Shown: positions 1 to 64,000 of the stretch, piece by piece | How the letters are laid out: the number at the start of each line of letters is the position of its first letter | Numbering within the stretch: the stretch's first letter is position 1 | Made by a program: the position numbers and the translations under genes | Assembly: GCA_017625395.1 (NCBI GenBank) | Contig: JAGALD010000065.1 | Coordinates: forward strand, 6,356 to 70,355 | Length of the DNA stretch: 64,000 bases | Reading direction: 5' to 3' | Source: Bacilli bacterium | Lineage (GTDB): Bacteria > Bacillota_I > Bacilli_A > RF39 > UBA660 | Notes under the pieces: model-generated | The model's database searches: none | Told to the model about the DNA's origin: nothing | Seen by the model: only the letters and a program-made list of their open reading frames with translations

Positions 1-348
1 TCCACCTACGATGTTTACTACTTGTGTACAAATTGGGTTATAGAAATATTTGTCATATCCTTCGATTAAGTCATAATCAACTCCCCAAGACACTAACATC
101 TCGAAGAAATGTCTTAATCCACCGAATAATGCATCAATTCCTTGTACAAGTACATCCCAGAATAACATAGTTACTGCACAAGCTCCGAATACTGCTAAAA
201 CTTTAATAGTTAAATCTTTAAGAGATTTACCTGCTTCACAGAATCCCCAAATAAATGCAGTTACGATTATTAGGTATTCCCAACCTGCAAACATAGCACC
301 GAATAATAATAATGCTAATAAGTTTTCATTAATCTTGAATTTTTTCAT
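1..348 (-). CDS. Hypothetical integral membrane protein, C-terminus cut by the window start
   Basis: ATG at 348..346 on the minus strand, preceded by AAGGAGGAGAGT (revcomp of 349-360). The N-terminal translation MKKFKINENLLALLLFGAMFAGWEYLIIV... is hydrophobic. The ORF runs off the window start. Confidence 0.5.
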   Translation of the reverse strand, partial: MKKFKINENLLALLLFGAMFAGWEYLIIVTAFIWGFCEAGKSLKDLTIKVLAVFGACAVTMLFWDVLVQGIDALFGGLRHFFEMLVSWGVDYDLIEGYDKYFYNPICTQVVNIVGG

Positions 349-423
349 ACTCTCCTCCTTTTACTTTATATTAGCACAGATAAAAAAAAAGAACAATATG
401 TCAAAAAAAAATTTAATTTTTTC

Positions 424-450
424 AAAAAAAAAGCTGTCAAATGACGGCTT
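424..450 (-). terminator. Rho-independent terminator after rpmE
   Basis: Hairpin AAGCTGTCA-aa-TGACGGCTT at 431-450 overlaps the rpmE stop. It is followed on the minus strand by a 7-nt U-tract (plus-strand A-run 424-430). Confidence 0.5.
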
Positions 451-670
451 AGTTTTCTTTATTTTCTTCTTGAGTAAATCCATACTTTCTGTTGAATTGA
501 TCAACTCTTCCTGTATGAGATTTTCTTGATTGTTTGTTAGTATAGAATGGATGGCATTTTGAACATACTTCAACATTAATAGTATCTTCTGTTGATCTTA
601 CTTCAAAAGTTTCTCCACATGCACAAACAACTTTAGCATTTTTGTATTCTGGATGTATTCCTGTTTTCAT
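449..670 (-). CDS. rpmE: 50S ribosomal protein L31
   Basis: 73-aa translation MKTGIHPEYKNAKVVCACGETFEVRSTEDTINVEVCSKCHPFYT is a textbook L31 N-terminus with its Cys cluster. GGAGGAGAGAG RBS upstream at 673-685 (revcomp). Confidence 0.9.
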   Translation of the reverse strand: MKTGIHPEYKNAKVVCACGETFEVRSTEDTINVEVCSKCHPFYTNKQSRKSHTGRVDQFNRKYGFTQEENKEN

Positions 671-718
671 ATTCTCTCTCCTCCCGCCATGATTATTTTA
701 ATCATAGTATTTTGCTAG

Positions 719-847
719 TTATTGACTATTTTTTAGGTGAAATCTTTTTAAGATTTTAGCAAGTTTTGCTGCTAAATATACTGTTAATGCACCTGGAACA
801 AATAAAATTGTTAATATTTCTATAGCAACAAAGCCCTTTTTATTCAT
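719..847 (-). CDS. Small hydrophobic protein (hypothetical)
   Basis: ATG at 847 with GAGGGTG RBS (revcomp of 853-859). The 42-aa product MNKKGFVAIEILTILFVPGALTVYLAAKLAKIL... is one TM helix. The ORF track's longer 60-aa start lacks an RBS. Confidence 0.35.
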   Translation of the reverse strand: MNKKGFVAIEILTILFVPGALTVYLAAKLAKILKRFHLKNSQ

Positions 848-901
848 AAAATCACCCTCAAACTGCATGTATAATATACACTTTATTATTCTTTTTGTCA
901 A

Positions 902-1648
902 CTAGTCAATTTCTTTTATTATTGCTTCTGCTATTTCTTTATAGCCTTGTGTTGTCGGATGAATATCAATTGGATTTGGTAAGTATTTATCACTACCATC
1001 AAATATGTCAAAAATATTTACGTATGTTATATCTAGTTCATCACATATTTCTTCATACAAGTTATTTGCGTATTTAATTAATTCATCTATTTCACTTTTT
1101 ACAGATTTAAGCGCTGGCAATGGATTATAATATGATACAAGAATAATTTGATTTTTAGCGTATTTTTTTATTTGTTTTAATAATTCTTTAACTTCAAGTC
1201 CAACAGCATCAATTTCTTTTTTTGATTCTTTTAAGTTAATTAGTTTGCTTGGTACATCTGTTATTTCAAGGCCTTTTATGAAATTATTAGCTCCAATTGA
1301 AATTGTTACTAAATCAGACTCTCTTAATGCTTGTCTAATATTTATTTTTTTCCCATTAACCTCTATTGTTTTATTATTATCTATATCATTTTTTACATTT
1401 TCTGTTGTATATCCTGATTTTGCAAATCCTTTTGTATAAAAAGTTAATCTTTCTTGTTCTTTTAAATAATCTTTAATGTAATCTGGATATCCATATACTA
1501 TTTCCCCATAGGAATTCATTCCTTCTGCTACAGAATCCCCTAATGCAATATAATATATCTTATTAGATTCTGGAATAAATATTTTATATATTGCAAATAC
1601 CGCTATTAGAGCTCCTAAAAATACAAACAACTTCAGATGCTTTTTCAT
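902..1648 (-). CDS. Secreted SGNH/GDSL-family hydrolase (lipase/acylesterase)
   Basis: N-terminal signal-like segment MKKHLKLFVFLGALIAVFAIY. GDS block IALGDSVAEG near the N-terminus is typical of SGNH hydrolases. 248 aa. Confidence 0.75.
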   Translation of the reverse strand: MKKHLKLFVFLGALIAVFAIYKIFIPESNKIYYIALGDSVAEGMNSYGEIVYGYPDYIKDYLKEQERLTFYTKGFAKSGYTTENVKNDIDNNKTIEVNGKKINIRQALRESDLVTISIGANNFIKGLEITDVPSKLINLKESKKEIDAVGLEVKELLKQIKKYAKNQIILVSYYNPLPALKSVKSEIDELIKYANNLYEEICDELDITYVNIFDIFDGSDKYLPNPIDIHPTTQGYKEIAEAIIKEID

Positions 1649-1671
1649 ATTATCACCTTACTTATAGTTTA

Positions 1672-2925
1672 TTATATTTCTTTTAATTCTATTTTAGCAC
1701 CTACATCTGTTAATTTATCGATAATACCTTCATATCCTCTTAATATATGTTCAACATTAGTAATTGTTGTCTTTCCATTTGCTATTAAGCCGGCAATCAC
1801 AAGTGATGCTCCTGCTCTTAAGTCTGTAGCTATTACTTCTGTTCCGTTTAGTTCTACAGGTCCTTCTATGTGGGCTATCATTCCATTTTTAGAATATCTC
1901 ATTCCCATCTTTTCTAGCTCTGGTAAATGCATAAATCTATTTTCAAATATTGTTTCTTCAACTTTTGAAGTTCCAATACATTTTGTTAATAAAACGGAGA
2001 ATGGTTGTTGTAAGTCTGTTGGGAAACCTGGATATACTAGTGTTTTTATATTAGTGCTTTTATAATTTATTTTTTTATTTATAATTAAATAATCTGCACC
2101 TATTTCTATATCTGCTCCCATTTCTTCAAGTTTTGAAGTTAATGCTTCGATATGTTCAGGAATTATATTATAAATTTTTAAATTTTCTCCTGTTAATGCT
2201 CCAATTATAGTATATGTACCAGCTTCAATTCTATCTGGTATTACTTCGTGGAAACACCCGTTTAATTTTTCTACCCCTGTTATTCTTATTTGAGAAGTAC
2301 CTGCCCCAGTTATTTTTGCACCCATGTTATTTAAGAATGTCGCAACATTTACTATTTCGGGTTCTTTTGCTGCATTTTCTATTACTGTTTTTCCTTTTGC
2401 CAAGACAGCTGCTAACATTATATTTATTGTTGCACCTACTGATGCTATATCCAAATAAATATCTGCTCCTTTTAATTCTTTTGCATCTACTATATATTTA
2501 TCATCTTCTGTTGTTATTGTTGCACCTAGTGCTTCAAATCCTTTTAAATGCAAGTTTATTGGTCTTGCACCTATAGAACATCCTCCTGGAAGTGACATTT
2601 CAACATGTTTAAATTTTCCTAGCATGGCTCCCATAAAGTAATACGATGCTCTTAATTTTTTTGAAAAATCCGCTTCTATAAACTTATTTTGAATAGTGCT
2701 TGGTGTTATAACAACACTTTCGCTGGCTCTTCTTACGTCAGCGCCAAGATACTCTAATATTTCACACAAAACATCAGTATCTGTGATTTCTGGAACATTG
2801 CAAATTGTAACATCTGTATCTGCTAATATTGAAGCTGGTAGTAGTGCAACTGAGCTATTTTTTGCACCACTTATTTTAATTGTTCCAGATAAATCATGTT
2901 TTCCTTCAATCTCTATAATTCTCAT
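1672..2925 (-). CDS. murA: UDP-N-acetylglucosamine 1-carboxyvinyltransferase
   Basis: 417 aa. MRIIEIEGKHDLSGTIKISGAKNSSVALLPASILA matches the MurA N-terminus (ISGAKNA-type motif). Length and overall pattern match the EPT family. Confidence 0.9.
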   Translation of the reverse strand: MRIIEIEGKHDLSGTIKISGAKNSSVALLPASILADTDVTICNVPEITDTDVLCEILEYLGADVRRASESVVITPSTIQNKFIEADFSKKLRASYYFMGAMLGKFKHVEMSLPGGCSIGARPINLHLKGFEALGATITTEDDKYIVDAKELKGADIYLDIASVGATINIMLAAVLAKGKTVIENAAKEPEIVNVATFLNNMGAKITGAGTSQIRITGVEKLNGCFHEVIPDRIEAGTYTIIGALTGENLKIYNIIPEHIEALTSKLEEMGADIEIGADYLIINKKINYKSTNIKTLVYPGFPTDLQQPFSVLLTKCIGTSKVEETIFENRFMHLPELEKMGMRYSKNGMIAHIEGPVELNGTEVIATDLRAGASLVIAGLIANGKTTITNVEHILRGYEGIIDKLTDVGAKIELKEI

Positions 2926-2971
2926 ATTTCTCCACCCTGTTATATTGTATTTCTTTTTTTAGTTTACGCTA

Positions 2972-3811
2972 CTATAGCCCAAAAAACATTTTGTTTTTGT
3001 CTTCAATTGCTTTTAGCATATTTGCTTTTCCGCCACCAATTACTTTTCTTGGATCATATTGTTCTGGACTGTTTTTTATGAATTCTACTACACCGTCATG
3101 CCAAGCAATTTGTAATTCTGTATTTATATTAATTTTGCTAATCCCACATGATATTGCTCTTTTGATATCAGCTTCTGGTATTCCTGTACCACCATGTAAT
3201 ACTAATGGGATTGGAAGTGCTTCATTAATTTTTTGCATTGTTTCAAAATCTAAATTTGGATCCCCCTTATATAGTCCGTGTACACTTCCTAGCGCTGGAG
3301 CTAAAGAATCAATTCCTGATTTTGATATTTCTAGACAGTCTTCTAGAGTAGCATTATTTGATGTTGCAGTTATGTTATCTTCTGTACCACCAATATGTCC
3401 TACTTCAGATTCAACTGTAACATTGAATTGATGTGCATAATCTACAACTTGCTTAGTAATCTCTAAATTTTGTTCAATTGGATATTTTGATGCATCAATC
3501 ATTACTGATGTAAAACCTGCATCAATAACTTTTTTACACATTTCAAAACTTTGACCGTGATCAAGATGTAGGCATACTGGAATAGTAATATTTAAATCTT
3601 TGATTAATCCTTTCACCATTGAAACAACGGTATTAGGCCCACCCATGTATTTTAGAGCACCTTCGCTAACTCCCAAAATAACTGGTAAGTTCATTTCTTG
3701 GCATTTTTCTAAAATATTTTTTGCCCATTCTAAATTATTGATATTAAATTGTGGTATTGCATATTTTTTCATCTTTGCATCCATTAACATCTCTCTACTG
3801 TTGACTAACAT
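2972..3811 (-). CDS. fba: Fructose-bisphosphate aldolase, class II
   Basis: 279 aa. Class II FBA motifs present: HLDHG, LVLHGGTGIP, ININTE. Confidence 0.9.
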   Translation of the reverse strand: MLVNSREMLMDAKMKKYAIPQFNINNLEWAKNILEKCQEMNLPVILGVSEGALKYMGGPNTVVSMVKGLIKDLNITIPVCLHLDHGQSFEMCKKVIDAGFTSVMIDASKYPIEQNLEITKQVVDYAHQFNVTVESEVGHIGGTEDNITATSNNATLEDCLEISKSGIDSLAPALGSVHGLYKGDPNLDFETMQKINEALPIPLVLHGGTGIPEADIKRAISCGISKININTELQIAWHDGVVEFIKNSPEQYDPRKVIGGGKANMLKAIEDKNKMFFGL

Positions 3812-3888
3812 ATTATCACCATACCTTTGATTTTATTTTAGCATATTAAAAAAGCTAGTCAATAGAAGTAGCTAAATGTGTACATATC

Positions 3889-4431
3889 TTAACATCCTTT
3901 TATTATATAATTTATAGATAATATAAGTAGTATAATCATCCCAATTATTTGTGCCTTATTACCAATTAAGTTTGTAAGTTTTTCTCCTGACTTTAGACCT
4001 AAATAGGTAAAAATAAAACTTATAACCATAAATATACTTGAAGAGGCTATATGATTATTTGATATTGCGTTTAAACCAATTCCTACGCTAAAACTATCTA
4101 AACTAACTGATAATGCAAATATCACAATGGATGTTAGTCCATTTATTGGTGTTACTTCTTCATCTTTAAAAAGTGAAAACATTATTTGAATTGATAAAGT
4201 TAAAAATACAATTCCTATTATTAATGAAACATCAAATTTTATTATTGTTAAAATATATTCACCAAGAAAGTTTCCTAATAATGGCATAAATAAATGAAAA
4301 ATTCCTACTGCAATACTTAATCTAAATATATTTTTATTATCAAGACCAATCATTCCATATGCCATTGACAATGAAAATGTATCCATACTTAAGCTTACCG
4401 CTACTAATAATACAGTTAAAAAGTTTGACAT
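3889..4431 (-). CDS. DUF204 family membrane protein (MntP manganese efflux pump / sporulation protein YtaF-like)
   Basis: Preferred start is ATG at 4431 with GGAGGG RBS (revcomp of 4432-4440). The 181-aa polytopic product begins MSNFLTVLLVAVSLSMDTFSLSMAYG, which has the DUF204 signature (acidic residue in TM1). Confidence 0.7.
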   Translation of the reverse strand: MSNFLTVLLVAVSLSMDTFSLSMAYGMIGLDNKNIFRLSIAVGIFHLFMPLLGNFLGEYILTIIKFDVSLIIGIVFLTLSIQIMFSLFKDEEVTPINGLTSIVIFALSVSLDSFSVGIGLNAISNNHIASSSIFMVISFIFTYLGLKSGEKLTNLIGNKAQIIGMIILLILSINYIIKGC

Positions 4432-4470
4432 ATTCCCTCCTAGATAATAATATGTCAAACGATCATTTTT

Positions 4471-4992
4471 TTATAAATATTTATTTATTATTTCACTTAT
4501 AAAACTTTGATATTCTATATCACTTTTATTTGTCTCATCAAACTCTAATGCACATAATGGTGGATATAATACACACCACCAATTATTTCCTTCACCATTT
4601 CCAATTGTTACAACAAGTGATTCATAATATCCTTCTTTATATATTACTCCTTTAAATTCTTTTTCAGGGAAATAATTTAATCCATAATCTACATCAAATT
4701 TATTATGATAGTTTTGCTTATTAAAATTTTTTTCTATTTCTATCTCTATGTCTTCTATGTTATTTATCAAAATTTTTCTTGCTTCGTCAATATTTGTTAT
4801 ATTTTTTAACAAGTTATATATTTTTTTCTCTATTTCATTTCTTAAATTTTCTTTTACTTCAAGGTCGTAACTACTGTTACTATTTGCTATTATTCTTACT
4901 CTTATTGCTTCGTTGGGAATTATTATTTTTTCATTATTATTGTTTATTATTAATGTCATAATTATTGCTAATATAATAGTTACTCTTTTCAT
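4471..4992 (-). CDS. spoIIR: Stage II sporulation protein R (SpoIIR-like)
   Basis: 173 aa with N-terminal signal/TM. IRVRIIANSNSSYDLEVKENLRNEI resembles the SpoIIR 'IRlHViANSDs' block. C-terminal WWCVLYPPLC matches the conserved SpoIIR 'WwcvlfPPlC' motif. Confidence 0.75.
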   Translation of the reverse strand: MKRVTIILAIIMTLIINNNNEKIIIPNEAIRVRIIANSNSSYDLEVKENLRNEIEKKIYNLLKNITNIDEARKILINNIEDIEIEIEKNFNKQNYHNKFDVDYGLNYFPEKEFKGVIYKEGYYESLVVTIGNGEGNNWWCVLYPPLCALEFDETNKSDIEYQSFISEIINKYL

Positions 4993-5066
4993 ATTATCAC
5001 CTGAGTAAATATTGTTTTTTTTATTTTATTTTTATACAAAAAAAAGAGAAATATATTGTAATTTCT

Positions 5067-5885
5067 CTATTTATTAGTTATAAAAATCATTCTATCTCTA
5101 TTAGACAAGTCTTTTTTGGATGTTATATCAATATTTTTTAAATAGTTATTTGCTATTTCTATTATGTCGTCTTTTTGAGTTGCCCCAATTTCGAAAGCAA
5201 TTAAAAAGTTATCATTCAAGTAATTTGAAATATCTTTTAATATTCTTTCGTAATAATCCAATCCTTTTTCTCCACCATATAAGGCTAGATGTGGTTCGTT
5301 GTTTTTTACCATTTCGTCTATTTCTTCATCTTCTGCAATGTATGGAGGATTACTTATTATGACATCAAACTTGTTATTAATATTTTGAAATAAATCACTT
5401 TCAATTATCTCAACATCTAAATTTAATTTGTTACTATTTTCTTTTGCTACTAAAAGTGCATCTTTACTAATATCTGATAATGTAACTTTAGACTCATGTA
5501 GTTTATTTTTTATCGTTAAGCCGATTGCTCCACTACCGCAACATAAATCAAGTACATTTACATTACTATTAAATTTTTGATTAATAATTTTTAATGTATT
5601 TTCTACAAGTTCTTCTGTTTCAAATCTTGGTATTAAAACTGATTCGTTTACGATTAATTCTAAACCATAAAATTCAGTAGTTCCCACAATATATTGGGTT
5701 GGTTTATTATTTAGTCTTGCATCAATTAACTTCTTATACATATCTATTTTTTCATCTGATACGATTTCATCTAAATGATTTAATAAATTTAATTGATCAT
5801 ATCCCGTTACGCTTGCAAGTAGCATTTTTGCTTCTATTGAATGAATATATTTTTTTCCATATATTATTAATTCTTCAATAGTCAT
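5067..5885 (-). CDS. prmC: Release factor glutamine N5-methyltransferase
   Basis: 272 aa. NPPY motif (IISNPPYI) and SAM-binding VLDLCCGSGAIG. Sits immediately downstream of prfA, as in most bacteria. Confidence 0.85.
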   Translation of the reverse strand: MTIEELIIYGKKYIHSIEAKMLLASVTGYDQLNLLNHLDEIVSDEKIDMYKKLIDARLNNKPTQYIVGTTEFYGLELIVNESVLIPRFETEELVENTLKIINQKFNSNVNVLDLCCGSGAIGLTIKNKLHESKVTLSDISKDALLVAKENSNKLNLDVEIIESDLFQNINNKFDVIISNPPYIAEDEEIDEMVKNNEPHLALYGGEKGLDYYERILKDISNYLNDNFLIAFEIGATQKDDIIEIANNYLKNIDITSKKDLSNRDRMIFITNK

Positions 5886-5886
5886 A

Positions 5887-6942
5887 TTATTCTCCAGTTA
5901 GTTTTCTTCTTTGGTCTTCTGTAATTAAAGCATCTATTACTTGGTAGATATCTCCTTCCATAACGCGATCTAGTTGCATTAATGTAAATCCGATTCTATG
6001 GTCTGTTACTCTATTTTGTGGATAGTTATATGTTCTTATTTTTTCAGATCTATCTCCTGTACCGATTTTACTTTTTCTTTCGGCACCTTCTTTTGCTTCT
6101 TTTTCTTCTAATTTTAAGTTATATAATCTTGTTTTAAGTGTTCTAAGTGCCATTTCTTTGTTTTGAATTTGGCTTCTTCCAACTTGACAATATACCATTA
6201 ATCCAGTAGGTATATGTGTTGCTCTTACTGCAGAGTCTGTTGTATTTACACCTTGTCCTCCAGATCCACTTGATCTTGTAATATCAATTCTTACTTCTGA
6301 CATATCTAATTCAAAATCTAATTCTTCTGCTTCTGGCATTACTAAAACTGTAGCAGTTGATGTATGTACTCTTCCTTGTGTTTCTGTAACTGGTACTCTT
6401 TGTACTCTATGAGCACCACTTTCATATTTCATTTTTGAGTAAACATTCTTTCCTTTAACCATGAAGCTTACAAGTGTGAACCCCCCACCTTCAGAATATT
6501 CTTCACTTATTACTTCAACTTTCCATCCTTCTTTTTCAGCATATTTTAGGTACATTCTATAAAGATCTCCTGCAAAGATATTAGCTTCGTCTCCTCCTGC
6601 TGCACCTCTAATTTCTACAACAACGTTTTTACCGTCATTAGGATCTTTAGGTATTAGAAGAATTTCAAGTTCTTTTATTGTTGCTTCTTTTTCTTGTTCT
6701 AAGGTTTCTAATTCTTCTTTAGCAAAATCACCCATTTCAGGATCTTTTGCCATTTCTTTTGCTGCTTCGATATCTGCTTCTAGTTTTTGATACTTGTCAT
6801 AGCAAGTTACAATTTCTCCTAATTCACTAGATTCTTTTGATAATTCTTTTGTCTTTTTTACGTCTTTTAAAACTTCTGGATCTAATAATTGTTCATTTAA
6901 TTCATTATATCTTTCTTTTATAATATTTAATCTTTCTATCAT
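5887..6942 (-). CDS. prfA: Peptide chain release factor 1
   Basis: 351 aa. GGQ motif in RSSGSGGQGVNTTDSAVR, plus the RF1-type PxT-region pattern. Confidence 0.92.
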   Translation of the reverse strand: MIERLNIIKERYNELNEQLLDPEVLKDVKKTKELSKESSELGEIVTCYDKYQKLEADIEAAKEMAKDPEMGDFAKEELETLEQEKEATIKELEILLIPKDPNDGKNVVVEIRGAAGGDEANIFAGDLYRMYLKYAEKEGWKVEVISEEYSEGGGFTLVSFMVKGKNVYSKMKYESGAHRVQRVPVTETQGRVHTSTATVLVMPEAEELDFELDMSEVRIDITRSSGSGGQGVNTTDSAVRATHIPTGLMVYCQVGRSQIQNKEMALRTLKTRLYNLKLEEKEAKEGAERKSKIGTGDRSEKIRTYNYPQNRVTDHRIGFTLMQLDRVMEGDIYQVIDALITEDQRRKLTGE

Positions 6943-7005
6943 AATTTCATCCCCAATAACTGTATTATATCATAGATAACCTTTTTTTAAAAAAAGAGAC
7001 TAAAA

Positions 7006-7449
7006 TTATTCTTCTAATTCTAGTTCTTCTTCATCTAAAACAACTAAATCTTTTAAGTCGTCGTCTCCATCATCAAAATCGTCATCATCTGATACTGTAC
7101 TATCATAATCATCAGTCATATCTTCTTCTTGTTCTTCTTTTACTTCTAATTCCTCTTCTTCATCTTCATCATCTTGATCAGTAGGAATAATCACTTTATC
7201 TGATGTATGTCTATTTCTTAAATCCCACTTTCCATCTTCCAAAAGTAAAAATCTTTTATCTGTTGTAAGTGTTGTATAGTAATCTCCAATCTTTTTTTCA
7301 AAAGCTGAAGATGGTAATTCTAGTAATGTTGTTATCTTTTTGAATAGGTCTGCAGTATTCATTGCACCTTTTTCTTCTAATAACATATTTGTTATATCTT
7401 TATATGATAATAATTCTAAATCCTCTTTTTTTAACTTGTCTATACTCAT
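7006..7449 (-). CDS. rpoE: DNA-directed RNA polymerase delta subunit
   Basis: 147 aa. N-terminal HARE-HTH-like region (LSYKDITNMLLEEKGAMNTADLFKKI) and a long poly-Asp/Glu C-terminal tail, as in Firmicute RpoE. GGGAGG RBS. Confidence 0.8.
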   Translation of the reverse strand: MSIDKLKKEDLELLSYKDITNMLLEEKGAMNTADLFKKITTLLELPSSAFEKKIGDYYTTLTTDKRFLLLEDGKWDLRNRHTSDKVIIPTDQDDEDEEEELEVKEEQEEDMTDDYDSTVSDDDDFDDGDDDLKDLVVLDEEELELEE

Positions 7450-7562
7450 AAAATCCTCCCATAAAGAGCTGTCTTTTTTTGTTCTTTTTTTGTATTTTTG
7501 TTCTAGTCAAAAATACCCAATAACTTTTATATCATCATTTATATTTAAAATCAATATATTTA

Positions 7563-9317
7563 TTACATTTTTTCAGGGCATTTTATTCCCATTAAATCTA
7601 ATAATAACATATTAGTATCATATATTGTCTTAGATAATACTAACCAAGATTCTCTTAATTCATTATCTTCTTCAATAATTATCTTGTTTTCTGAATAAAA
7701 TTTATTATAGATACTAGTTAATTTATAAATATATTCTGCTACTTCATTCAATGATTTTGATTCATATGCTCTAGTTATTACAGAAGGCATATTTAATAGT
7801 GTAATTATTACATCTCTTTCTGTTTTCCCTTTTAGTTTAGTATAGTTTTCGTATTTTATACCTTCCATTTCAGCTTTTTTCAAAAGTGATTTTATTCTTA
7901 TTGTCGAATAAAGTAGATATGGTCCAGTTTTTCCGTCAAGATCACTAAATTTTGCTGGATCAAATATATAGTCAGTAGCTCTATATGGTAACAAGTCTGC
8001 ATATTTTAGTGCTGCAATTGCAATTTCTTCTGAAAGTTTTTCTTTATTTTCTTTTTCTACTATATTGTCGTTAATTCTTTTGTAGCATTCGTCTTTTATT
8101 ATTTCGATTAATTCATCAAGACTCATAACTCCACCAGATCTTGTTTTAAATGGTTTTCCATCTGGTCCATTCATTGTACCAAATCCAAAGAAACCAAGTT
8201 TTACATTTTCTGATATTTTTGATTTGGTTGCTGCTCTAAATACTTGTTCAAAGTGCAATTCTTGTCTTAAATCGGTTGTATACCAGATTTCGTCTGGATT
8301 GAATCTTTTTATTCTTGAATATATTGTTGCAAGATCTGTTGTTGCATAAAGATATGCGCCGTCGCTTTTTTGAAGAATTATTGGTGGAATTTCTTTATCG
8401 TCAGTTTCTTCTTTAACATCCATAACTGTTGCACCTTCGCTTATGTATGTTAAACCTTTTGAATTTAAATATTCCATCATTTCTGGAATATATTTGAAAC
8501 TATCGCGTTCTCCTTCCCAAAGTTCAAAACTAGTATTTAATTTATCATATGTCTTTTTTATTCCTTTTATTGATAATGCTGATACTTTATCCCAAAGTTT
8601 GCTATATCCTAAATGATTTTTTTGAATTTGGAAAGTTATTTGTCTTGCGTTTTCTAATAATGTTTCGTCTTCTTTTGTTTTTCTTGACCCTGTTGGATAT
8701 ATCTCTTTTAAGTCTTCTTCTGTTATTGGAAGTTCAAAATCACTTCCATCGTAATCTTCTTTAAAACATGGTAAATCTGGAAATCTTTCTTTCATTTCTT
8801 GTACAACAATACCTGCTTGTAGGCCTGAATCTCCTAAATGAACGTCTCCTATTGTTTCATGGCCCAGTAAGTTTGCTAATCTTTTTAGGGCTTCTCCAAT
8901 GTTAGGGCTTCTTAAATGTCCTACGTGAAGAGCTTTCGCAACATTTGCTCCACCATAATCAATCATAATTTTCTTACTTTGTTGCTTGTCAACGTTTTTT
9001 GTTATATCATTTTTTATTTCATTAATATAATCAATTAAAAACTTATCACTAAGACTTATGTTAATAAAACCTGCTCCTGCAATATTTAAATTAGTAAAAA
9101 TGTCATGTTCCTTCATTTTTTCTAAGATTTCATTAGCAATGACAACTGGACTTTTATGATATTCCTTCGCTAGTTTCATTGCATCATTAACTTGATATTC
9201 CCCTAAATCTGGTCTATTTGATTGGCATAATGCTACTTCAACATCATATCCGGCATCTTTTACTATACTTGTTAATTTTTCTTCTAATTCCTTAAATTTA
9301 CTCATAAGTACCTCCAC
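7563..9317 (-). CDS. argS: Arginine--tRNA ligase
   Basis: 584 aa. Class I HIGH-type motif HVGHLRS, and the ArgS anticodon-binding C-terminus ending in ...KM. Confidence 0.9.
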   Translation of the reverse strand: MEVLMSKFKELEEKLTSIVKDAGYDVEVALCQSNRPDLGEYQVNDAMKLAKEYHKSPVVIANEILEKMKEHDIFTNLNIAGAGFINISLSDKFLIDYINEIKNDITKNVDKQQSKKIMIDYGGANVAKALHVGHLRSPNIGEALKRLANLLGHETIGDVHLGDSGLQAGIVVQEMKERFPDLPCFKEDYDGSDFELPITEEDLKEIYPTGSRKTKEDETLLENARQITFQIQKNHLGYSKLWDKVSALSIKGIKKTYDKLNTSFELWEGERDSFKYIPEMMEYLNSKGLTYISEGATVMDVKEETDDKEIPPIILQKSDGAYLYATTDLATIYSRIKRFNPDEIWYTTDLRQELHFEQVFRAATKSKISENVKLGFFGFGTMNGPDGKPFKTRSGGVMSLDELIEIIKDECYKRINDNIVEKENKEKLSEEIAIAALKYADLLPYRATDYIFDPAKFSDLDGKTGPYLLYSTIRIKSLLKKAEMEGIKYENYTKLKGKTERDVIITLLNMPSVITRAYESKSLNEVAEYIYKLTSIYNKFYSENKIIIEEDNELRESWLVLSKTIYDTNMLLLDLMGIKCPEKM

Positions 9318-9649
9318 TAATATTCAATCTTAATACTTAATTTTATTTCATTATTATCTATCTTATAAGTTGATTCGAATAAATTCTTTTCTTTTTTTAT
9401 ATTTATTACTTTTATACTTGAATTTATTTCTATATTACCTAATTTAATTTTCATTGTGTTATTATTGAAATCTATTTTAATTAGTTTTTCTTTATCTTTT
9501 TTGATTAAAAGATTCCGCACCATATCAACTAAAACATTTGAATCTTCATCCTTATATCTTATTACTTCATTTTCAATTGTTGCTATTCCTTCATAGAAAT
9601 ATGGATTTTCTTTATTATTTAGTTCAAAAATTATTTTAATTTCTTTCAT
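9317..9649 (-). CDS. DUF1934 family protein (conserved argS upstream partner)
   Basis: 110-aa ORF translationally coupled to argS (start/stop overlap at 9317). Small beta-rich protein in the syntenic position of DUF1934 in Firmicutes. Confidence 0.55.
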   Translation of the reverse strand: MKEIKIIFELNNKENPYFYEGIATIENEVIRYKDEDSNVLVDMVRNLLIKKDKEKLIKIDFNNNTMKIKLGNIEINSSIKVINIKKEKNLFESTYKIDNNEIKLSIKIEY

Positions 9650-9754
9650 AATATCACCAATAAAATTTATAACACGAATTATAACACACTTATTTTAAAT
9701 TTAATACATATTTTTTTATTATTTCTTCATACTAAAACTAGATTGGAGACTAGT

Positions 9755-11716
9755 ATGAAATTATTGAAAAAAATATTTAAGTTTTTATTCTTTGTTTTTT
9801 TATTATTTTTTATTCTTGGTTTTTCTCTATACGGATATTCTAGAGTATCTACTAAGCTTGAGATAAAGAATGCAAATAATATATCTTTATATGATGGAAA
9901 TGGAAATCTTTTTTTTATGGGAAATGGTACTAGTGAATGGATTAGTCTTGAAAAGATTTCTATTGATTTAATTAATGCTACTATCTCAACAGAAGACAAA
10001 AACTTTTATGATCATTTTGGATTTGATTTTTTAAGAATATTGAAGGCTTGTTGGGTTAATATTACTAGTGGTTCAACAAAGCAAGGTGCTTCTACTATTT
10101 CACAGCAATATGTTAAAAACTTATTTTTAGATTTTGATAAGACCTGGGAGAGAAAATGGAATGAATTATGGCTTACTTTAAATATGGAAATATATTATTC
10201 AAAAGATGAAATATTAGAGGGATATTTAAATACTATTAATTATGGGCATGGAATGTATGGAATTGAGAATGCTAGTAAATTTTATTTCAATAAAAGTGCT
10301 AGTGACTTATCTCTTGCAGAGGCTAGTCTATTGGTTGGAATACCAAAGTCTCCTGCAAATTATTCTCCTATTGTAAATTATGAATTATCAAAATCTAGAC
10401 AAAAGATGGTTTTATCTAGCATGGTAAAAAACGGCTATATCACTGAAGATGAGATGAATATGGCATATAATCAAGAACTTGTTATTGTTGGAAAAAAGAG
10501 TAATATTAATTTATCTACCATTATGTATTATCAAGATGCTGTTTTAAAAGAATTAGAAAATCTTGACAATATTCCAACATCTTTTCTTGATACGGGTGGA
10601 CTAAAAATTTATACTTCACTTGATTTAAACGCACAGGTAATATTAGAAGAGAAAATTGAAAAAAATTTAAAAGGAAGTGAAGAAATTCAAGCAAATGCAA
10701 TTATGATGAATCCTAATACAGGTGCAATAATTGCTCTAGTTGGTGGAAGAGATTATGCTAAGTCACAATATAATAGAGCTACTTCTTCATATAGACAAGT
10801 TGGTTCTGTTATGAAACCTATACTTTATTACTCTGCATTAGAAAATGGCTTTACTGCTTCTACTTGTTTTACTAGCGAAGAAACTACATTCACTTTTTCA
10901 AATAATCAAAATTATTCTCCAAGAAATGCAAGTGAAATATATGGAAACAAACCCATTTCACTTGCTGCTGCAATTGCTTATTCAGACAATGTTTATGCTG
11001 TAAAAACTCATATTTTTCTTGGTGAAGACTCTTTAGTTAATATGGCTAATAGATTAGGAATTAATTCAAATATGCAAGCAGTTCCTTCATTAGCTCTTGG
11101 TACAAGTGAAATAAATATAATCGAACTTACTTCTGCTTTTGCAACTTTTGCTAACGAAGGATACAAAATTAAACCTCATTTGATAACAAAAATTGAAGAT
11201 AGAAATGGCAATGTTTTATACCAGGTTGATGATGTCAAGGAATCAATTTTAAATCCTAGTTTAGTTTATATATTAAATAACTTGTTGACTTCTACGTACG
11301 ATGCAAGCTTTGTAGATTATAATTATCCAACTGTATTAGGAATTGCTAATAAGCTTAGTAGAAAATATGCTATAAAAAGTGGTACTACTGCTACTGATAG
11401 TTGGACTGTAGGATACACCCCTGAAGTTATTACATCAATTTGGATTGGGTATGACGATAGTTCAAATATTGCAACAAGCGATTATATGTATACTAAAAAC
11501 ATTTTTGCAGATTCGATGGAAGCATATTTTAAAGATAAAGAATCAACTTGGTACAATATGCCAAATAATGTTGTTGGAGTATTAGTTGATCCAATAAGTG
11601 GTCTTCCCGTTAATGACTCTTCTAAAAAGAAAAAAGTTTTATATTATCTTAAAGGAACTGAACCCACTAATGATCAAGTTGTTTTTGATGAAATTGACAC
11701 AAAAAAAACTCCTTAG
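9755..11716 (+). CDS. Bifunctional class A penicillin-binding protein (glycosyltransferase/transpeptidase)
   Basis: Preferred start is ATG 9755 (MKLLKKIF..., GGAG 8 nt upstream). The track's 9743 start is a TTG. GT51 motifs: EDKNFYDHFGFD, QGASTISQQ. Transpeptidase motifs: SVMKP (SxxK), KSGTT. N-terminal TM anchor. Confidence 0.85.
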   Translation: MKLLKKIFKFLFFVFLLFFILGFSLYGYSRVSTKLEIKNANNISLYDGNGNLFFMGNGTSEWISLEKISIDLINATISTEDKNFYDHFGFDFLRILKACWVNITSGSTKQGASTISQQYVKNLFLDFDKTWERKWNELWLTLNMEIYYSKDEILEGYLNTINYGHGMYGIENASKFYFNKSASDLSLAEASLLVGIPKSPANYSPIVNYELSKSRQKMVLSSMVKNGYITEDEMNMAYNQELVIVGKKSNINLSTIMYYQDAVLKELENLDNIPTSFLDTGGLKIYTSLDLNAQVILEEKIEKNLKGSEEIQANAIMMNPNTGAIIALVGGRDYAKSQYNRATSSYRQVGSVMKPILYYSALENGFTASTCFTSEETTFTFSNNQNYSPRNASEIYGNKPISLAAAIAYSDNVYAVKTHIFLGEDSLVNMANRLGINSNMQAVPSLALGTSEINIIELTSAFATFANEGYKIKPHLITKIEDRNGNVLYQVDDVKESILNPSLVYILNNLLTSTYDASFVDYNYPTVLGIANKLSRKYAIKSGTTATDSWTVGYTPEVITSIWIGYDDSSNIATSDYMYTKNIFADSMEAYFKDKESTWYNMPNNVVGVLVDPISGLPVNDSSKKKKVLYYLKGTEPTNDQVVFDEIDTKKTP

Positions 11717-11732
11717 AATTTTTCTAGGAGTT

Positions 11733-12296
11733 TTAATATTTAATTATTTCTACTTCATCACCAGTTTTAGCAAGTGAACCATTTCCATCATCTGTATCTA
11801 GATGAAGCTCTAGTTCATAATTAGGTGATGATTTTACATATACATCTTCAAATACTGTTGCTTTCTCTGATTCTATTCTTGCTTTTACTTTTTCTACACC
11901 AACAAGATCATATTTTTCTAAATCGTTTGTATTTATGTGTAAGTGTCTAGCAGCAATTATACAGCATTCTTTTGTTACTTCTCCTTTTGGACCTACAATA
12001 GTAACTTCTGCAGCATTTTCTAAATCACCTGAATTTCTGACAGGAGGTTTAACTCCCAATGTGAAACTATCAGTTTTTGAAATTTCTACTTGGCTATAAC
12101 TTCTTAGTGGTCCTAGAAGTCTAACATTATTAATTACACTTTTTTCTGTTTTTATTGATACTTTTTGATTTGATGCATATTCACCAGGTTGAACTAAGTC
12201 TTTTACTTTTTCTAGAGGTTCATCTCCAAACAAAGTCTTATAATCATCTTCTGTTAAATGTACATGTCTGTTTGATATTCCTAATAATACTTTCAT
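11733..12296 (-). CDS. PduL-type phosphate propanoyl/acetyl-transferase
   Basis: 187 aa. ISNRHVHLTEDD near the N-terminus and a second AARHLHINTNDLEKY block match the duplicated PduL-family motif (NRHVHL / ARHIH). Confidence 0.7.
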   Translation of the reverse strand: MKVLLGISNRHVHLTEDDYKTLFGDEPLEKVKDLVQPGEYASNQKVSIKTEKSVINNVRLLGPLRSYSQVEISKTDSFTLGVKPPVRNSGDLENAAEVTIVGPKGEVTKECCIIAARHLHINTNDLEKYDLVGVEKVKARIESEKATVFEDVYVKSSPNYELELHLDTDDGNGSLAKTGDEVEIIKY

Positions 12297-12433
12297 TTTT
12301 TCACCTTCCTTTGAGATTATAGCATTTTTTTATTTTAAAGTAAATCCTTGTCAATATTAAAAATAAATGATTATTTATTTAATGTGTGCTATAATGAATT
12401 ATATTATAATATCTTAATTAAGCGAGGTGTTTT

Positions 12434-13714
12434 ATGATAGAAGAAATAGAAGATCTATTAGAAATTTTAGACTATTATATTTACTTAGCACATTGTGATT
12501 TTTTTTCATTTGATATGAAAGATCAAATAGAAATTTTAGAGAAAGATATTGCTAACTTAAGGGAATTTGTTAGTAATCCTAATAATATTTCTTCATTTAA
12601 TTTTAATAACTTGAAAAAAAATCTAAATGAATTATTTAGTCCTGATACATTTTCTCCTCCAAAAGAATTTTTGAAAAATCCTCAAGAAACTTTGTCTGAT
12701 ACTTTAGATATCGTTGATATGATTACTTTTCACATTGCAAAAGATCCGTCTTTTTCTATTAATCCACTTGGAGAGATTAAAGAAATACGAGGTCCTAAAC
12801 ATGCAAAAAAGGAAGAGAAGAATAAGCTTGGAAGTAAAATAACAGATATGGCATTAGTAACTTTATTTTTAGCCTCTGAACGTTTTAATTATATATTTAA
12901 AGGAGTGCCATCAAATGCAAAAGAATACTTTCATTTATTAGATAAATATGATAGAGGAATTCAAAAATTAACTGCACAAATTGATTTTTATGATTCTTCT
13001 ATTGCAGTTTTAGAAAGGCAATTACTTTTATTAAAGACTGAAAGGCTTAATATTACAAGAGATGAATATGTTGAGGATATATATTACGAAAGACATGATA
13101 GAGCACAAATTGAGGCAGACCGTGATAAAGATGCTTTAGATAGTTTTGATGAGCAACGTATTAGAAGAGAAGCTGAACTTAGTCCTTTAATTTATCAGGA
13201 ATTTGCTAATTGGCAAAATGAAAGGCAATTTTATATACAGCAATATGAGTCATTATATAACGCTTATATGTATCAATCGCAGACTATGCAAAATCAACAA
13301 TTTCTTGAATCAAGAAAAAGGCTTGACAATATGGCTCGATACATAAACGAAAACTATTCTGATATTAATAGAGGCTATGCTATCGTTCGTGATAAAGTAT
13401 TATCAAGCGACGCAAGATACCAACAGATTACTAGAAATGTTGCAACAGCTAAGGATAAATTCCAAACATCAAATTCAAAGGTTGCTCAATTGGAAGTGAA
13501 TATGCCTGTTATTTTAGAATCAATTAGAAAAGATATTGAAGAAGATTATTCTAAAAAAATCGATGATACTACTGCCGCATTGGATAGAAAGAAAAAAATA
13601 AGAAGAAAGAAACAAGATAAATTAGATGCTTTACATCAAAAAAGAGAAGAACTAGTTGAAAACCATCAAAGAGAATTTGATGTAGATAATTATTTTAAAA
13701 GACAAAGACAATAG
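12434..13714 (+). CDS. Hypothetical coiled-coil protein
   Basis: 426 aa, highly charged and Q/E/K/R-rich with heptad-like periodicity. No recognisable catalytic motif. A -10 TATAAT-like element lies upstream at about 12395. Confidence 0.45.
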   Translation: MIEEIEDLLEILDYYIYLAHCDFFSFDMKDQIEILEKDIANLREFVSNPNNISSFNFNNLKKNLNELFSPDTFSPPKEFLKNPQETLSDTLDIVDMITFHIAKDPSFSINPLGEIKEIRGPKHAKKEEKNKLGSKITDMALVTLFLASERFNYIFKGVPSNAKEYFHLLDKYDRGIQKLTAQIDFYDSSIAVLERQLLLLKTERLNITRDEYVEDIYYERHDRAQIEADRDKDALDSFDEQRIRREAELSPLIYQEFANWQNERQFYIQQYESLYNAYMYQSQTMQNQQFLESRKRLDNMARYINENYSDINRGYAIVRDKVLSSDARYQQITRNVATAKDKFQTSNSKVAQLEVNMPVILESIRKDIEEDYSKKIDDTTAALDRKKKIRRKKQDKLDALHQKREELVENHQREFDVDNYFKRQRQ

Positions 13715-13784
13715 AGTTTTTGTTTTTTTACTAGTATAAAAATGGTTGTTTTGTTATAATTATGTTAAATACGAGGTGGATTTT

Positions 13785-14318
13785 ATGTGGATATATATTT
13801 CTATTAGTGTTTTGGTTGTTATTATTGCGGTAATTTTATTTATATATATAATTCATTATAATAAATTTCAAATTGCTATTATAAAGATTAGTGAAGCAGA
13901 GGAAAGCATTAGTATACTTCTTAGTAAAAAGCTAGATTTATTAATTAGAATAAATAAGTTTATTGAAGAGAAACAAGAAGAAAAAAAACTTGTTGGAATT
14001 GAAACCGTTGCTAGTAAAAATTTAAATAATTTTGAACTTAACAGCGAACTTGATAAGTATAATAAAAAAGTAACTGAGATTACAGATTATAATAAAGATA
14101 TTTCTTTCGAAGAAAATGAACTTTTAGTAATTGAAGAGTTATCTAGAGTAAACTTAGATTGTTTGGCTGCTGAAAAATATTATAATGATAATGTTGTTTT
14201 ATATAATGAATTGATTAAATGTTTTCCTTCTAATATAGTTGGACATATATGTAAATATAGAATGAAAGATTTTTATTCTAATGAAAAAGAAGAGATATTT
14301 GAAATACTTAAAAAGTAA
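13785..14318 (+). CDS. LemA-family membrane protein (putative)
   Basis: Preferred start ATG 13785 with GAGGTGG RBS at 13773-13779. Single N-terminal TM (MWIYISISVLVVIIAVILFIYII) followed by a soluble domain, LemA-like architecture. Confidence 0.5.
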   Translation: MWIYISISVLVVIIAVILFIYIIHYNKFQIAIIKISEAEESISILLSKKLDLLIRINKFIEEKQEEKKLVGIETVASKNLNNFELNSELDKYNKKVTEITDYNKDISFEENELLVIEELSRVNLDCLAAEKYYNDNVVLYNELIKCFPSNIVGHICKYRMKDFYSNEKEEIFEILKK

Positions 14319-14319
14319 A

Positions 14320-14988
14320 TCAAATATCTTTTATTTGCCAATCTATTGGTTTTATTTTATTTTTTATTAGAAAGTTATTGGTTTTTGAAAAAGGTTTACT
14401 TCCAAAGAATCCTCTATAAGCTGATAATGGTGATGGATGGGCAGATTCTATTATATAGTGTTTTGAATTAGTTATTAATGTTTTTTTGCTTCTTGCATCG
14501 CTTCCCCATAATATGAATACAACTGGTGTATTCTTTTTATTTATAATTTTTATTACTTCATCTGTAAAGATTTCCCACCCCTTTTCAGCGTGAGATCTTG
14601 CATTATCTTTTACTACTGTTAATGTTGAGTTTAGAAGAAGTACTCCTTGTTTTGCCCAAGGAACTAAACTACCATTATTTGGAATTTTACATCCTAAATC
14701 ATCTTTTAACTCAGCAAATATATTTATTAATGATTTTGGTTTATCTATACCTACTTTTACTGAAAACGAAAGTCCTTCTGCTTGATTTTCACCATGATAT
14801 GGATCTTGACCCAATATTACTACTTTTACGTCCTCATATTTTGTCTCAATAAAAGCTTTAAATATTTCGGATATTTTTGGATAAATTGTTTTTGTCTTGT
14901 ATTCATTTATTACAAAGTCTTGAAGTTTTTTAAAATAATCTTTTTCATATTCTGCTTCTAATAAAAGATCCCAACTATTACCTATCAT
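14320..14988 (-). CDS. ung: Uracil-DNA glycosylase (family 1)
   Basis: 222 aa. GQDPYHG water-activating motif and a C-terminal HPSPLS-type motif (AHPSPLSAY). Confidence 0.9.
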   Translation of the reverse strand: MIGNSWDLLLEAEYEKDYFKKLQDFVINEYKTKTIYPKISEIFKAFIETKYEDVKVVILGQDPYHGENQAEGLSFSVKVGIDKPKSLINIFAELKDDLGCKIPNNGSLVPWAKQGVLLLNSTLTVVKDNARSHAEKGWEIFTDEVIKIINKKNTPVVFILWGSDARSKKTLITNSKHYIIESAHPSPLSAYRGFFGSKPFSKTNNFLIKNKIKPIDWQIKDI

Positions 14989-15002
14989 AATTTACTCCTT
15001 AG

Positions 15003-16253
15003 TCAAACATCATTTTTTAGTTTAAACATTGCATAGACGTTTATTATAGTTATTAATGCTACTAGTATATCAACTGTATTCCATAAAATTGTTGGACTTG
15101 CAAATGAACTATAAATCATTACTATTATAACAATTATTTTTAATATTTTACTATTTTTATTTAATAAATATTTTATATTTATTTCACCATAATAATATGA
15201 GGTTATTATGGTTGAAAATGCAAAAAGAAAGATGATTAATGTTAACAATATTATTCCAAAGTATCCAAAGTGTTCATAAAATGCATTTGATACAATTTCA
15301 ATTCCATTTATATTAGAGAGCATTATATTTTGATAGTCACTTGTTAATACAATTAGTGCTGTTATTGTACAAATCACTAAGCTTGTAAAAAGTGTTCCAA
15401 TTATTTGAATATTAGCTTGTTTTTCTATATTCTTATCATTTGATAGAGATGCTATCATTGCTGTTGTCCCTACTCCTGCTTCATTTGAGAATATTCCTCT
15501 TTCTATACCAATTATTATTGGAATTAATATTGAACCACTGAAACCTTTAAAACTTAGTGCTGTTGATACTATATTTTTTAATATTTCCAATACTTTGTAT
15601 TTATTGTCTATTATTATAATTATACCTATTAATATATAGAGACCACCCATTATTGGTGTTAAGAAAGAAGTTAATTTTGATATTGTATCTATTCCTTTTT
15701 GTATTGATAAATATGTAATTGTTAATAGTACTAATATTATTGCTATTTTATTTATATCAAATACGTTTTCAAGTGATATTACTATGGTATTGGTTTGTAT
15801 CGAAATAAATGCAAACACGTAAGCTATTATTATTAATATTGAATATATTCGTGCTATATTTTTTTTATTCAATCCCTTTTCAATATAAAATGCTGGGCCA
15901 CCAACTGAATCTTTTGTCGAACAGTTTCTATATTTTATCCCCAATTTTGTTTCCACATAAGAAAGGGATGCTAATATTAATACAGATATCCAGAGCCAAA
16001 ATAATGATGAAGGACCTGCTATATAAATACATAATGCTATTCCAGAAATTGAACCTACACCTATTTTACCAGAAAGTGTTAAATTTAATAATTTAAAAGA
16101 ATTACTCTTCTCTTTTGACTCTTTCTTTAGTGATTTCATAATTTTTATCCACCTAAACTGTGGAAATTTTAAGTAAACTGTATAGTAAATTCCTATATAA
16201 AGTATTAAAATTGTCGTTATAACCCATATTATGTCACTTATTGTTTTTAACAT
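15003..16253 (-). CDS. Alanine/glycine:cation symporter (AGCS family)
   Basis: Polytopic membrane protein. Preferred start ATG 16253 (MLKTISDIIWVITTILILYIG...) with GGTGAT RBS. The track's longer start (16328) would read through the rlmH terminator hairpin. Multi-TM pattern typical of AGCS transporters. Confidence 0.7.
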   Translation of the reverse strand: MLKTISDIIWVITTILILYIGIYYTVYLKFPQFRWIKIMKSLKKESKEKSNSFKLLNLTLSGKIGVGSISGIALCIYIAGPSSLFWLWISVLILASLSYVETKLGIKYRNCSTKDSVGGPAFYIEKGLNKKNIARIYSILIIIAYVFAFISIQTNTIVISLENVFDINKIAIILVLLTITYLSIQKGIDTISKLTSFLTPIMGGLYILIGIIIIIDNKYKVLEILKNIVSTALSFKGFSGSILIPIIIGIERGIFSNEAGVGTTAMIASLSNDKNIEKQANIQIIGTLFTSLVICTITALIVLTSDYQNIMLSNINGIEIVSNAFYEHFGYFGIILLTLIIFLFAFSTIITSYYYGEINIKYLLNKNSKILKIIVIIVMIYSSFASPTILWNTVDILVALITIINVYAMFKLKNDV

Positions 16254-16270
16254 ATTATCACCAATTAAAT

Positions 16271-16311
16271 ATATGTTTTTATAAAAAGAAAAAGTTGCAT
16301 AAGCAACTTTA
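16271..16311 (-). terminator. Rho-independent terminator after rlmH
   Basis: Perfect hairpin AAAGTTGC-ataa-GCAACTTT at 16291-16310 overlaps the rlmH stop. It is followed on the minus strand by a U-rich tract (plus-strand 16271-16290). Confidence 0.55.
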
Positions 16312-16764
16312 TTTGTGATATTCTTCATTATTATTTATTTTAAATGCTCTATATATTTGTTCTAACAATACAAGTCTAAATAGTTGATGTGGAAATGTCA
16401 TCTTAGAAAAAGATAATTTCATTTTTGATAAATTTTTTATTTCGTCATCTAATCCAAAAGATCCCCCAATAATAAAAGTGATATTACTATTTATTATAAA
16501 TATTTCATCAATTTTTTTGGCAAATTCTTCGGATGTTAATTCTTTACCTTCAATTTCTAATGTTATTATATAATCTTTTGGATTAATAATTTTTAAAATT
16601 CTTTCTTTTTCTTTTTTTAATGTTACTTTTTTATCACTTGTATTTTCATCTTGTAATTCGTATATTTCAATATTTTGATATTTTGAAATTCTTTTTTTGT
16701 ATTCTTCAATACCTTTAATTAAGTAATCTTCTTTAATTTTTCCTAAACATATTATTTTTATCAT
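16309..16764 (-). CDS. rlmH: 23S rRNA (pseudouridine1915-N3)-methyltransferase
   Basis: 151-aa SPOUT protein. MIKIICLGKIKEDYLIKGIEEYKKRI matches the RlmH N-terminus. Translationally coupled to the upstream MBL gene. Confidence 0.85.
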   Translation of the reverse strand: MIKIICLGKIKEDYLIKGIEEYKKRISKYQNIEIYELQDENTSDKKVTLKKEKERILKIINPKDYIITLEIEGKELTSEEFAKKIDEIFIINSNITFIIGGSFGLDDEIKNLSKMKLSFSKMTFPHQLFRLVLLEQIYRAFKINNNEEYHK

Positions 16765-17525
16765 TATATTTCAATCAACTCGGTTTCTTCGTATTGTTTT
16801 GCAATTATTATGTTTTCTTTATTAAAAGGATTATCAATAAGTTCTTCCTTTATTTGGTTTAGAGCTAACTCTGGATCATTATTATTTTCACTTATATGTG
16901 CTAAAACTATATATTTTGTGTTATCACCAATTGTTTTATTTAAATATTTTCCAGTGTATCTATTTGATAAGTGTCCTTTATCACTTATTACTCTTTGCTT
17001 TAGTATATAAGGATATGGTCCTTCCATAAGCATCTTTTCATCATGATTTGATTCAATTATATAAACATCTTTATTTTTTGTTAATTCAAAATATCTTCTA
17101 TTTATATATCCTGTATCTGTTAAATACACTATGCTTTTTTCTGAATCATTTATTATAAACCCATATGCTGGAACATCATGGGATGCTGTAATCAATTCTA
17201 TATCTAAATCACCAATTGTAAAGTTACCATCTATTATTTCAATATTTCTTTCTGGAATTATTTTTTTTAATTCCTGACATAGTTCTTCTTTTACAAATAC
17301 TTGTGTATCTATTTTTTTTATAACTGATGCCAATCCGTTAATATGATCACTATGAGTGTGACTTATTAATATTCCATCAAGTGATAATAAATCGACATTA
17401 ATTTTATCTAATTCTTTTTTTATTCTTGTATAATTGATTCCAGCATCTATTAATACTTTTGTAGTATTGGACTCTATATATGTGCAATTTCCTTTGGAAC
17501 CACTTGCTAATACTTGTATTCTCAT
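16764..17525 (-). CDS. MBL-fold metallo-hydrolase (YycJ/WalJ-like)
   Basis: 253 aa with HTHSDH metal-binding motif. Sits in the yycJ-rlmH arrangement conserved in Firmicutes. Confidence 0.75.
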   Translation of the reverse strand: MRIQVLASGSKGNCTYIESNTTKVLIDAGINYTRIKKELDKINVDLLSLDGILISHTHSDHINGLASVIKKIDTQVFVKEELCQELKKIIPERNIEIIDGNFTIGDLDIELITASHDVPAYGFIINDSEKSIVYLTDTGYINRRYFELTKNKDVYIIESNHDEKMLMEGPYPYILKQRVISDKGHLSNRYTGKYLNKTIGDNTKYIVLAHISENNNDPELALNQIKEELIDNPFNKENIIIAKQYEETELIEI

Positions 17526-19021
17526 TAGTAGAATCTTAGTGGATTTACTGCCACTCCTCCACGATATGGATAACCTTTATAGATTGAAAAGTGTAAGTGT
17601 GTTCCTCTTGTTGGATATGCTGCTGTTGGTTTTGGTACTACATAACCTGAGTTTCCCATTGTCCCAATTTGTGTTCCCATTGATACTGCTTGACCTGGTT
17701 TTACATACAATTCTTTCATGTGCGCATAAACTGAATAATATCCATTGTTATGATTTATATATATATAATATCCGTTTGTTTTATCCCATCTGGCAATTTC
17801 AACCGTTCCGTTATTTGCTGCATATATTGGTGAACCATATCCAGTACCTGAAATATCAAGTCCTTCATGTAATTTTCCCCAGCGATATCCAAAATAACTA
17901 GTAATATCATATGGTTTGTTTGTTGGCCAATACCATACTCCTGGGTTTCCTATTGTAGGAACAACTTTACTTCCTTTAACTATTATTTTGTTAACTGCAG
18001 GTTTAATTACTTCAGTATTTGTTATAACTGATAGTTCTACTTCACCATTATTTTTTTGAACTTTTTTTGTTACTTTTAATGTCCCATTTACACCTTGTTG
18101 CTTTACTTTTTCAAAGCCAACTAAAAGACTTGAATCGTATTCTATCTTTGTATTAAACTTTTGGGTTTGAATCTCGACAACGTGATCTTCCTCTATTAAA
18201 CTAAATAGCGGATTGATAAGTCCAAGATTGACTACTTGTCCTTCGTATAACAAATTATTTTCACTAGTAAACTCTGGATTTGCTATTAAAAACTCTTTTA
18301 CCGAAAGCTTATTGTTATACGCAATATCACTTATTACGTCTCCGCTTTTTACAGTATATTTCTTTTGTTCTTCTAATGTTCCAAATAGCAAATATCTGCT
18401 TAGCTCATCGGAATTTGTAAATATTTTTCCTTCAGTAGATATATTTCCTTGTTTTATGGTTATCTGATTTTGAATATATATATCTTCTATTAATTTTCCA
18501 ACATCTTTTAATTCTGGTTGGGTACCATTAATAAAATTTTGATAATCAGTATCTGTTACAAATACTGATACTGTTGTTTTTACTGCATCTTCAAATGTCT
18601 CTTTATTTAATACATAAATTTCTTTATCCTTACTAGTAACGGTTCCATCTTCTTCAATAATTCCTTTTATTGTTACTGTATATCCTTGAATTGTAAATGG
18701 TGCTATATCTTTGATAGATTCGTAAATCTCTTTTTCAGTTGACACTTTTTTGTTGTAAGTTATTTCTTTTATGATATCTAAATTGTTAGGCGCATACACT
18801 TTATCTACTTTATACTTATCTTTTATTTCAATCTGTTCATCGTCAATATATGTTTCTAACAGCTCTTTATCTTTTATATATCCGATAGTTTTTCCACTGA
18901 GATAAACCCTATATAATTCTTGTGGACTTTTAAATGTTTCATATCCCCAAAATAAGGCGATAGAACTTATTAAAGCACAAACTATTATTGTTATAATTCC
19001 CTTTTTACTCATTTGCTTCAC
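17525..19021 (-). CDS. M23-family peptidoglycan endopeptidase with LysM-like domain
   Basis: 498 aa with N-terminal TM. LysM-like segment YTVKSGDVISDIAYNNKLSVKEFLIANP. C-terminal M23 signatures: HEGLDISG, HLHFSIY. Confidence 0.75.
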   Translation of the reverse strand: MKQMSKKGIITIIVCALISSIALFWGYETFKSPQELYRVYLSGKTIGYIKDKELLETYIDDEQIEIKDKYKVDKVYAPNNLDIIKEITYNKKVSTEKEIYESIKDIAPFTIQGYTVTIKGIIEEDGTVTSKDKEIYVLNKETFEDAVKTTVSVFVTDTDYQNFINGTQPELKDVGKLIEDIYIQNQITIKQGNISTEGKIFTNSDELSRYLLFGTLEEQKKYTVKSGDVISDIAYNNKLSVKEFLIANPEFTSENNLLYEGQVVNLGLINPLFSLIEEDHVVEIQTQKFNTKIEYDSSLLVGFEKVKQQGVNGTLKVTKKVQKNNGEVELSVITNTEVIKPAVNKIIVKGSKVVPTIGNPGVWYWPTNKPYDITSYFGYRWGKLHEGLDISGTGYGSPIYAANNGTVEIARWDKTNGYYIYINHNNGYYSVYAHMKELYVKPGQAVSMGTQIGTMGNSGYVVPKPTAAYPTRGTHLHFSIYKGYPYRGGVAVNPLRFY

Positions 19022-20360
19022 CTTTATTATTATCTATTATTGAAAAGAATTTCGAAATATCTTTTTGGAATCTTAATGGAATTGTTCCTGTTGCACCATT
19101 ACGGTGTTTTGCTACTATAAACTCCAAATCACTTGCTTGATCTTTTTTCTCTAAATCTTTTTTATAATAGTCTTCTCTAAATAGGAATGCAACTATATCG
19201 GCATCTTGCTCAATTGATCCAGATTCTCTTAAGTCACTAAGAATTGGTCTTGGATTTTCTTTTCTTTGTTCTGCTGAACGTGAAAGTTGGGCAAGTGCTA
19301 CTACTGGTACTTTTAACTCTAATGCCATAAGTTTTAGTGCTCTTGATATATCTGATACTTCTTGTTGTCTATTTCCACCATAGTTAGCCGCTGAAGTTAT
19401 AAGCTGTAAGTAGTCTATTACTACAAGGTCAAGTCCTGCTTCTGAATTTGCAAGTCTTCTACATTTACTTCTTATTTCTCCTATTGTAATACCTGGCGTA
19501 TCATCCATATATATGTTTGTTTTAGAGAGCTTACTTATTGCTTCATCTAATTTATCCCAATCATCATCTAAGTTTCCGGTTGCTAATTTATACCCTTCAA
19601 TGTGTCCAACACAAGCAAGCATTCTGGATGCTAAACTTTCTGCACTCATTTCCATGTTGAATATTGCTACAGTTTTATCTGAATTTATTGCTGCATTTGT
19701 TGCAAGGTTTAATGCCCAAGCACTTTTTCCTACTGCGGGACGTGCTGCAATTATTATCAACTGTCCTTCATGAAGACCTGCAGTCATTTTATCAAGACGT
19801 TCCCACCCTGTTGAAAGACCGGTTACTTCTCCTTTTTGAGTTGATAATTTTTTCAAATTTGCTTTAGTACTATTTAATACTTCTGTTATTGTTCTAAATT
19901 CTGTTGAACGTCTATTATTTACTACACTTAATATTTTTCTTTCTGCATCATCTAAGGTAGCATTTATGTCGTTTTGTTTCTCAAATGCTGACTTTTTTAT
20001 ATCGTCAGACACTTGAATCAATCTTCTAAGCATTGCATCGTTTTCAACTATTTTTATGTAATGTTCAATATTAGCTGCAGTTGGTACTATATTAAAAATT
20101 TCTGTTAAATATTCAACTCCACCAACTTCACTTAATATTTCTTTGTTTTTTAGTTCTGTTGTTATTGTTGTTGCATCAATTGGTATTTTTTTATTAAACA
20201 TATCCTTAACAGTAGAAAAAATCTTCGCATTCTTAGGATAATGAAAAGATTCTGCTGTTAATGCATCGCATGCTTTTTGTAAGGCATATGTAGATAGAAA
20301 CATTGAACCTAATACAGACTGTTCCGCAACTAAATCATTTGGTATTTCTTCTAATGCCAT
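19005..20360 (-). CDS. dnaB: Replicative DNA helicase
   Basis: 451 aa. Walker A GKSAWALN, the DnaB N-terminal domain (SVLGSMFL) and a RecA-like C-terminus. Confidence 0.9.
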   Translation of the reverse strand: MALEEIPNDLVAEQSVLGSMFLSTYALQKACDALTAESFHYPKNAKIFSTVKDMFNKKIPIDATTITTELKNKEILSEVGGVEYLTEIFNIVPTAANIEHYIKIVENDAMLRRLIQVSDDIKKSAFEKQNDINATLDDAERKILSVVNNRRSTEFRTITEVLNSTKANLKKLSTQKGEVTGLSTGWERLDKMTAGLHEGQLIIIAARPAVGKSAWALNLATNAAINSDKTVAIFNMEMSAESLASRMLACVGHIEGYKLATGNLDDDWDKLDEAISKLSKTNIYMDDTPGITIGEIRSKCRRLANSEAGLDLVVIDYLQLITSAANYGGNRQQEVSDISRALKLMALELKVPVVALAQLSRSAEQRKENPRPILSDLRESGSIEQDADIVAFLFREDYYKKDLEKKDQASDLEFIVAKHRNGATGTIPLRFQKDISKFFSIIDNNKGEANE

Positions 20361-20371
20361 ATAATCACTTC

Positions 20372-20812
20372 CTACTTTTCTAATTTTACTTTTAGTTCTC
20401 CATAAATATCTTTATATAAATTTATTTTGACATTATGACAACCAAGGCAAGATAATCCATCAGTTATCTCTATTTGTTTTTTATCGATTGTTATTCCATT
20501 TTTTTCTAGTTCATCTTTTATTTGTTTTGAGCTAACGCTTCCAAAAACCTTATCCATTTTTCCCGTTTTTACTTTAAATACTAATTCTAATTTTGCTAAT
20601 TTTTCTTTTATTTTATCTGCTTTTTTTCTATTTTGATCATCTAGCTCTTTTTCTTCTTTTTTACCATCCAAATATCTTTGATAACTTTGTTCTGTTAATT
20701 TCTCTGCATACTTGTTTTTTATTAAGAAGTTTTCTGCGTATCCGTCTTTCACTTCTTTTATTTCACCTTTTTTACCTTGACCCTTTAAGTCTTTTAAAAA
20801 TATTACCTTCAT
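20372..20812 (-). CDS. rplI: 50S ribosomal protein L9
   Basis: 146 aa. [30 protein letters not shown] is the canonical L9 N-terminus. Confidence 0.9.
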
Positions 20813-20823
20813 ATATAACCCTC

Positions 20824-21792
20824 CTATTTATTTTTTAGAATTTCTCTTAGTTCTTCTTCGACTTTCTTTATACTTTTGTCATCAATTCTTGCACCTGCTT
20901 CATGGTTATCTCCACCACCATTTAAGTTTTCAAGAATTTCTCCTACATCTATGTTTCCAATTGATCTTGCACTAATTCCTACTGTATTCTTATCTAATTT
21001 TCCTATTACAAATGACGCTTCAATTTTATTAAATAATAGTAGCGTATCGGCAATTTTTGCAAGATCTTCTCTTCTATATCTTAATGTTGATTTAGCACAA
21101 GAAATTGCAATATTTTTATATATCTTAACGTTTGTTATTACTTTTTGTCGTGCAATATAATTTTTTAAATCTTGTTTTAATAAATACTGAACATAGCTAG
21201 GATCTGCTCCTTGTTGAGTAAGCAAATATGATGCTCTAAATGTATTGGTTGTTGTTTTTAAGACATAATTGTTCGTGTCTAGTACTATTCCTGATAATAA
21301 TATTGTTGCAGTATCTTCATTTATTTGTGTTTTATTATAGTCGAGATATTCTGCGACCATTTCACATGTACTTGATGCTTCTTCATCAACAACTATCATT
21401 CCTTTGTTAATTGATGACTCTCTTAAATCATGGTGATCTATTACTATAACTTGTTCAAACAAATCTAAAAGTGAACTATCTTGTAATAATGCTTCCTTGT
21501 TTGTATCAACTACAATTAATAAACTTTTTTCATTTATTTTCAATTTAATTTTCTTACTTTTTTTGATGTTATATACGTCACCCATCTTATCAATAATTTT
21601 TTTAACACCAGGCTCTAGTTTTCGGTCATTTATTATTATGGTTGGCTTTTTATCAAATGTTCTTAAGTATTCATAAATACCTATAGCACTTCCTATAGCA
21701 TCTAAATCTAGATACTTATGTCCCATTATAAATATCGAGCTTGCTTCTTCTATTTGTTTTTCTATTTGTTCTTTTGCATCTATAAGTGTCAT
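20824..21792 (-). CDS. DHH/DHHA1 family phosphoesterase (NrnA-like)
   Basis: 322 aa. DHH-type motifs ([19 protein letters not shown]) and a [14 protein letters not shown]1-like C-terminal block. Confidence 0.75.
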
Positions 21793-21907
21793 AAAGTACC
21801 TCCGTAATCACATCTTATTATACACTAAAGAACAGCAAAATAAAAGAGCAGATTACTCTACTCTTTCTAATTACATATTCATATAATTCTGTTTATTTGG
21901 ATACAAA

Positions 21908-22207
21908 TTATTCGTTTTTTTTTAATTTTCTTGGAACTGTTCTAATTAATTTTGTTTTCTTATTCCCTATTATAAAACCTATTATTAAAAGTGCTATAAA
22001 ATATAGATGTATACTTGCTTCATTAATTAATTTCATGAAAGTAAAATATATAAGCGAATGAGCTATAGAAAAAATGAGATTCCATATAATCTTAGTAAAT
22101 ATATTATTGCTATATAAGAATCTATATAAAACATTATAAATTAAAGAAAGATACATTCCATATATTAATGATGTTATTAAAGATTGAATTTGTATTTCTA
22201 AATCCAT
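21908..22207 (-). CDS. yabQ: YabQ-like sporulation membrane protein (putative)
   Basis: 99-aa polytopic hydrophobic protein immediately downstream of, and coupled to, yabP. Position matches the yabP-yabQ pair of spore-formers. Confidence 0.5.
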   Translation of the reverse strand: MDLEIQIQSLITSLIYGMYLSLIYNVLYRFLYSNNIFTKIIWNLIFSIAHSLIYFTFMKLINEASIHLYFIALLIIGFIIGNKKTKLIRTVPRKLKKNE

Positions 22208-22500
22208 TATTTAAATAACCTGTTAAATATTCCTTGTTCTTTATCTTTTTGCTTTACATCCTCTACATAATTTAATCCTTTAATAATACCTTTAATTGAT
22301 ACATTCCCTTGCATTGTATCTAATTTAATCAACTCTAATCCTTCGCCTTTTACAATTAAGAATCCCATTATTGTTTCCATAAGAAATTCTTCATCATCAA
22401 AATTTTCTATTTTTTTTACTCCTGTTACTATTAAACTTTTTCTTTCTACTAAAGTTATTCCATGATTATAGTTGGTAATTGCATCATCTAATTTTTCCAT
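22207..22500 (-). CDS. yabP: Sporulation protein YabP
   Basis: 97 aa. GITLVERKSLIVTGVKKIENFDDEEFLMETIMGFLIVKGEGLELIKLD follows the YabP family pattern (R-K-l-itGV..v.sFdd.e...eT..G.L.ikGe.L...L). Confidence 0.75.
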   Translation of the reverse strand: MEKLDDAITNYNHGITLVERKSLIVTGVKKIENFDDEEFLMETIMGFLIVKGEGLELIKLDTMQGNVSIKGIIKGLNYVEDVKQKDKEQGIFNRLFK

Positions 22501-22552
22501 ACTTGTCCTCCTGATAAATTATATGATGCATATTCTATTTTATTACTTTTTG

Positions 22553-22590
22553 GGCAAAGAAAAACTACTTAAAAAAGTAGTAATCTTTTT
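22553..22590. terminator. Bidirectional hairpin terminator downstream of spoVG
   Basis: ACTACTT-aaaaaa-GTAGT stem with T-tracts on both sides (22556-22590). Confidence 0.4.
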
Positions 22591-22593
22591 TTA

Positions 22594-22875
22594 TTATTCA
22601 GCTTCGTTATATGCTTTTAGAATTGCTTCTTCAAACATAGCACGAACTTCTGGATTAATTGGATGAACAGTGTCACGATGAACTGTTACCATTTCTCCAT
22701 CTTCATTTTCAACTTCTCTTGAAGTACTTGGCATTGCAATGAATAAACCATTTTTTCCTTCGATAATTCTGATATTGTGGATAGCTAGTCCGTCATCTAT
22801 TAAAACAGACGCTCTTCCTTTCATGCGTGATCCTTCGCGTTCTTCTTTCTTAACTTTTACTGATGTAATTTCCAT
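22594..22875 (-). CDS. spoVG: Septation/sporulation protein SpoVG
   Basis: Preferred start ATG 22875 (MEITSVKVKK...). ASVLIDDGLAIHNIRIIEGKNGLFIAMPS and the HPINPEVRAMFEEAILKAY C-terminus match SpoVG almost motif for motif. Confidence 0.88.
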   Translation of the reverse strand: MEITSVKVKKEEREGSRMKGRASVLIDDGLAIHNIRIIEGKNGLFIAMPSTSREVENEDGEMVTVHRDTVHPINPEVRAMFEEAILKAYNEAE

Positions 22876-22951
22876 CGGCACATATCCTCCCTCTTAAAGT
22901 ATATAACTTTATACTGTTATAGTATAATATTTTTAGTGAAATTGCAATATT

Positions 22952-23173
22952 TTATTCAATAATAAGCTCTAAAATTTCAGTTAAAACATCACTATAAGTA
23001 AATGATTTTATCTTATTATTATCCTCATTTAATCTTATAGTAAAAATTGCATTATATGTATTTTCAATAGTGCCATTAAACTCTTCTATTTGATTTCTTG
23101 CTCCATTATATTTAAAATGAATTACTTTTCCTTTTTCATTTTCTAATTTTTCTCTTATTTTAGATATATTCAT
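22952..23173 (-). CDS. veg: Veg family biofilm/sporulation-associated protein
   Basis: 73 aa. IREKLENEKGKVIHFKYNGARNQIEEFNGTIENTYNAIFTIRL...YSDVLTEILE parallels B. subtilis Veg (SDIK..L...LGKRLTLKANGGRRKT...). Confidence 0.8.
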   Translation of the reverse strand: MNISKIREKLENEKGKVIHFKYNGARNQIEEFNGTIENTYNAIFTIRLNEDNNKIKSFTYSDVLTEILELIIE

Positions 23174-23700
23174 CTTGGATACCCCACATACATAGTTCCA
23201 TTTGTTATAATTCCTCCTATGCCTTCTTCTTTGTATTTTGTACTGTTTATTATTTTCATTAAATCGATTGATTCATTTTTATTAGATAATGCTATTAAAG
23301 AAGCAACAATAGCTGGATCTAGTGCATGAATATTTATTCTTTTAGGACTACTTGCAAAATTTGCACCTGCTTTAATTAGTTCCTCATAGTTGGATTGACA
23401 TGCTCCTGCTATTATAATCAACTTTTCCTGACTTTTTTCATATTTTCTTGCTTCAATAATAGCTTGCTTAAAATTTTCACTATTTTTATATTGGTTTGTT
23501 TTTGATTTATTATTTTTTTTGTTGTAATAGGCATCGTGCCCTGTAATAACTACTATATCTGGATTAATATCTTCTAAATAACTATAAATATTATTTACAA
23601 TTTCACTTTCTTTTAAAGAAACTCCATATGCCATTATTTTTAGTTTTTTATATAATTTCAAACATCTTTTTAAATAACTACTATCTCCATCTGCTGACCT
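23170..23700 (-). pseudogene. yabG: Sporulation-specific protease YabG (peptidase U57), 3' portion only; 5' part split off by the inserted element
   Basis: Translation carries the YabG core blocks PDIVVITGHDAY, IIAGACQSNYEELIKAGANFASSP and INIHALDP. The annotated ORF starts at a TTG (23661). The same frame stays open and YabG-like (RSADGDSSYLKRC) for 13 further codons up to about 23700, then hits TAA. About 100 N-terminal residues expected for YabG are absent. Confidence 0.7.
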
Positions 23701-23743
23701 CTGTTAAGTAACTAATTTAGTATTAATTAAAGGTAACATTAAT

Positions 23744-23929
23744 TTACCCTAGTTTTTTATATAAATTATTCAAATATTCTTGTCTATATCTTTCTATTAA
23801 TCGCTCATTTAATATTTTAGAAATCTTCTTTAATTTTTTTTCTTCCTCTGTTTCCTCAACTTCTGGTTCTTTCGATAATCTACAATACATAAATGCTTTA
23901 ATTTTTCCAATATTTATTTTACTATTCAT
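23744..23929 (-). CDS. Hypothetical small protein at the element end
   Basis: 61-aa Lys/Glu-rich ORF between the junction and the recombinase genes. No recognisable motif. A recombination directionality factor role is possible. Confidence 0.3.
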   Translation of the reverse strand: MNSKINIGKIKAFMYCRLSKEPEVEETEEEKKLKKISKILNERLIERYRQEYLNNLYKKLG

Positions 23930-23945
23930 TACTTTACCTCTCTAT

Positions 23946-25505
23946 TTAAAATATCCTAACTTTCTTTGGTTCTCCTAAACCAAACTTAAATGCTATCTTA
24001 ATTGTGCTATCTTTATACACAACAATTTTATCAACTAAATCTCGCAAAGCTATATTCATAAGCTCATCACCATTTATAAAATGTTTATATTGTTCTAATA
24101 TTTGTTCTTTCCTTATATTTTCATTTTTTGATTCTAATATCTCTTTTAATAATTTTTCTGATTCTTCTTTTAAAAGTGTTTCATTTTTTTTCGTTTCTAA
24201 AAATTGTTCTAAAGTTATTTCTCCTTTTGTTTTTTGCAAATATAAATTTCTTATATTCTTATTGTGCAATTCAATATCCTCTTTTAAATAACCTATCTTT
24301 AGATTAGGTCGTTCAGATTTAATTAAGTTTTTAGTTGTTTTATCTATTATTTCATCTTCACTAACATAGTCGTCTATAATATCTTGCAAAGTAGTTTTAA
24401 TAATAGTTCGTAGTTTTGAATCTGCTATTGTTCTATTTGAACAAGGTTTTCTATCAATAACTTTAGTGCAGTCAAAGAAATACTTCACATTTGCTCGATC
24501 ACTTCTTTTACAAGCTGTCATAACTCTACCACATTCTCCACATATTACTAAACCACTAAACAAGCCACAATAATCGTTTTTTTCTTTTCTTTTCATCGTA
24601 TTTAATCTTCCATTAGCCTCATTAAATAACTGTTCAGTAATTATTGCTTGATGACAATTATCTATTGTTTCTCTATCTCTTATTGGTATAACTTCTCTTT
24701 TCTTTTGAAGATGACTTCTCTTAGTTGATTTTCTTTTAACTATTTTTCCTGTATATGTTTTATTTTTTAATATCCTATAAACAACCTTATCAGACCAATC
24801 ATAATAATATTTTTTATCCCTACTGGGTGTCATATTCATATATAACACAGGAGGAATAATCTTATCATTATTTAATCCATCTGCAACCTCTTGTCTAGTT
24901 TTTCCACTTGCAACTTCTGTAAATATTCTCTTAACAATGTTGGCAGCATATTCATCAACTTCTAATGTCCTTTTACCATCTTGTTTTTTTATCTTATAAC
25001 CATAAGGAGCAATAAAGCCAATAAATTGTCCATCATTAGTTTTAGATTCAGCAATTTGTTTTCTCTTTATAGATGCATCCTTAACATATCTATCATTAAT
25101 TAAGGATTTAAACCCTAACATAATATCTTGTTCACTATTATTAGGGTTTTCACTATCAAACTGATCATTTATAGCAATATATCTCACATTATGTTTAGGA
25201 AAATACTCACTAATATAATAAGCAGTTTCTATAAAATTTCTACCTAATCTAGACATATCTTTTGTTATAACACAATCAATAATGCCACTTTCAATATCAT
25301 TAATTAATTCTTCAAATCCCGGTCTATCAAAATTAGTACCAGAATATCCATCATCAATATATTCCTTATCAACTTCTAAACTCATACTTTTAGCATAAGA
25401 CTTTATTAAACCTAATTGATTGTATATACTAGTTGAAAAACCACTTAATTTATTCAAATCTTCTTGAGATAATCTTACATAAGCCACTGTTAATCTATTA
25501 TCCAT
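23946..25505 (-). CDS. Large serine recombinase (resolvase domain + recombinase domain + zinc ribbon)
   Basis: 519 aa. Catalytic AYVRLSQED with IIDCVITKDMSRLGRN resolvase motifs. C-terminal Cys4 ribbon CGECGRVMTAC...FFDC and a coiled-coil tail. Confidence 0.9.
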   Translation of the reverse strand: MDNRLTVAYVRLSQEDLNKLSGFSTSIYNQLGLIKSYAKSMSLEVDKEYIDDGYSGTNFDRPGFEELINDIESGIIDCVITKDMSRLGRNFIETAYYISEYFPKHNVRYIAINDQFDSENPNNSEQDIMLGFKSLINDRYVKDASIKRKQIAESKTNDGQFIGFIAPYGYKIKKQDGKRTLEVDEYAANIVKRIFTEVASGKTRQEVADGLNNDKIIPPVLYMNMTPSRDKKYYYDWSDKVVYRILKNKTYTGKIVKRKSTKRSHLQKKREVIPIRDRETIDNCHQAIITEQLFNEANGRLNTMKRKEKNDYCGLFSGLVICGECGRVMTACKRSDRANVKYFFDCTKVIDRKPCSNRTIADSKLRTIIKTTLQDIIDDYVSEDEIIDKTTKNLIKSERPNLKIGYLKEDIELHNKNIRNLYLQKTKGEITLEQFLETKKNETLLKEESEKLLKEILESKNENIRKEQILEQYKHFINGDELMNIALRDLVDKIVVYKDSTIKIAFKFGLGEPKKVRIF

Positions 25506-27087
25506 TTTCTACCTCATTAAGATTAAAGTTAAGGAATATTTTTATAGACTTATCTTCATATACTTCAATTCTATTTACTAATATTTTAAGAACTTCCTTT
25601 TCTGGTGTTTTTGATTTTAAGAATTCATTAATCCATTTCATTTTGGTCTTTTCATCAGTCAAAACATTTTTTGATTCTCCAAGTAATATTTCTAAATCTG
25701 TAACCTTTGCTACACATTCTTTTCTATCTTTCTCTAATTCTTTTTTGATTCCACTAAATTCATCAGAACTAATAATACCTGTAGCTCTATCTTTATAAAG
25801 TTCACTAATTGCTTTATCAATAGTAACAATTTTGCTTTTTACAATTGATAAATCTTTTTCATAATTTTCTAATAAATTCAAATTACAAATTGAAGATTTG
25901 TATGTGTTATCTAATTTTTCATTTTGAGAATACTTAACTAAAACTTCTCTTATTTTTTTTATTACAAGTTCATTTAAAGCATCTTCTCTATAATAATGCA
26001 TACTGCATACATTATTCCTATAAGTAGCATAAGTCCTACAAACATATATTGCATGAACTTTGCTAGAATCAGTTCCATTTTTTACTCGTCTAACTAACAT
26101 AGTCTTACCACAATCTCCACATACTACTAATCCTTTAAGTAAATAATCGTATTGTCTAAATCTAGTATCTGTTTTTCTTTTTGGTGCATTTACTTTTTCA
26201 AATAATTCCTTTGAAATAATTTTAGGTATAGCTCCTTTTTTTATTATCCACTTACTTCGTGGTAACAATCGCTTCTTTTTTGATTTTAGACTTACTCTTT
26301 CATATTTACCTTGAATTAAATTACCTATATATGCTTCATTTGTTAATATTGTTTTGACAGAACTTGGTTTCCACAAATTTGTTGTAACTGTAATTTTATT
26401 TAACTTTTTACCTCTATAAACATCTGGAGGAAGTATTCCCTCATTTGTTAAAGTTCTAGCTATCATACCATCAGTCATACCATCATTTTTCATATCAAAT
26501 ATTCTTTTAACAACATTAGCAGCATAATCATCAATAACAAATTTTCTACTATCTTCCTCTGATCTTTTATAACCATAAGTTACTGAACTACCTACAAACA
26601 ATCCTTCTTTCATCTTGTCATGTCTAACACTTTTTATTTTTCTTGATATATCTTTTATATACATATCATTGATAACTGCTTTAAATGGTAATATGTCCTC
26701 CATCCCATTTGGATTTAAAGTATCATAATTTTCCAATATAGCAATATATCTAACATTATGTTCTGGAAAATATTTAAACACATAATTACCAGTTTCAATA
26801 AACTCTCTCCCTAATCTAGACATATCCTTTGTAATAACACAATCAATAATGCCATTTTCAATATCATTTATTAATCTTTTAAAACCAGGTCTATCAAAAT
26901 TACCACCAGAGTATCCATCATCAACATAGTAATCATATATTTCAATATTATTCTTAATAGCATAGTCCTTAATAAATGCTCTTTGATTAGTAATACTAAC
27001 ACTCTCAATATCTTTATTATCATCTTCGATTGAAAGTCGCACATAAGCACCTGCTCTATATGTTTTATTAGTTAAGCAATCTATCAT
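25498..27087 (-). CDS. Large serine recombinase, paralog of the adjacent one
   Basis: 529 aa. AYVRLSIEDD; an IIDCVITKDMSRLGRE block identical to the neighbour's; CGDCGKTMLV...IYVC zinc ribbon. Overlaps the downstream recombinase gene by 8 nt (operon). Confidence 0.9.
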   Translation of the reverse strand: MIDCLTNKTYRAGAYVRLSIEDDNKDIESVSITNQRAFIKDYAIKNNIEIYDYYVDDGYSGGNFDRPGFKRLINDIENGIIDCVITKDMSRLGREFIETGNYVFKYFPEHNVRYIAILENYDTLNPNGMEDILPFKAVINDMYIKDISRKIKSVRHDKMKEGLFVGSSVTYGYKRSEEDSRKFVIDDYAANVVKRIFDMKNDGMTDGMIARTLTNEGILPPDVYRGKKLNKITVTTNLWKPSSVKTILTNEAYIGNLIQGKYERVSLKSKKKRLLPRSKWIIKKGAIPKIISKELFEKVNAPKRKTDTRFRQYDYLLKGLVVCGDCGKTMLVRRVKNGTDSSKVHAIYVCRTYATYRNNVCSMHYYREDALNELVIKKIREVLVKYSQNEKLDNTYKSSICNLNLLENYEKDLSIVKSKIVTIDKAISELYKDRATGIISSDEFSGIKKELEKDRKECVAKVTDLEILLGESKNVLTDEKTKMKWINEFLKSKTPEKEVLKILVNRIEVYEDKSIKIFLNFNLNEVENG

Positions 27088-27175
27088 TTTTAACCTCTCT
27101 TTCTTTTTTTCTTAACCAACTCCACATAACACATTCATTATATATTTAATTATTAAATATTACGAATGTACAAAT

Positions 27176-27304
27176 TTATATATTTTTAGCATTTTGTAGT
27201 TTTAATTTTAAAAACTTTTCAAATGCCTCTAATATTACATCTTGAACATTTTTACCATTCTCATCATAGACAAGAATCACTAAATCTTCTTTCTTCGTTT
27301 CCAT
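27176..27304 (-). CDS. Small ORF (42 aa) upstream of the recombinase pair
   Basis: Not in the ORF track (below 60 aa). ATG at 27304 is preceded by a strong AAGAAGGAGG RBS (revcomp of 27307-27318). Product: METKKEDLVILVYDENGKNVQDVILEAFEKFLKLKLQNAKNI. Confidence 0.3.
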   Translation of the reverse strand: METKKEDLVILVYDENGKNVQDVILEAFEKFLKLKLQNAKNI

Positions 27305-27373
27305 ATATCTTGCCTCCTTCTTAACCTTATGAACATCTCTTTTATTTAATACATTAAAAAAAAGTAGAAATTT

Positions 27374-27718
27374 CTACTTTAATTCAAATGATATTTTTAT
27401 AGCTTCATTTACTTTTTCTAAAGTATCGCTTTCTAACATACCCATATAACCTTTTAATCTACTTTTATCTAAAACTCTAACTTGCTCTAACATAACAATT
27501 GAATCGTGTCTTAATTTATCAAATTGTTTAATTAAAATATGTGTAGGTAATAATTTATCTTTCTTTGTTGATATTGGAGCTACCAATACAGTTGGACTAT
27601 GTTTATTTCCTAAATCATTTTGAATTATTAAAACTGGTCTAATTCCTTTTTGTTCACTTCCTACTATTGGATCTAAATCTGCATAAAACATTGCACCCCT
27701 AATTATTTTTTTCATCAT
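27374..27718 (-). CDS. MazF/PemK-family type II toxin endoribonuclease
   Basis: 114 aa. IRGAMFYADLDPIVGSEQKGIRPVLIIQNDLGNKHSPTVLVAPIS fits the PemK/MazF fold signature (G.i..vdf.p..GsEq.g.RPalVv). Confidence 0.85.
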   Translation of the reverse strand: MMKKIIRGAMFYADLDPIVGSEQKGIRPVLIIQNDLGNKHSPTVLVAPISTKKDKLLPTHILIKQFDKLRHDSIVMLEQVRVLDKSRLKGYMGMLESDTLEKVNEAIKISFELK

Positions 27719-27893
27719 TATTCCCCTTTCTAATCTCTCTAATTTTTACTCGTACATTTTTCTTAACATAAGGTAAGTCCAATATATGACTTTCATTCAT
27801 AACTGTATTTACTTGACTATTAACATCTTCTTTGTTTTCCCCACTTAAATCAAAAGTATATTTTTTAATAATCTTTATTCTATATCTTTTCAT
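27699..27893 (-). CDS. Putative antitoxin partner of MazF (non-canonical)
   Basis: 64-aa ORF from ATG 27893, overlapping the toxin start by 20 nt (typical TA coupling). Its sequence is not recognisably MazE or PemI. Confidence 0.35.
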   Translation of the reverse strand: MKRYRIKIIKKYTFDLSGENKEDVNSQVNTVMNESHILDLPYVKKNVRVKIREIRKGNNDEKNN

Positions 27894-28395
27894 AATTCTT
27901 TCCTTTCTACTTTTATGTAAAAATATCAACTGTTTAATAAAGTTCGCTAAAATATAAATAATTTATTATTTCACTAACTCCAGTTGATATTAATTTCAAA
28001 ATTATTTTTATTTAAGTGTTAATATTATTCCTATCCCCTTAACACAGGGAATCATTAAATGGTTGATTGCTAATCAACTCCATAGGAATTGCACCTCCTC
28101 ATGGTTCTCACGAAGTCGCACCCATTGCTTTAGTCTGTGGCTATGCGAAAGTATCATTATGCCTATTATTTGTTATCGCATTATTAGGAGCAACCTAATA
28201 TTTATGGTCAAGCTTTTATCGTCAAGCGAACTTACCAATGTGCTGTCAGTTTCCCAACATAATAGGAATGTATTTAATGACTGATTATAAATTTTCAAAG
28301 AACTCTGTTTCAAAAAAAGAAACAGTTGCGAAAGAGAATTATTATCCCCTCTCAACTGTTTCCCCACTTAAAAGCTAAAAGTTAACCCTAAAATG

Positions 28396-28887
28396 TTAAT
28401 TTTTTAAATTTTTTTTCAAATTTTCTAAACCATCATCAATACTATGTTTAACTGCAACTTTACTACATCCCTCTTGTTTAGCAATTTCTACCATAGTCAT
28501 ATTCTCAAAAAAGTATTTCTTTAATCTTCTTTTTTGTACTTCTGGTAATTTATTAATTGCTAATCGCAGTTCTTCTGCAATTAATTTATTTTCAACCTGT
28601 TCTTCAATACCTACTGGCTTGTCCACTGCTCTATTATTTAATGTATATTCAAATACTTCATTATGTTCTATATGTCTTTCATATTCGTGCATTTGTGATA
28701 TATCTTCTAACTCAAACTTATCAAATGCTCCAAATACTTTTTCTGATACTTCAACTTTATGAATATTATTTTTATTATCTTTAAAAGAAACAATATAACT
28801 ATGTTCCTTTTCGTTATAATTTAATATATAAGGATTATCCTTACTTTTTCTTCTTTTAGGCATTGTAGCCATAATATGTTCCTCCAA
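28396..28887 (-). CDS. Sigma-70 region-4-type HTH protein (ICE/phage late-regulator-like)
   Basis: 163 aa. C-terminal ENMTMVEIAKQEGCSKVAVKHSIDDGLENLK is a sigma-70 region-4 / ECF-like HTH. N-terminus has no region 2. Confidence 0.5.
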   Translation of the reverse strand: MEEHIMATMPKRRKSKDNPYILNYNEKEHSYIVSFKDNKNNIHKVEVSEKVFGAFDKFELEDISQMHEYERHIEHNEVFEYTLNNRAVDKPVGIEEQVENKLIAEELRLAINKLPEVQKRRLKKYFFENMTMVEIAKQEGCSKVAVKHSIDDGLENLKKNLKN

Positions 28888-29321
28888 TCAATTCAAATTT
28901 TTTTAAAATCTAAATTGACTAGAGGTGGACTTCTACATCTTAAAAATATAGAAAACAAAAAAAGGCCATATTTCACTCCCTTGCATAGAGAGCAAAATAC
29001 AGCCTTGGCATTTGCTATAAATTTTATTATTTCATATTCAATAATGCAGTATTTTGTCATCATAGGCAATCGCTCCCATAATGCAATTGCCATTTTGCTT
29101 AGGGCAAAGACAAATACTGCTCAAAATCCTAGCCGATTAACAATAACCTGTAATATATAATAAGAGAAAAAAAGATACTTCTTACTACTTCTACTTCCTT
29201 ACTGCTAACAACTTTTTTCATTAAAAGCTAAATATAATCATCTCATTTCTTATATAAAACATAGCGTTGGCATTTGCTATTATCTACATTATACGACATT
29301 TTTTTGTTTTTTCATATGCCA

Positions 29322-29358
29322 CAAAAAAAGCACCTTATCAAAATAAGTGTGCTTTTTG
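29322..29358. terminator. Bidirectional rho-independent terminator
   Basis: Stem AAAGCACCTTAT / ATAAG-TG-TGCTTT with an A-run upstream and a T-run downstream. Lies 3' of the minus-strand gene ending at 29364. Confidence 0.55.
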
Positions 29359-29363
29359 TAAGT

Positions 29364-30143
29364 TTATTTTGTTTCTCCCATATTTACAACATCAGAAAGA
29401 TTTACCCAATTTCCAGTAACATTATCTTTAACTTTTAGACTACCAATATTTTGAGTAGATAACACAGAATTTTCTGTTTGTTGTTGCAACTCACGTGTAC
29501 CATGTTCAAAAGCAATAATTGTGTATTCATTATCAATATTACAACAAGAATACTGTTTCATAAATACAAGATATGTCTTTCCAACTTCTAAATGTATATC
29601 GTGTGACATTCTAGAATCTACTACAACGTTTTTCTTATTTTCTTGTATAGTTGTAACTTTTTCTAACTTTTTAGGATCAACATCACCTTTAATCCATTCG
29701 TTGTAACTAATTTCTGCTCCTAATCTTCTATAATTTATAGTTGTAGGAAGTTCTCCTTTTAATGTTTTAACCACTTTTGCAGTACCTTTAGTATATGGTG
29801 ATACATATTCTTTATTCAATGTATCCCAATTGCTAGCAGATAATGAATCTATAGTAACAATAGCTATGTAGTCTGCTTCATTATTGATTTCTTGTTTTTG
29901 GGAATAATCTTTCCCTAAATATAATTCATAATAAGCTTTATATATTGTTTTGTTATCATTGCTAGAGGAAGTGATTGGTGTGTCATCATCATTGCTTTTT
30001 GACGACAAATCCACATCTTTACTATTTATTCCAAAGACCACTAATAATGCTGCTAGTATAGTAAAGCAAATAGTTCCATATATGATTTTCTTTTTATTTT
30101 TTTCTAATTTCATAATATTCTCCTTTCTATCCATATAATGCAT
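29364..30143 (-). CDS. Membrane-anchored extracellular protein (hypothetical)
   Basis: 259 aa. Signal-anchor KKKIIYGTICFTILAALLVVFGI, then a Ser/Asp-rich linker and a globular domain. No motif recognised. Confidence 0.45.
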   Translation of the reverse strand: MHYMDRKENIMKLEKNKKKIIYGTICFTILAALLVVFGINSKDVDLSSKSNDDDTPITSSSNDNKTIYKAYYELYLGKDYSQKQEINNEADYIAIVTIDSLSASNWDTLNKEYVSPYTKGTAKVVKTLKGELPTTINYRRLGAEISYNEWIKGDVDPKKLEKVTTIQENKKNVVVDSRMSHDIHLEVGKTYLVFMKQYSCCNIDNEYTIIAFEHGTRELQQQTENSVLSTQNIGSLKVKDNVTGNWVNLSDVVNMGETK

Positions 30144-30747
30144 TTAAATCATTTACATCTACTTGTTGAACTGTATTAACCATATGCCCCTCATCATGAG
30201 GATACATTATACTATATGGATTAGAATTATGAGCTAATCCAAATGCATGACCCATTTCATGAATAATCATTCTTCTAATTTTAGTTGCAGATATGTTATG
30301 AACTGCACTATCATTTATATAAATACGTGTAAATATATAATCTACTGAAGGACTTTGTTGATTAGCAGACTGATCGTAAAATCTGGTTTCGCCCCAAACA
30401 CTGGTATCTCCACCCCAAAAATTACTATCCTCTGTATAAATATCTAACATTGTACCAGCATTTGAACTAGCAGCAACCATACCAACTGGACTAGTAAATC
30501 CTGGACTTTCCCAGTTATTCTCTGCATCAATTATTAAATATTCGTAATAACCTGTACCACTATCATAATCAATATAGTAAGAAACTCTTGATATTCCTCT
30601 AGTGTATTTTCCACCGAATACAGCAGCATCAGCTGTGAATGGCAAAATCATAAAAACTGATAAAATTCCAAAAAATATTGCAACAATTTTTTTATTTTTC
30701 ATATTTCCTCCTTTTATGCTACAAATATTATTATCACGTTTTGCCAA
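30127..30747 (-). CDS. Secreted zinc metalloprotease of the metzincin type
   Basis: 206 aa with signal peptide (IVAIFFGILSVFMILPFTADA). HEMGHAFGLAH is an exact HExxHxxGxxH. A SIMYP Met-turn lies downstream. Confidence 0.7.
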   Translation of the reverse strand: MAKRDNNICSIKGGNMKNKKIVAIFFGILSVFMILPFTADAAVFGGKYTRGISRVSYYIDYDSGTGYYEYLIIDAENNWESPGFTSPVGMVAASSNAGTMLDIYTEDSNFWGGDTSVWGETRFYDQSANQQSPSVDYIFTRIYINDSAVHNISATKIRRMIIHEMGHAFGLAHNSNPYSIMYPHDEGHMVNTVQQVDVNDLNALYG

Positions 30748-30818
30748 TTGCTAAGTTGTAACATTAAACAAAATTAACTATCTCACCTCCACTTTTCAAT
30801 TTTAAATATCAAAACAAT

Positions 30819-31508
30819 TTATTTCCGATATTTAATTATTTCTTTAACTAAATCAATATATATAGAACTATCTGTTATATTAGTCTGAATTACATATGTT
30901 TCATTATTTTTAACAAACTTTATGAAGATAATTCCCTCATTGTCTACAATGTAAACTTTTTTATTATCAATTAAAGAACTTTGAGTATTTTCAAAAATTG
31001 CCTCATGAATGAAGTTATTATTTTTCTTAGGTGTAATATATAGATATATGAACTTACTATTATCTTCTATAGATTTAAAACCTCCAAAATAAATCTTTTC
31101 TTTTTTCTCATTATATAGTATTTTTTGAATCACGACCTCAAGTGATTCTACTTCTTTTAAATGTTTATATATCATAATGTTATCAATCAAATTATAATCT
31201 TTAGATTCATAATGGTAATACATCGAATTATCACCAGTATTTTTCACTTCATTGATAATTATGCTATCCTTTGACAAATTATTATTACTTGGTTTTTCTT
31301 CTGATAAATTAAGCATTTTATTATTTTTAATAATAAGACTAACAGATATTAAAAGTATAATTACAGGTACGACTACAGATAGTTTCCTAATAAATTGTTT
31401 TTTATTCTGTTTTCTATAAATTTGATGCTTTATTTTTTTATAATTATTATCAATATCTATATAATCATCCAAAATCGATTTTATTTTCTCCTTGTTATTA
31501 AACATCAT
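30819..31508 (-). CDS. Anti-sigma-factor-like single-pass membrane protein (putative)
   Basis: 229 aa. Short cytoplasmic N-terminus, one TM (LSVVVPVIILLISVSLII), then an extracellular domain. Overlaps the upstream sigma gene by 11 nt. Confidence 0.45.
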   Translation of the reverse strand: MMFNNKEKIKSILDDYIDIDNNYKKIKHQIYRKQNKKQFIRKLSVVVPVIILLISVSLIIKNNKMLNLSEEKPSNNNLSKDSIIINEVKNTGDNSMYYHYESKDYNLIDNIMIYKHLKEVESLEVVIQKILYNEKKEKIYFGGFKSIEDNSKFIYLYITPKKNNNFIHEAIFENTQSSLIDNKKVYIVDNEGIIFIKFVKNNETYVIQTNITDSSIYIDLVKEIIKYRK

Positions 31509-32037
31509 GTTCTCCTTTCTGAATATCTCTATAACTATTCAAAGTTCGATATATATAGCTTTTTATGGTCGATTCATTGATATTAAGTTCTTTTGAAATT
31601 TCTTTCATTGTCATATCGAAATAAAAATAAAAATAAAATGTTTTTATAATTACTTGTTTTTGTTTTAAAAGAAATTCCATAAAATTATCAAGTTCCCACT
31701 TTTCAAGTAAACTTTTTTCTAAATTATAATCAGAGGGTATCAGATTTATCAATTCTTTTTCTTCTTCTTCATTATCTTTTATGATGGTAGAAAAAAATAA
31801 GAATCTTCTTTTATACCTCGCTCTATAATAATCTTTTATTTTCTTATCTGCAATGCCAATAAGGTATGAATAATAATTATTTATTTTTTTTCCTTTTTGA
31901 CAGGCAGTATAAAGTCCAACATATGTATCTTGTATAATATCATTAATATCTTGTACATTTGCACAATTACTAATGATGTATTTTAGTACATAATTGTAAG
32001 TATCTTTATATATTTGTTCAAATCTTTCATCAGTCAT
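31498..32037 (-). CDS. ECF-type RNA polymerase sigma factor
   Basis: 179 aa. Region-2-like IQDTYVGLY and a region-4 HTH (MTMKEISKELNINESTIKSYIYRTLNSYR). Confidence 0.7.
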   Translation of the reverse strand: MTDERFEQIYKDTYNYVLKYIISNCANVQDINDIIQDTYVGLYTACQKGKKINNYYSYLIGIADKKIKDYYRARYKRRFLFFSTIIKDNEEEEKELINLIPSDYNLEKSLLEKWELDNFMEFLLKQKQVIIKTFYFYFYFDMTMKEISKELNINESTIKSYIYRTLNSYRDIQKGEHDV

Positions 32038-32151
32038 TTCGGTACCTCAGTTATATAGTCGCTAGTTAAGCAAAAAAGTTGCATTTTTTCAATAAAAATT
32101 AATTTTAAATGTCATTTATAACCATAATATCATAAAAAAAGCAAATCTAAT

Positions 32152-32199
32152 TGATATGAACCTCGTTTCTATTTTGTCCAAGAAACGGGGTTCATATCA
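32152..32199. terminator. Long hairpin terminator 3' of the DUF1287 gene
   Basis: TGATATGAACCTCGTTTCT / AGAAACGGGGTTCATATCA: 19-bp stem with one mismatch, with T-rich flanks. Confidence 0.45.
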
Positions 32200-32228
32200 T
32201 TTTGTTGATTTGCTCTATAAATTTGTGT

Positions 32229-32885
32229 TTAACTAATTCTATAATGTCCAACTATGTCATCATGATATTTTAAAATATCTTCTTCATAATACTTTTGATA
32301 TGGATTAGCATGATGAATTATAAAAGTAATACCTTTTTTATTTCTCTTATCTGATACTATACCAATGTGTTTTTCAAATACAACAATATCTCCACCTTGC
32401 CATTCTTCTATTTTATTAATATCAGTTGTTAAAGAAATGGCATTATTATCAAAATAAACTTTTAAATTTCGAACTCTTCTAAAATCTATATTCTTATCTA
32501 CAACATCTATATCGTACAAATCTCTATTTAATTTAATATGTTCATTAACTAATTCCATTAAATCATATCCAGCATCTTTTAAACCAAATGCTACAACATC
32601 AGTACAAACACCATATTCATCATCTGGATAGCCGGTTGCATAATACTTACTTTGATACCTTGGTTTTGTTTTAATATATTTTCTTGTATTATTTATAATA
32701 TCTGTTTGATCATCTATACCATCATTATCTTTATCCACTAAACTAATATATGTTTCTATACCAAAATCTTTATTTGTATATTTTCTATGAGGAATAATAT
32801 TTAGAGCATAAAGAAAGTAAATAATGAAAGAAATAAATAATATAAATATAACCGTCAAAATAATTATTAACTTTCTTTTTTGCAT
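32229..32885 (-). CDS. DUF1287-like protein with N-terminal membrane anchor
   Basis: 218 aa. TM (LIIILTVIFILFISFIIYFLY), then a domain with conserved Cys/His (YGVCTDVVAFGLKDAGYDL ... HIGIV...IIHHANPY), suggesting an NlpC/P60-like or DUF1287 fold. Confidence 0.5.
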   Translation of the reverse strand: MQKRKLIIILTVIFILFISFIIYFLYALNIIPHRKYTNKDFGIETYISLVDKDNDGIDDQTDIINNTRKYIKTKPRYQSKYYATGYPDDEYGVCTDVVAFGLKDAGYDLMELVNEHIKLNRDLYDIDVVDKNIDFRRVRNLKVYFDNNAISLTTDINKIEEWQGGDIVVFEKHIGIVSDKRNKKGITFIIHHANPYQKYYEEDILKYHDDIVGHYRIS

Positions 32886-32941
32886 ATAACCTCCAAAAGT
32901 AATCTTCTATTTATATTATACCATGAAAAAAGCAAATCTTA

Positions 32942-33760
32942 TTATTGATTTACTTTATATTTTAAAAATTGTTTTAGAAGTTTAGAGATGCAGTATATTA
33001 TAGTACCACCTATTATCAAACTACACATATAAATTATCAAATAAATTGCATAAGGTACATTTTTTTGAACAACATCAAATACTGGTAGTGTACTTATAAA
33101 ATATGGACTAATATAAAACATATTAAAAGTTTCTCCGTTTAATATTCCTAAATTATAAAATAATATATTCATAAATTCTGCAATAACTACAAATATTAAG
33201 AATACAATTATAGCACTTTTTAAAGAAGCTATATTTATTTTCACTTCACCTGACATAAGTAAATATACTGATACAACAAAACTTCCTAAGTGTAACCACA
33301 TTGTATGTATATTAACTAATATATCAGAAACAAAACAACTATCAGGTATTAGTATAGTAGCAATACTTCCTAAAATAGTAATATATGCCATATATGATAA
33401 TAAACTATTTCTAACTTTTCCTTCTTTTAAAAATAAACAGATTATACTTACAAATATAGGGGTTGTACATAATTGAAAAGGGAAAGCATACCACTGATAA
33501 TCCCAAGTAACAATATTGGCTATTGGATCGTAATTAAATGTCCATATTAATTGTTTTAATAGTTCTAATATTAAAGCAATAATGCCATAAGCTCCTAATA
33601 CTATTTTTAATTGTTTTTCACTGTGATATTTCTTTCTCATATATAAAATTAAAATTGTTATCACAACCAAAACTAACCACAAAATATGAAACCAACCAAA
33701 TGCAGTTGGTTCTGTCATTTCTCCCTGTAAAATATAAAGCAATTTTTCAAATAAATTCAT
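32942..33760 (-). CDS. Polytopic membrane protein (hypothetical)
   Basis: 272 aa, about 7-8 predicted TM helices. No catalytic motif. Confidence 0.45.
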   Translation of the reverse strand: MNLFEKLLYILQGEMTEPTAFGWFHILWLVLVVITILILYMRKKYHSEKQLKIVLGAYGIIALILELLKQLIWTFNYDPIANIVTWDYQWYAFPFQLCTTPIFVSIICLFLKEGKVRNSLLSYMAYITILGSIATILIPDSCFVSDILVNIHTMWLHLGSFVVSVYLLMSGEVKINIASLKSAIIVFLIFVVIAEFMNILFYNLGILNGETFNMFYISPYFISTLPVFDVVQKNVPYAIYLIIYMCSLIIGGTIIYCISKLLKQFLKYKVNQ

Positions 33761-33855
33761 ACTACACCTACTACACTTTTTTTACTTAATTATATATTCT
33801 TATTTATATTAACTCTATCAATTTTAAGATGCACTTTGTAAAATTTTGGTTGCTA

Positions 33856-34533
33856 TTATTGTTTATCGTTAGTAATGTCACCATTACCACTTACAGGAAT
33901 AGACTCCCCTAAATATGTTGGCTCTGGTTTTATTATGCAATTTACAAAATCTTTATTTCTAGCAAGTATTTCTCTTAATTCTCTGTATGCTCGTCCACTA
34001 TATTTTCTAGGATCAGAATTAACACCATAAGCATTTATATCTAACTTATCTGCTATATACAATGCTCTGTACAGATGATATTCTTGAGTAACAATAACTA
34101 TATTATCAGCATCAAATATTTCTTTTGCTCTGTATATACTTTCATAAGTAGAAAATCCTGCATGATCCATAAATATATCTTCCGATGGTACACCTTGTTC
34201 TATTGCATATTCTTTCATAACATTAACTTCATCGTATTCTTCTCTACCATGATCTCCACTCATTATTATTTTAGATGCAATTCCATCTTTGTATAATTTA
34301 ATTCCTTCTTTTAATCTATCCTCTAACATAGGGCTTGGTTTATCACCCCATATTCCTGCTCCTAATATCAATATGCAATCAACATCTTTTAATGTTGAAT
34401 AATCATTGTCTTTAATCATTTTTGCCTTTGCAGTTTCTACAACATAAAAATTTATAGATAACATTAAAACTATGCAAATGACTGCTATTATAATTAATAT
34501 TTTAAATATCTTTTTCATTAATACCACCATCAA
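33856..34533 (-). CDS. SanA/YdcF (DUF218) family protein
   Basis: 225 aa. N-terminal TM, then CILILGAGIWGDKPSPMLEDRL and IIMSGDHG blocks typical of DUF218/SanA (vancomycin high-temperature exclusion family). Confidence 0.65.
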   Translation of the reverse strand: MMVVLMKKIFKILIIIAVICIVLMLSINFYVVETAKAKMIKDNDYSTLKDVDCILILGAGIWGDKPSPMLEDRLKEGIKLYKDGIASKIIMSGDHGREEYDEVNVMKEYAIEQGVPSEDIFMDHAGFSTYESIYRAKEIFDADNIVIVTQEYHLYRALYIADKLDINAYGVNSDPRKYSGRAYRELREILARNKDFVNCIIKPEPTYLGESIPVSGNGDITNDKQ

Positions 34534-35746
34534 TATTATAGAAATATTTAATGATAAATGTTGTTCCCTTATCTTTAACAGATTCGACTAATACTCTACC
34601 ATTATCTTTTTCTATAATTGCTTTTGATAAAGATAATCCTATTCCTATACTATCTTTACCAGCATCTTTTCCTTTATAAAATCTTTTAAATATATTTTCT
34701 GCATCTTCTTTATCCATACCTTTACCAAAATCTTTAATTTTGATTTGAGTATAAACATTATTATCAGCACATTCTATTATTATCTTATTATCATTATAAG
34801 AATACTCTACCGCATTTTTTAAAATATTTGTTAATGCTTCAACTTGCCATTTATAATCACAATATATTTTATTTTTACATTTATCGTTAACTTCGATATT
34901 TACATTTTTTAAATCACATAAATTTGATACATTCTTAATTGTTTCATTTACTATTTTTTTAATCGATACATCTTCTCTTATAAAAGTTATAGTATTAGCT
35001 TCAAATTTTGAAAGTTTTAAGATAGACTGAACCAAAAATGTAATATTAGTTATTTCTCTTTTAATATTTTTAATAAATCTTTGTCTAGTTTCTTCATCCA
35101 TCTTAGGATCATCAATTATATTATCCAATAAAACACTAATTGATGTTAAAGGAGTTTTTAACTGATGAGAAATATCTTGTAATGAGTTCTTTAAGTTAAT
35201 TTTATCTTTAAGTGAATTTTCAGCATTTTCTTTTAACATAATTGTTGTTTTATATATTTCTTGTTTAAGAATGGATAATTTATCTTCAGATAGTTCATCT
35301 AGGGCAAGTTCATAATTTTTATGATTTATGTCTTCAATACACTTTATGATTTTATCTATCTCTTTATCGTTTTTTAAATTATGTTTTATAAATAAATAGA
35401 TTAGAGAAATAAATGCTACCAATAATATTCCTAATTTTGAAATACTAAAAATTAAATTATAATTATCATTTTGAGATACATAAGAATCTTTTTCTATATC
35501 ATAACCATAATCTTTTAAAACATTATCTTTTGCATCTTTAAAATTTAATATTTCTATTAAATCACTTTGCTCTACGTTTGGATATTCTTCTTTTAATTTC
35601 TCTAATATAGCATTTAATTTATAATTAAAGTTTTGTTTATATTGGTTATATTCAATAGTATTAACAATCACAAGTAATAAAGAAAAGATTGATATAATAA
35701 TTAGACTTCGTAATAAATATTGTTTTAAATACTCTCTATTTTTCAT
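34502..35746 (-). CDS. Sensor histidine kinase
   Basis: 414 aa. Two N-terminal TMs, an H-box (ISHQLKTPLTSI), N-box (LTNILKNAVEYS) and G-boxes (DFGKGMD; GIGLSLSKAII). Confidence 0.8.
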   Translation of the reverse strand: MKNREYLKQYLLRSLIIISIFSLLLVIVNTIEYNQYKQNFNYKLNAILEKLKEEYPNVEQSDLIEILNFKDAKDNVLKDYGYDIEKDSYVSQNDNYNLIFSISKLGILLVAFISLIYLFIKHNLKNDKEIDKIIKCIEDINHKNYELALDELSEDKLSILKQEIYKTTIMLKENAENSLKDKINLKNSLQDISHQLKTPLTSISVLLDNIIDDPKMDEETRQRFIKNIKREITNITFLVQSILKLSKFEANTITFIREDVSIKKIVNETIKNVSNLCDLKNVNIEVNDKCKNKIYCDYKWQVEALTNILKNAVEYSYNDNKIIIECADNNVYTQIKIKDFGKGMDKEDAENIFKRFYKGKDAGKDSIGIGLSLSKAIIEKDNGRVLVESVKDKGTTFIIKYFYNIDGGINEKDI

Positions 35747-36389
35747 CTATCCTATACCCTATGCCTTTAACTGTTGTAATTATATCTGTTCCTAATTTTT
35801 CTCTTATTCTCCTTAAATAAACTGTTGCTGTATGATCATCAACATAATTACTTGTCCAATCATATATTTTATCTAAAATAGTTTCTCTACTTACCACTTT
35901 TCCAATATTTATAAACAATAAATTAAGTATTTTTAATTCTAAACTAGATAAATCTATAATCTCATTATTTCTACTAGCACACATTTTATCCAAATCAAAA
36001 CTTATATCTTTTACTTTAATTACTGACTTCTTTTCATTTCTTAAAATTACTTTATTAACTCTAACCAATAATTCCATAGTAGAAAATGGTTTCGTCATAT
36101 AATCCTCTGCCCCTAAGTTTAACCCTTTAACGACATCACTTTCTTCATCTCTTGCAGTTAAGAAAATTACAGGGATATTTTTTTTTTGAATAAAGTTTTC
36201 ATATAAATCAAAACCATCACCATCAGGAAGTGATACATCTAAGATAATTAAATCTGGATTATTATTATTTAAGTAATCTACTGATTCTTTAATTGTCGTT
36301 TTATAAACTAAATTATAATTATTCTTTTTAAATGCATATACTAAACCTTCAGCTATACTTTCATTATCTTCAATTAATAAAATGCTCAT
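35736..36389 (-). CDS. OmpR-family response regulator
   Basis: 217 aa. Receiver domain with phospho-acceptor Asp (LIILDVSLPDGDG) and a winged-helix C-terminus (GIGYRI). Confidence 0.85.
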   Translation of the reverse strand: MSILLIEDNESIAEGLVYAFKKNNYNLVYKTTIKESVDYLNNNNPDLIILDVSLPDGDGFDLYENFIQKKNIPVIFLTARDEESDVVKGLNLGAEDYMTKPFSTMELLVRVNKVILRNEKKSVIKVKDISFDLDKMCASRNNEIIDLSSLELKILNLLFINIGKVVSRETILDKIYDWTSNYVDDHTATVYLRRIREKLGTDIITTVKGIGYRIDEK

Positions 36390-36458
36390 CTTATTCCCTT
36401 TCCTTTATCTATAATTATACCATAATAAAGGGAATATTTATCATATCCCCTAAGCAAT

Positions 36459-38975
36459 CTAAACATTTTCTTTTCTAATGGTTTCAATTGTATTTTGTTT
36501 ATTAATTTTACTTATAGAATAACGCATAATAATATAAACAATTATAAATACAAATACTATACTTATGATTATTCCTGTTAAAGGTATTTGATAAGCTGTT
36601 CCAACCTTTTTGTTAAACCCTAAGTGAATTGCATAAGAACCAAGTATTCCAAAGAGAGTTCCATATATTAGTGATTTAGAACAATAAAATAATGTTTCTA
36701 AATTTATCATACGATTAAATTCTTTTTTAGTCATACCTACGCTTTTTAGCATAGCAAATTCTTTTTGTCTTAATTCCATATTTGAAGTTAAGGTATTAAA
36801 GATATTAGTTACTCCAATTAATGTAATAACTGCTATAAATCCATATAAGAATATACTTATTACTATAACCATTGATCTTTCATTTTTTGCTTGCTCATCA
36901 AAGTTATTAATAACTAATTCGCTATCTATTAATTCAATGTCATTAACAAGTTCTTCTGGTTTATCTGTATCAATCATTAATCTATATGGAACAAAATCAA
37001 TATTATCATAATATGTTTTATCTACTATTAAATAGCCTCCACCAAAATATAAATTTTCAAGTCCTGTCGGTTTTTCTCTTGTAACTTCTGCTAATTCTAT
37101 TGATATATTTGATTTTAATTCTGATGTTTCAAGCGAGATATTCATAGTATCTCCAGCTTTGTAATTGTATCTTTTGTCGTGTATTTCCTTTTGTTCTTCA
37201 TTACTCCAGTATTTAAAATCATCCATAAGTATTCCTTTATTTTTGACTTTATTATAATTTAATCCTAATTCTTTAACATACTTTTTAAATGAATTACTAT
37301 CTAATGCTCTAATACCTACTGAAACACTAGACTCGTCTAAACCAGAAGATGCATAATGATTTATTTTTGATTCATCTAATACTTTTGTAATGCCTCTATA
37401 TTCATACATTAAATAACTATCGTTTATATTATTTAAGTTTCTTAATGTACTTATTTGTTGTTCGTCATATTCAGGAAATGTTCCATTATAAATAGTAATA
37501 TTATAATCGTAATTTGTATAATACATTCCCGCCTGTTCAAAACCCTCATTAACAAAATAGAACATTGATATAAACACAAAAATACTAACTGCTAACGATA
37601 TTACCGTTGTACGATATTTTTTCTTACTTCTTTTTAAATTTTTATAAGCAAGAACTCCACCTGTTTTAAATATTGTACTAATTATTTTAGGTGTTTTTAA
37701 TTTTTTTGAAGTTATTTTAATATCTTTCGTATTTCTTAAATTTTCTATTGGACTAACAAGACTAGCCCTTTTTGCAGATGAAATACTAGAAAAATAAATT
37801 GTAACGAATCCTAATAATATTGATATTAATATAGGCATTAAAGATATTTTGAACACCATACCATCAATACTATTAAATAATACATCTTCTAAAATTACAT
37901 TTACTAAATTCACTAAAATAAATACTGCAATAATACCACATAATATTCCTAATGGTATTCCAATTAAACCTAATATTATTCCTTCTAATATTACATTCTT
38001 TTTAATTTGTTTTTTTGTAGCACCTACACTTGCTAACATTCCATACATTTTCATTTTTTCTGTTGTTGATATAGCAAATGAGTTTCTTATACAAAATACA
38101 CTTACAATAATTATAATTACAATAACTACACTTACTATTCCACTAATCACACTAATTGTTGAATCTGAAAATGCAAATACTTGCCATCTTAATAATTCAT
38201 TATTAATTGTATATTGAAAATCAATATTATTAAGTACTCTACCAAACTCTATATCATCATAACTATTAGCCCCTAATAATTCTGTAAATGATTGTTTATA
38301 ATCATGGGGATGCTTTAAAGCTATATAAGCATGAATATTATCGTTTGTTTCGCCTGTTGTTATTCCATATACTGCACGATTATTTCTTTCTCTATAAGAT
38401 ATTCCTACTACTTTATATTTTTTGTAAACAGGATTATCTATATATTCATTATCTTCGCCTTGATATGGATTAGATTGACCTAATTCATATCCATCATTTG
38501 TCTTTCTTTGACCTACATTTAATTCTAGTGTATCTCCAACTTTTACTCCTGAAATTAACGCCATTCTCTTACTAATCACAATTTCATTTGAATTAGCAGG
38601 AAATTTTCCTTCTAATAATGTATAAGATAATTTATCAAAATCTTCTTTAGTTGTTGAATATATAGTTATATAAGGATCATCTTTCTCAGCATTGACATAA
38701 GTAGATTCACCTACTTCATAAACTGCATTAATATCTTCAACATCATTATTAAGTTCATACTTTTTAAATTTGTCTTTTGTTATTGTTTCAAACGCTATAT
38801 GAAAGTATCCTCTTTCATTTATTGTTTTTTGAATTAATGTTTCTCTAAAACTTGTAAACATACCACTAACAGCACAAATCAAAGCTACTGATAACATAAT
38901 ACCTATAATAGTTCCTACTGCTCGTTTTTTGTTTAGTTTGAGATTTCTTTTTGTTAATTTAGTTAGTATATTCAT
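36459..38975 (-). CDS. ABC transporter permease, FtsX/MacB family with large extracellular domain (Bce-like)
   Basis: 838 aa. Two FtsX-type 4-TM bundles, each preceded by an extracytoplasmic domain. Paired with the ATPase and two-component genes. Confidence 0.8.
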   Translation of the reverse strand: MNILTKLTKRNLKLNKKRAVGTIIGIMLSVALICAVSGMFTSFRETLIQKTINERGYFHIAFETITKDKFKKYELNNDVEDINAVYEVGESTYVNAEKDDPYITIYSTTKEDFDKLSYTLLEGKFPANSNEIVISKRMALISGVKVGDTLELNVGQRKTNDGYELGQSNPYQGEDNEYIDNPVYKKYKVVGISYRERNNRAVYGITTGETNDNIHAYIALKHPHDYKQSFTELLGANSYDDIEFGRVLNNIDFQYTINNELLRWQVFAFSDSTISVISGIVSVVIVIIIIVSVFCIRNSFAISTTEKMKMYGMLASVGATKKQIKKNVILEGIILGLIGIPLGILCGIIAVFILVNLVNVILEDVLFNSIDGMVFKISLMPILISILLGFVTIYFSSISSAKRASLVSPIENLRNTKDIKITSKKLKTPKIISTIFKTGGVLAYKNLKRSKKKYRTTVISLAVSIFVFISMFYFVNEGFEQAGMYYTNYDYNITIYNGTFPEYDEQQISTLRNLNNINDSYLMYEYRGITKVLDESKINHYASSGLDESSVSVGIRALDSNSFKKYVKELGLNYNKVKNKGILMDDFKYWSNEEQKEIHDKRYNYKAGDTMNISLETSELKSNISIELAEVTREKPTGLENLYFGGGYLIVDKTYYDNIDFVPYRLMIDTDKPEELVNDIELIDSELVINNFDEQAKNERSMVIVISIFLYGFIAVITLIGVTNIFNTLTSNMELRQKEFAMLKSVGMTKKEFNRMINLETLFYCSKSLIYGTLFGILGSYAIHLGFNKKVGTAYQIPLTGIIISIVFVFIIVYIIMRYSISKINKQNTIETIRKENV

Positions 38976-38978
38976 AGA

Positions 38979-39650
38979 CTATACCTCCTTAACAATTTTT
39001 CCGTCTTCAATTTGAATTATTCTATCAGCACATTTTGCTATTTCCATGTTATGCGTAATCATAATAATTGTTTGTTTATACTCTTTATTAGATTTTCTTA
39101 ATAATTCTACAATTTCATCACTTGATTTAGAATCTAAATTTCCTGTCGGTTCATCAGCAAGAATAATTGTAGGATTAGTAACTAATGCTCTCCCTATTGA
39201 TGTTCTTTGCTGTTGTCCTCCAGATAGTTCATTAGGTAGATGATTTTTTCTATTTTCTAGTCCTAACAATTCAAGTAATTCTTTCAAATGTTTTTCATTT
39301 ACCTTTCTATTATCTAAGTCAAGAGGCAATGTAATATTTTCTTCAACATTTAAAATAGGAATCAAATTATAAAATTGATACACAAGTCCTACTTGCCTTC
39401 TTCTAAATATTGCAAGTTTATCATCATCAAACTCGTAAATATCTTTTCCATCAATAAATACTTTTCCTGAAGTTGGTCGATCTACTCCTCCAATTAAATG
39501 TAATAAAGTAGATTTACCAGAACCTGATGCACCAACTATTGCAACAAATTCTCCTTTTTCAACAGAAAAAGATACATTATCAAGAGCAACTACTTTAGTA
39601 GTTCCTTTTCCATAAATCTTTGTAAGATTTTCAACTTTTAATATTTCCAT
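38979..39650 (-). CDS. ABC transporter ATP-binding protein
   Basis: 223 aa. Walker A GASGSGKST, signature LSGGQQQR, Walker B IILADEPT. Confidence 0.9.
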   Translation of the reverse strand: MEILKVENLTKIYGKGTTKVVALDNVSFSVEKGEFVAIVGASGSGKSTLLHLIGGVDRPTSGKVFIDGKDIYEFDDDKLAIFRRRQVGLVYQFYNLIPILNVEENITLPLDLDNRKVNEKHLKELLELLGLENRKNHLPNELSGGQQQRTSIGRALVTNPTIILADEPTGNLDSKSSDEIVELLRKSNKEYKQTIIMITHNMEIAKCADRIIQIEDGKIVKEV

Positions 39651-39751
39651 AAATATTCTCCTTCCGTTCTTACAAATCCATTATATTACTTCAAAGTTAC
39701 AACTAAGTTACAAAACAACAAATATTATTTTTATTTTTTACTAGCAAAATT

Positions 39752-40342
39752 CTAAAGTTTAATAATTCTAAATGGATTAATTGATAAAACCTCATATCCA
39801 TTATTATTTATCTCGTTTTGTAGAAGTAATACTACTGCTCTTGAATCAACACTATCATGATGAACAGGGAAAAAATCTGGCATATATTTAGCAATTATTT
39901 CTGCTAAAGTTTTTCTTGTTCTCTTATGCTTTTCTCCATATTTAATTAACTCTAAAGCCATTTCTTTAGCAATTTTTTGATGGTCTTTATCTTTCATATC
40001 TTCTTTGCACCATTTAATATATCTTAACAAATGTTTTTCAGTACCCTCTATTCTTTTAGCAAGTGGATAAACACATTTATGATCTGGTTCTAAATTATTT
40101 GGTATAAAACTATATGACCTTAACATAATATCGCAATTATAATATTTAAACTTTTTATTAATCAACGATCTAACCAATTCTTCGTAAGTTTTATTAACTT
40201 TCTTGCCTTCATTGTACATTTGCACAATAAGTTCAACTACTCTTTTAGCTTCTGCATCTAGTAATTCTTCAAAATCCCCTAACAACTTATTATTCACAAC
40301 TACAATACTCCTTTCATTTTTGATAATAAAAAAGTAATGCAA
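39752..40342 (-). CDS. Hypothetical cytoplasmic protein
   Basis: 196 aa, charged, no TM, no recognised motif. Transcribed divergently from the XRE regulator. Confidence 0.4.
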   Translation of the reverse strand: MHYFFIIKNERSIVVVNNKLLGDFEELLDAEAKRVVELIVQMYNEGKKVNKTYEELVRSLINKKFKYYNCDIMLRSYSFIPNNLEPDHKCVYPLAKRIEGTEKHLLRYIKWCKEDMKDKDHQKIAKEMALELIKYGEKHKRTRKTLAEIIAKYMPDFFPVHHDSVDSRAVVLLLQNEINNNGYEVLSINPFRIIKL

Positions 40343-40501
40343 TAAGATACTAGAAGAAAGTTATTACTGCATTACTTCAATTTACATTATAAATGTATAA
40401 ATATACATTTTTTACTAATAATATTATATATCAGTTTACATTACTTTGCAATACCGAGTTTTACTCGTTTTTTATGAAACAATTAGACTGGTGATGATAT
40501 T

Positions 40502-40957
40502 ATGGAGTATAGATTTAAGGAAATAAGAGAAGATAATGACTTAAAACAACATGATGTAGCAACTAAAATAAGCATCAGTAGAGGTGGTTATGCAAATATA
40601 GAGGCAGAAACTGCTAACATCAAATTAAAATACTTTCTAACCTTTTGTAATGAAATGAATTGTACAATGGACTATGTTGCTAATTTAACTCACAATAACA
40701 AAACACATTTAATTACACGCATTGATAAAATAGATAAGTCTATTATGACTGAAAGATTAAATACTTTAGAAACTGAAAATAATAAAGAAGCACAAGATAT
40801 TGCAAAAGAACTTGGTATTTCTAAAAGTACATATTCACATTATAAGAATGTTAATAATGATAGACTTATGCAAACTTTAATGCTTAAAAGATTAGCAGAA
40901 AAGTATGGTTATTCAATGGATTGGTTAGTGGGTAGAAGTAATAAAAAGTTTAGATAA
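40502..40957 (+). CDS. XRE-family transcriptional regulator with two HTH domains
   Basis: 151 aa. Two helix-turn-helix units (LKQHDVATKISISRGGYANIE; AQDIAKELGISKSTYSHYKN). The only plus-strand gene of the element, at the head of the conjugation module. Confidence 0.65.
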   Translation: MEYRFKEIREDNDLKQHDVATKISISRGGYANIEAETANIKLKYFLTFCNEMNCTMDYVANLTHNNKTHLITRIDKIDKSIMTERLNTLETENNKEAQDIAKELGISKSTYSHYKNVNNDRLMQTLMLKRLAEKYGYSMDWLVGRSNKKFR

Positions 40958-40985
40958 TATGTACACAAGAGCATAAAATGCTCTT

Positions 40986-42608
40986 TTAATTTGCCTTAAA
41001 ATAATTAAATTGTGATGTCTTGCTAAATTCATAAGCATTCCACATATTAGTATGATTAGTTCCAGGATCTACCATAATAACACTATTTCCATCTATTCCT
41101 ATTACTGCTACCCAATGTTGATTACCTGGTGTTGCACCTTTTACTTCAACTACTAAATAATAACCTTGATTAAAGTATTGAGTAATAAGTGTTAATTTTT
41201 CTGTTCTTGTTTTTCCTCTTAAATTAACATTACCCATATACTTAAAATCAGGCACTACTTTATTTATAGGTGCATATTGTAAATTACCATTACTATCAAA
41301 ACCATTATTTTTATTCAATGCCTCAACAAATGTTCCTGGATTAAATGGAGTAATATTACCAGTATCAACTCCTGATTTCTCGATTAATATTGAAATTGAA
41401 GTTACCAAACAACCAATATCTCCTATTGTACTAGTTGTATTACCAATTCTAATATTAGACCATGCTGCACCTTTTTGTCGCCAATTTATATACTCTCCAG
41501 AATCTAGACCATATATTACTCCATCCCATAACATTGCATAATCTTCACTAGATAATTCATTATATTGTTGTAATTGCATTGGAGTAAAATGATACTCTGT
41601 TTTCATTTGCTCTGCAGTCTTTGATGTTATAGTAATATGCAACACTTGTTTTTGAACCTCTTTTGGCTTTTCTAATGCATTAACTCCTTGTTCTATAACC
41701 ATTTCTGTTTTTACTTCATGAGTTAACTGATTCATGTCCCAAAATATATTCTTTAACACTTGTTTTTTATTATTATCAATAGTAGCAATTTCTTGTTGAT
41801 TATTTCCACCAGACTGCTTTACTGCATAAATGATTAAAACATCTTTCCATGTTGCCATATTACCATCCAAAACATATTCATCATGTGGATTAGTATCTTG
41901 TATATTTTGGAGTTTATCAGAAAATTCTTGATTACATTCTGCAATAACTTCTTTCATCGTTATAGAATTAGAACTAGATTTTTCCCCAGAAAAAAAGATT
42001 CCAAAGACCGAACCACATAATAAACCAATTAAGCAAATAACAATTATTACAACAAGAGCAATCCATCCTCCTGCAATTAAAGCTGATATTAATGCTTTAG
42101 TACCTGCAATAATTGCTTTAATAGAAGATATAGTCGCTTTAACTGCTAACTTAACTCCATGATATGTTCTTCTAGCAGTTTCTCTTGCATATTTAATTGC
42201 TCTTTGTGATGCTTTAACACTTTCTGTTGCTACTTTTTTAGATTTCTTCGCTACTTGTTGACTTGTTTTAATTCCTTTGGTCGTATTTTTTATTTTTCTT
42301 TTTTCAGTTAGTTTAGTTTTAATATTTTTAATACTTGATTTAGTCTTAATAATATTATCTTTAGTAGTCTTTACTGATTCATTACCCTTTTGTTTAACCT
42401 TACCAGTACCTACTATTGTTGCTCTAGTCGTAGTTTCTATTCTATTAACTGCATATTCATTAACATTTCTATCTTCATTAGTAGTAGCATTCTCACTTTT
42501 TTGTTTTACACTAACAATATTATCTTTTGTTTTTTGAGTTGCCACTACACTTTTATCTATTGTTTTGATAGTTCCTTTTACAACTTCTCTTGTCTTAATG
42601 TTAGACAT
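40986..42608 (-). CDS. Conjugation-associated cell-wall hydrolase (CHAP/papain-like cysteine peptidase domain)
   Basis: 540 aa. Lys-rich coiled N-terminus, central TM (GWIALVVIIVICLIGLLCGSVFGIFF) and a C-terminal domain with nucleophile Cys (GDIGCLVTS) and His (NQHWVAVIG). Confidence 0.6.
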   Translation of the reverse strand: MSNIKTREVVKGTIKTIDKSVVATQKTKDNIVSVKQKSENATTNEDRNVNEYAVNRIETTTRATIVGTGKVKQKGNESVKTTKDNIIKTKSSIKNIKTKLTEKRKIKNTTKGIKTSQQVAKKSKKVATESVKASQRAIKYARETARRTYHGVKLAVKATISSIKAIIAGTKALISALIAGGWIALVVIIVICLIGLLCGSVFGIFFSGEKSSSNSITMKEVIAECNQEFSDKLQNIQDTNPHDEYVLDGNMATWKDVLIIYAVKQSGGNNQQEIATIDNNKKQVLKNIFWDMNQLTHEVKTEMVIEQGVNALEKPKEVQKQVLHITITSKTAEQMKTEYHFTPMQLQQYNELSSEDYAMLWDGVIYGLDSGEYINWRQKGAAWSNIRIGNTTSTIGDIGCLVTSISILIEKSGVDTGNITPFNPGTFVEALNKNNGFDSNGNLQYAPINKVVPDFKYMGNVNLRGKTRTEKLTLITQYFNQGYYLVVEVKGATPGNQHWVAVIGIDGNSVIMVDPGTNHTNMWNAYEFSKTSQFNYFKAN

Positions 42609-42609
42609 A

Positions 42610-44925
42610 CTACTCTCCTGGTTTTGTAGTCATCAATTTATATAGTTTTGTATTTTTGGGAAATCTATTTATAAATGGTACAAGTGAACTACCATATTTA
42701 ATTAGTCCACATCCTGCATCAGAATTAGTAATATAAGACATTTGCTCATCAGAAATATTTAATAGTTTTGCTAATTCTTTACGATCACTTGCAGCTTGAT
42801 TAAGCATAACTATAAACTCACTATTAGATAACATTGTTGAGGCATCTACTGACGAAAGTAGGTATTCTACATTTTGAGTTATCGCAGTTGGGTATGCATT
42901 TCTCTTACGAAATTGTCTCCAAGCAGAGTTAAAGAAAGTAGCTGAATATTCATTTTCAAATAACACATGAATCTCATCTATAAAGATATGTGTTCGTTTA
43001 CCCTTTCTATAATTTTCTGATACTCTATTTATCATTGCATCAGTAATAACTAAAAGTCCCATTGTTTTTAATTGTTTACCAAGTTTATAAATATCATAAG
43101 ATATTATTCTACTATTTGTATCAACATTAGTTTCATGTGCAAATACATTTAAAGAACCATTAGTAAATAATTCAAGCGATAAGGCAAGTTCACTTGCTTC
43201 TTTTTCTGGTTGTTCTAATAGTTTTTCTCTTAATGACATTAATGTTGGTATAACACCTGTTTTATGATAATCATCATAGACCAAAGCTGTACATCTATCT
43301 ATAATAGATTTTTCTTTTGGTCCTAACCCTTTCTTATCTAGTTGTTCAAATAATGATAATATAAACTCTGACTTATCAATAACAGGATTAGCACCATCTC
43401 CATATCCCTCTGTCATATCCATTGCATTAATATGGTCTTTACTACTAGCAGATATTCCAATTACTTCTCCACCCATAGCTTTAACTAAGGCAGAATATTC
43501 TCCCTCAGGATCGCAAATCAAAATATCATCTTCTGTTGATAATGCTAAAAATACAATTAATTCTTTAGCACTAAAAGACTTACCACTACCAGGTACTCCT
43601 AATAAGAATGATGACTGATTTAATAAGTTAGCTTTATTAACCATAATTAAGTTATGACTTATAGCATTTTCTCCATAATAGATTCCACCTTTATCCATTA
43701 TTTCTTGTACTCTAAATGGATTTAAAACTGCTAAACTTTCAGTAGTTAATGTTCTCAAGTTTTTAATCTTTCTAACTCCTATTGGTAATGCAGTATTTAA
43801 ACCATTCATTTGTTGATATTTTAATGGTACTATCTGACATAAATGTTTTCTTGCAGTAATTAGTACAGTTTCTGTATCTGCCTCTAATTGTTCTTTTGTA
43901 TCTGCAGTAATTACTATTGTTAAATTAGCAAACATCATTCTTTGATCCCTAGTAGTTAAATCATCTAAAAACTCTTTGCTTTCTTTTCTTTGTTGTTCCA
44001 TATCATAAGGAATAACTGCTGAAAAATTATTATTAGCATTTTGTTTTCTTTGCCAGTTAGTAATATTTGTTTCTACTCCTAGTAATCTATTTTCAACTTC
44101 TCTTACTGCCTCGTCAGTTGGTATTGGTATAACATCAATACTCATCATCATATTTTGATTCATATCTGTTAGTTCTGCTATAAAACTATCTTTGATATAA
44201 CTAGCATAATCTTTTAAAAATAAAACTCTGCCAAACTTTTTACCCATTTCAAAATAATCGCTTTTAAATGAGAAACCATCTGGACATATATAATCTTTAA
44301 AATTATGTCCTTTTTTCATTAAGTCTTTTATATCTAAATTATAATTAACTTCTTCTCCTATTCTATAAAAGTCGTGCAGTATTCTTAATTTTTCTTTAGC
44401 ATCTAACTCTACACATTTGCTACCAAGTTTAGATAAATGAGATACTATATCATTTCCTATTCTTCTAAAATAGTTCTTTGCTTCTTCATAGTTCTTTTTA
44501 ACAACTGATACAGTTAAATATATTTCTCTAACCATACCATTACTTCCAATTGCTTTATCAAGTAACATTTGATTATATTCTTGTCTATAAATATCTAAAC
44601 CATCTTGTTTAAATGGTAATAATATTTCTTTTTCAAAATCTTTTTTATTTATTCTTCTTAATGCTACTGTTATTTTAGTAGTTGCTCCACTATCAAAAGA
44701 ATTTAATAATTCTGAATAATCTAAAAACATTGCCTCTTTATCTTCTTTTGAAGCTACTGCATAATTAATATCACTAAACTTATAAGTTAATGCATATTTG
44801 TTTTTACCTACTAAAAAAATACCATTTGTCCATATTCTTTGAACTGGTATTACTTGTTGAATATTTTTGGGTATAGAAAAATCTTCTTTTTCTTGTTTTT
44901 GAATTGTTTGTAATGCTTTTATCAT
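42610..44925 (-). CDS. VirB4/TrsE/TcpF-like conjugative ATPase
   Basis: 771 aa. Walker A GVPGSGKSF, Walker B-like HIFIDEIH and typical VirB4 length. Confidence 0.85.
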   Translation of the reverse strand: MIKALQTIQKQEKEDFSIPKNIQQVIPVQRIWTNGIFLVGKNKYALTYKFSDINYAVASKEDKEAMFLDYSELLNSFDSGATTKITVALRRINKKDFEKEILLPFKQDGLDIYRQEYNQMLLDKAIGSNGMVREIYLTVSVVKKNYEEAKNYFRRIGNDIVSHLSKLGSKCVELDAKEKLRILHDFYRIGEEVNYNLDIKDLMKKGHNFKDYICPDGFSFKSDYFEMGKKFGRVLFLKDYASYIKDSFIAELTDMNQNMMMSIDVIPIPTDEAVREVENRLLGVETNITNWQRKQNANNNFSAVIPYDMEQQRKESKEFLDDLTTRDQRMMFANLTIVITADTKEQLEADTETVLITARKHLCQIVPLKYQQMNGLNTALPIGVRKIKNLRTLTTESLAVLNPFRVQEIMDKGGIYYGENAISHNLIMVNKANLLNQSSFLLGVPGSGKSFSAKELIVFLALSTEDDILICDPEGEYSALVKAMGGEVIGISASSKDHINAMDMTEGYGDGANPVIDKSEFILSLFEQLDKKGLGPKEKSIIDRCTALVYDDYHKTGVIPTLMSLREKLLEQPEKEASELALSLELFTNGSLNVFAHETNVDTNSRIISYDIYKLGKQLKTMGLLVITDAMINRVSENYRKGKRTHIFIDEIHVLFENEYSATFFNSAWRQFRKRNAYPTAITQNVEYLLSSVDASTMLSNSEFIVMLNQAASDRKELAKLLNISDEQMSYITNSDAGCGLIKYGSSLVPFINRFPKNTKLYKLMTTKPGE

Positions 44926-45284
44926 TTCTTCTTTAACTCCTCTCTTTCTTTTTCTTCTAAATACGATTTTATTGATTCATAATAAATATTTTCTGATTCA
45001 AACTTTAACTCTTTTGGGGTTAATATTTCTGATACTACAAAGGCTATGACAAATTCTTCAAGTGGCATACCATTGTATTTAAAGAATCCTAATCCTGCAA
45101 ATGGCAAAGCACCTAAAATACATAACCAAGACACAATTTCTTTATGAAAATATGGAGTAGCTAAAAAATAAACACCTACTGCTACTCCACAAGCACAAAG
45201 TGAAAAAAAGAACTGTCGTAGTGACAGTCCAAAAAATACACTTTCTGTATAATTCCTTATTTCTCTATTTATTTTTACTTCCAT
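44922..45284 (-). CDS. PrgI/TcpE-like small conjugation membrane protein
   Basis: 120 aa. REIRNYTESVFFGLSLRQFFF, then two TMs. Coupled to VirB4 (4-nt overlap), as Tn916 orf17 is to orf16. Confidence 0.55.
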   Translation of the reverse strand: MEVKINREIRNYTESVFFGLSLRQFFFSLCACGVAVGVYFLATPYFHKEIVSWLCILGALPFAGLGFFKYNGMPLEEFVIAFVVSEILTPKELKFESENIYYESIKSYLEEKEREELKKK

Positions 45285-45751
45285 TATCTATCATCCCTCT
45301 CGTGTTTTTTATTTTCAATAGATTTGGTTCTTTCTTCTTTAATCATTTCTTGAATTACTATATATTTCTGATAAGCTGTTTTCCATTCTTTTTCGTATCC
45401 CTTTTTTGGCTCTGACATTAAATAATTTTTTGAATATGACAACAAGTCATGACTTATTTGGTCCTGCATTTCAATCAGTAAACCTATTTTTGAAACAGGC
45501 TTAACAACATAATTATCTTCCATATATTCTCTTATATTATCTTTTATATCTTTATTTAATAATGATATTTGTTCTATATATTCATTATCATCAAATGCTT
45601 TCTGTGAATCATAAATATAAACTATTGATTCATTAGGATTATCTTGATTAAAATCATCTACTTCACAAATGTAATTATCAAATCTAAATATTGTTCCCAT
45701 TTCAATATCTGGATTATCTTTTACATAATTATAATCAATATTATCTTTCAT
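45284..45751 (-). CDS. Hypothetical protein (conjugation module)
   Basis: 155 aa, acidic, no motif. Translationally coupled to its neighbours. Confidence 0.4.
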   Translation of the reverse strand: MKDNIDYNYVKDNPDIEMGTIFRFDNYICEVDDFNQDNPNESIVYIYDSQKAFDDNEYIEQISLLNKDIKDNIREYMEDNYVVKPVSKIGLLIEMQDQISHDLLSYSKNYLMSEPKKGYEKEWKTAYQKYIVIQEMIKEERTKSIENKKHERDDR

Positions 45752-46496
45752 AATCTTTTTCCTTATTTATTTTTCTATCATCATTTAAACACATTTCCAA
45801 ATCGCCATAACCTAATATTTTATACTCGTCCTCATCAAAAGTAATATATTTATCTAGTTTATATTTTTTTACTTCTTGTTTTAATCTTTCTATATCTTTT
45901 TCAGTGTAGCGATCTGCATATAATTCTTTCCAGTCCTCATCAGTTATATAACACATTGAATTATCCGATTCACAAACTGTATCATATATTTCTTGTAACA
46001 AACTAGAACATTTAGATGCTTTTGGTAATTTCAAGAATCTTTCATAACCACCATATACCAACTTCTTAAATTTTGGTAAATTGTTTAGTTCATCTTTCCA
46101 TGCAGGATAATAACAATCTCCAATTATATTGGCTACTGGCTTATTATTACGATATAAAATAGCATTATATCTAATATCATCATAATCACTTACCCAAGCA
46201 CTTAATATCTCTGCACTTAATTTTTTATAATCCTCATAATACCATTTTTCATATTTTTCCCATTCTTCATATTTATTAAGAACATCACTTAATAAAATTA
46301 CTCCATGTTTTTTCTTCAATTCTTCTAACTTATCTATATAATGTTGTCCTTTTAATTCCTTATATTTATCTAATTCTTTCATATAATCATCATATCTTTG
46401 TGGTGGACTAACTTTATCTAAATATTTACTGATTGCATCATACATATCTTTTCCTAATATTGCTCTTGTTTCTTCATATTCTTGTAATATGCTCAT
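45741..46496 (-). CDS. Hypothetical protein (conjugation module)
   Basis: 251 aa, Tyr/Lys/Glu-rich, no motif. Confidence 0.4.
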   Translation of the reverse strand: MSILQEYEETRAILGKDMYDAISKYLDKVSPPQRYDDYMKELDKYKELKGQHYIDKLEELKKKHGVILLSDVLNKYEEWEKYEKWYYEDYKKLSAEILSAWVSDYDDIRYNAILYRNNKPVANIIGDCYYPAWKDELNNLPKFKKLVYGGYERFLKLPKASKCSSLLQEIYDTVCESDNSMCYITDEDWKELYADRYTEKDIERLKQEVKKYKLDKYITFDEDEYKILGYGDLEMCLNDDRKINKEKDYER

Positions 46497-46504
46497 ATTA
46501 TCAC

Positions 46505-46828
46505 TTACCTTTCCATATTTTTATTCATTTTATCTGCTAAACTGTTGTATCTTGATGTTATATTAACAAAACTACCATATTGAAAATCGCCTTTCATTTT
46601 TTTAGAAATATAACTAATTATTTCTTTGACTTGCTTTGCTTTTAATGGTGTTTCATATACTTTTTTTAATTCTTGTTGTTGTTTTTCTGTTCCTAGCGAT
46701 AAGTTTAATGGAGAATCACTTACATAATTCAAATCCATTAAAGCTCTTGCTAATGCCTCTCTATACTCTGTATCTAAAGAGTATAGACTTTCTTCAATAT
46801 CATTAATTGTAATTTTTATCTTTGACAT
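46505..46828 (-). CDS. Hypothetical protein (conjugation module)
   Basis: 107 aa, no motif. Confidence 0.4.
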   Translation of the reverse strand: MSKIKITINDIEESLYSLDTEYREALARALMDLNYVSDSPLNLSLGTEKQQQELKKVYETPLKAKQVKEIISYISKKMKGDFQYGSFVNITSRYNSLADKMNKNMER

Positions 46829-46837
46829 ATTTTCCTC

Positions 46838-47680
46838 CTATAATCCCATCATTTCTCGTACTACACGATCAGACATTTTAATTGTTCCTACTAGAACTAA
46901 CATATTAAATACTAGTTCTCCAATGTATTTCCAAACTTGTGTTACTGCTGCAGCATTTGTATCTACAACTGGTGGACTTGATGCAAATAAAGAAAAAATT
47001 ATACATGACAATACTATAATTGCACCCTCTAAACAAACTGCAGTAAATGATTTTAAAAAGCTCTTACCTACTTGTTGTGTTGGCTCTCCTGCAAAAGTAG
47101 ATAATGGTATTGGAGCAATTGCAGTATATAAATATAACTTAAAGAATCTACCATATACAGTTAATATCATAATAAAAGATAAAACAGTTATGAATAATCC
47201 ACCTATTAAAGTAACTGCCCAAAGTGGTATAGATTCAAAAAATCCACAACTTTCTACTGCAGTAACAATCGTACTTGGTAATACTGTTTTAGTAGCTGTT
47301 CCAAACCCAGCAGTCGTCATTATTGTTGACATCAAACCTTGCACTATTTTAAATATTGCTAACATTAATTCTAATCCATAAGTTACTACTCCCTTTGCTA
47401 TTGCAAATCTTACAAATAACTTTAATGCGTGTTCTGGTTTCTTAACCTCTGTTAATGAGCCACAAGTCTTTATAACTCCTACAACAAAAAATAAAACAAG
47501 TAAGGCAAGTCCTATTGCTTGTACTGCTCCATTTATTTTTAATATTACTTCCCATATAGTTCCACCTTTGAAAGTTTCTGGTGATTGTGTTATTAAAGAC
47601 CAAATTTCTCCTAACTTATCATTCCAGGTTTGAAGTGCATTTTCTAGATTTTGTACTACCCAATGTTTACTTCCAGACAT
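46838..47680 (-). CDS. VirB6/TrbL-like polytopic membrane protein (putative)
   Basis: 280 aa with about 6 TM helices. Sits where VirB6-like channel components lie in Firmicute ICEs. Confidence 0.5.
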   Translation of the reverse strand: MSGSKHWVVQNLENALQTWNDKLGEIWSLITQSPETFKGGTIWEVILKINGAVQAIGLALLVLFFVVGVIKTCGSLTEVKKPEHALKLFVRFAIAKGVVTYGLELMLAIFKIVQGLMSTIMTTAGFGTATKTVLPSTIVTAVESCGFFESIPLWAVTLIGGLFITVLSFIMILTVYGRFFKLYLYTAIAPIPLSTFAGEPTQQVGKSFLKSFTAVCLEGAIIVLSCIIFSLFASSPPVVDTNAAAVTQVWKYIGELVFNMLVLVGTIKMSDRVVREMMGL

Positions 47681-47740
47681 TTTTCCACCTCCTTATAATA
47701 AAGTTTTAGGGTAGAAAATAATTTCTACCCTAGTCTGTAA

Positions 47741-48079
47741 TTAACTTGAAATCATATTTAAAATAGTTTTTGCACACATAATAATTACACCACCTGCAAA
47801 AAATAAAAAGCCATTAGCTCTTTGTGAAGCATCATGACTTGTAAATGATAAACCAATTTGAACTATTGCATAACCTACAATAATTCCTCCAATTATTTTA
47901 GTTAATTGAAATATAAAGTCTGATAGATTATTTACTACAGTAATTGGATCATCTCCTGCAGCAAATACAGTAGGAGTTAAGAGTGATAAAACTCCAATTC
48001 CTACTAATGCTAAAGAATATATTTTAAATCCTTTTTTTAAACCTTTTTCAATTTTTGTTTTATTAATTTCTTTTTTCAT
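47741..48079 (-). CDS. VirB2/TrbC-like small membrane protein (putative)
   Basis: 112 aa. Signal peptide (LSLLTPTVFAAG) followed by two hydrophobic helices. Confidence 0.4.
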   Translation of the reverse strand: MKKEINKTKIEKGLKKGFKIYSLALVGIGVLSLLTPTVFAAGDDPITVVNNLSDFIFQLTKIIGGIIVGYAIVQIGLSFTSHDASQRANGFLFFAGGVIIMCAKTILNMISS

Positions 48080-49886
48080 TTTTATCTTTCCTTTCTTCTA
48101 AATATTTATCCATATCTTCACTAGATATAATTTCATAATTATCAGCTAATTCTTTAATAGAACTAAAACTATAATTACTAATGTTATAATCAATAACAAT
48201 ACTTCCTACTGCATTATCAATTCCACCATGCATATAAGGTTTAGCTTTTCCATCTGTTGTTAATGATACATTTGGATGTTTCAAAATATCATACTTAAAA
48301 TCTTTAATAGGTCTCTCTCCTCTTACAAATAAAATTGCATATTTATTATCAAGCATTCTTACTTCATCTGGAGTTAATAAATCTCTACCAGTTTGTTGAT
48401 AATTTGTTGAATAACTACCATTTCTACCATGACTTTTACCATAGGTATTCAAATCCAAATTTTCTTTTCCCATTAATTCACTTACATACTTATGGGTTGA
48501 TTGTTCATTACCACCCAAATATAAAAAAGAATCGCAGTTTCCTACTATCGATTCCCATTGTTTTTCAAATAATGCTTTTAATTGTGCTAGATTTTGTAAA
48601 ATAATTGATACCGATACTTCTCTTGACCTCATAACTGATAAAATCTTATCAAAGTCATCTGGTAAACTAACATTTGCGAACTCGTCCATAATAAAATGAA
48701 CATGAACTGGTAATCTTCCACCATATTTATGGTCTGCAGTGTAGAATAACTGTTGAAATAATTGTGTATATAAAATACTTACAATAAAATTAAATGAGGT
48801 ATCATTGTCTGGGATAAGAGCAAATAATGCAGTTTTCTTTTCTCCTAATGATTCTAAATCCAATTCATCAGTCATAGTTAATTTAGATAAACTTTCTAAA
48901 TTAAACTTTTCTAATCTTGATGCTAGTGTTATTTGAATTGATTTTAATGTTTTAGCACTCCCACTATGATAATCACGATAATATTTTAATGCTATATGTT
49001 CAGAATTTTTCATTTCTAGTCTTTCAAATAAAACATCAAGAGGACTTAAATACATATCATCATCTTCTTTTACTTCTCCTGCTCGTAGCATTTCCATTAC
49101 CATAGTAAAGTTTTGTTCTTCTTCTGGTGCTTCATACCATAAATAAAATACAAGTGACAATAACAACATACTAGCTGCAGTATCCCAAAATGGATCATTA
49201 CTTTGACTACCTTTTGGAGTTGTAGATTTAAAAAGATTAGTAACTAATTTTTGAACATCATTGTCATTTTTTAGATATACAAATGGATTATAACAATGTG
49301 ACTTATTCATATTTATTAAGTCTAATACTTTAACAACATAACCTTTTTTCTCTAATAATCCGCCAACATCTCTTACTATTTCTCCTTTTGGATCAAGTAT
49401 TACCATAGAACAATTACATTGCATAGCATTAGGTTTAGCAAAAAATCTTGTTTTACCTGCTCCACTACCACCACATATTAAAATATTAAGATTTCTTCTA
49501 TGTTTTCTACCATCTAATCCTATACTAAAGTTTTGAGTTAATATTTTATTATTCATAGGTTTTTCAGTATCTTTATACTTTTTACTAATTATTTTGGAGT
49601 TACCCCATTTAGCACTACCATATTCTTCATTTCTACGATAATTTTTTCTAGTAGAAAAATATACACCAATAGCAATGCCATAAAATAACAATAAAAAAAG
49701 AACAGCCTTTAAACTATTCTCACATATCGTAATATTAAATGGATTATCTAATGCTTTGATAATATTCTTTATTATTTCAGCTATTCCACCATCAATATAT
49801 GGTGCAACTAATAAAGCAAACCATGTAACAGGAATTATACCAAGTACACTTAATATAATTTTTTGCTTTTTAGTATCTTCTACCAT
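48063..49886 (-). CDS. Type IV coupling protein (VirD4/TraG family)
   Basis: 607 aa. Two N-terminal TMs. Walker A GGSGAGKTR. Walker B-like VHFIMDEFANV. Confidence 0.85.
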   Translation of the reverse strand: MVEDTKKQKIILSVLGIIPVTWFALLVAPYIDGGIAEIIKNIIKALDNPFNITICENSLKAVLFLLLFYGIAIGVYFSTRKNYRRNEEYGSAKWGNSKIISKKYKDTEKPMNNKILTQNFSIGLDGRKHRRNLNILICGGSGAGKTRFFAKPNAMQCNCSMVILDPKGEIVRDVGGLLEKKGYVVKVLDLINMNKSHCYNPFVYLKNDNDVQKLVTNLFKSTTPKGSQSNDPFWDTAASMLLLSLVFYLWYEAPEEEQNFTMVMEMLRAGEVKEDDDMYLSPLDVLFERLEMKNSEHIALKYYRDYHSGSAKTLKSIQITLASRLEKFNLESLSKLTMTDELDLESLGEKKTALFALIPDNDTSFNFIVSILYTQLFQQLFYTADHKYGGRLPVHVHFIMDEFANVSLPDDFDKILSVMRSREVSVSIILQNLAQLKALFEKQWESIVGNCDSFLYLGGNEQSTHKYVSELMGKENLDLNTYGKSHGRNGSYSTNYQQTGRDLLTPDEVRMLDNKYAILFVRGERPIKDFKYDILKHPNVSLTTDGKAKPYMHGGIDNAVGSIVIDYNISNYSFSSIKELADNYEIISSEDMDKYLEERKDKNEKRN

Positions 49887-50202
49887 TACCTCTCGTTTTC
49901 CTTAAAATGAGTTTTTTTTTATCAGTTTCATCAATCATTTTTAACAAAATATCATTTACTTCTGTTCTAGGTTGATTTTCATTTTTCAATTTATATCTCA
50001 TTGTATTTAAAGCATTTATTACAATACCTGCATCAAAAGTATCTAATTCAACTTTTCTTTTATCACTTATTTTTAAAATAATTTCATCAACAGAATCTGT
50101 GGATCTGTCTTGTGCAGTAAGATAATTTCTAAACATAGTAAGAGCTTTTGCAATCAAAGATTTTTCTGATTCAGTTAATTCTAATTTCATTTTATCTTTC
50201 AT
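49870..50202 (-). CDS. Hypothetical protein
   Basis: 110 aa, no motif. Coupled to the T4CP gene. Confidence 0.4.
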   Translation of the reverse strand: MKDKMKLELTESEKSLIAKALTMFRNYLTAQDRSTDSVDEIILKISDKRKVELDTFDAGIVINALNTMRYKLKNENQPRTEVNDILLKMIDETDKKKLILRKTRGNGRRY

Positions 50203-50204
50203 AA

Positions 50205-59428: not shown

Positions 59429-59646
59429 TATCTTTCCACATTTTTTAATTTTTTAGTATCTTTTTTTGATACATTATTAAACCTTTTCTCATGATATTTC
59501 TTTAATTCTTGTGCTGTTTTAACAATACTTTCTATTATTCTATCTGTACTAGCACACTCATTAAAAAATTTAACATCTTCTAAATAGCATTCACTTTCAA
59601 AATTAATTTTTCTAATAAGTGTTTTTATTTTAGTATCATATTTCAT
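59428..59646 (-). CDS. Hypothetical small protein
   Basis: 72 aa, basic, coupled to its neighbours. Confidence 0.35.
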   Translation of the reverse strand: MKYDTKIKTLIRKINFESECYLEDVKFFNECASTDRIIESIVKTAQELKKYHEKRFNNVSKKDTKKLKNVER

Positions 59647-60326
59647 CGCTCATCCCTCTCTTTATCTTTATTGATATCACTTTTATTCTTTTCATTGTTC
59701 ATAATTTCTTTTAATTTTGGTAATATTTTTTCTTCTATATTTTTATAATTTTCTGAATTGATAACTGATATTTCATTTAGATATTGTAAATGGTTATCAT
59801 CTACTAATTGAGCAAAATAATGATATAAGTATTCTGCTCCACCTACTTTATTCATAATTTCATGAACATCAATTACTTCAAAATTATCAAGATTATATTT
59901 TTTCTTTATATAATCGCAAAAATTATAATTATTAAAATCTTTTAGAGCATCACTCATATCTTTTAATAATTCATAATTTGGATCACTTTTAGCTTGTTCA
60001 TTTAACTTTGAAACATATTTGTCTGCTAACTCTAGTAAACATTCATTCATATTATCTTCTATAACATTATGAATACCATTATCTGCATTTATCCAGTCAT
60101 CATATAAAAACTCTAATGAATTTTCCTTTTCTAATAAAGCAGTAAGTTCATATTTACTATAGTTTTCTGTTCCATAAAACATATCAACAAACTCTTGCAT
60201 TATTGCTATTTTATAGGCATTATCAACTATATTCTTTGGTTCAGTTTTTAAAATATTATCTATAAAGTCACCATATTCTTTGTCTAGTTTTTTATAAACT
60301 TGTGTTGTTAAATCTTGTATCATCAC
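59643..60326 (-). CDS. Hypothetical acidic protein
   Basis: 227 aa, Asp/Glu/Asn-rich, no motif. Confidence 0.4.
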   Translation of the reverse strand: MMIQDLTTQVYKKLDKEYGDFIDNILKTEPKNIVDNAYKIAIMQEFVDMFYGTENYSKYELTALLEKENSLEFLYDDWINADNGIHNVIEDNMNECLLELADKYVSKLNEQAKSDPNYELLKDMSDALKDFNNYNFCDYIKKKYNLDNFEVIDVHEIMNKVGGAEYLYHYFAQLVDDNHLQYLNEISVINSENYKNIEEKILPKLKEIMNNEKNKSDINKDKERDER

Positions 60327-60360
60327 ATTCTCCTTTCAATATTAAAAGACAATACTTTTA

Positions 60361-60714
60361 CTAGCATTGCCTTTTTTCATTTCTTTCTGTATTTAATAGT
60401 CCAATTCTATTAAAAAAATAATATGCTTCTTTATATCCTTTGAAAAACATTAATCTTTTTAACATACCATCTTGTTCAGTTCTATTATCTAATATTTCTA
60501 TTAATGCTTTTATTTCTTCCATAGACAACATACTTTCTTCACGATCATCTACAACTTTTCTTAAATTTGGATACTTATCTAATATTCGTTCTTCTTTATC
60601 ACTTAATTCTCCATACTCTGGTATTTTTTGGTCAAATTCAAAATCAACATGAGCTAAATATTCATAAAAGTGTCCATCATATTTATCATAAAAGCAAGTA
60701 TTGAGATAATTCAT
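60361..60714 (-). CDS. Hypothetical protein, tandem paralog A
   Basis: 117 aa. Shares LDKYPNLR, EEIKALIE and F.GY..AY..F blocks with the adjacent ORF. Confidence 0.4.
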   Translation of the reverse strand: MNYLNTCFYDKYDGHFYEYLAHVDFEFDQKIPEYGELSDKEERILDKYPNLRKVVDDREESMLSMEEIKALIEILDNRTEQDGMLKRLMFFKGYKEAYYFFNRIGLLNTERNEKRQC

Positions 60715-60818
60715 TTCCTATTCCCTCCTTTACGACAAACATTTTAAACTTTTTATAAATATAAAACAAATGTGCAAATATAATTATTTCTAACTATTTG
60801 CACACTTGTATCTGTGAA

Positions 60819-61166
60819 TTAATATTGTAAGATGTCATCAAGACTAATATCTTCTCTTAATAATTCTGCATTTTTAAACACCACATAAGCACATCTAAAC
60901 CCTGCATATATTAATTTTTTATCTTGCATTGTTTCTCTGTTTTCATAACATTGATGGTAATCTATTAATGCTTTTACTTCTTCAACATTTAATGCAACAG
61001 GCTTATTATCTTCACACACTAACCTTACATTCGGATACTTATCTACGATTTTTACACACTCATCTAAATTTCTCATATACTTACGATTATTTTTTTGTAA
61101 ATCATAAGTAATATTGTTTAGTATTGCACTAAATATTTCCCCATACTTTTCTTCTAATTCATCCAT
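60819..61166 (-). CDS. Hypothetical protein, tandem paralog B
   Basis: 115 aa. VDKYPNVR, EEVKALID and AGFRCAYVVF blocks parallel paralog A. Confidence 0.4.
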   Translation of the reverse strand: MDELEEKYGEIFSAILNNITYDLQKNNRKYMRNLDECVKIVDKYPNVRLVCEDNKPVALNVEEVKALIDYHQCYENRETMQDKKLIYAGFRCAYVVFKNAELLREDISLDDILQY

Positions 61167-61227
61167 ACTTTTAACTCCTTTCAGAGTTAAGTATAAGAAA
61201 TATTTTTATTATTTACCAATGTGTAAA

Positions 61228-64000
61228 TTATCTCTCGTAATCATTTTTACAAACTTGACGATCATTCTCTAATTCTTCATCTTCGTCCATTATCTCATAA
61301 GTTTTCTCATCTATTTTTAATAAAGAATTAACTTTATTTAATCTTTTTGTTTTTTCATTTAATTCTTCTTCATGAATAAATGGCTTACCAAACTCACTTT
61401 TAGCTTTCTCCAATTGTGTTTTATGACTTTCTAAAGTATATTCAGCAGAATCTAAATTTTCTTTTAATTCATTCATTGTATTTTCAATTCTAGTAATATT
61501 TCCTATATCACTTTCTCCAAGACTAGTATAATAAGTTCCATTATTTTTTAAATAAAGCATATATGATTTTGAAAGTGGTCTAAATTCAAGTTCCATTTTA
61601 AAACCTTTATATTCTCCAATTTCTACTATATTTTCATCAGTAACTTTTTTACATTCTTCTAATATTTTTTCTCCTGCTTGTTGTTTATCAAAATACTCAA
61701 TACCATTAATAGTCATTGAAGTAAACTTATCTTGACCTGAATCATTTTTTTCCATTAAAACTGCAATATCTTTCTTATAATTTTCTATATTTCTTTCACA
61801 ATTTCTTATTTCATTTGGATAATAATTTTTAATCTTATCTTCCAAATTATATTGTTCACTTAAATAGTTTTGTTTTAATAGTTTTAATTTTGATACATCT
61901 GTATCTAATTCAGTCTTTTCTATTATTAGTGGATTACCTGCAGCCAATGCTTTTATTTCTGCATAAGATAATGCCACTTCATCAATATCTTCCATTACTC
62001 TTACAGGAGTTTTAGATGTCATAACTTGAGAAATAAATCTTTGTTTTTGCTCCACTGTTTGATACAAATATGCATCAAAAGTCTTTTCAGTAACATATCT
62101 ATAAATATAAACATCACTATTTTGATTTCCTTGTCTTACAATTCTTCCACTTCTTTGTGTTAAGTCGCTTGGTCGCCAAGGACAGTCCAAGTCATGTAAT
62201 GCAATTAATTTATCTTGACAATTAGTTCCTGCACCCATTTTAGAAGTTGAACCCATTAATGTTCTTACTTGTCCTTTTCTGACTTTTGAAAATAATTCTT
62301 TTTTTCTTATTTCGGTATTGGCATTATGAATAAACTCTATATCTTCTTCTGGTATTCCTCTTTCAATTAATTTTTTTCTCATATCATCATAGACATTAAA
62401 CTTTCCATCGTTCTTTGGAGTAGATAAATCACAAAAGATTAATTGAGTTAATTTCTTATCTTTATTTTCTTCCCAAATTCTATAAATATTATCAGCACAT
62501 ATCTTAACTTTACTATTTTCATTATCTGGTAATAATTCATTAATTAATCTTTGGTCTAGCGATAACTTTCTTCCATCATTGGTAATTTTAAGCATATTAT
62601 CTTGGTCTGGTTTAACTTCTCTTTTCCTAATTTTTTCAGCTCGTTCTGCAAAAGACTTAACTAAATCTAATTGTATTTGACTTGGTTGAACTACTATATT
62701 TTCATAATGAGCATTAGGTACTGGTAACTTTAGTGTTTCAGATGTTTGAATATCTGCAACTTCTTTGAACATTGTCATCAGTTCTGGTAAATTATAGAAT
62801 CGTGCAAATCTAGTTTTAGAACGATAACCAGTTCCTTCTGGTGCTAGTTCCATTGCAGTAACTGTTTCCCCAAAAGTTGAAGCCCAAGCATCAAAATGTT
62901 GTAATTTTTGTTTTATTAACTCATCATATTGTAAATATCTTTGCATTGTATATAACTCTGCCATTGTATTACTAACAGGTGTTCCAGTCGCAAATATGAC
63001 ACCCTTATTTCCAGTTAATTCATCTAAATATCTACATTTCATATATAAATCAGAACTTTTTTGTGCCTCAGTTTGAGCAATACCACCTACATTTCGCATT
63101 TTGGTGTAAAGATACAAGTTCTTATAATAATGTGCTTCATCAACAAATAATCTATCTACACCTAATTCTTCAAAAGTAACAACATCATCTTTTTTATCTC
63201 TGTTATTTAACTTTTCTAATTTCTTTTCAATAGATTTTTGTGATTTTATAAGAGCTTTAATAGAAAATCTTTCGCCATTATGTTTTTTTAAATCTTCTAT
63301 TCCTCTAGTAATATCATTAAGTTGTTCTTTTAATATCTTTACTTGTCTATCATAAGACATTGGTATTTTTTCAAATTGTGAATGTCCTATAATAATTGCA
63401 TCATAATCTCCTGTAGCTATTTTAGAACAAAATTTCTTACGATTTGATGATTCAAAATCTTTCTTTGTAGATACAAGTATATTTGCACTAGGATATAATT
63501 GTAAGAACTCACTAGCAAATTGTTCTATTATATGGTTAGGTACTACAAATAAACTTTTATTACATAGCCCTAATCTTTTACTTTCCATTGCAGCTGCAAC
63601 CATTGTAAAAGTTTTACCTGCACCAACTTCATGTGCTAGTAAGGTGTTTCCACCATAAAGAATTCTTGCTACTGCATTTGCTTGATGTTCTCTTAATTTT
63701 ATTTCTGGATTAATTCCATCAAATGTAATATGTGATCCATCATATTGTCTAGTTCTAATCGCATTAAACTTATCATTATAAATTGTAGTTAAACGACTTC
63801 TTCTATCTATATCTTGCCATACCCAATTATTAAATGCATTCTTAATTGTATCTTGTTTAGCTTGAGCAATTGCTGTTTCTTGTCTATTTAATACTGCCTT
63901 TTTCTTACCCTCATCATCTATAACATAATCAAATATTTTTGTATCTCGTAAATTAAGTGCATCTTCCAATAAGCGATATGCATTTGCTCTTTTAGTACCA
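61228..64000 (-). CDS. SNF2-family helicase domain protein, probably the C-terminal part of a larger ICE methylase/helicase; N-terminus beyond the window
   Basis: DEAD-like motif I LLAHEVGAGKTFTMVAAAME, motif II RLFVDEAHYYKN, helicase-C motif VI LTQRSGRIVRQGN, and a long coiled-coil C-terminal tail. The open frame reaches the window end. Confidence 0.8.
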   Translation of the reverse strand, partial: GTKRANAYRLLEDALNLRDTKIFDYVIDDEGKKKAVLNRQETAIAQAKQDTIKNAFNNWVWQDIDRRSRLTTIYNDKFNAIRTRQYDGSHITFDGINPEIKLREHQANAVARILYGGNTLLAHEVGAGKTFTMVAAAMESKRLGLCNKSLFVVPNHIIEQFASEFLQLYPSANILVSTKKDFESSNRKKFCSKIATGDYDAIIIGHSQFEKIPMSYDRQVKILKEQLNDITRGIEDLKKHNGERFSIKALIKSQKSIEKKLEKLNNRDKKDDVVTFEELGVDRLFVDEAHYYKNLYLYTKMRNVGGIAQTEAQKSSDLYMKCRYLDELTGNKGVIFATGTPVSNTMAELYTMQRYLQYDELIKQKLQHFDAWASTFGETVTAMELAPEGTGYRSKTRFARFYNLPELMTMFKEVADIQTSETLKLPVPNAHYENIVVQPSQIQLDLVKSFAERAEKIRKREVKPDQDNMLKITNDGRKLSLDQRLINELLPDNENSKVKICADNIYRIWEENKDKKLTQLIFCDLSTPKNDGKFNVYDDMRKKLIERGIPEEDIEFIHNANTEIRKKELFSKVRKGQVRTLMGSTSKMGAGTNCQDKLIALHDLDCPWRPSDLTQRSGRIVRQGNQNSDVYIYRYVTEKTFDAYLYQTVEQKQRFISQVMTSKTPVRVMEDIDEVALSYAEIKALAAGNPLIIEKTELDTDVSKLKLLKQNYLSEQYNLEDKIKNYYPNEIRNCERNIENYKKDIAVLMEKNDSGQDKFTSMTINGIEYFDKQQAGEKILEECKKVTDENIVEIGEYKGFKMELEFRPLSKSYMLYLKNNGTYYTSLGESDIGNITRIENTMNELKENLDSAEYTLESHKTQLEKAKSEFGKPFIHEEELNEKTKRLNKVNSLLKIDEKTYEIMDEDEELENDRQVCKNDYER

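Follow-up and report, generated by a model that had tools for sequence, protein, structure and literature searches.

The split yabG gene

The window, by which we mean the whole 64,000-nucleotide stretch of DNA that was analysed and that comes from a gut bacterium not in culture, contains the host genes spoVG and veg and a YabG-homologous frame, all of which lie on the minus strand in its list of open reading frames (ORFs). The frame meets one end of a large element at the following features:

22594–22881, minus strand: host spoVG (ORF; Pfam SpoVG recorded on the identical gene in L002)
22952–23173, minus strand: host veg (ORF; Pfam VEG recorded on the identical gene in L002)
23170–23692, minus strand: 3′ part of yabG, residues 88–260 (PF05582 profile positions 109–280 of 280; 99.4% identical to residues 88–260 of the intact allele P0001)
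23689–23692, minus strand: AGAT, common core of the attachment site attR (from attB/attL/attR alignments)
23693–23715, minus strand: attR arm on the side of the element, TTAGTTACTTAACAGAGGTCAGC; it forms the left half of the dyad inferred for attP (kept in all recombinase relatives)
23689–64000, minus strand: part of the element within the window, 40.3 of ∼51.86 kb

The gene yabG encodes a mother-cell protease of spore coat and germination. It is controlled by sigma-K/sigma-E in C. difficile (PMC10681294; PMC3789822). All spore formers keep this gene, which counts as a signature of sporulation (PMC10747680). The intact host gene is preceded by a −10 box of the mother-cell type, CATATAAT (consensus from PMC3789822).

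The frame at 23170–23692 corresponds to the C-terminal 173 residues of YabG. The preliminary description had recognized the truncation but had put the loss at the first ∼100 residues, whereas 87 N-terminal residues are missing. Extended to the upstream in-frame stop, the frame is 177 amino acids long and matches PF05582 (Peptidase_U57, E = 1.1e-68) only at profile positions 109–280 of 280. Against TIGR02855 (spore_yabG), it covers positions 111–282 of 283 with 220 bits, below the full-length cut-off of 270 bits. Homology to intact YabG ends at 23692, and an in-frame TAA is found at 23706–23704. There is no second yabG segment in the window, and a complete YabG with both the SH3-like domain and the CheY-like domain that carries the His, Asp, and Cys residues (MEROPS U57/TIGR02855; domain scheme from PMC10681294) is recovered only after excision of the element in silico.

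The insertion cuts yabG between the codons for Ile87 and Asp88, at the end of strand β-1 of the catalytic CheY-like domain. Judged from an AF2 model, the 3′ part is devoid of the SH3-like domain, the linker, and strand β-1 (residues 84–88), while the catalytic residues His139, Asp140, and Cys185 are kept. Integration thus yields a 111-residue N-terminal stub at one end of the element and a start-less catalytic part of 173 residues at the other. An intact 260-residue YabG allele, P0001, is present in the same species and is 99% identical; YabG orthologues therefore do not begin naturally at the cut position, and the copy in the window is not a decayed duplicate, which disposes of two of the alternatives raised in the preliminary description.

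Gene content of the element

All the DNA to the right of 23692 belongs to the element. It encodes two large serine recombinases in tandem, together with transfer functions (type IV secretion system, coupling protein, and relaxase) and cargo, arranged as follows:

23744–23929, minus strand: 61-residue ORF between recombinase and attR (no Pfam or NCBIfam match)
23946–25505, minus strand: large serine recombinase B, 519 residues (PF00239, PF07508, PF13408)
25498–27087, minus strand: large serine recombinase A, 529 residues, a paralogue 38% identical to B (PF00239, PF07508, PF13408)
27176–27304, minus strand: 42-residue ORF just upstream of the recombinase pair, preceded by a ribosome-binding site of its own (no family match)
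27374–27929, minus strand: PemK/MazF toxin (27374–27718; PF02452, E = 2.3e-31) and an overlapping upstream small ORF, a putative antitoxin
28080–28160, minus strand: pemK RNA motif, Rfam RF02913 (58.1 bits vs a gathering score of 34.8)
28396–32037, minus strand: two sigma-70-like regulators (28396–28887 and 31498–32037) around an M10-like metalloprotease and unknown ORFs
32229–39650, minus strand: cargo (DUF1287, TMEM164-like, DUF218, histidine kinase and response regulator, FtsX permease and ABC ATPase)
40502–40957, plus strand: double-HTH (Cro/CI-type) regulator
40986–51900, minus strand: mating-pair and coupling block
42610–44925, minus strand: VirB4-like ATPase
44922–45284, minus strand: PrgI
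48063–49886, minus strand: VirD4-type coupling protein
51076–51900, minus strand: DUF3801
51890–53221, minus strand: MobA/VirD2-type relaxase
53331–53663, minus strand: NikA-like accessory protein
55691–57916, minus strand: surface module (Flg_new repeat protein, weak S26 signal-peptidase-like protein, M73 camelysin/TasA-like protein)
58010–64000, minus strand: HU-like protein, DUF3991/Toprim primase-like protein, two DUF6664 proteins, and part of an SNF2-type helicase

The double-HTH regulator is the sole element gene on the plus strand within the window, and the mating-pair and coupling block also contains pilin-like ORFs. The SNF2-type helicase (2377 residues) runs off the window, which holds at least its C-terminal 913 residues; beyond lie the remainder of the helicase, three small ORFs, a sortase, a 929-residue SpaA-type adhesin, a 228-residue ORF, ParB, and ParA. 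One contiguous element thus carries a relaxase (PF03432), NikA, a T4SS-DNA_transf protein (PF02534), a TraG P-loop/VirB4-like protein, and PrgI, with site-specific recombinases at its attR end, and each of its two defined ends borders on one half of an empty site, as befits an integrative conjugative element (ICE). Pfam scans of ∼45 ORFs returned no phage structural, terminase, or lysis genes, and a prophage-like content of the yin type (see below) was rejected, given conjugation genes in their place. The recombinases, secretion system, relaxase, and cargo listed in the preliminary description are all present.

In both recombinases, PF00239, PF07508, and PF13408 score above their cut-offs, and the translations show a YVRLS serine motif. 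For each of the two, CcrB ranks first among the NCBIfam families, but an assignment as CcrAB was rejected as the scores (85.7 and 123.5 bits) fall far under the 900-bit equivalog cut-off. The tandem pair is kept in six of seven relatives (L031–L036); L037 shows only a partial match resembling the 519-residue protein.

Family searches and conservation among the relatives yielded no proven directionality factor in the ICE. As a candidate accessory or directionality factor, the 42-residue ORF, present in the window and in L031–L036, ranks first. The 61-residue ORF always lies beside yabG in 10 contexts; it is a weak candidate because it is not conserved in relatives, being absent from L031 and L034–L036 judging by gap sizes. 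A scan of the region upstream of the recombinase operon gave no assignable sigma-E or sigma-K promoter; a conserved block there, ATTAAAT-N12/13-TTCATAAGGTTA, sits too near the ribosome-binding site for a confident promoter reading.

Ends of the element and excision in silico

The far end of the ICE was found on overlapping, 100%-identical metagenome contigs (the window vs L013 over 5744 bp; L013 vs L018 over 2386 bp), where ksgA and yabG codons 1–87 adjoin the ParA/ParB end of the element in frame. The proposal that an ICE of more than 40 kb splits yabG is thereby upheld, with an actual length of ∼51.86 kb, of which ∼11.5 kb extend past the window end; attL falls at the window-equivalent position ∼75,547.

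Alignment of attL (from L018), attR (from the window), and attB (from L017) delimits a 4-bp core, AGAT, that is common to these sites and the inferred attP and within which the crossover falls. The attL arm ACTGACATTTTATTAAGTAAC completes the dyad begun by the attR arm, so that the inferred attP reads GTTACTTAA-N5-GTCAG-CAGATA-CTGAC-N6-TTAAGTAAC. Short attachment sites, a 4-bp core, and a dyad-symmetric attP are the hallmarks of a serine integrase. One sequence collection was scanned for attP or a circular junction, and neither was found in it. Joining attL to attR in silico regenerates a 260-residue YabG that differs from P0001 only by R146K, and conservative attL × attR recombination would thus restore the intact protein. 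The element shares two defining features of intervening elements: it lies inside the coding sequence of a mother-cell sporulation gene, at codon 87/88, and its removal, carried out in silico, rebuilds an intact reading frame.

Relatives and horizontal spread

In three other hosts, ICE DNA that is 99.97–100% identical over 6 kb lies beside host DNA that is only 62–70% identical, at the same yabG position and with a yabG–element junction that is exact to the base. This contrast between element and flanks marks horizontal transfer, and the exact recombinase B protein adjoins split yabG in at least four host contexts. The same ICE has thus recently entered the same yabG site in several different species. 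The same host–ICE junctions were assembled independently in many samples by several assemblers.

More diverged recombinase relatives (58–83% identical) also abut yabG at residue 87/88, in seven of seven cases. All 11 distinct split C-terminal YabG parts run without interruption to the native stop and retain 59–63 of 63 invariant residues, and ∼45 distinct N-terminal stubs have element-derived tails. In L031, a mini-element of ∼5.4 kb with only an AAA ATPase, the 42-residue ORF, and both intact recombinases lies between intact yabG halves; such a remnant, bereft of transfer genes but with its recombinases kept, resembles domestication. A sister ICE with a near-identical backbone, a 98.6%-identical ParA, and another integration module splits uvrB. 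This ICE family therefore splits genes other than those of sporulation too, and gene splitting is a general habit of these ICEs.

Comparison with known elements

The closest precedent is yin of C. botulinum V73. This element lies in yabG, is prophage-like, and encodes a serine recombinase; its excision as a circle, which increases on sporulation, restores the gene (Douillard et al. 2023, PMC10747680). It shares with the present ICE the target (a likeness at the level of the gene) and a large serine recombinase of the PF00239/PF07508/PF13408 type. However, yin, which was reported to be unique to a single strain, is a Caudoviricetes-like prophage whose one recombinase lies beside the 5′ part of yabG and whose repeat is 14 bp long, whereas the present element is conjugative, has a tandem recombinase pair beside the 3′ part and a 4-bp core, and occurs in many uncultured Bacilli. 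The preliminary description had taken yabG for a new target gene, which yin contradicts; what is new is therefore the conjugative nature of the yabG-splitting element and how widespread such insertions are. Its further remark, that it would be unusual for such a gene to be interrupted by an ICE instead of a prophage, stands as far as our literature searches reach.

In SP-β (spsM), skin (sigK), vfbin, and gin of Bacillus and skinCd of C. difficile, a mother-cell gene is likewise split and is precisely rebuilt by a large serine recombinase, as it is here in silico (PMC6957869; PMC5595907; PMC5025042). SP-β remains fully active as a mobile element, as does the present ICE. None of the five is a natural ICE: skin, SP-β, vfbin, and skinCd are prophage-derived and gin is of unknown origin. 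For each, a directionality factor under the control of sporulation is known, where the present ICE has candidate ORFs only.

By their described features, the C. difficile elements CTn2, CTn5/Tn6103, CTn7, and Tn6105 (with two recombinases and a sigma factor) are Firmicute ICEs of similar build, with one or more large serine recombinases at one end (Brouwer et al. 2011, PMC3158075). In these elements, the ends bear repeats of 2–15 bp, excision regenerates the target, and ABC transporters, sigma factors, and two-component systems are carried as accessory genes (PMC3158075). None is reported inside a sporulation gene, and one CTn1-like element lies inside skinCd, although not as the gene-splitting unit. 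CcrA and CcrB of SCCmec are, like the present pair, two adjacent paralogous large serine recombinases that use one chromosomal site. SCCmec itself is not conjugative, and its insertion into the 3′ end of rlmH leaves that gene functional. TndX, TnpX, and CcrAB, serine recombinases of conjugative transposons and cassettes, excise without developmental control.

Possible excision during sporulation

We read the element as an active ICE whose tandem serine recombinases recognise one site inside yabG, and consider it plausible, with the case about evenly poised, that SP-β-type excision timed to sporulation rebuilds the gene. As long as the ICE is integrated, yabG would be off. The gene is required only at a late stage, in a mother cell undergoing terminal differentiation, and for this reason the ICE could act as an active intervening element of the SP-β type. 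The recombinase pair, probably aided by the conserved 42-residue ORF, would excise the ICE in the mother cell and so rebuild yabG for coat maturation, and the ICE would stay in the forespore chromosome; conjugative transfer in vegetative cells would use the same excision reaction. Counted in favour of timed excision are the open split yabG parts, which suggest maintained function, the mini-element L031, the CATATAAT box, and the yin precedent.

A wider version of this proposal, which we rate as unlikely, holds that a diversified ICE family of uncultured spore-forming gut Bacilli uses the yabG site as a developmental safe harbour, that mother-cell excision rebuilds yabG and may release a transfer-competent circle, and that L031-like remnants are ICE-derived counterparts of skin. 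If so, conjugation would be coupled to sporulation from a doomed cell, at no cost to the germ-line copy in the forespore.

The main competitor, a serious one that we nevertheless hold somewhat short of an even chance, is plain insertion. The conserved yabG would be a widely available landing site that costs nothing in growth, excision would be infrequent and ICE-controlled for conjugation, and most sporulating carriers would form spores that lack YabG and whose coat processing and germination are altered. The complete conjugation machinery and evidently recent interspecies transfer agree with this, and the recency of the exact-ICE insertions also weakens timed excision, in that intact yabG halves could reflect too little time for decay. 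The sister ICE in uvrB, which is not a sporulation gene, and the lack of an assignable sigma-E/K promoter and of a directionality factor point the same way; the absence of a circular junction from the scanned collection likewise counts against timed excision. The C. difficile serine-recombinase conjugative transposons CTn2/5/7 excise in ordinary cultures (PMC3158075), and yabG mutants in B. subtilis and C. difficile still form viable spores, with assembly and germination defects and no reported lethality (PMC10681294). Plain insertion accounts less readily for the yin precedent in the same gene and for ∼45 split alleles and 11 C-terminal parts without decay, though yabG is conserved in all spore formers (PMC10747680). 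L031, having lost all transfer genes with both recombinases intact, is hard to explain if excision serves transfer only.

It is very unlikely that the catalytic C-terminal fragment, with TTG 23661 or ATG 23634 as candidate starts, continues to be expressed from a promoter within the element, so that protease activity would be kept in part without excision. All three catalytic residues lie inside the fragment, the ICE genes are co-oriented with yabG so that read-through from the recombinase operon is possible, and a sigma-70-like match occurs at 23661–23633. Yet such promoter-like matches are fewer than in shuffled sequence (31 vs 45.5), no ribosome-binding site of note is present, and the fragment lacks strand β-1 and the SH3-like domain (AF2 model; scheme of PMC10681294), in which a point mutation of C. 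difficile YabG already impairs substrate processing (PMC10681294).

Least probable of all is a fixed, dead insertion that left yabG a pseudogene in the lineage, or a chimeric junction, as might be feared with metagenome assemblies throughout and a far end outside the window, since the junctions recur across samples and assemblers and are base-exact in diverged hosts, both yabG halves are intact, as are the recombinases, and the presence of nearly identical ICE copies in different species bespeaks current mobility.

An integrative conjugative element splits yabG

The genes near the yabG junction are all encoded on the minus strand:

22594-22881, minus strand: spoVG open reading frame
22952-23173, minus strand: veg open reading frame
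23170-23661, minus strand: open reading frame of the yabG fragment, upstream of veg; the frame is open as far as an in-frame TAA at 23706-23704

The 177-residue translation of the yabG frame matches Pfam Peptidase_U57 (E=1.1e-68) over profile positions 109-280 of 280 only, and TIGR02855 over positions 111-282 of 283, where its 220 bits stay below the full-length cut-off of 270. Together with the conjugative genes to the right, these partial matches bear out the preliminary description of yabG as truncated at its 5′ end and continuing into an integrative conjugative element (ICE). The YabG N-terminus is indeed absent, although the missing part measures 87 residues rather than the ∼100 first estimated. 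A natural start of YabG at this position is rejected by 32 full-length homologues and by an intact YabG from the same species (P0001). Within the window there is no YabG-like segment besides the fragment, which dismisses a second intact copy there; the objection that an intact yabG lies elsewhere is excluded for the window only.

P0001, recovered by a protein search with the fragment, is a 260-residue YabG that is 99% identical to the fragment and is encoded on a contig (L017) with the gene order ksgA-yabG-veg. A search with P0001 residues 1-90 yielded P0121, a protein of 111 residues listed by NCBI in a ‘Bacilli bacterium’ metagenome-assembled genome (MAG), in which YabG residues 1-87 are followed by an unrelated 24-residue tail. 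The contig of this far end (L018) carries, in order, metG, tatD, ksgA, the yabG 5′ part, ParA, ParB, a 228-residue ORF, a 929-residue SpaA-type adhesin, a sortase, three small ORFs, and the start of a helicase gene. L018 shares 2386 bp with a bridging contig (L013), which in turn shares 5744 bp with the right end of the window, both at 100% identity; the ICE is therefore bounded by the two yabG halves and spans ∼51,855 bp.

The sole sequence common to attB (CTCCATAT-AGAT-GGAGAT), attL (CTCCATAT-AGAT-ACTGACATTTTATTAAGTAAC), and attR (GTTACTTAACAGAGGTCAGC-AGAT-GGAGAT) is AGAT, at window positions 23692-23689. Longer junction stretches are CTCCATATAGATACTGACAT for attL, GGTCAGCAGATGGAGATAGT for attR, CTCCATATAGATGGAGATAGT for attB, and GGTCAGCAGATACTGACAT for the inferred attP. 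The latter is an imperfect palindrome, GTTACTTAA-N5-GTCAG-CAGATA-CTGAC-N6-TTAAGTAAC, and the AGAT core within a palindromic attP is the anatomy that would be expected of a serine-integrase site. When attL is joined to attR in silico, the result is a 783-bp ORF whose 260-residue product has one difference from P0001 (R146K); the far end thus adjoins in-frame yabG 5′ sequence, as had been predicted. An exact-pattern scan of the JGI metagenome collection for the inferred attP junction gave no matches, a result without weight since the known carriers come from ENA/Logan assemblies.

In one sample (ERZ16021082), contig NODE_882_length_51864 ends exactly where the AGAT core does (...GGTCAGCAGAT); its 51,864 bp are within 10 bp of the ICE size. 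This ending would fit branching of the assembly graph at both att cores, for example from integrated and circular forms or from several hosts per sample.

Position of the crossover in YabG

An AlphaFold2 model of P0001 (mean pLDDT 68; 83-84 around the site) contains an SH3-like β domain (residues 8-50), a disordered linker (54-80), and an α/β domain whose first strand comprises residues 84-88 (ILHID). These regions agree with the scheme for Clostridium difficile YabG, in which an SH3-like domain and a linker precede a CheY-like catalytic domain with Cys, His, and Asp (PMC10681294). The crossover coincides with the end of the first strand of the α/β domain. The fragment retains His139, Asp140, and Cys185, and an active stand-alone product is judged unlikely from the model because strand β1 and the SH3-like domain are missing.

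Recurrence of the insertion at one site

The exact 519-residue recombinase and the adjoining 61-residue ORF occur on dozens of metagenome contigs. Contigs that reach beyond the element end always run into a yabG 3′ part, in at least four chromosomal contexts. Across hosts, the junction-proximal 6 kb of the ICE is 99.97-100% identical, whereas the adjoining yabG-veg DNA is 62-70% identical; such near-identity beside diverged host DNA points to recent interspecies transfer into one site. The ICE is currently mobile, its insertion into yabG is site-specific through a serine-recombinase system with a 4-bp core, and the insertion is reversible in principle with exact reconstitution of yabG.

When species-representative genomes were scanned with the recombinase, seven relatives at 58-83% identity emerged, all from ‘uncultured Bacilli/Tenericutes’ MAGs. 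All seven adjoin a yabG 3′ part starting at residue 87/88 and carry the attR arm TTAGTTACTTAACAGAGGTCAGC or a variant of it. Six (L031-L036) have the full tandem recombinase pair, each with a conserved 42-residue ORF that has its own ribosome-binding site directly upstream of the pair; the seventh (L037) has only a partial match to the 519-residue recombinase.

One lineage has been reduced to a recombinase-only mini-element of ∼5.4 kb (L031:1965-8143) between intact yabG halves. It contains an AAA_14/DUF4143 ATPase gene, a toxin-gene remnant, the 42-residue ORF, and both full-length recombinases, without transfer genes. The record is labelled Muribaculaceae and is probably mis-binned, since the contig bears veg, spoVG, and yabG.

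Among 111 short N-terminal YabG clusters, ∼45 turn into non-YabG tails within a few residues past ...LPGKILHID and represent distinct split alleles from gut metagenomes. Many tails are translated attP-arm variants (D-x-x-L-S/N-N...); others read GD(E/K)VQEIKVA or (G/A)VCSLSKSKEK. Two tail types were looked up, and both led to ICEs of the same general build, with ParA/ParB or ParB alone, adhesin, sortase, and NikA; a relaxase and coupling protein are visible only at L040/L041, the L038/L039 locus ending shortly past NikA. None of the 11 distinct split 3′ parts is interrupted before the native stop, and each retains 59-63 of 63 residues found invariant across the 32 intact homologues. Codon 87/88 of yabG is a hotspot, used by several lineages of ICE among uncultured gut spore formers. 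The two looked-up lineages (L038/L039:10001-20306 and L040/L041:10001-20312) lie at, or a few bases from, the same yabG position in other hosts, with stub tails GDEVQEIKVA and GVCSLSKSKEKSH; one carries a β-lactamase/peptidase S11-like cargo gene (L038:19674-).

A sister ICE (L042-L051, e.g. L042:2204-2470 and 2470-3000), found through P0238, a protein nearly identical to the L018 ParA, encodes a ParA identical to that of L018 at 276 of 280 residues, and the downstream DNA is 92-93% identical. Its left end differs from L018 position 8954 outward, carries a 79-residue ORF, and adjoins an 88-residue UvrB N-terminal fragment ending ...NHVCYFVS, inside the conserved YFVSYYDYYQPEAY region. Since the same backbone has a different left end, in uvrB, integration modules have evidently been exchanged on it, and evidently these target conserved coding sequences generally, not sporulation genes alone.

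Gene content of the ICE

Pfam scans of ∼45 ORFs between 23.7 and 64 kb identify the element to the right of the yabG fragment as an ICE; no phage structural genes were found among these ORFs. The transfer genes encode a VirB4-like ATPase, PrgI, a VirD4-type coupling protein, DUF3801, a MobA/VirD2 relaxase, and NikA. Two overlapping genes encode large serine recombinases (519 and 529 residues), each with resolvase, recombinase, and zinc-ribbon domains. Other products include a Cro/CI-type regulator, two sigma-70-like proteins, HU, a DUF3991/Toprim primase-like protein, and, as cargo, an M10-like protease, DUF1287, DUF218, a histidine kinase with response regulator, and an FtsX/ABC transporter. 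A 2377-residue SNF2-type helicase leaves the window, where its C-terminal part forms a terminal ORF of 913 residues that found no match when looked up. The ICE also carries a PemK/MazF toxin gene preceded by an RNA motif:

28080-28160, minus strand: pemK RNA motif (Rfam, 58 bits; gathering score 34.8), located upstream of the genes for the antitoxin and the PemK toxin

Directly after the PemK stop codon (27340-27375, minus strand) lies an AT-rich hairpin, GTAGAAATTTCTAC, and then a T-run. It is likely a terminator between the toxin module and the operon of the 42-residue ORF (27176-27304, minus strand) and recombinases, which, being cut off from the toxin module, would then need its own promoter.

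A module at 55691-57916 (minus strand) resembles a SipW/TasA-type fibre operon, with a Flg_new repeat protein, a weak S26 signal-peptidase-like ORF, and a peptidase M73 (camelysin/TasA family). Outside the window the ICE also encodes the sortase and SpaA-type adhesin; adhesion or mating-aggregate functions are possible for all of these.

Comparison with known intervening elements

The preliminary description was right that an ICE splits yabG, but not that yabG is a new target gene: the yin element of C. botulinum V73 already occupies it (PMC10747680). yin, a Caudoviricetes-like prophage, encodes a single serine recombinase as well as a proposed directionality factor. It leaves the chromosome as a circle and restores yabG, increasingly as cultures enter sporulation; according to its authors, public databases contained no other yabG-disrupting element in November 2023 (PMC10747680). 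In contrast, the present element is fully equipped for conjugation and has tandem recombinases. Elements that split sporulation genes have been described as prophages or remnants of prophages: skin, SP-β, vfbin, and the kamA element are prophage-derived, gin is a small non-prophage element of unknown origin, and ICEs figure in the intervening-element literature only as engineered chimeras (PMC6957869, PMC5595907, PMC5025042). In C. difficile, conjugative transposons that use serine recombinases and regenerate their target on excision are well established (PMC3158075). We found no natural conjugative intervening element in the literature on yabG or intervening elements. What is new here is a conjugative, tandem-recombinase intervening element, and the presence of several related ICE lineages at one yabG site.

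Timing of excision

While the ICE is integrated, yabG is presumably inactive; the tandem recombinases may act together, with the 42-residue ORF as a putative accessory factor. We give an even chance to excision being developmental, timed to the mother cell. The precedent for excision in the same gene argues for such timing, as do a mini-element that retains nothing beyond the recombination unit, the many split alleles without decay, and the mother-cell-type box CATATAAT before host yabG (consensus from PMC3789822), a perfect −10 box ∼20 nt upstream of the ATG in the intact gene (L017:1815-1856). In the integrated state, this yabG promoter would read through the 111-residue stub towards the ParA/ParB end of the ICE.

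Plain ICE behaviour, yielding YabG-less spores, is a serious but somewhat less than even prospect. Against mother-cell timing stand the recency of the insertions, the sister element in uvrB, and the failure to assign a sporulation promoter to the recombinase operon from the conserved upstream block and promoter scans. The conserved block TTCATAAGGTTA could be read as a sigma-E/K −10 box, but transcription would then start inside the ribosome-binding site. A sigma-70 consensus scan of 23100-29500 was unusable, with fewer matches (31) than in shuffles (45.5).

Were mother-cell-timed excision to hold, ICEs would count among developmental switches alongside phages, and skin-like elements would not have to be of viral origin. 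If excision is instead not tied to sporulation, a common mobile element would silently alter how the spore coat matures and how spores germinate in many spore-forming gut bacteria, which matters for their transmission and for cultivation methods that select spores. In both cases the tandem recombinase pair and its defined 4-bp-core attB/attP provide a ready-made, testable site-specific integration system.

The 61-residue ORF between recombinase and attR (23744-23929, minus strand) was downgraded as a candidate directionality factor, there being relatives without room for it. The spacer between the 42-residue ORF and the first recombinase (27088-27175, minus strand) contains an imperfect palindrome, ACATTCGTAATAT-N-ATATAATGAATGT, around TTAATAATTAA; it is kept in L031-L035 and may serve as an operator or form an RNA hairpin.
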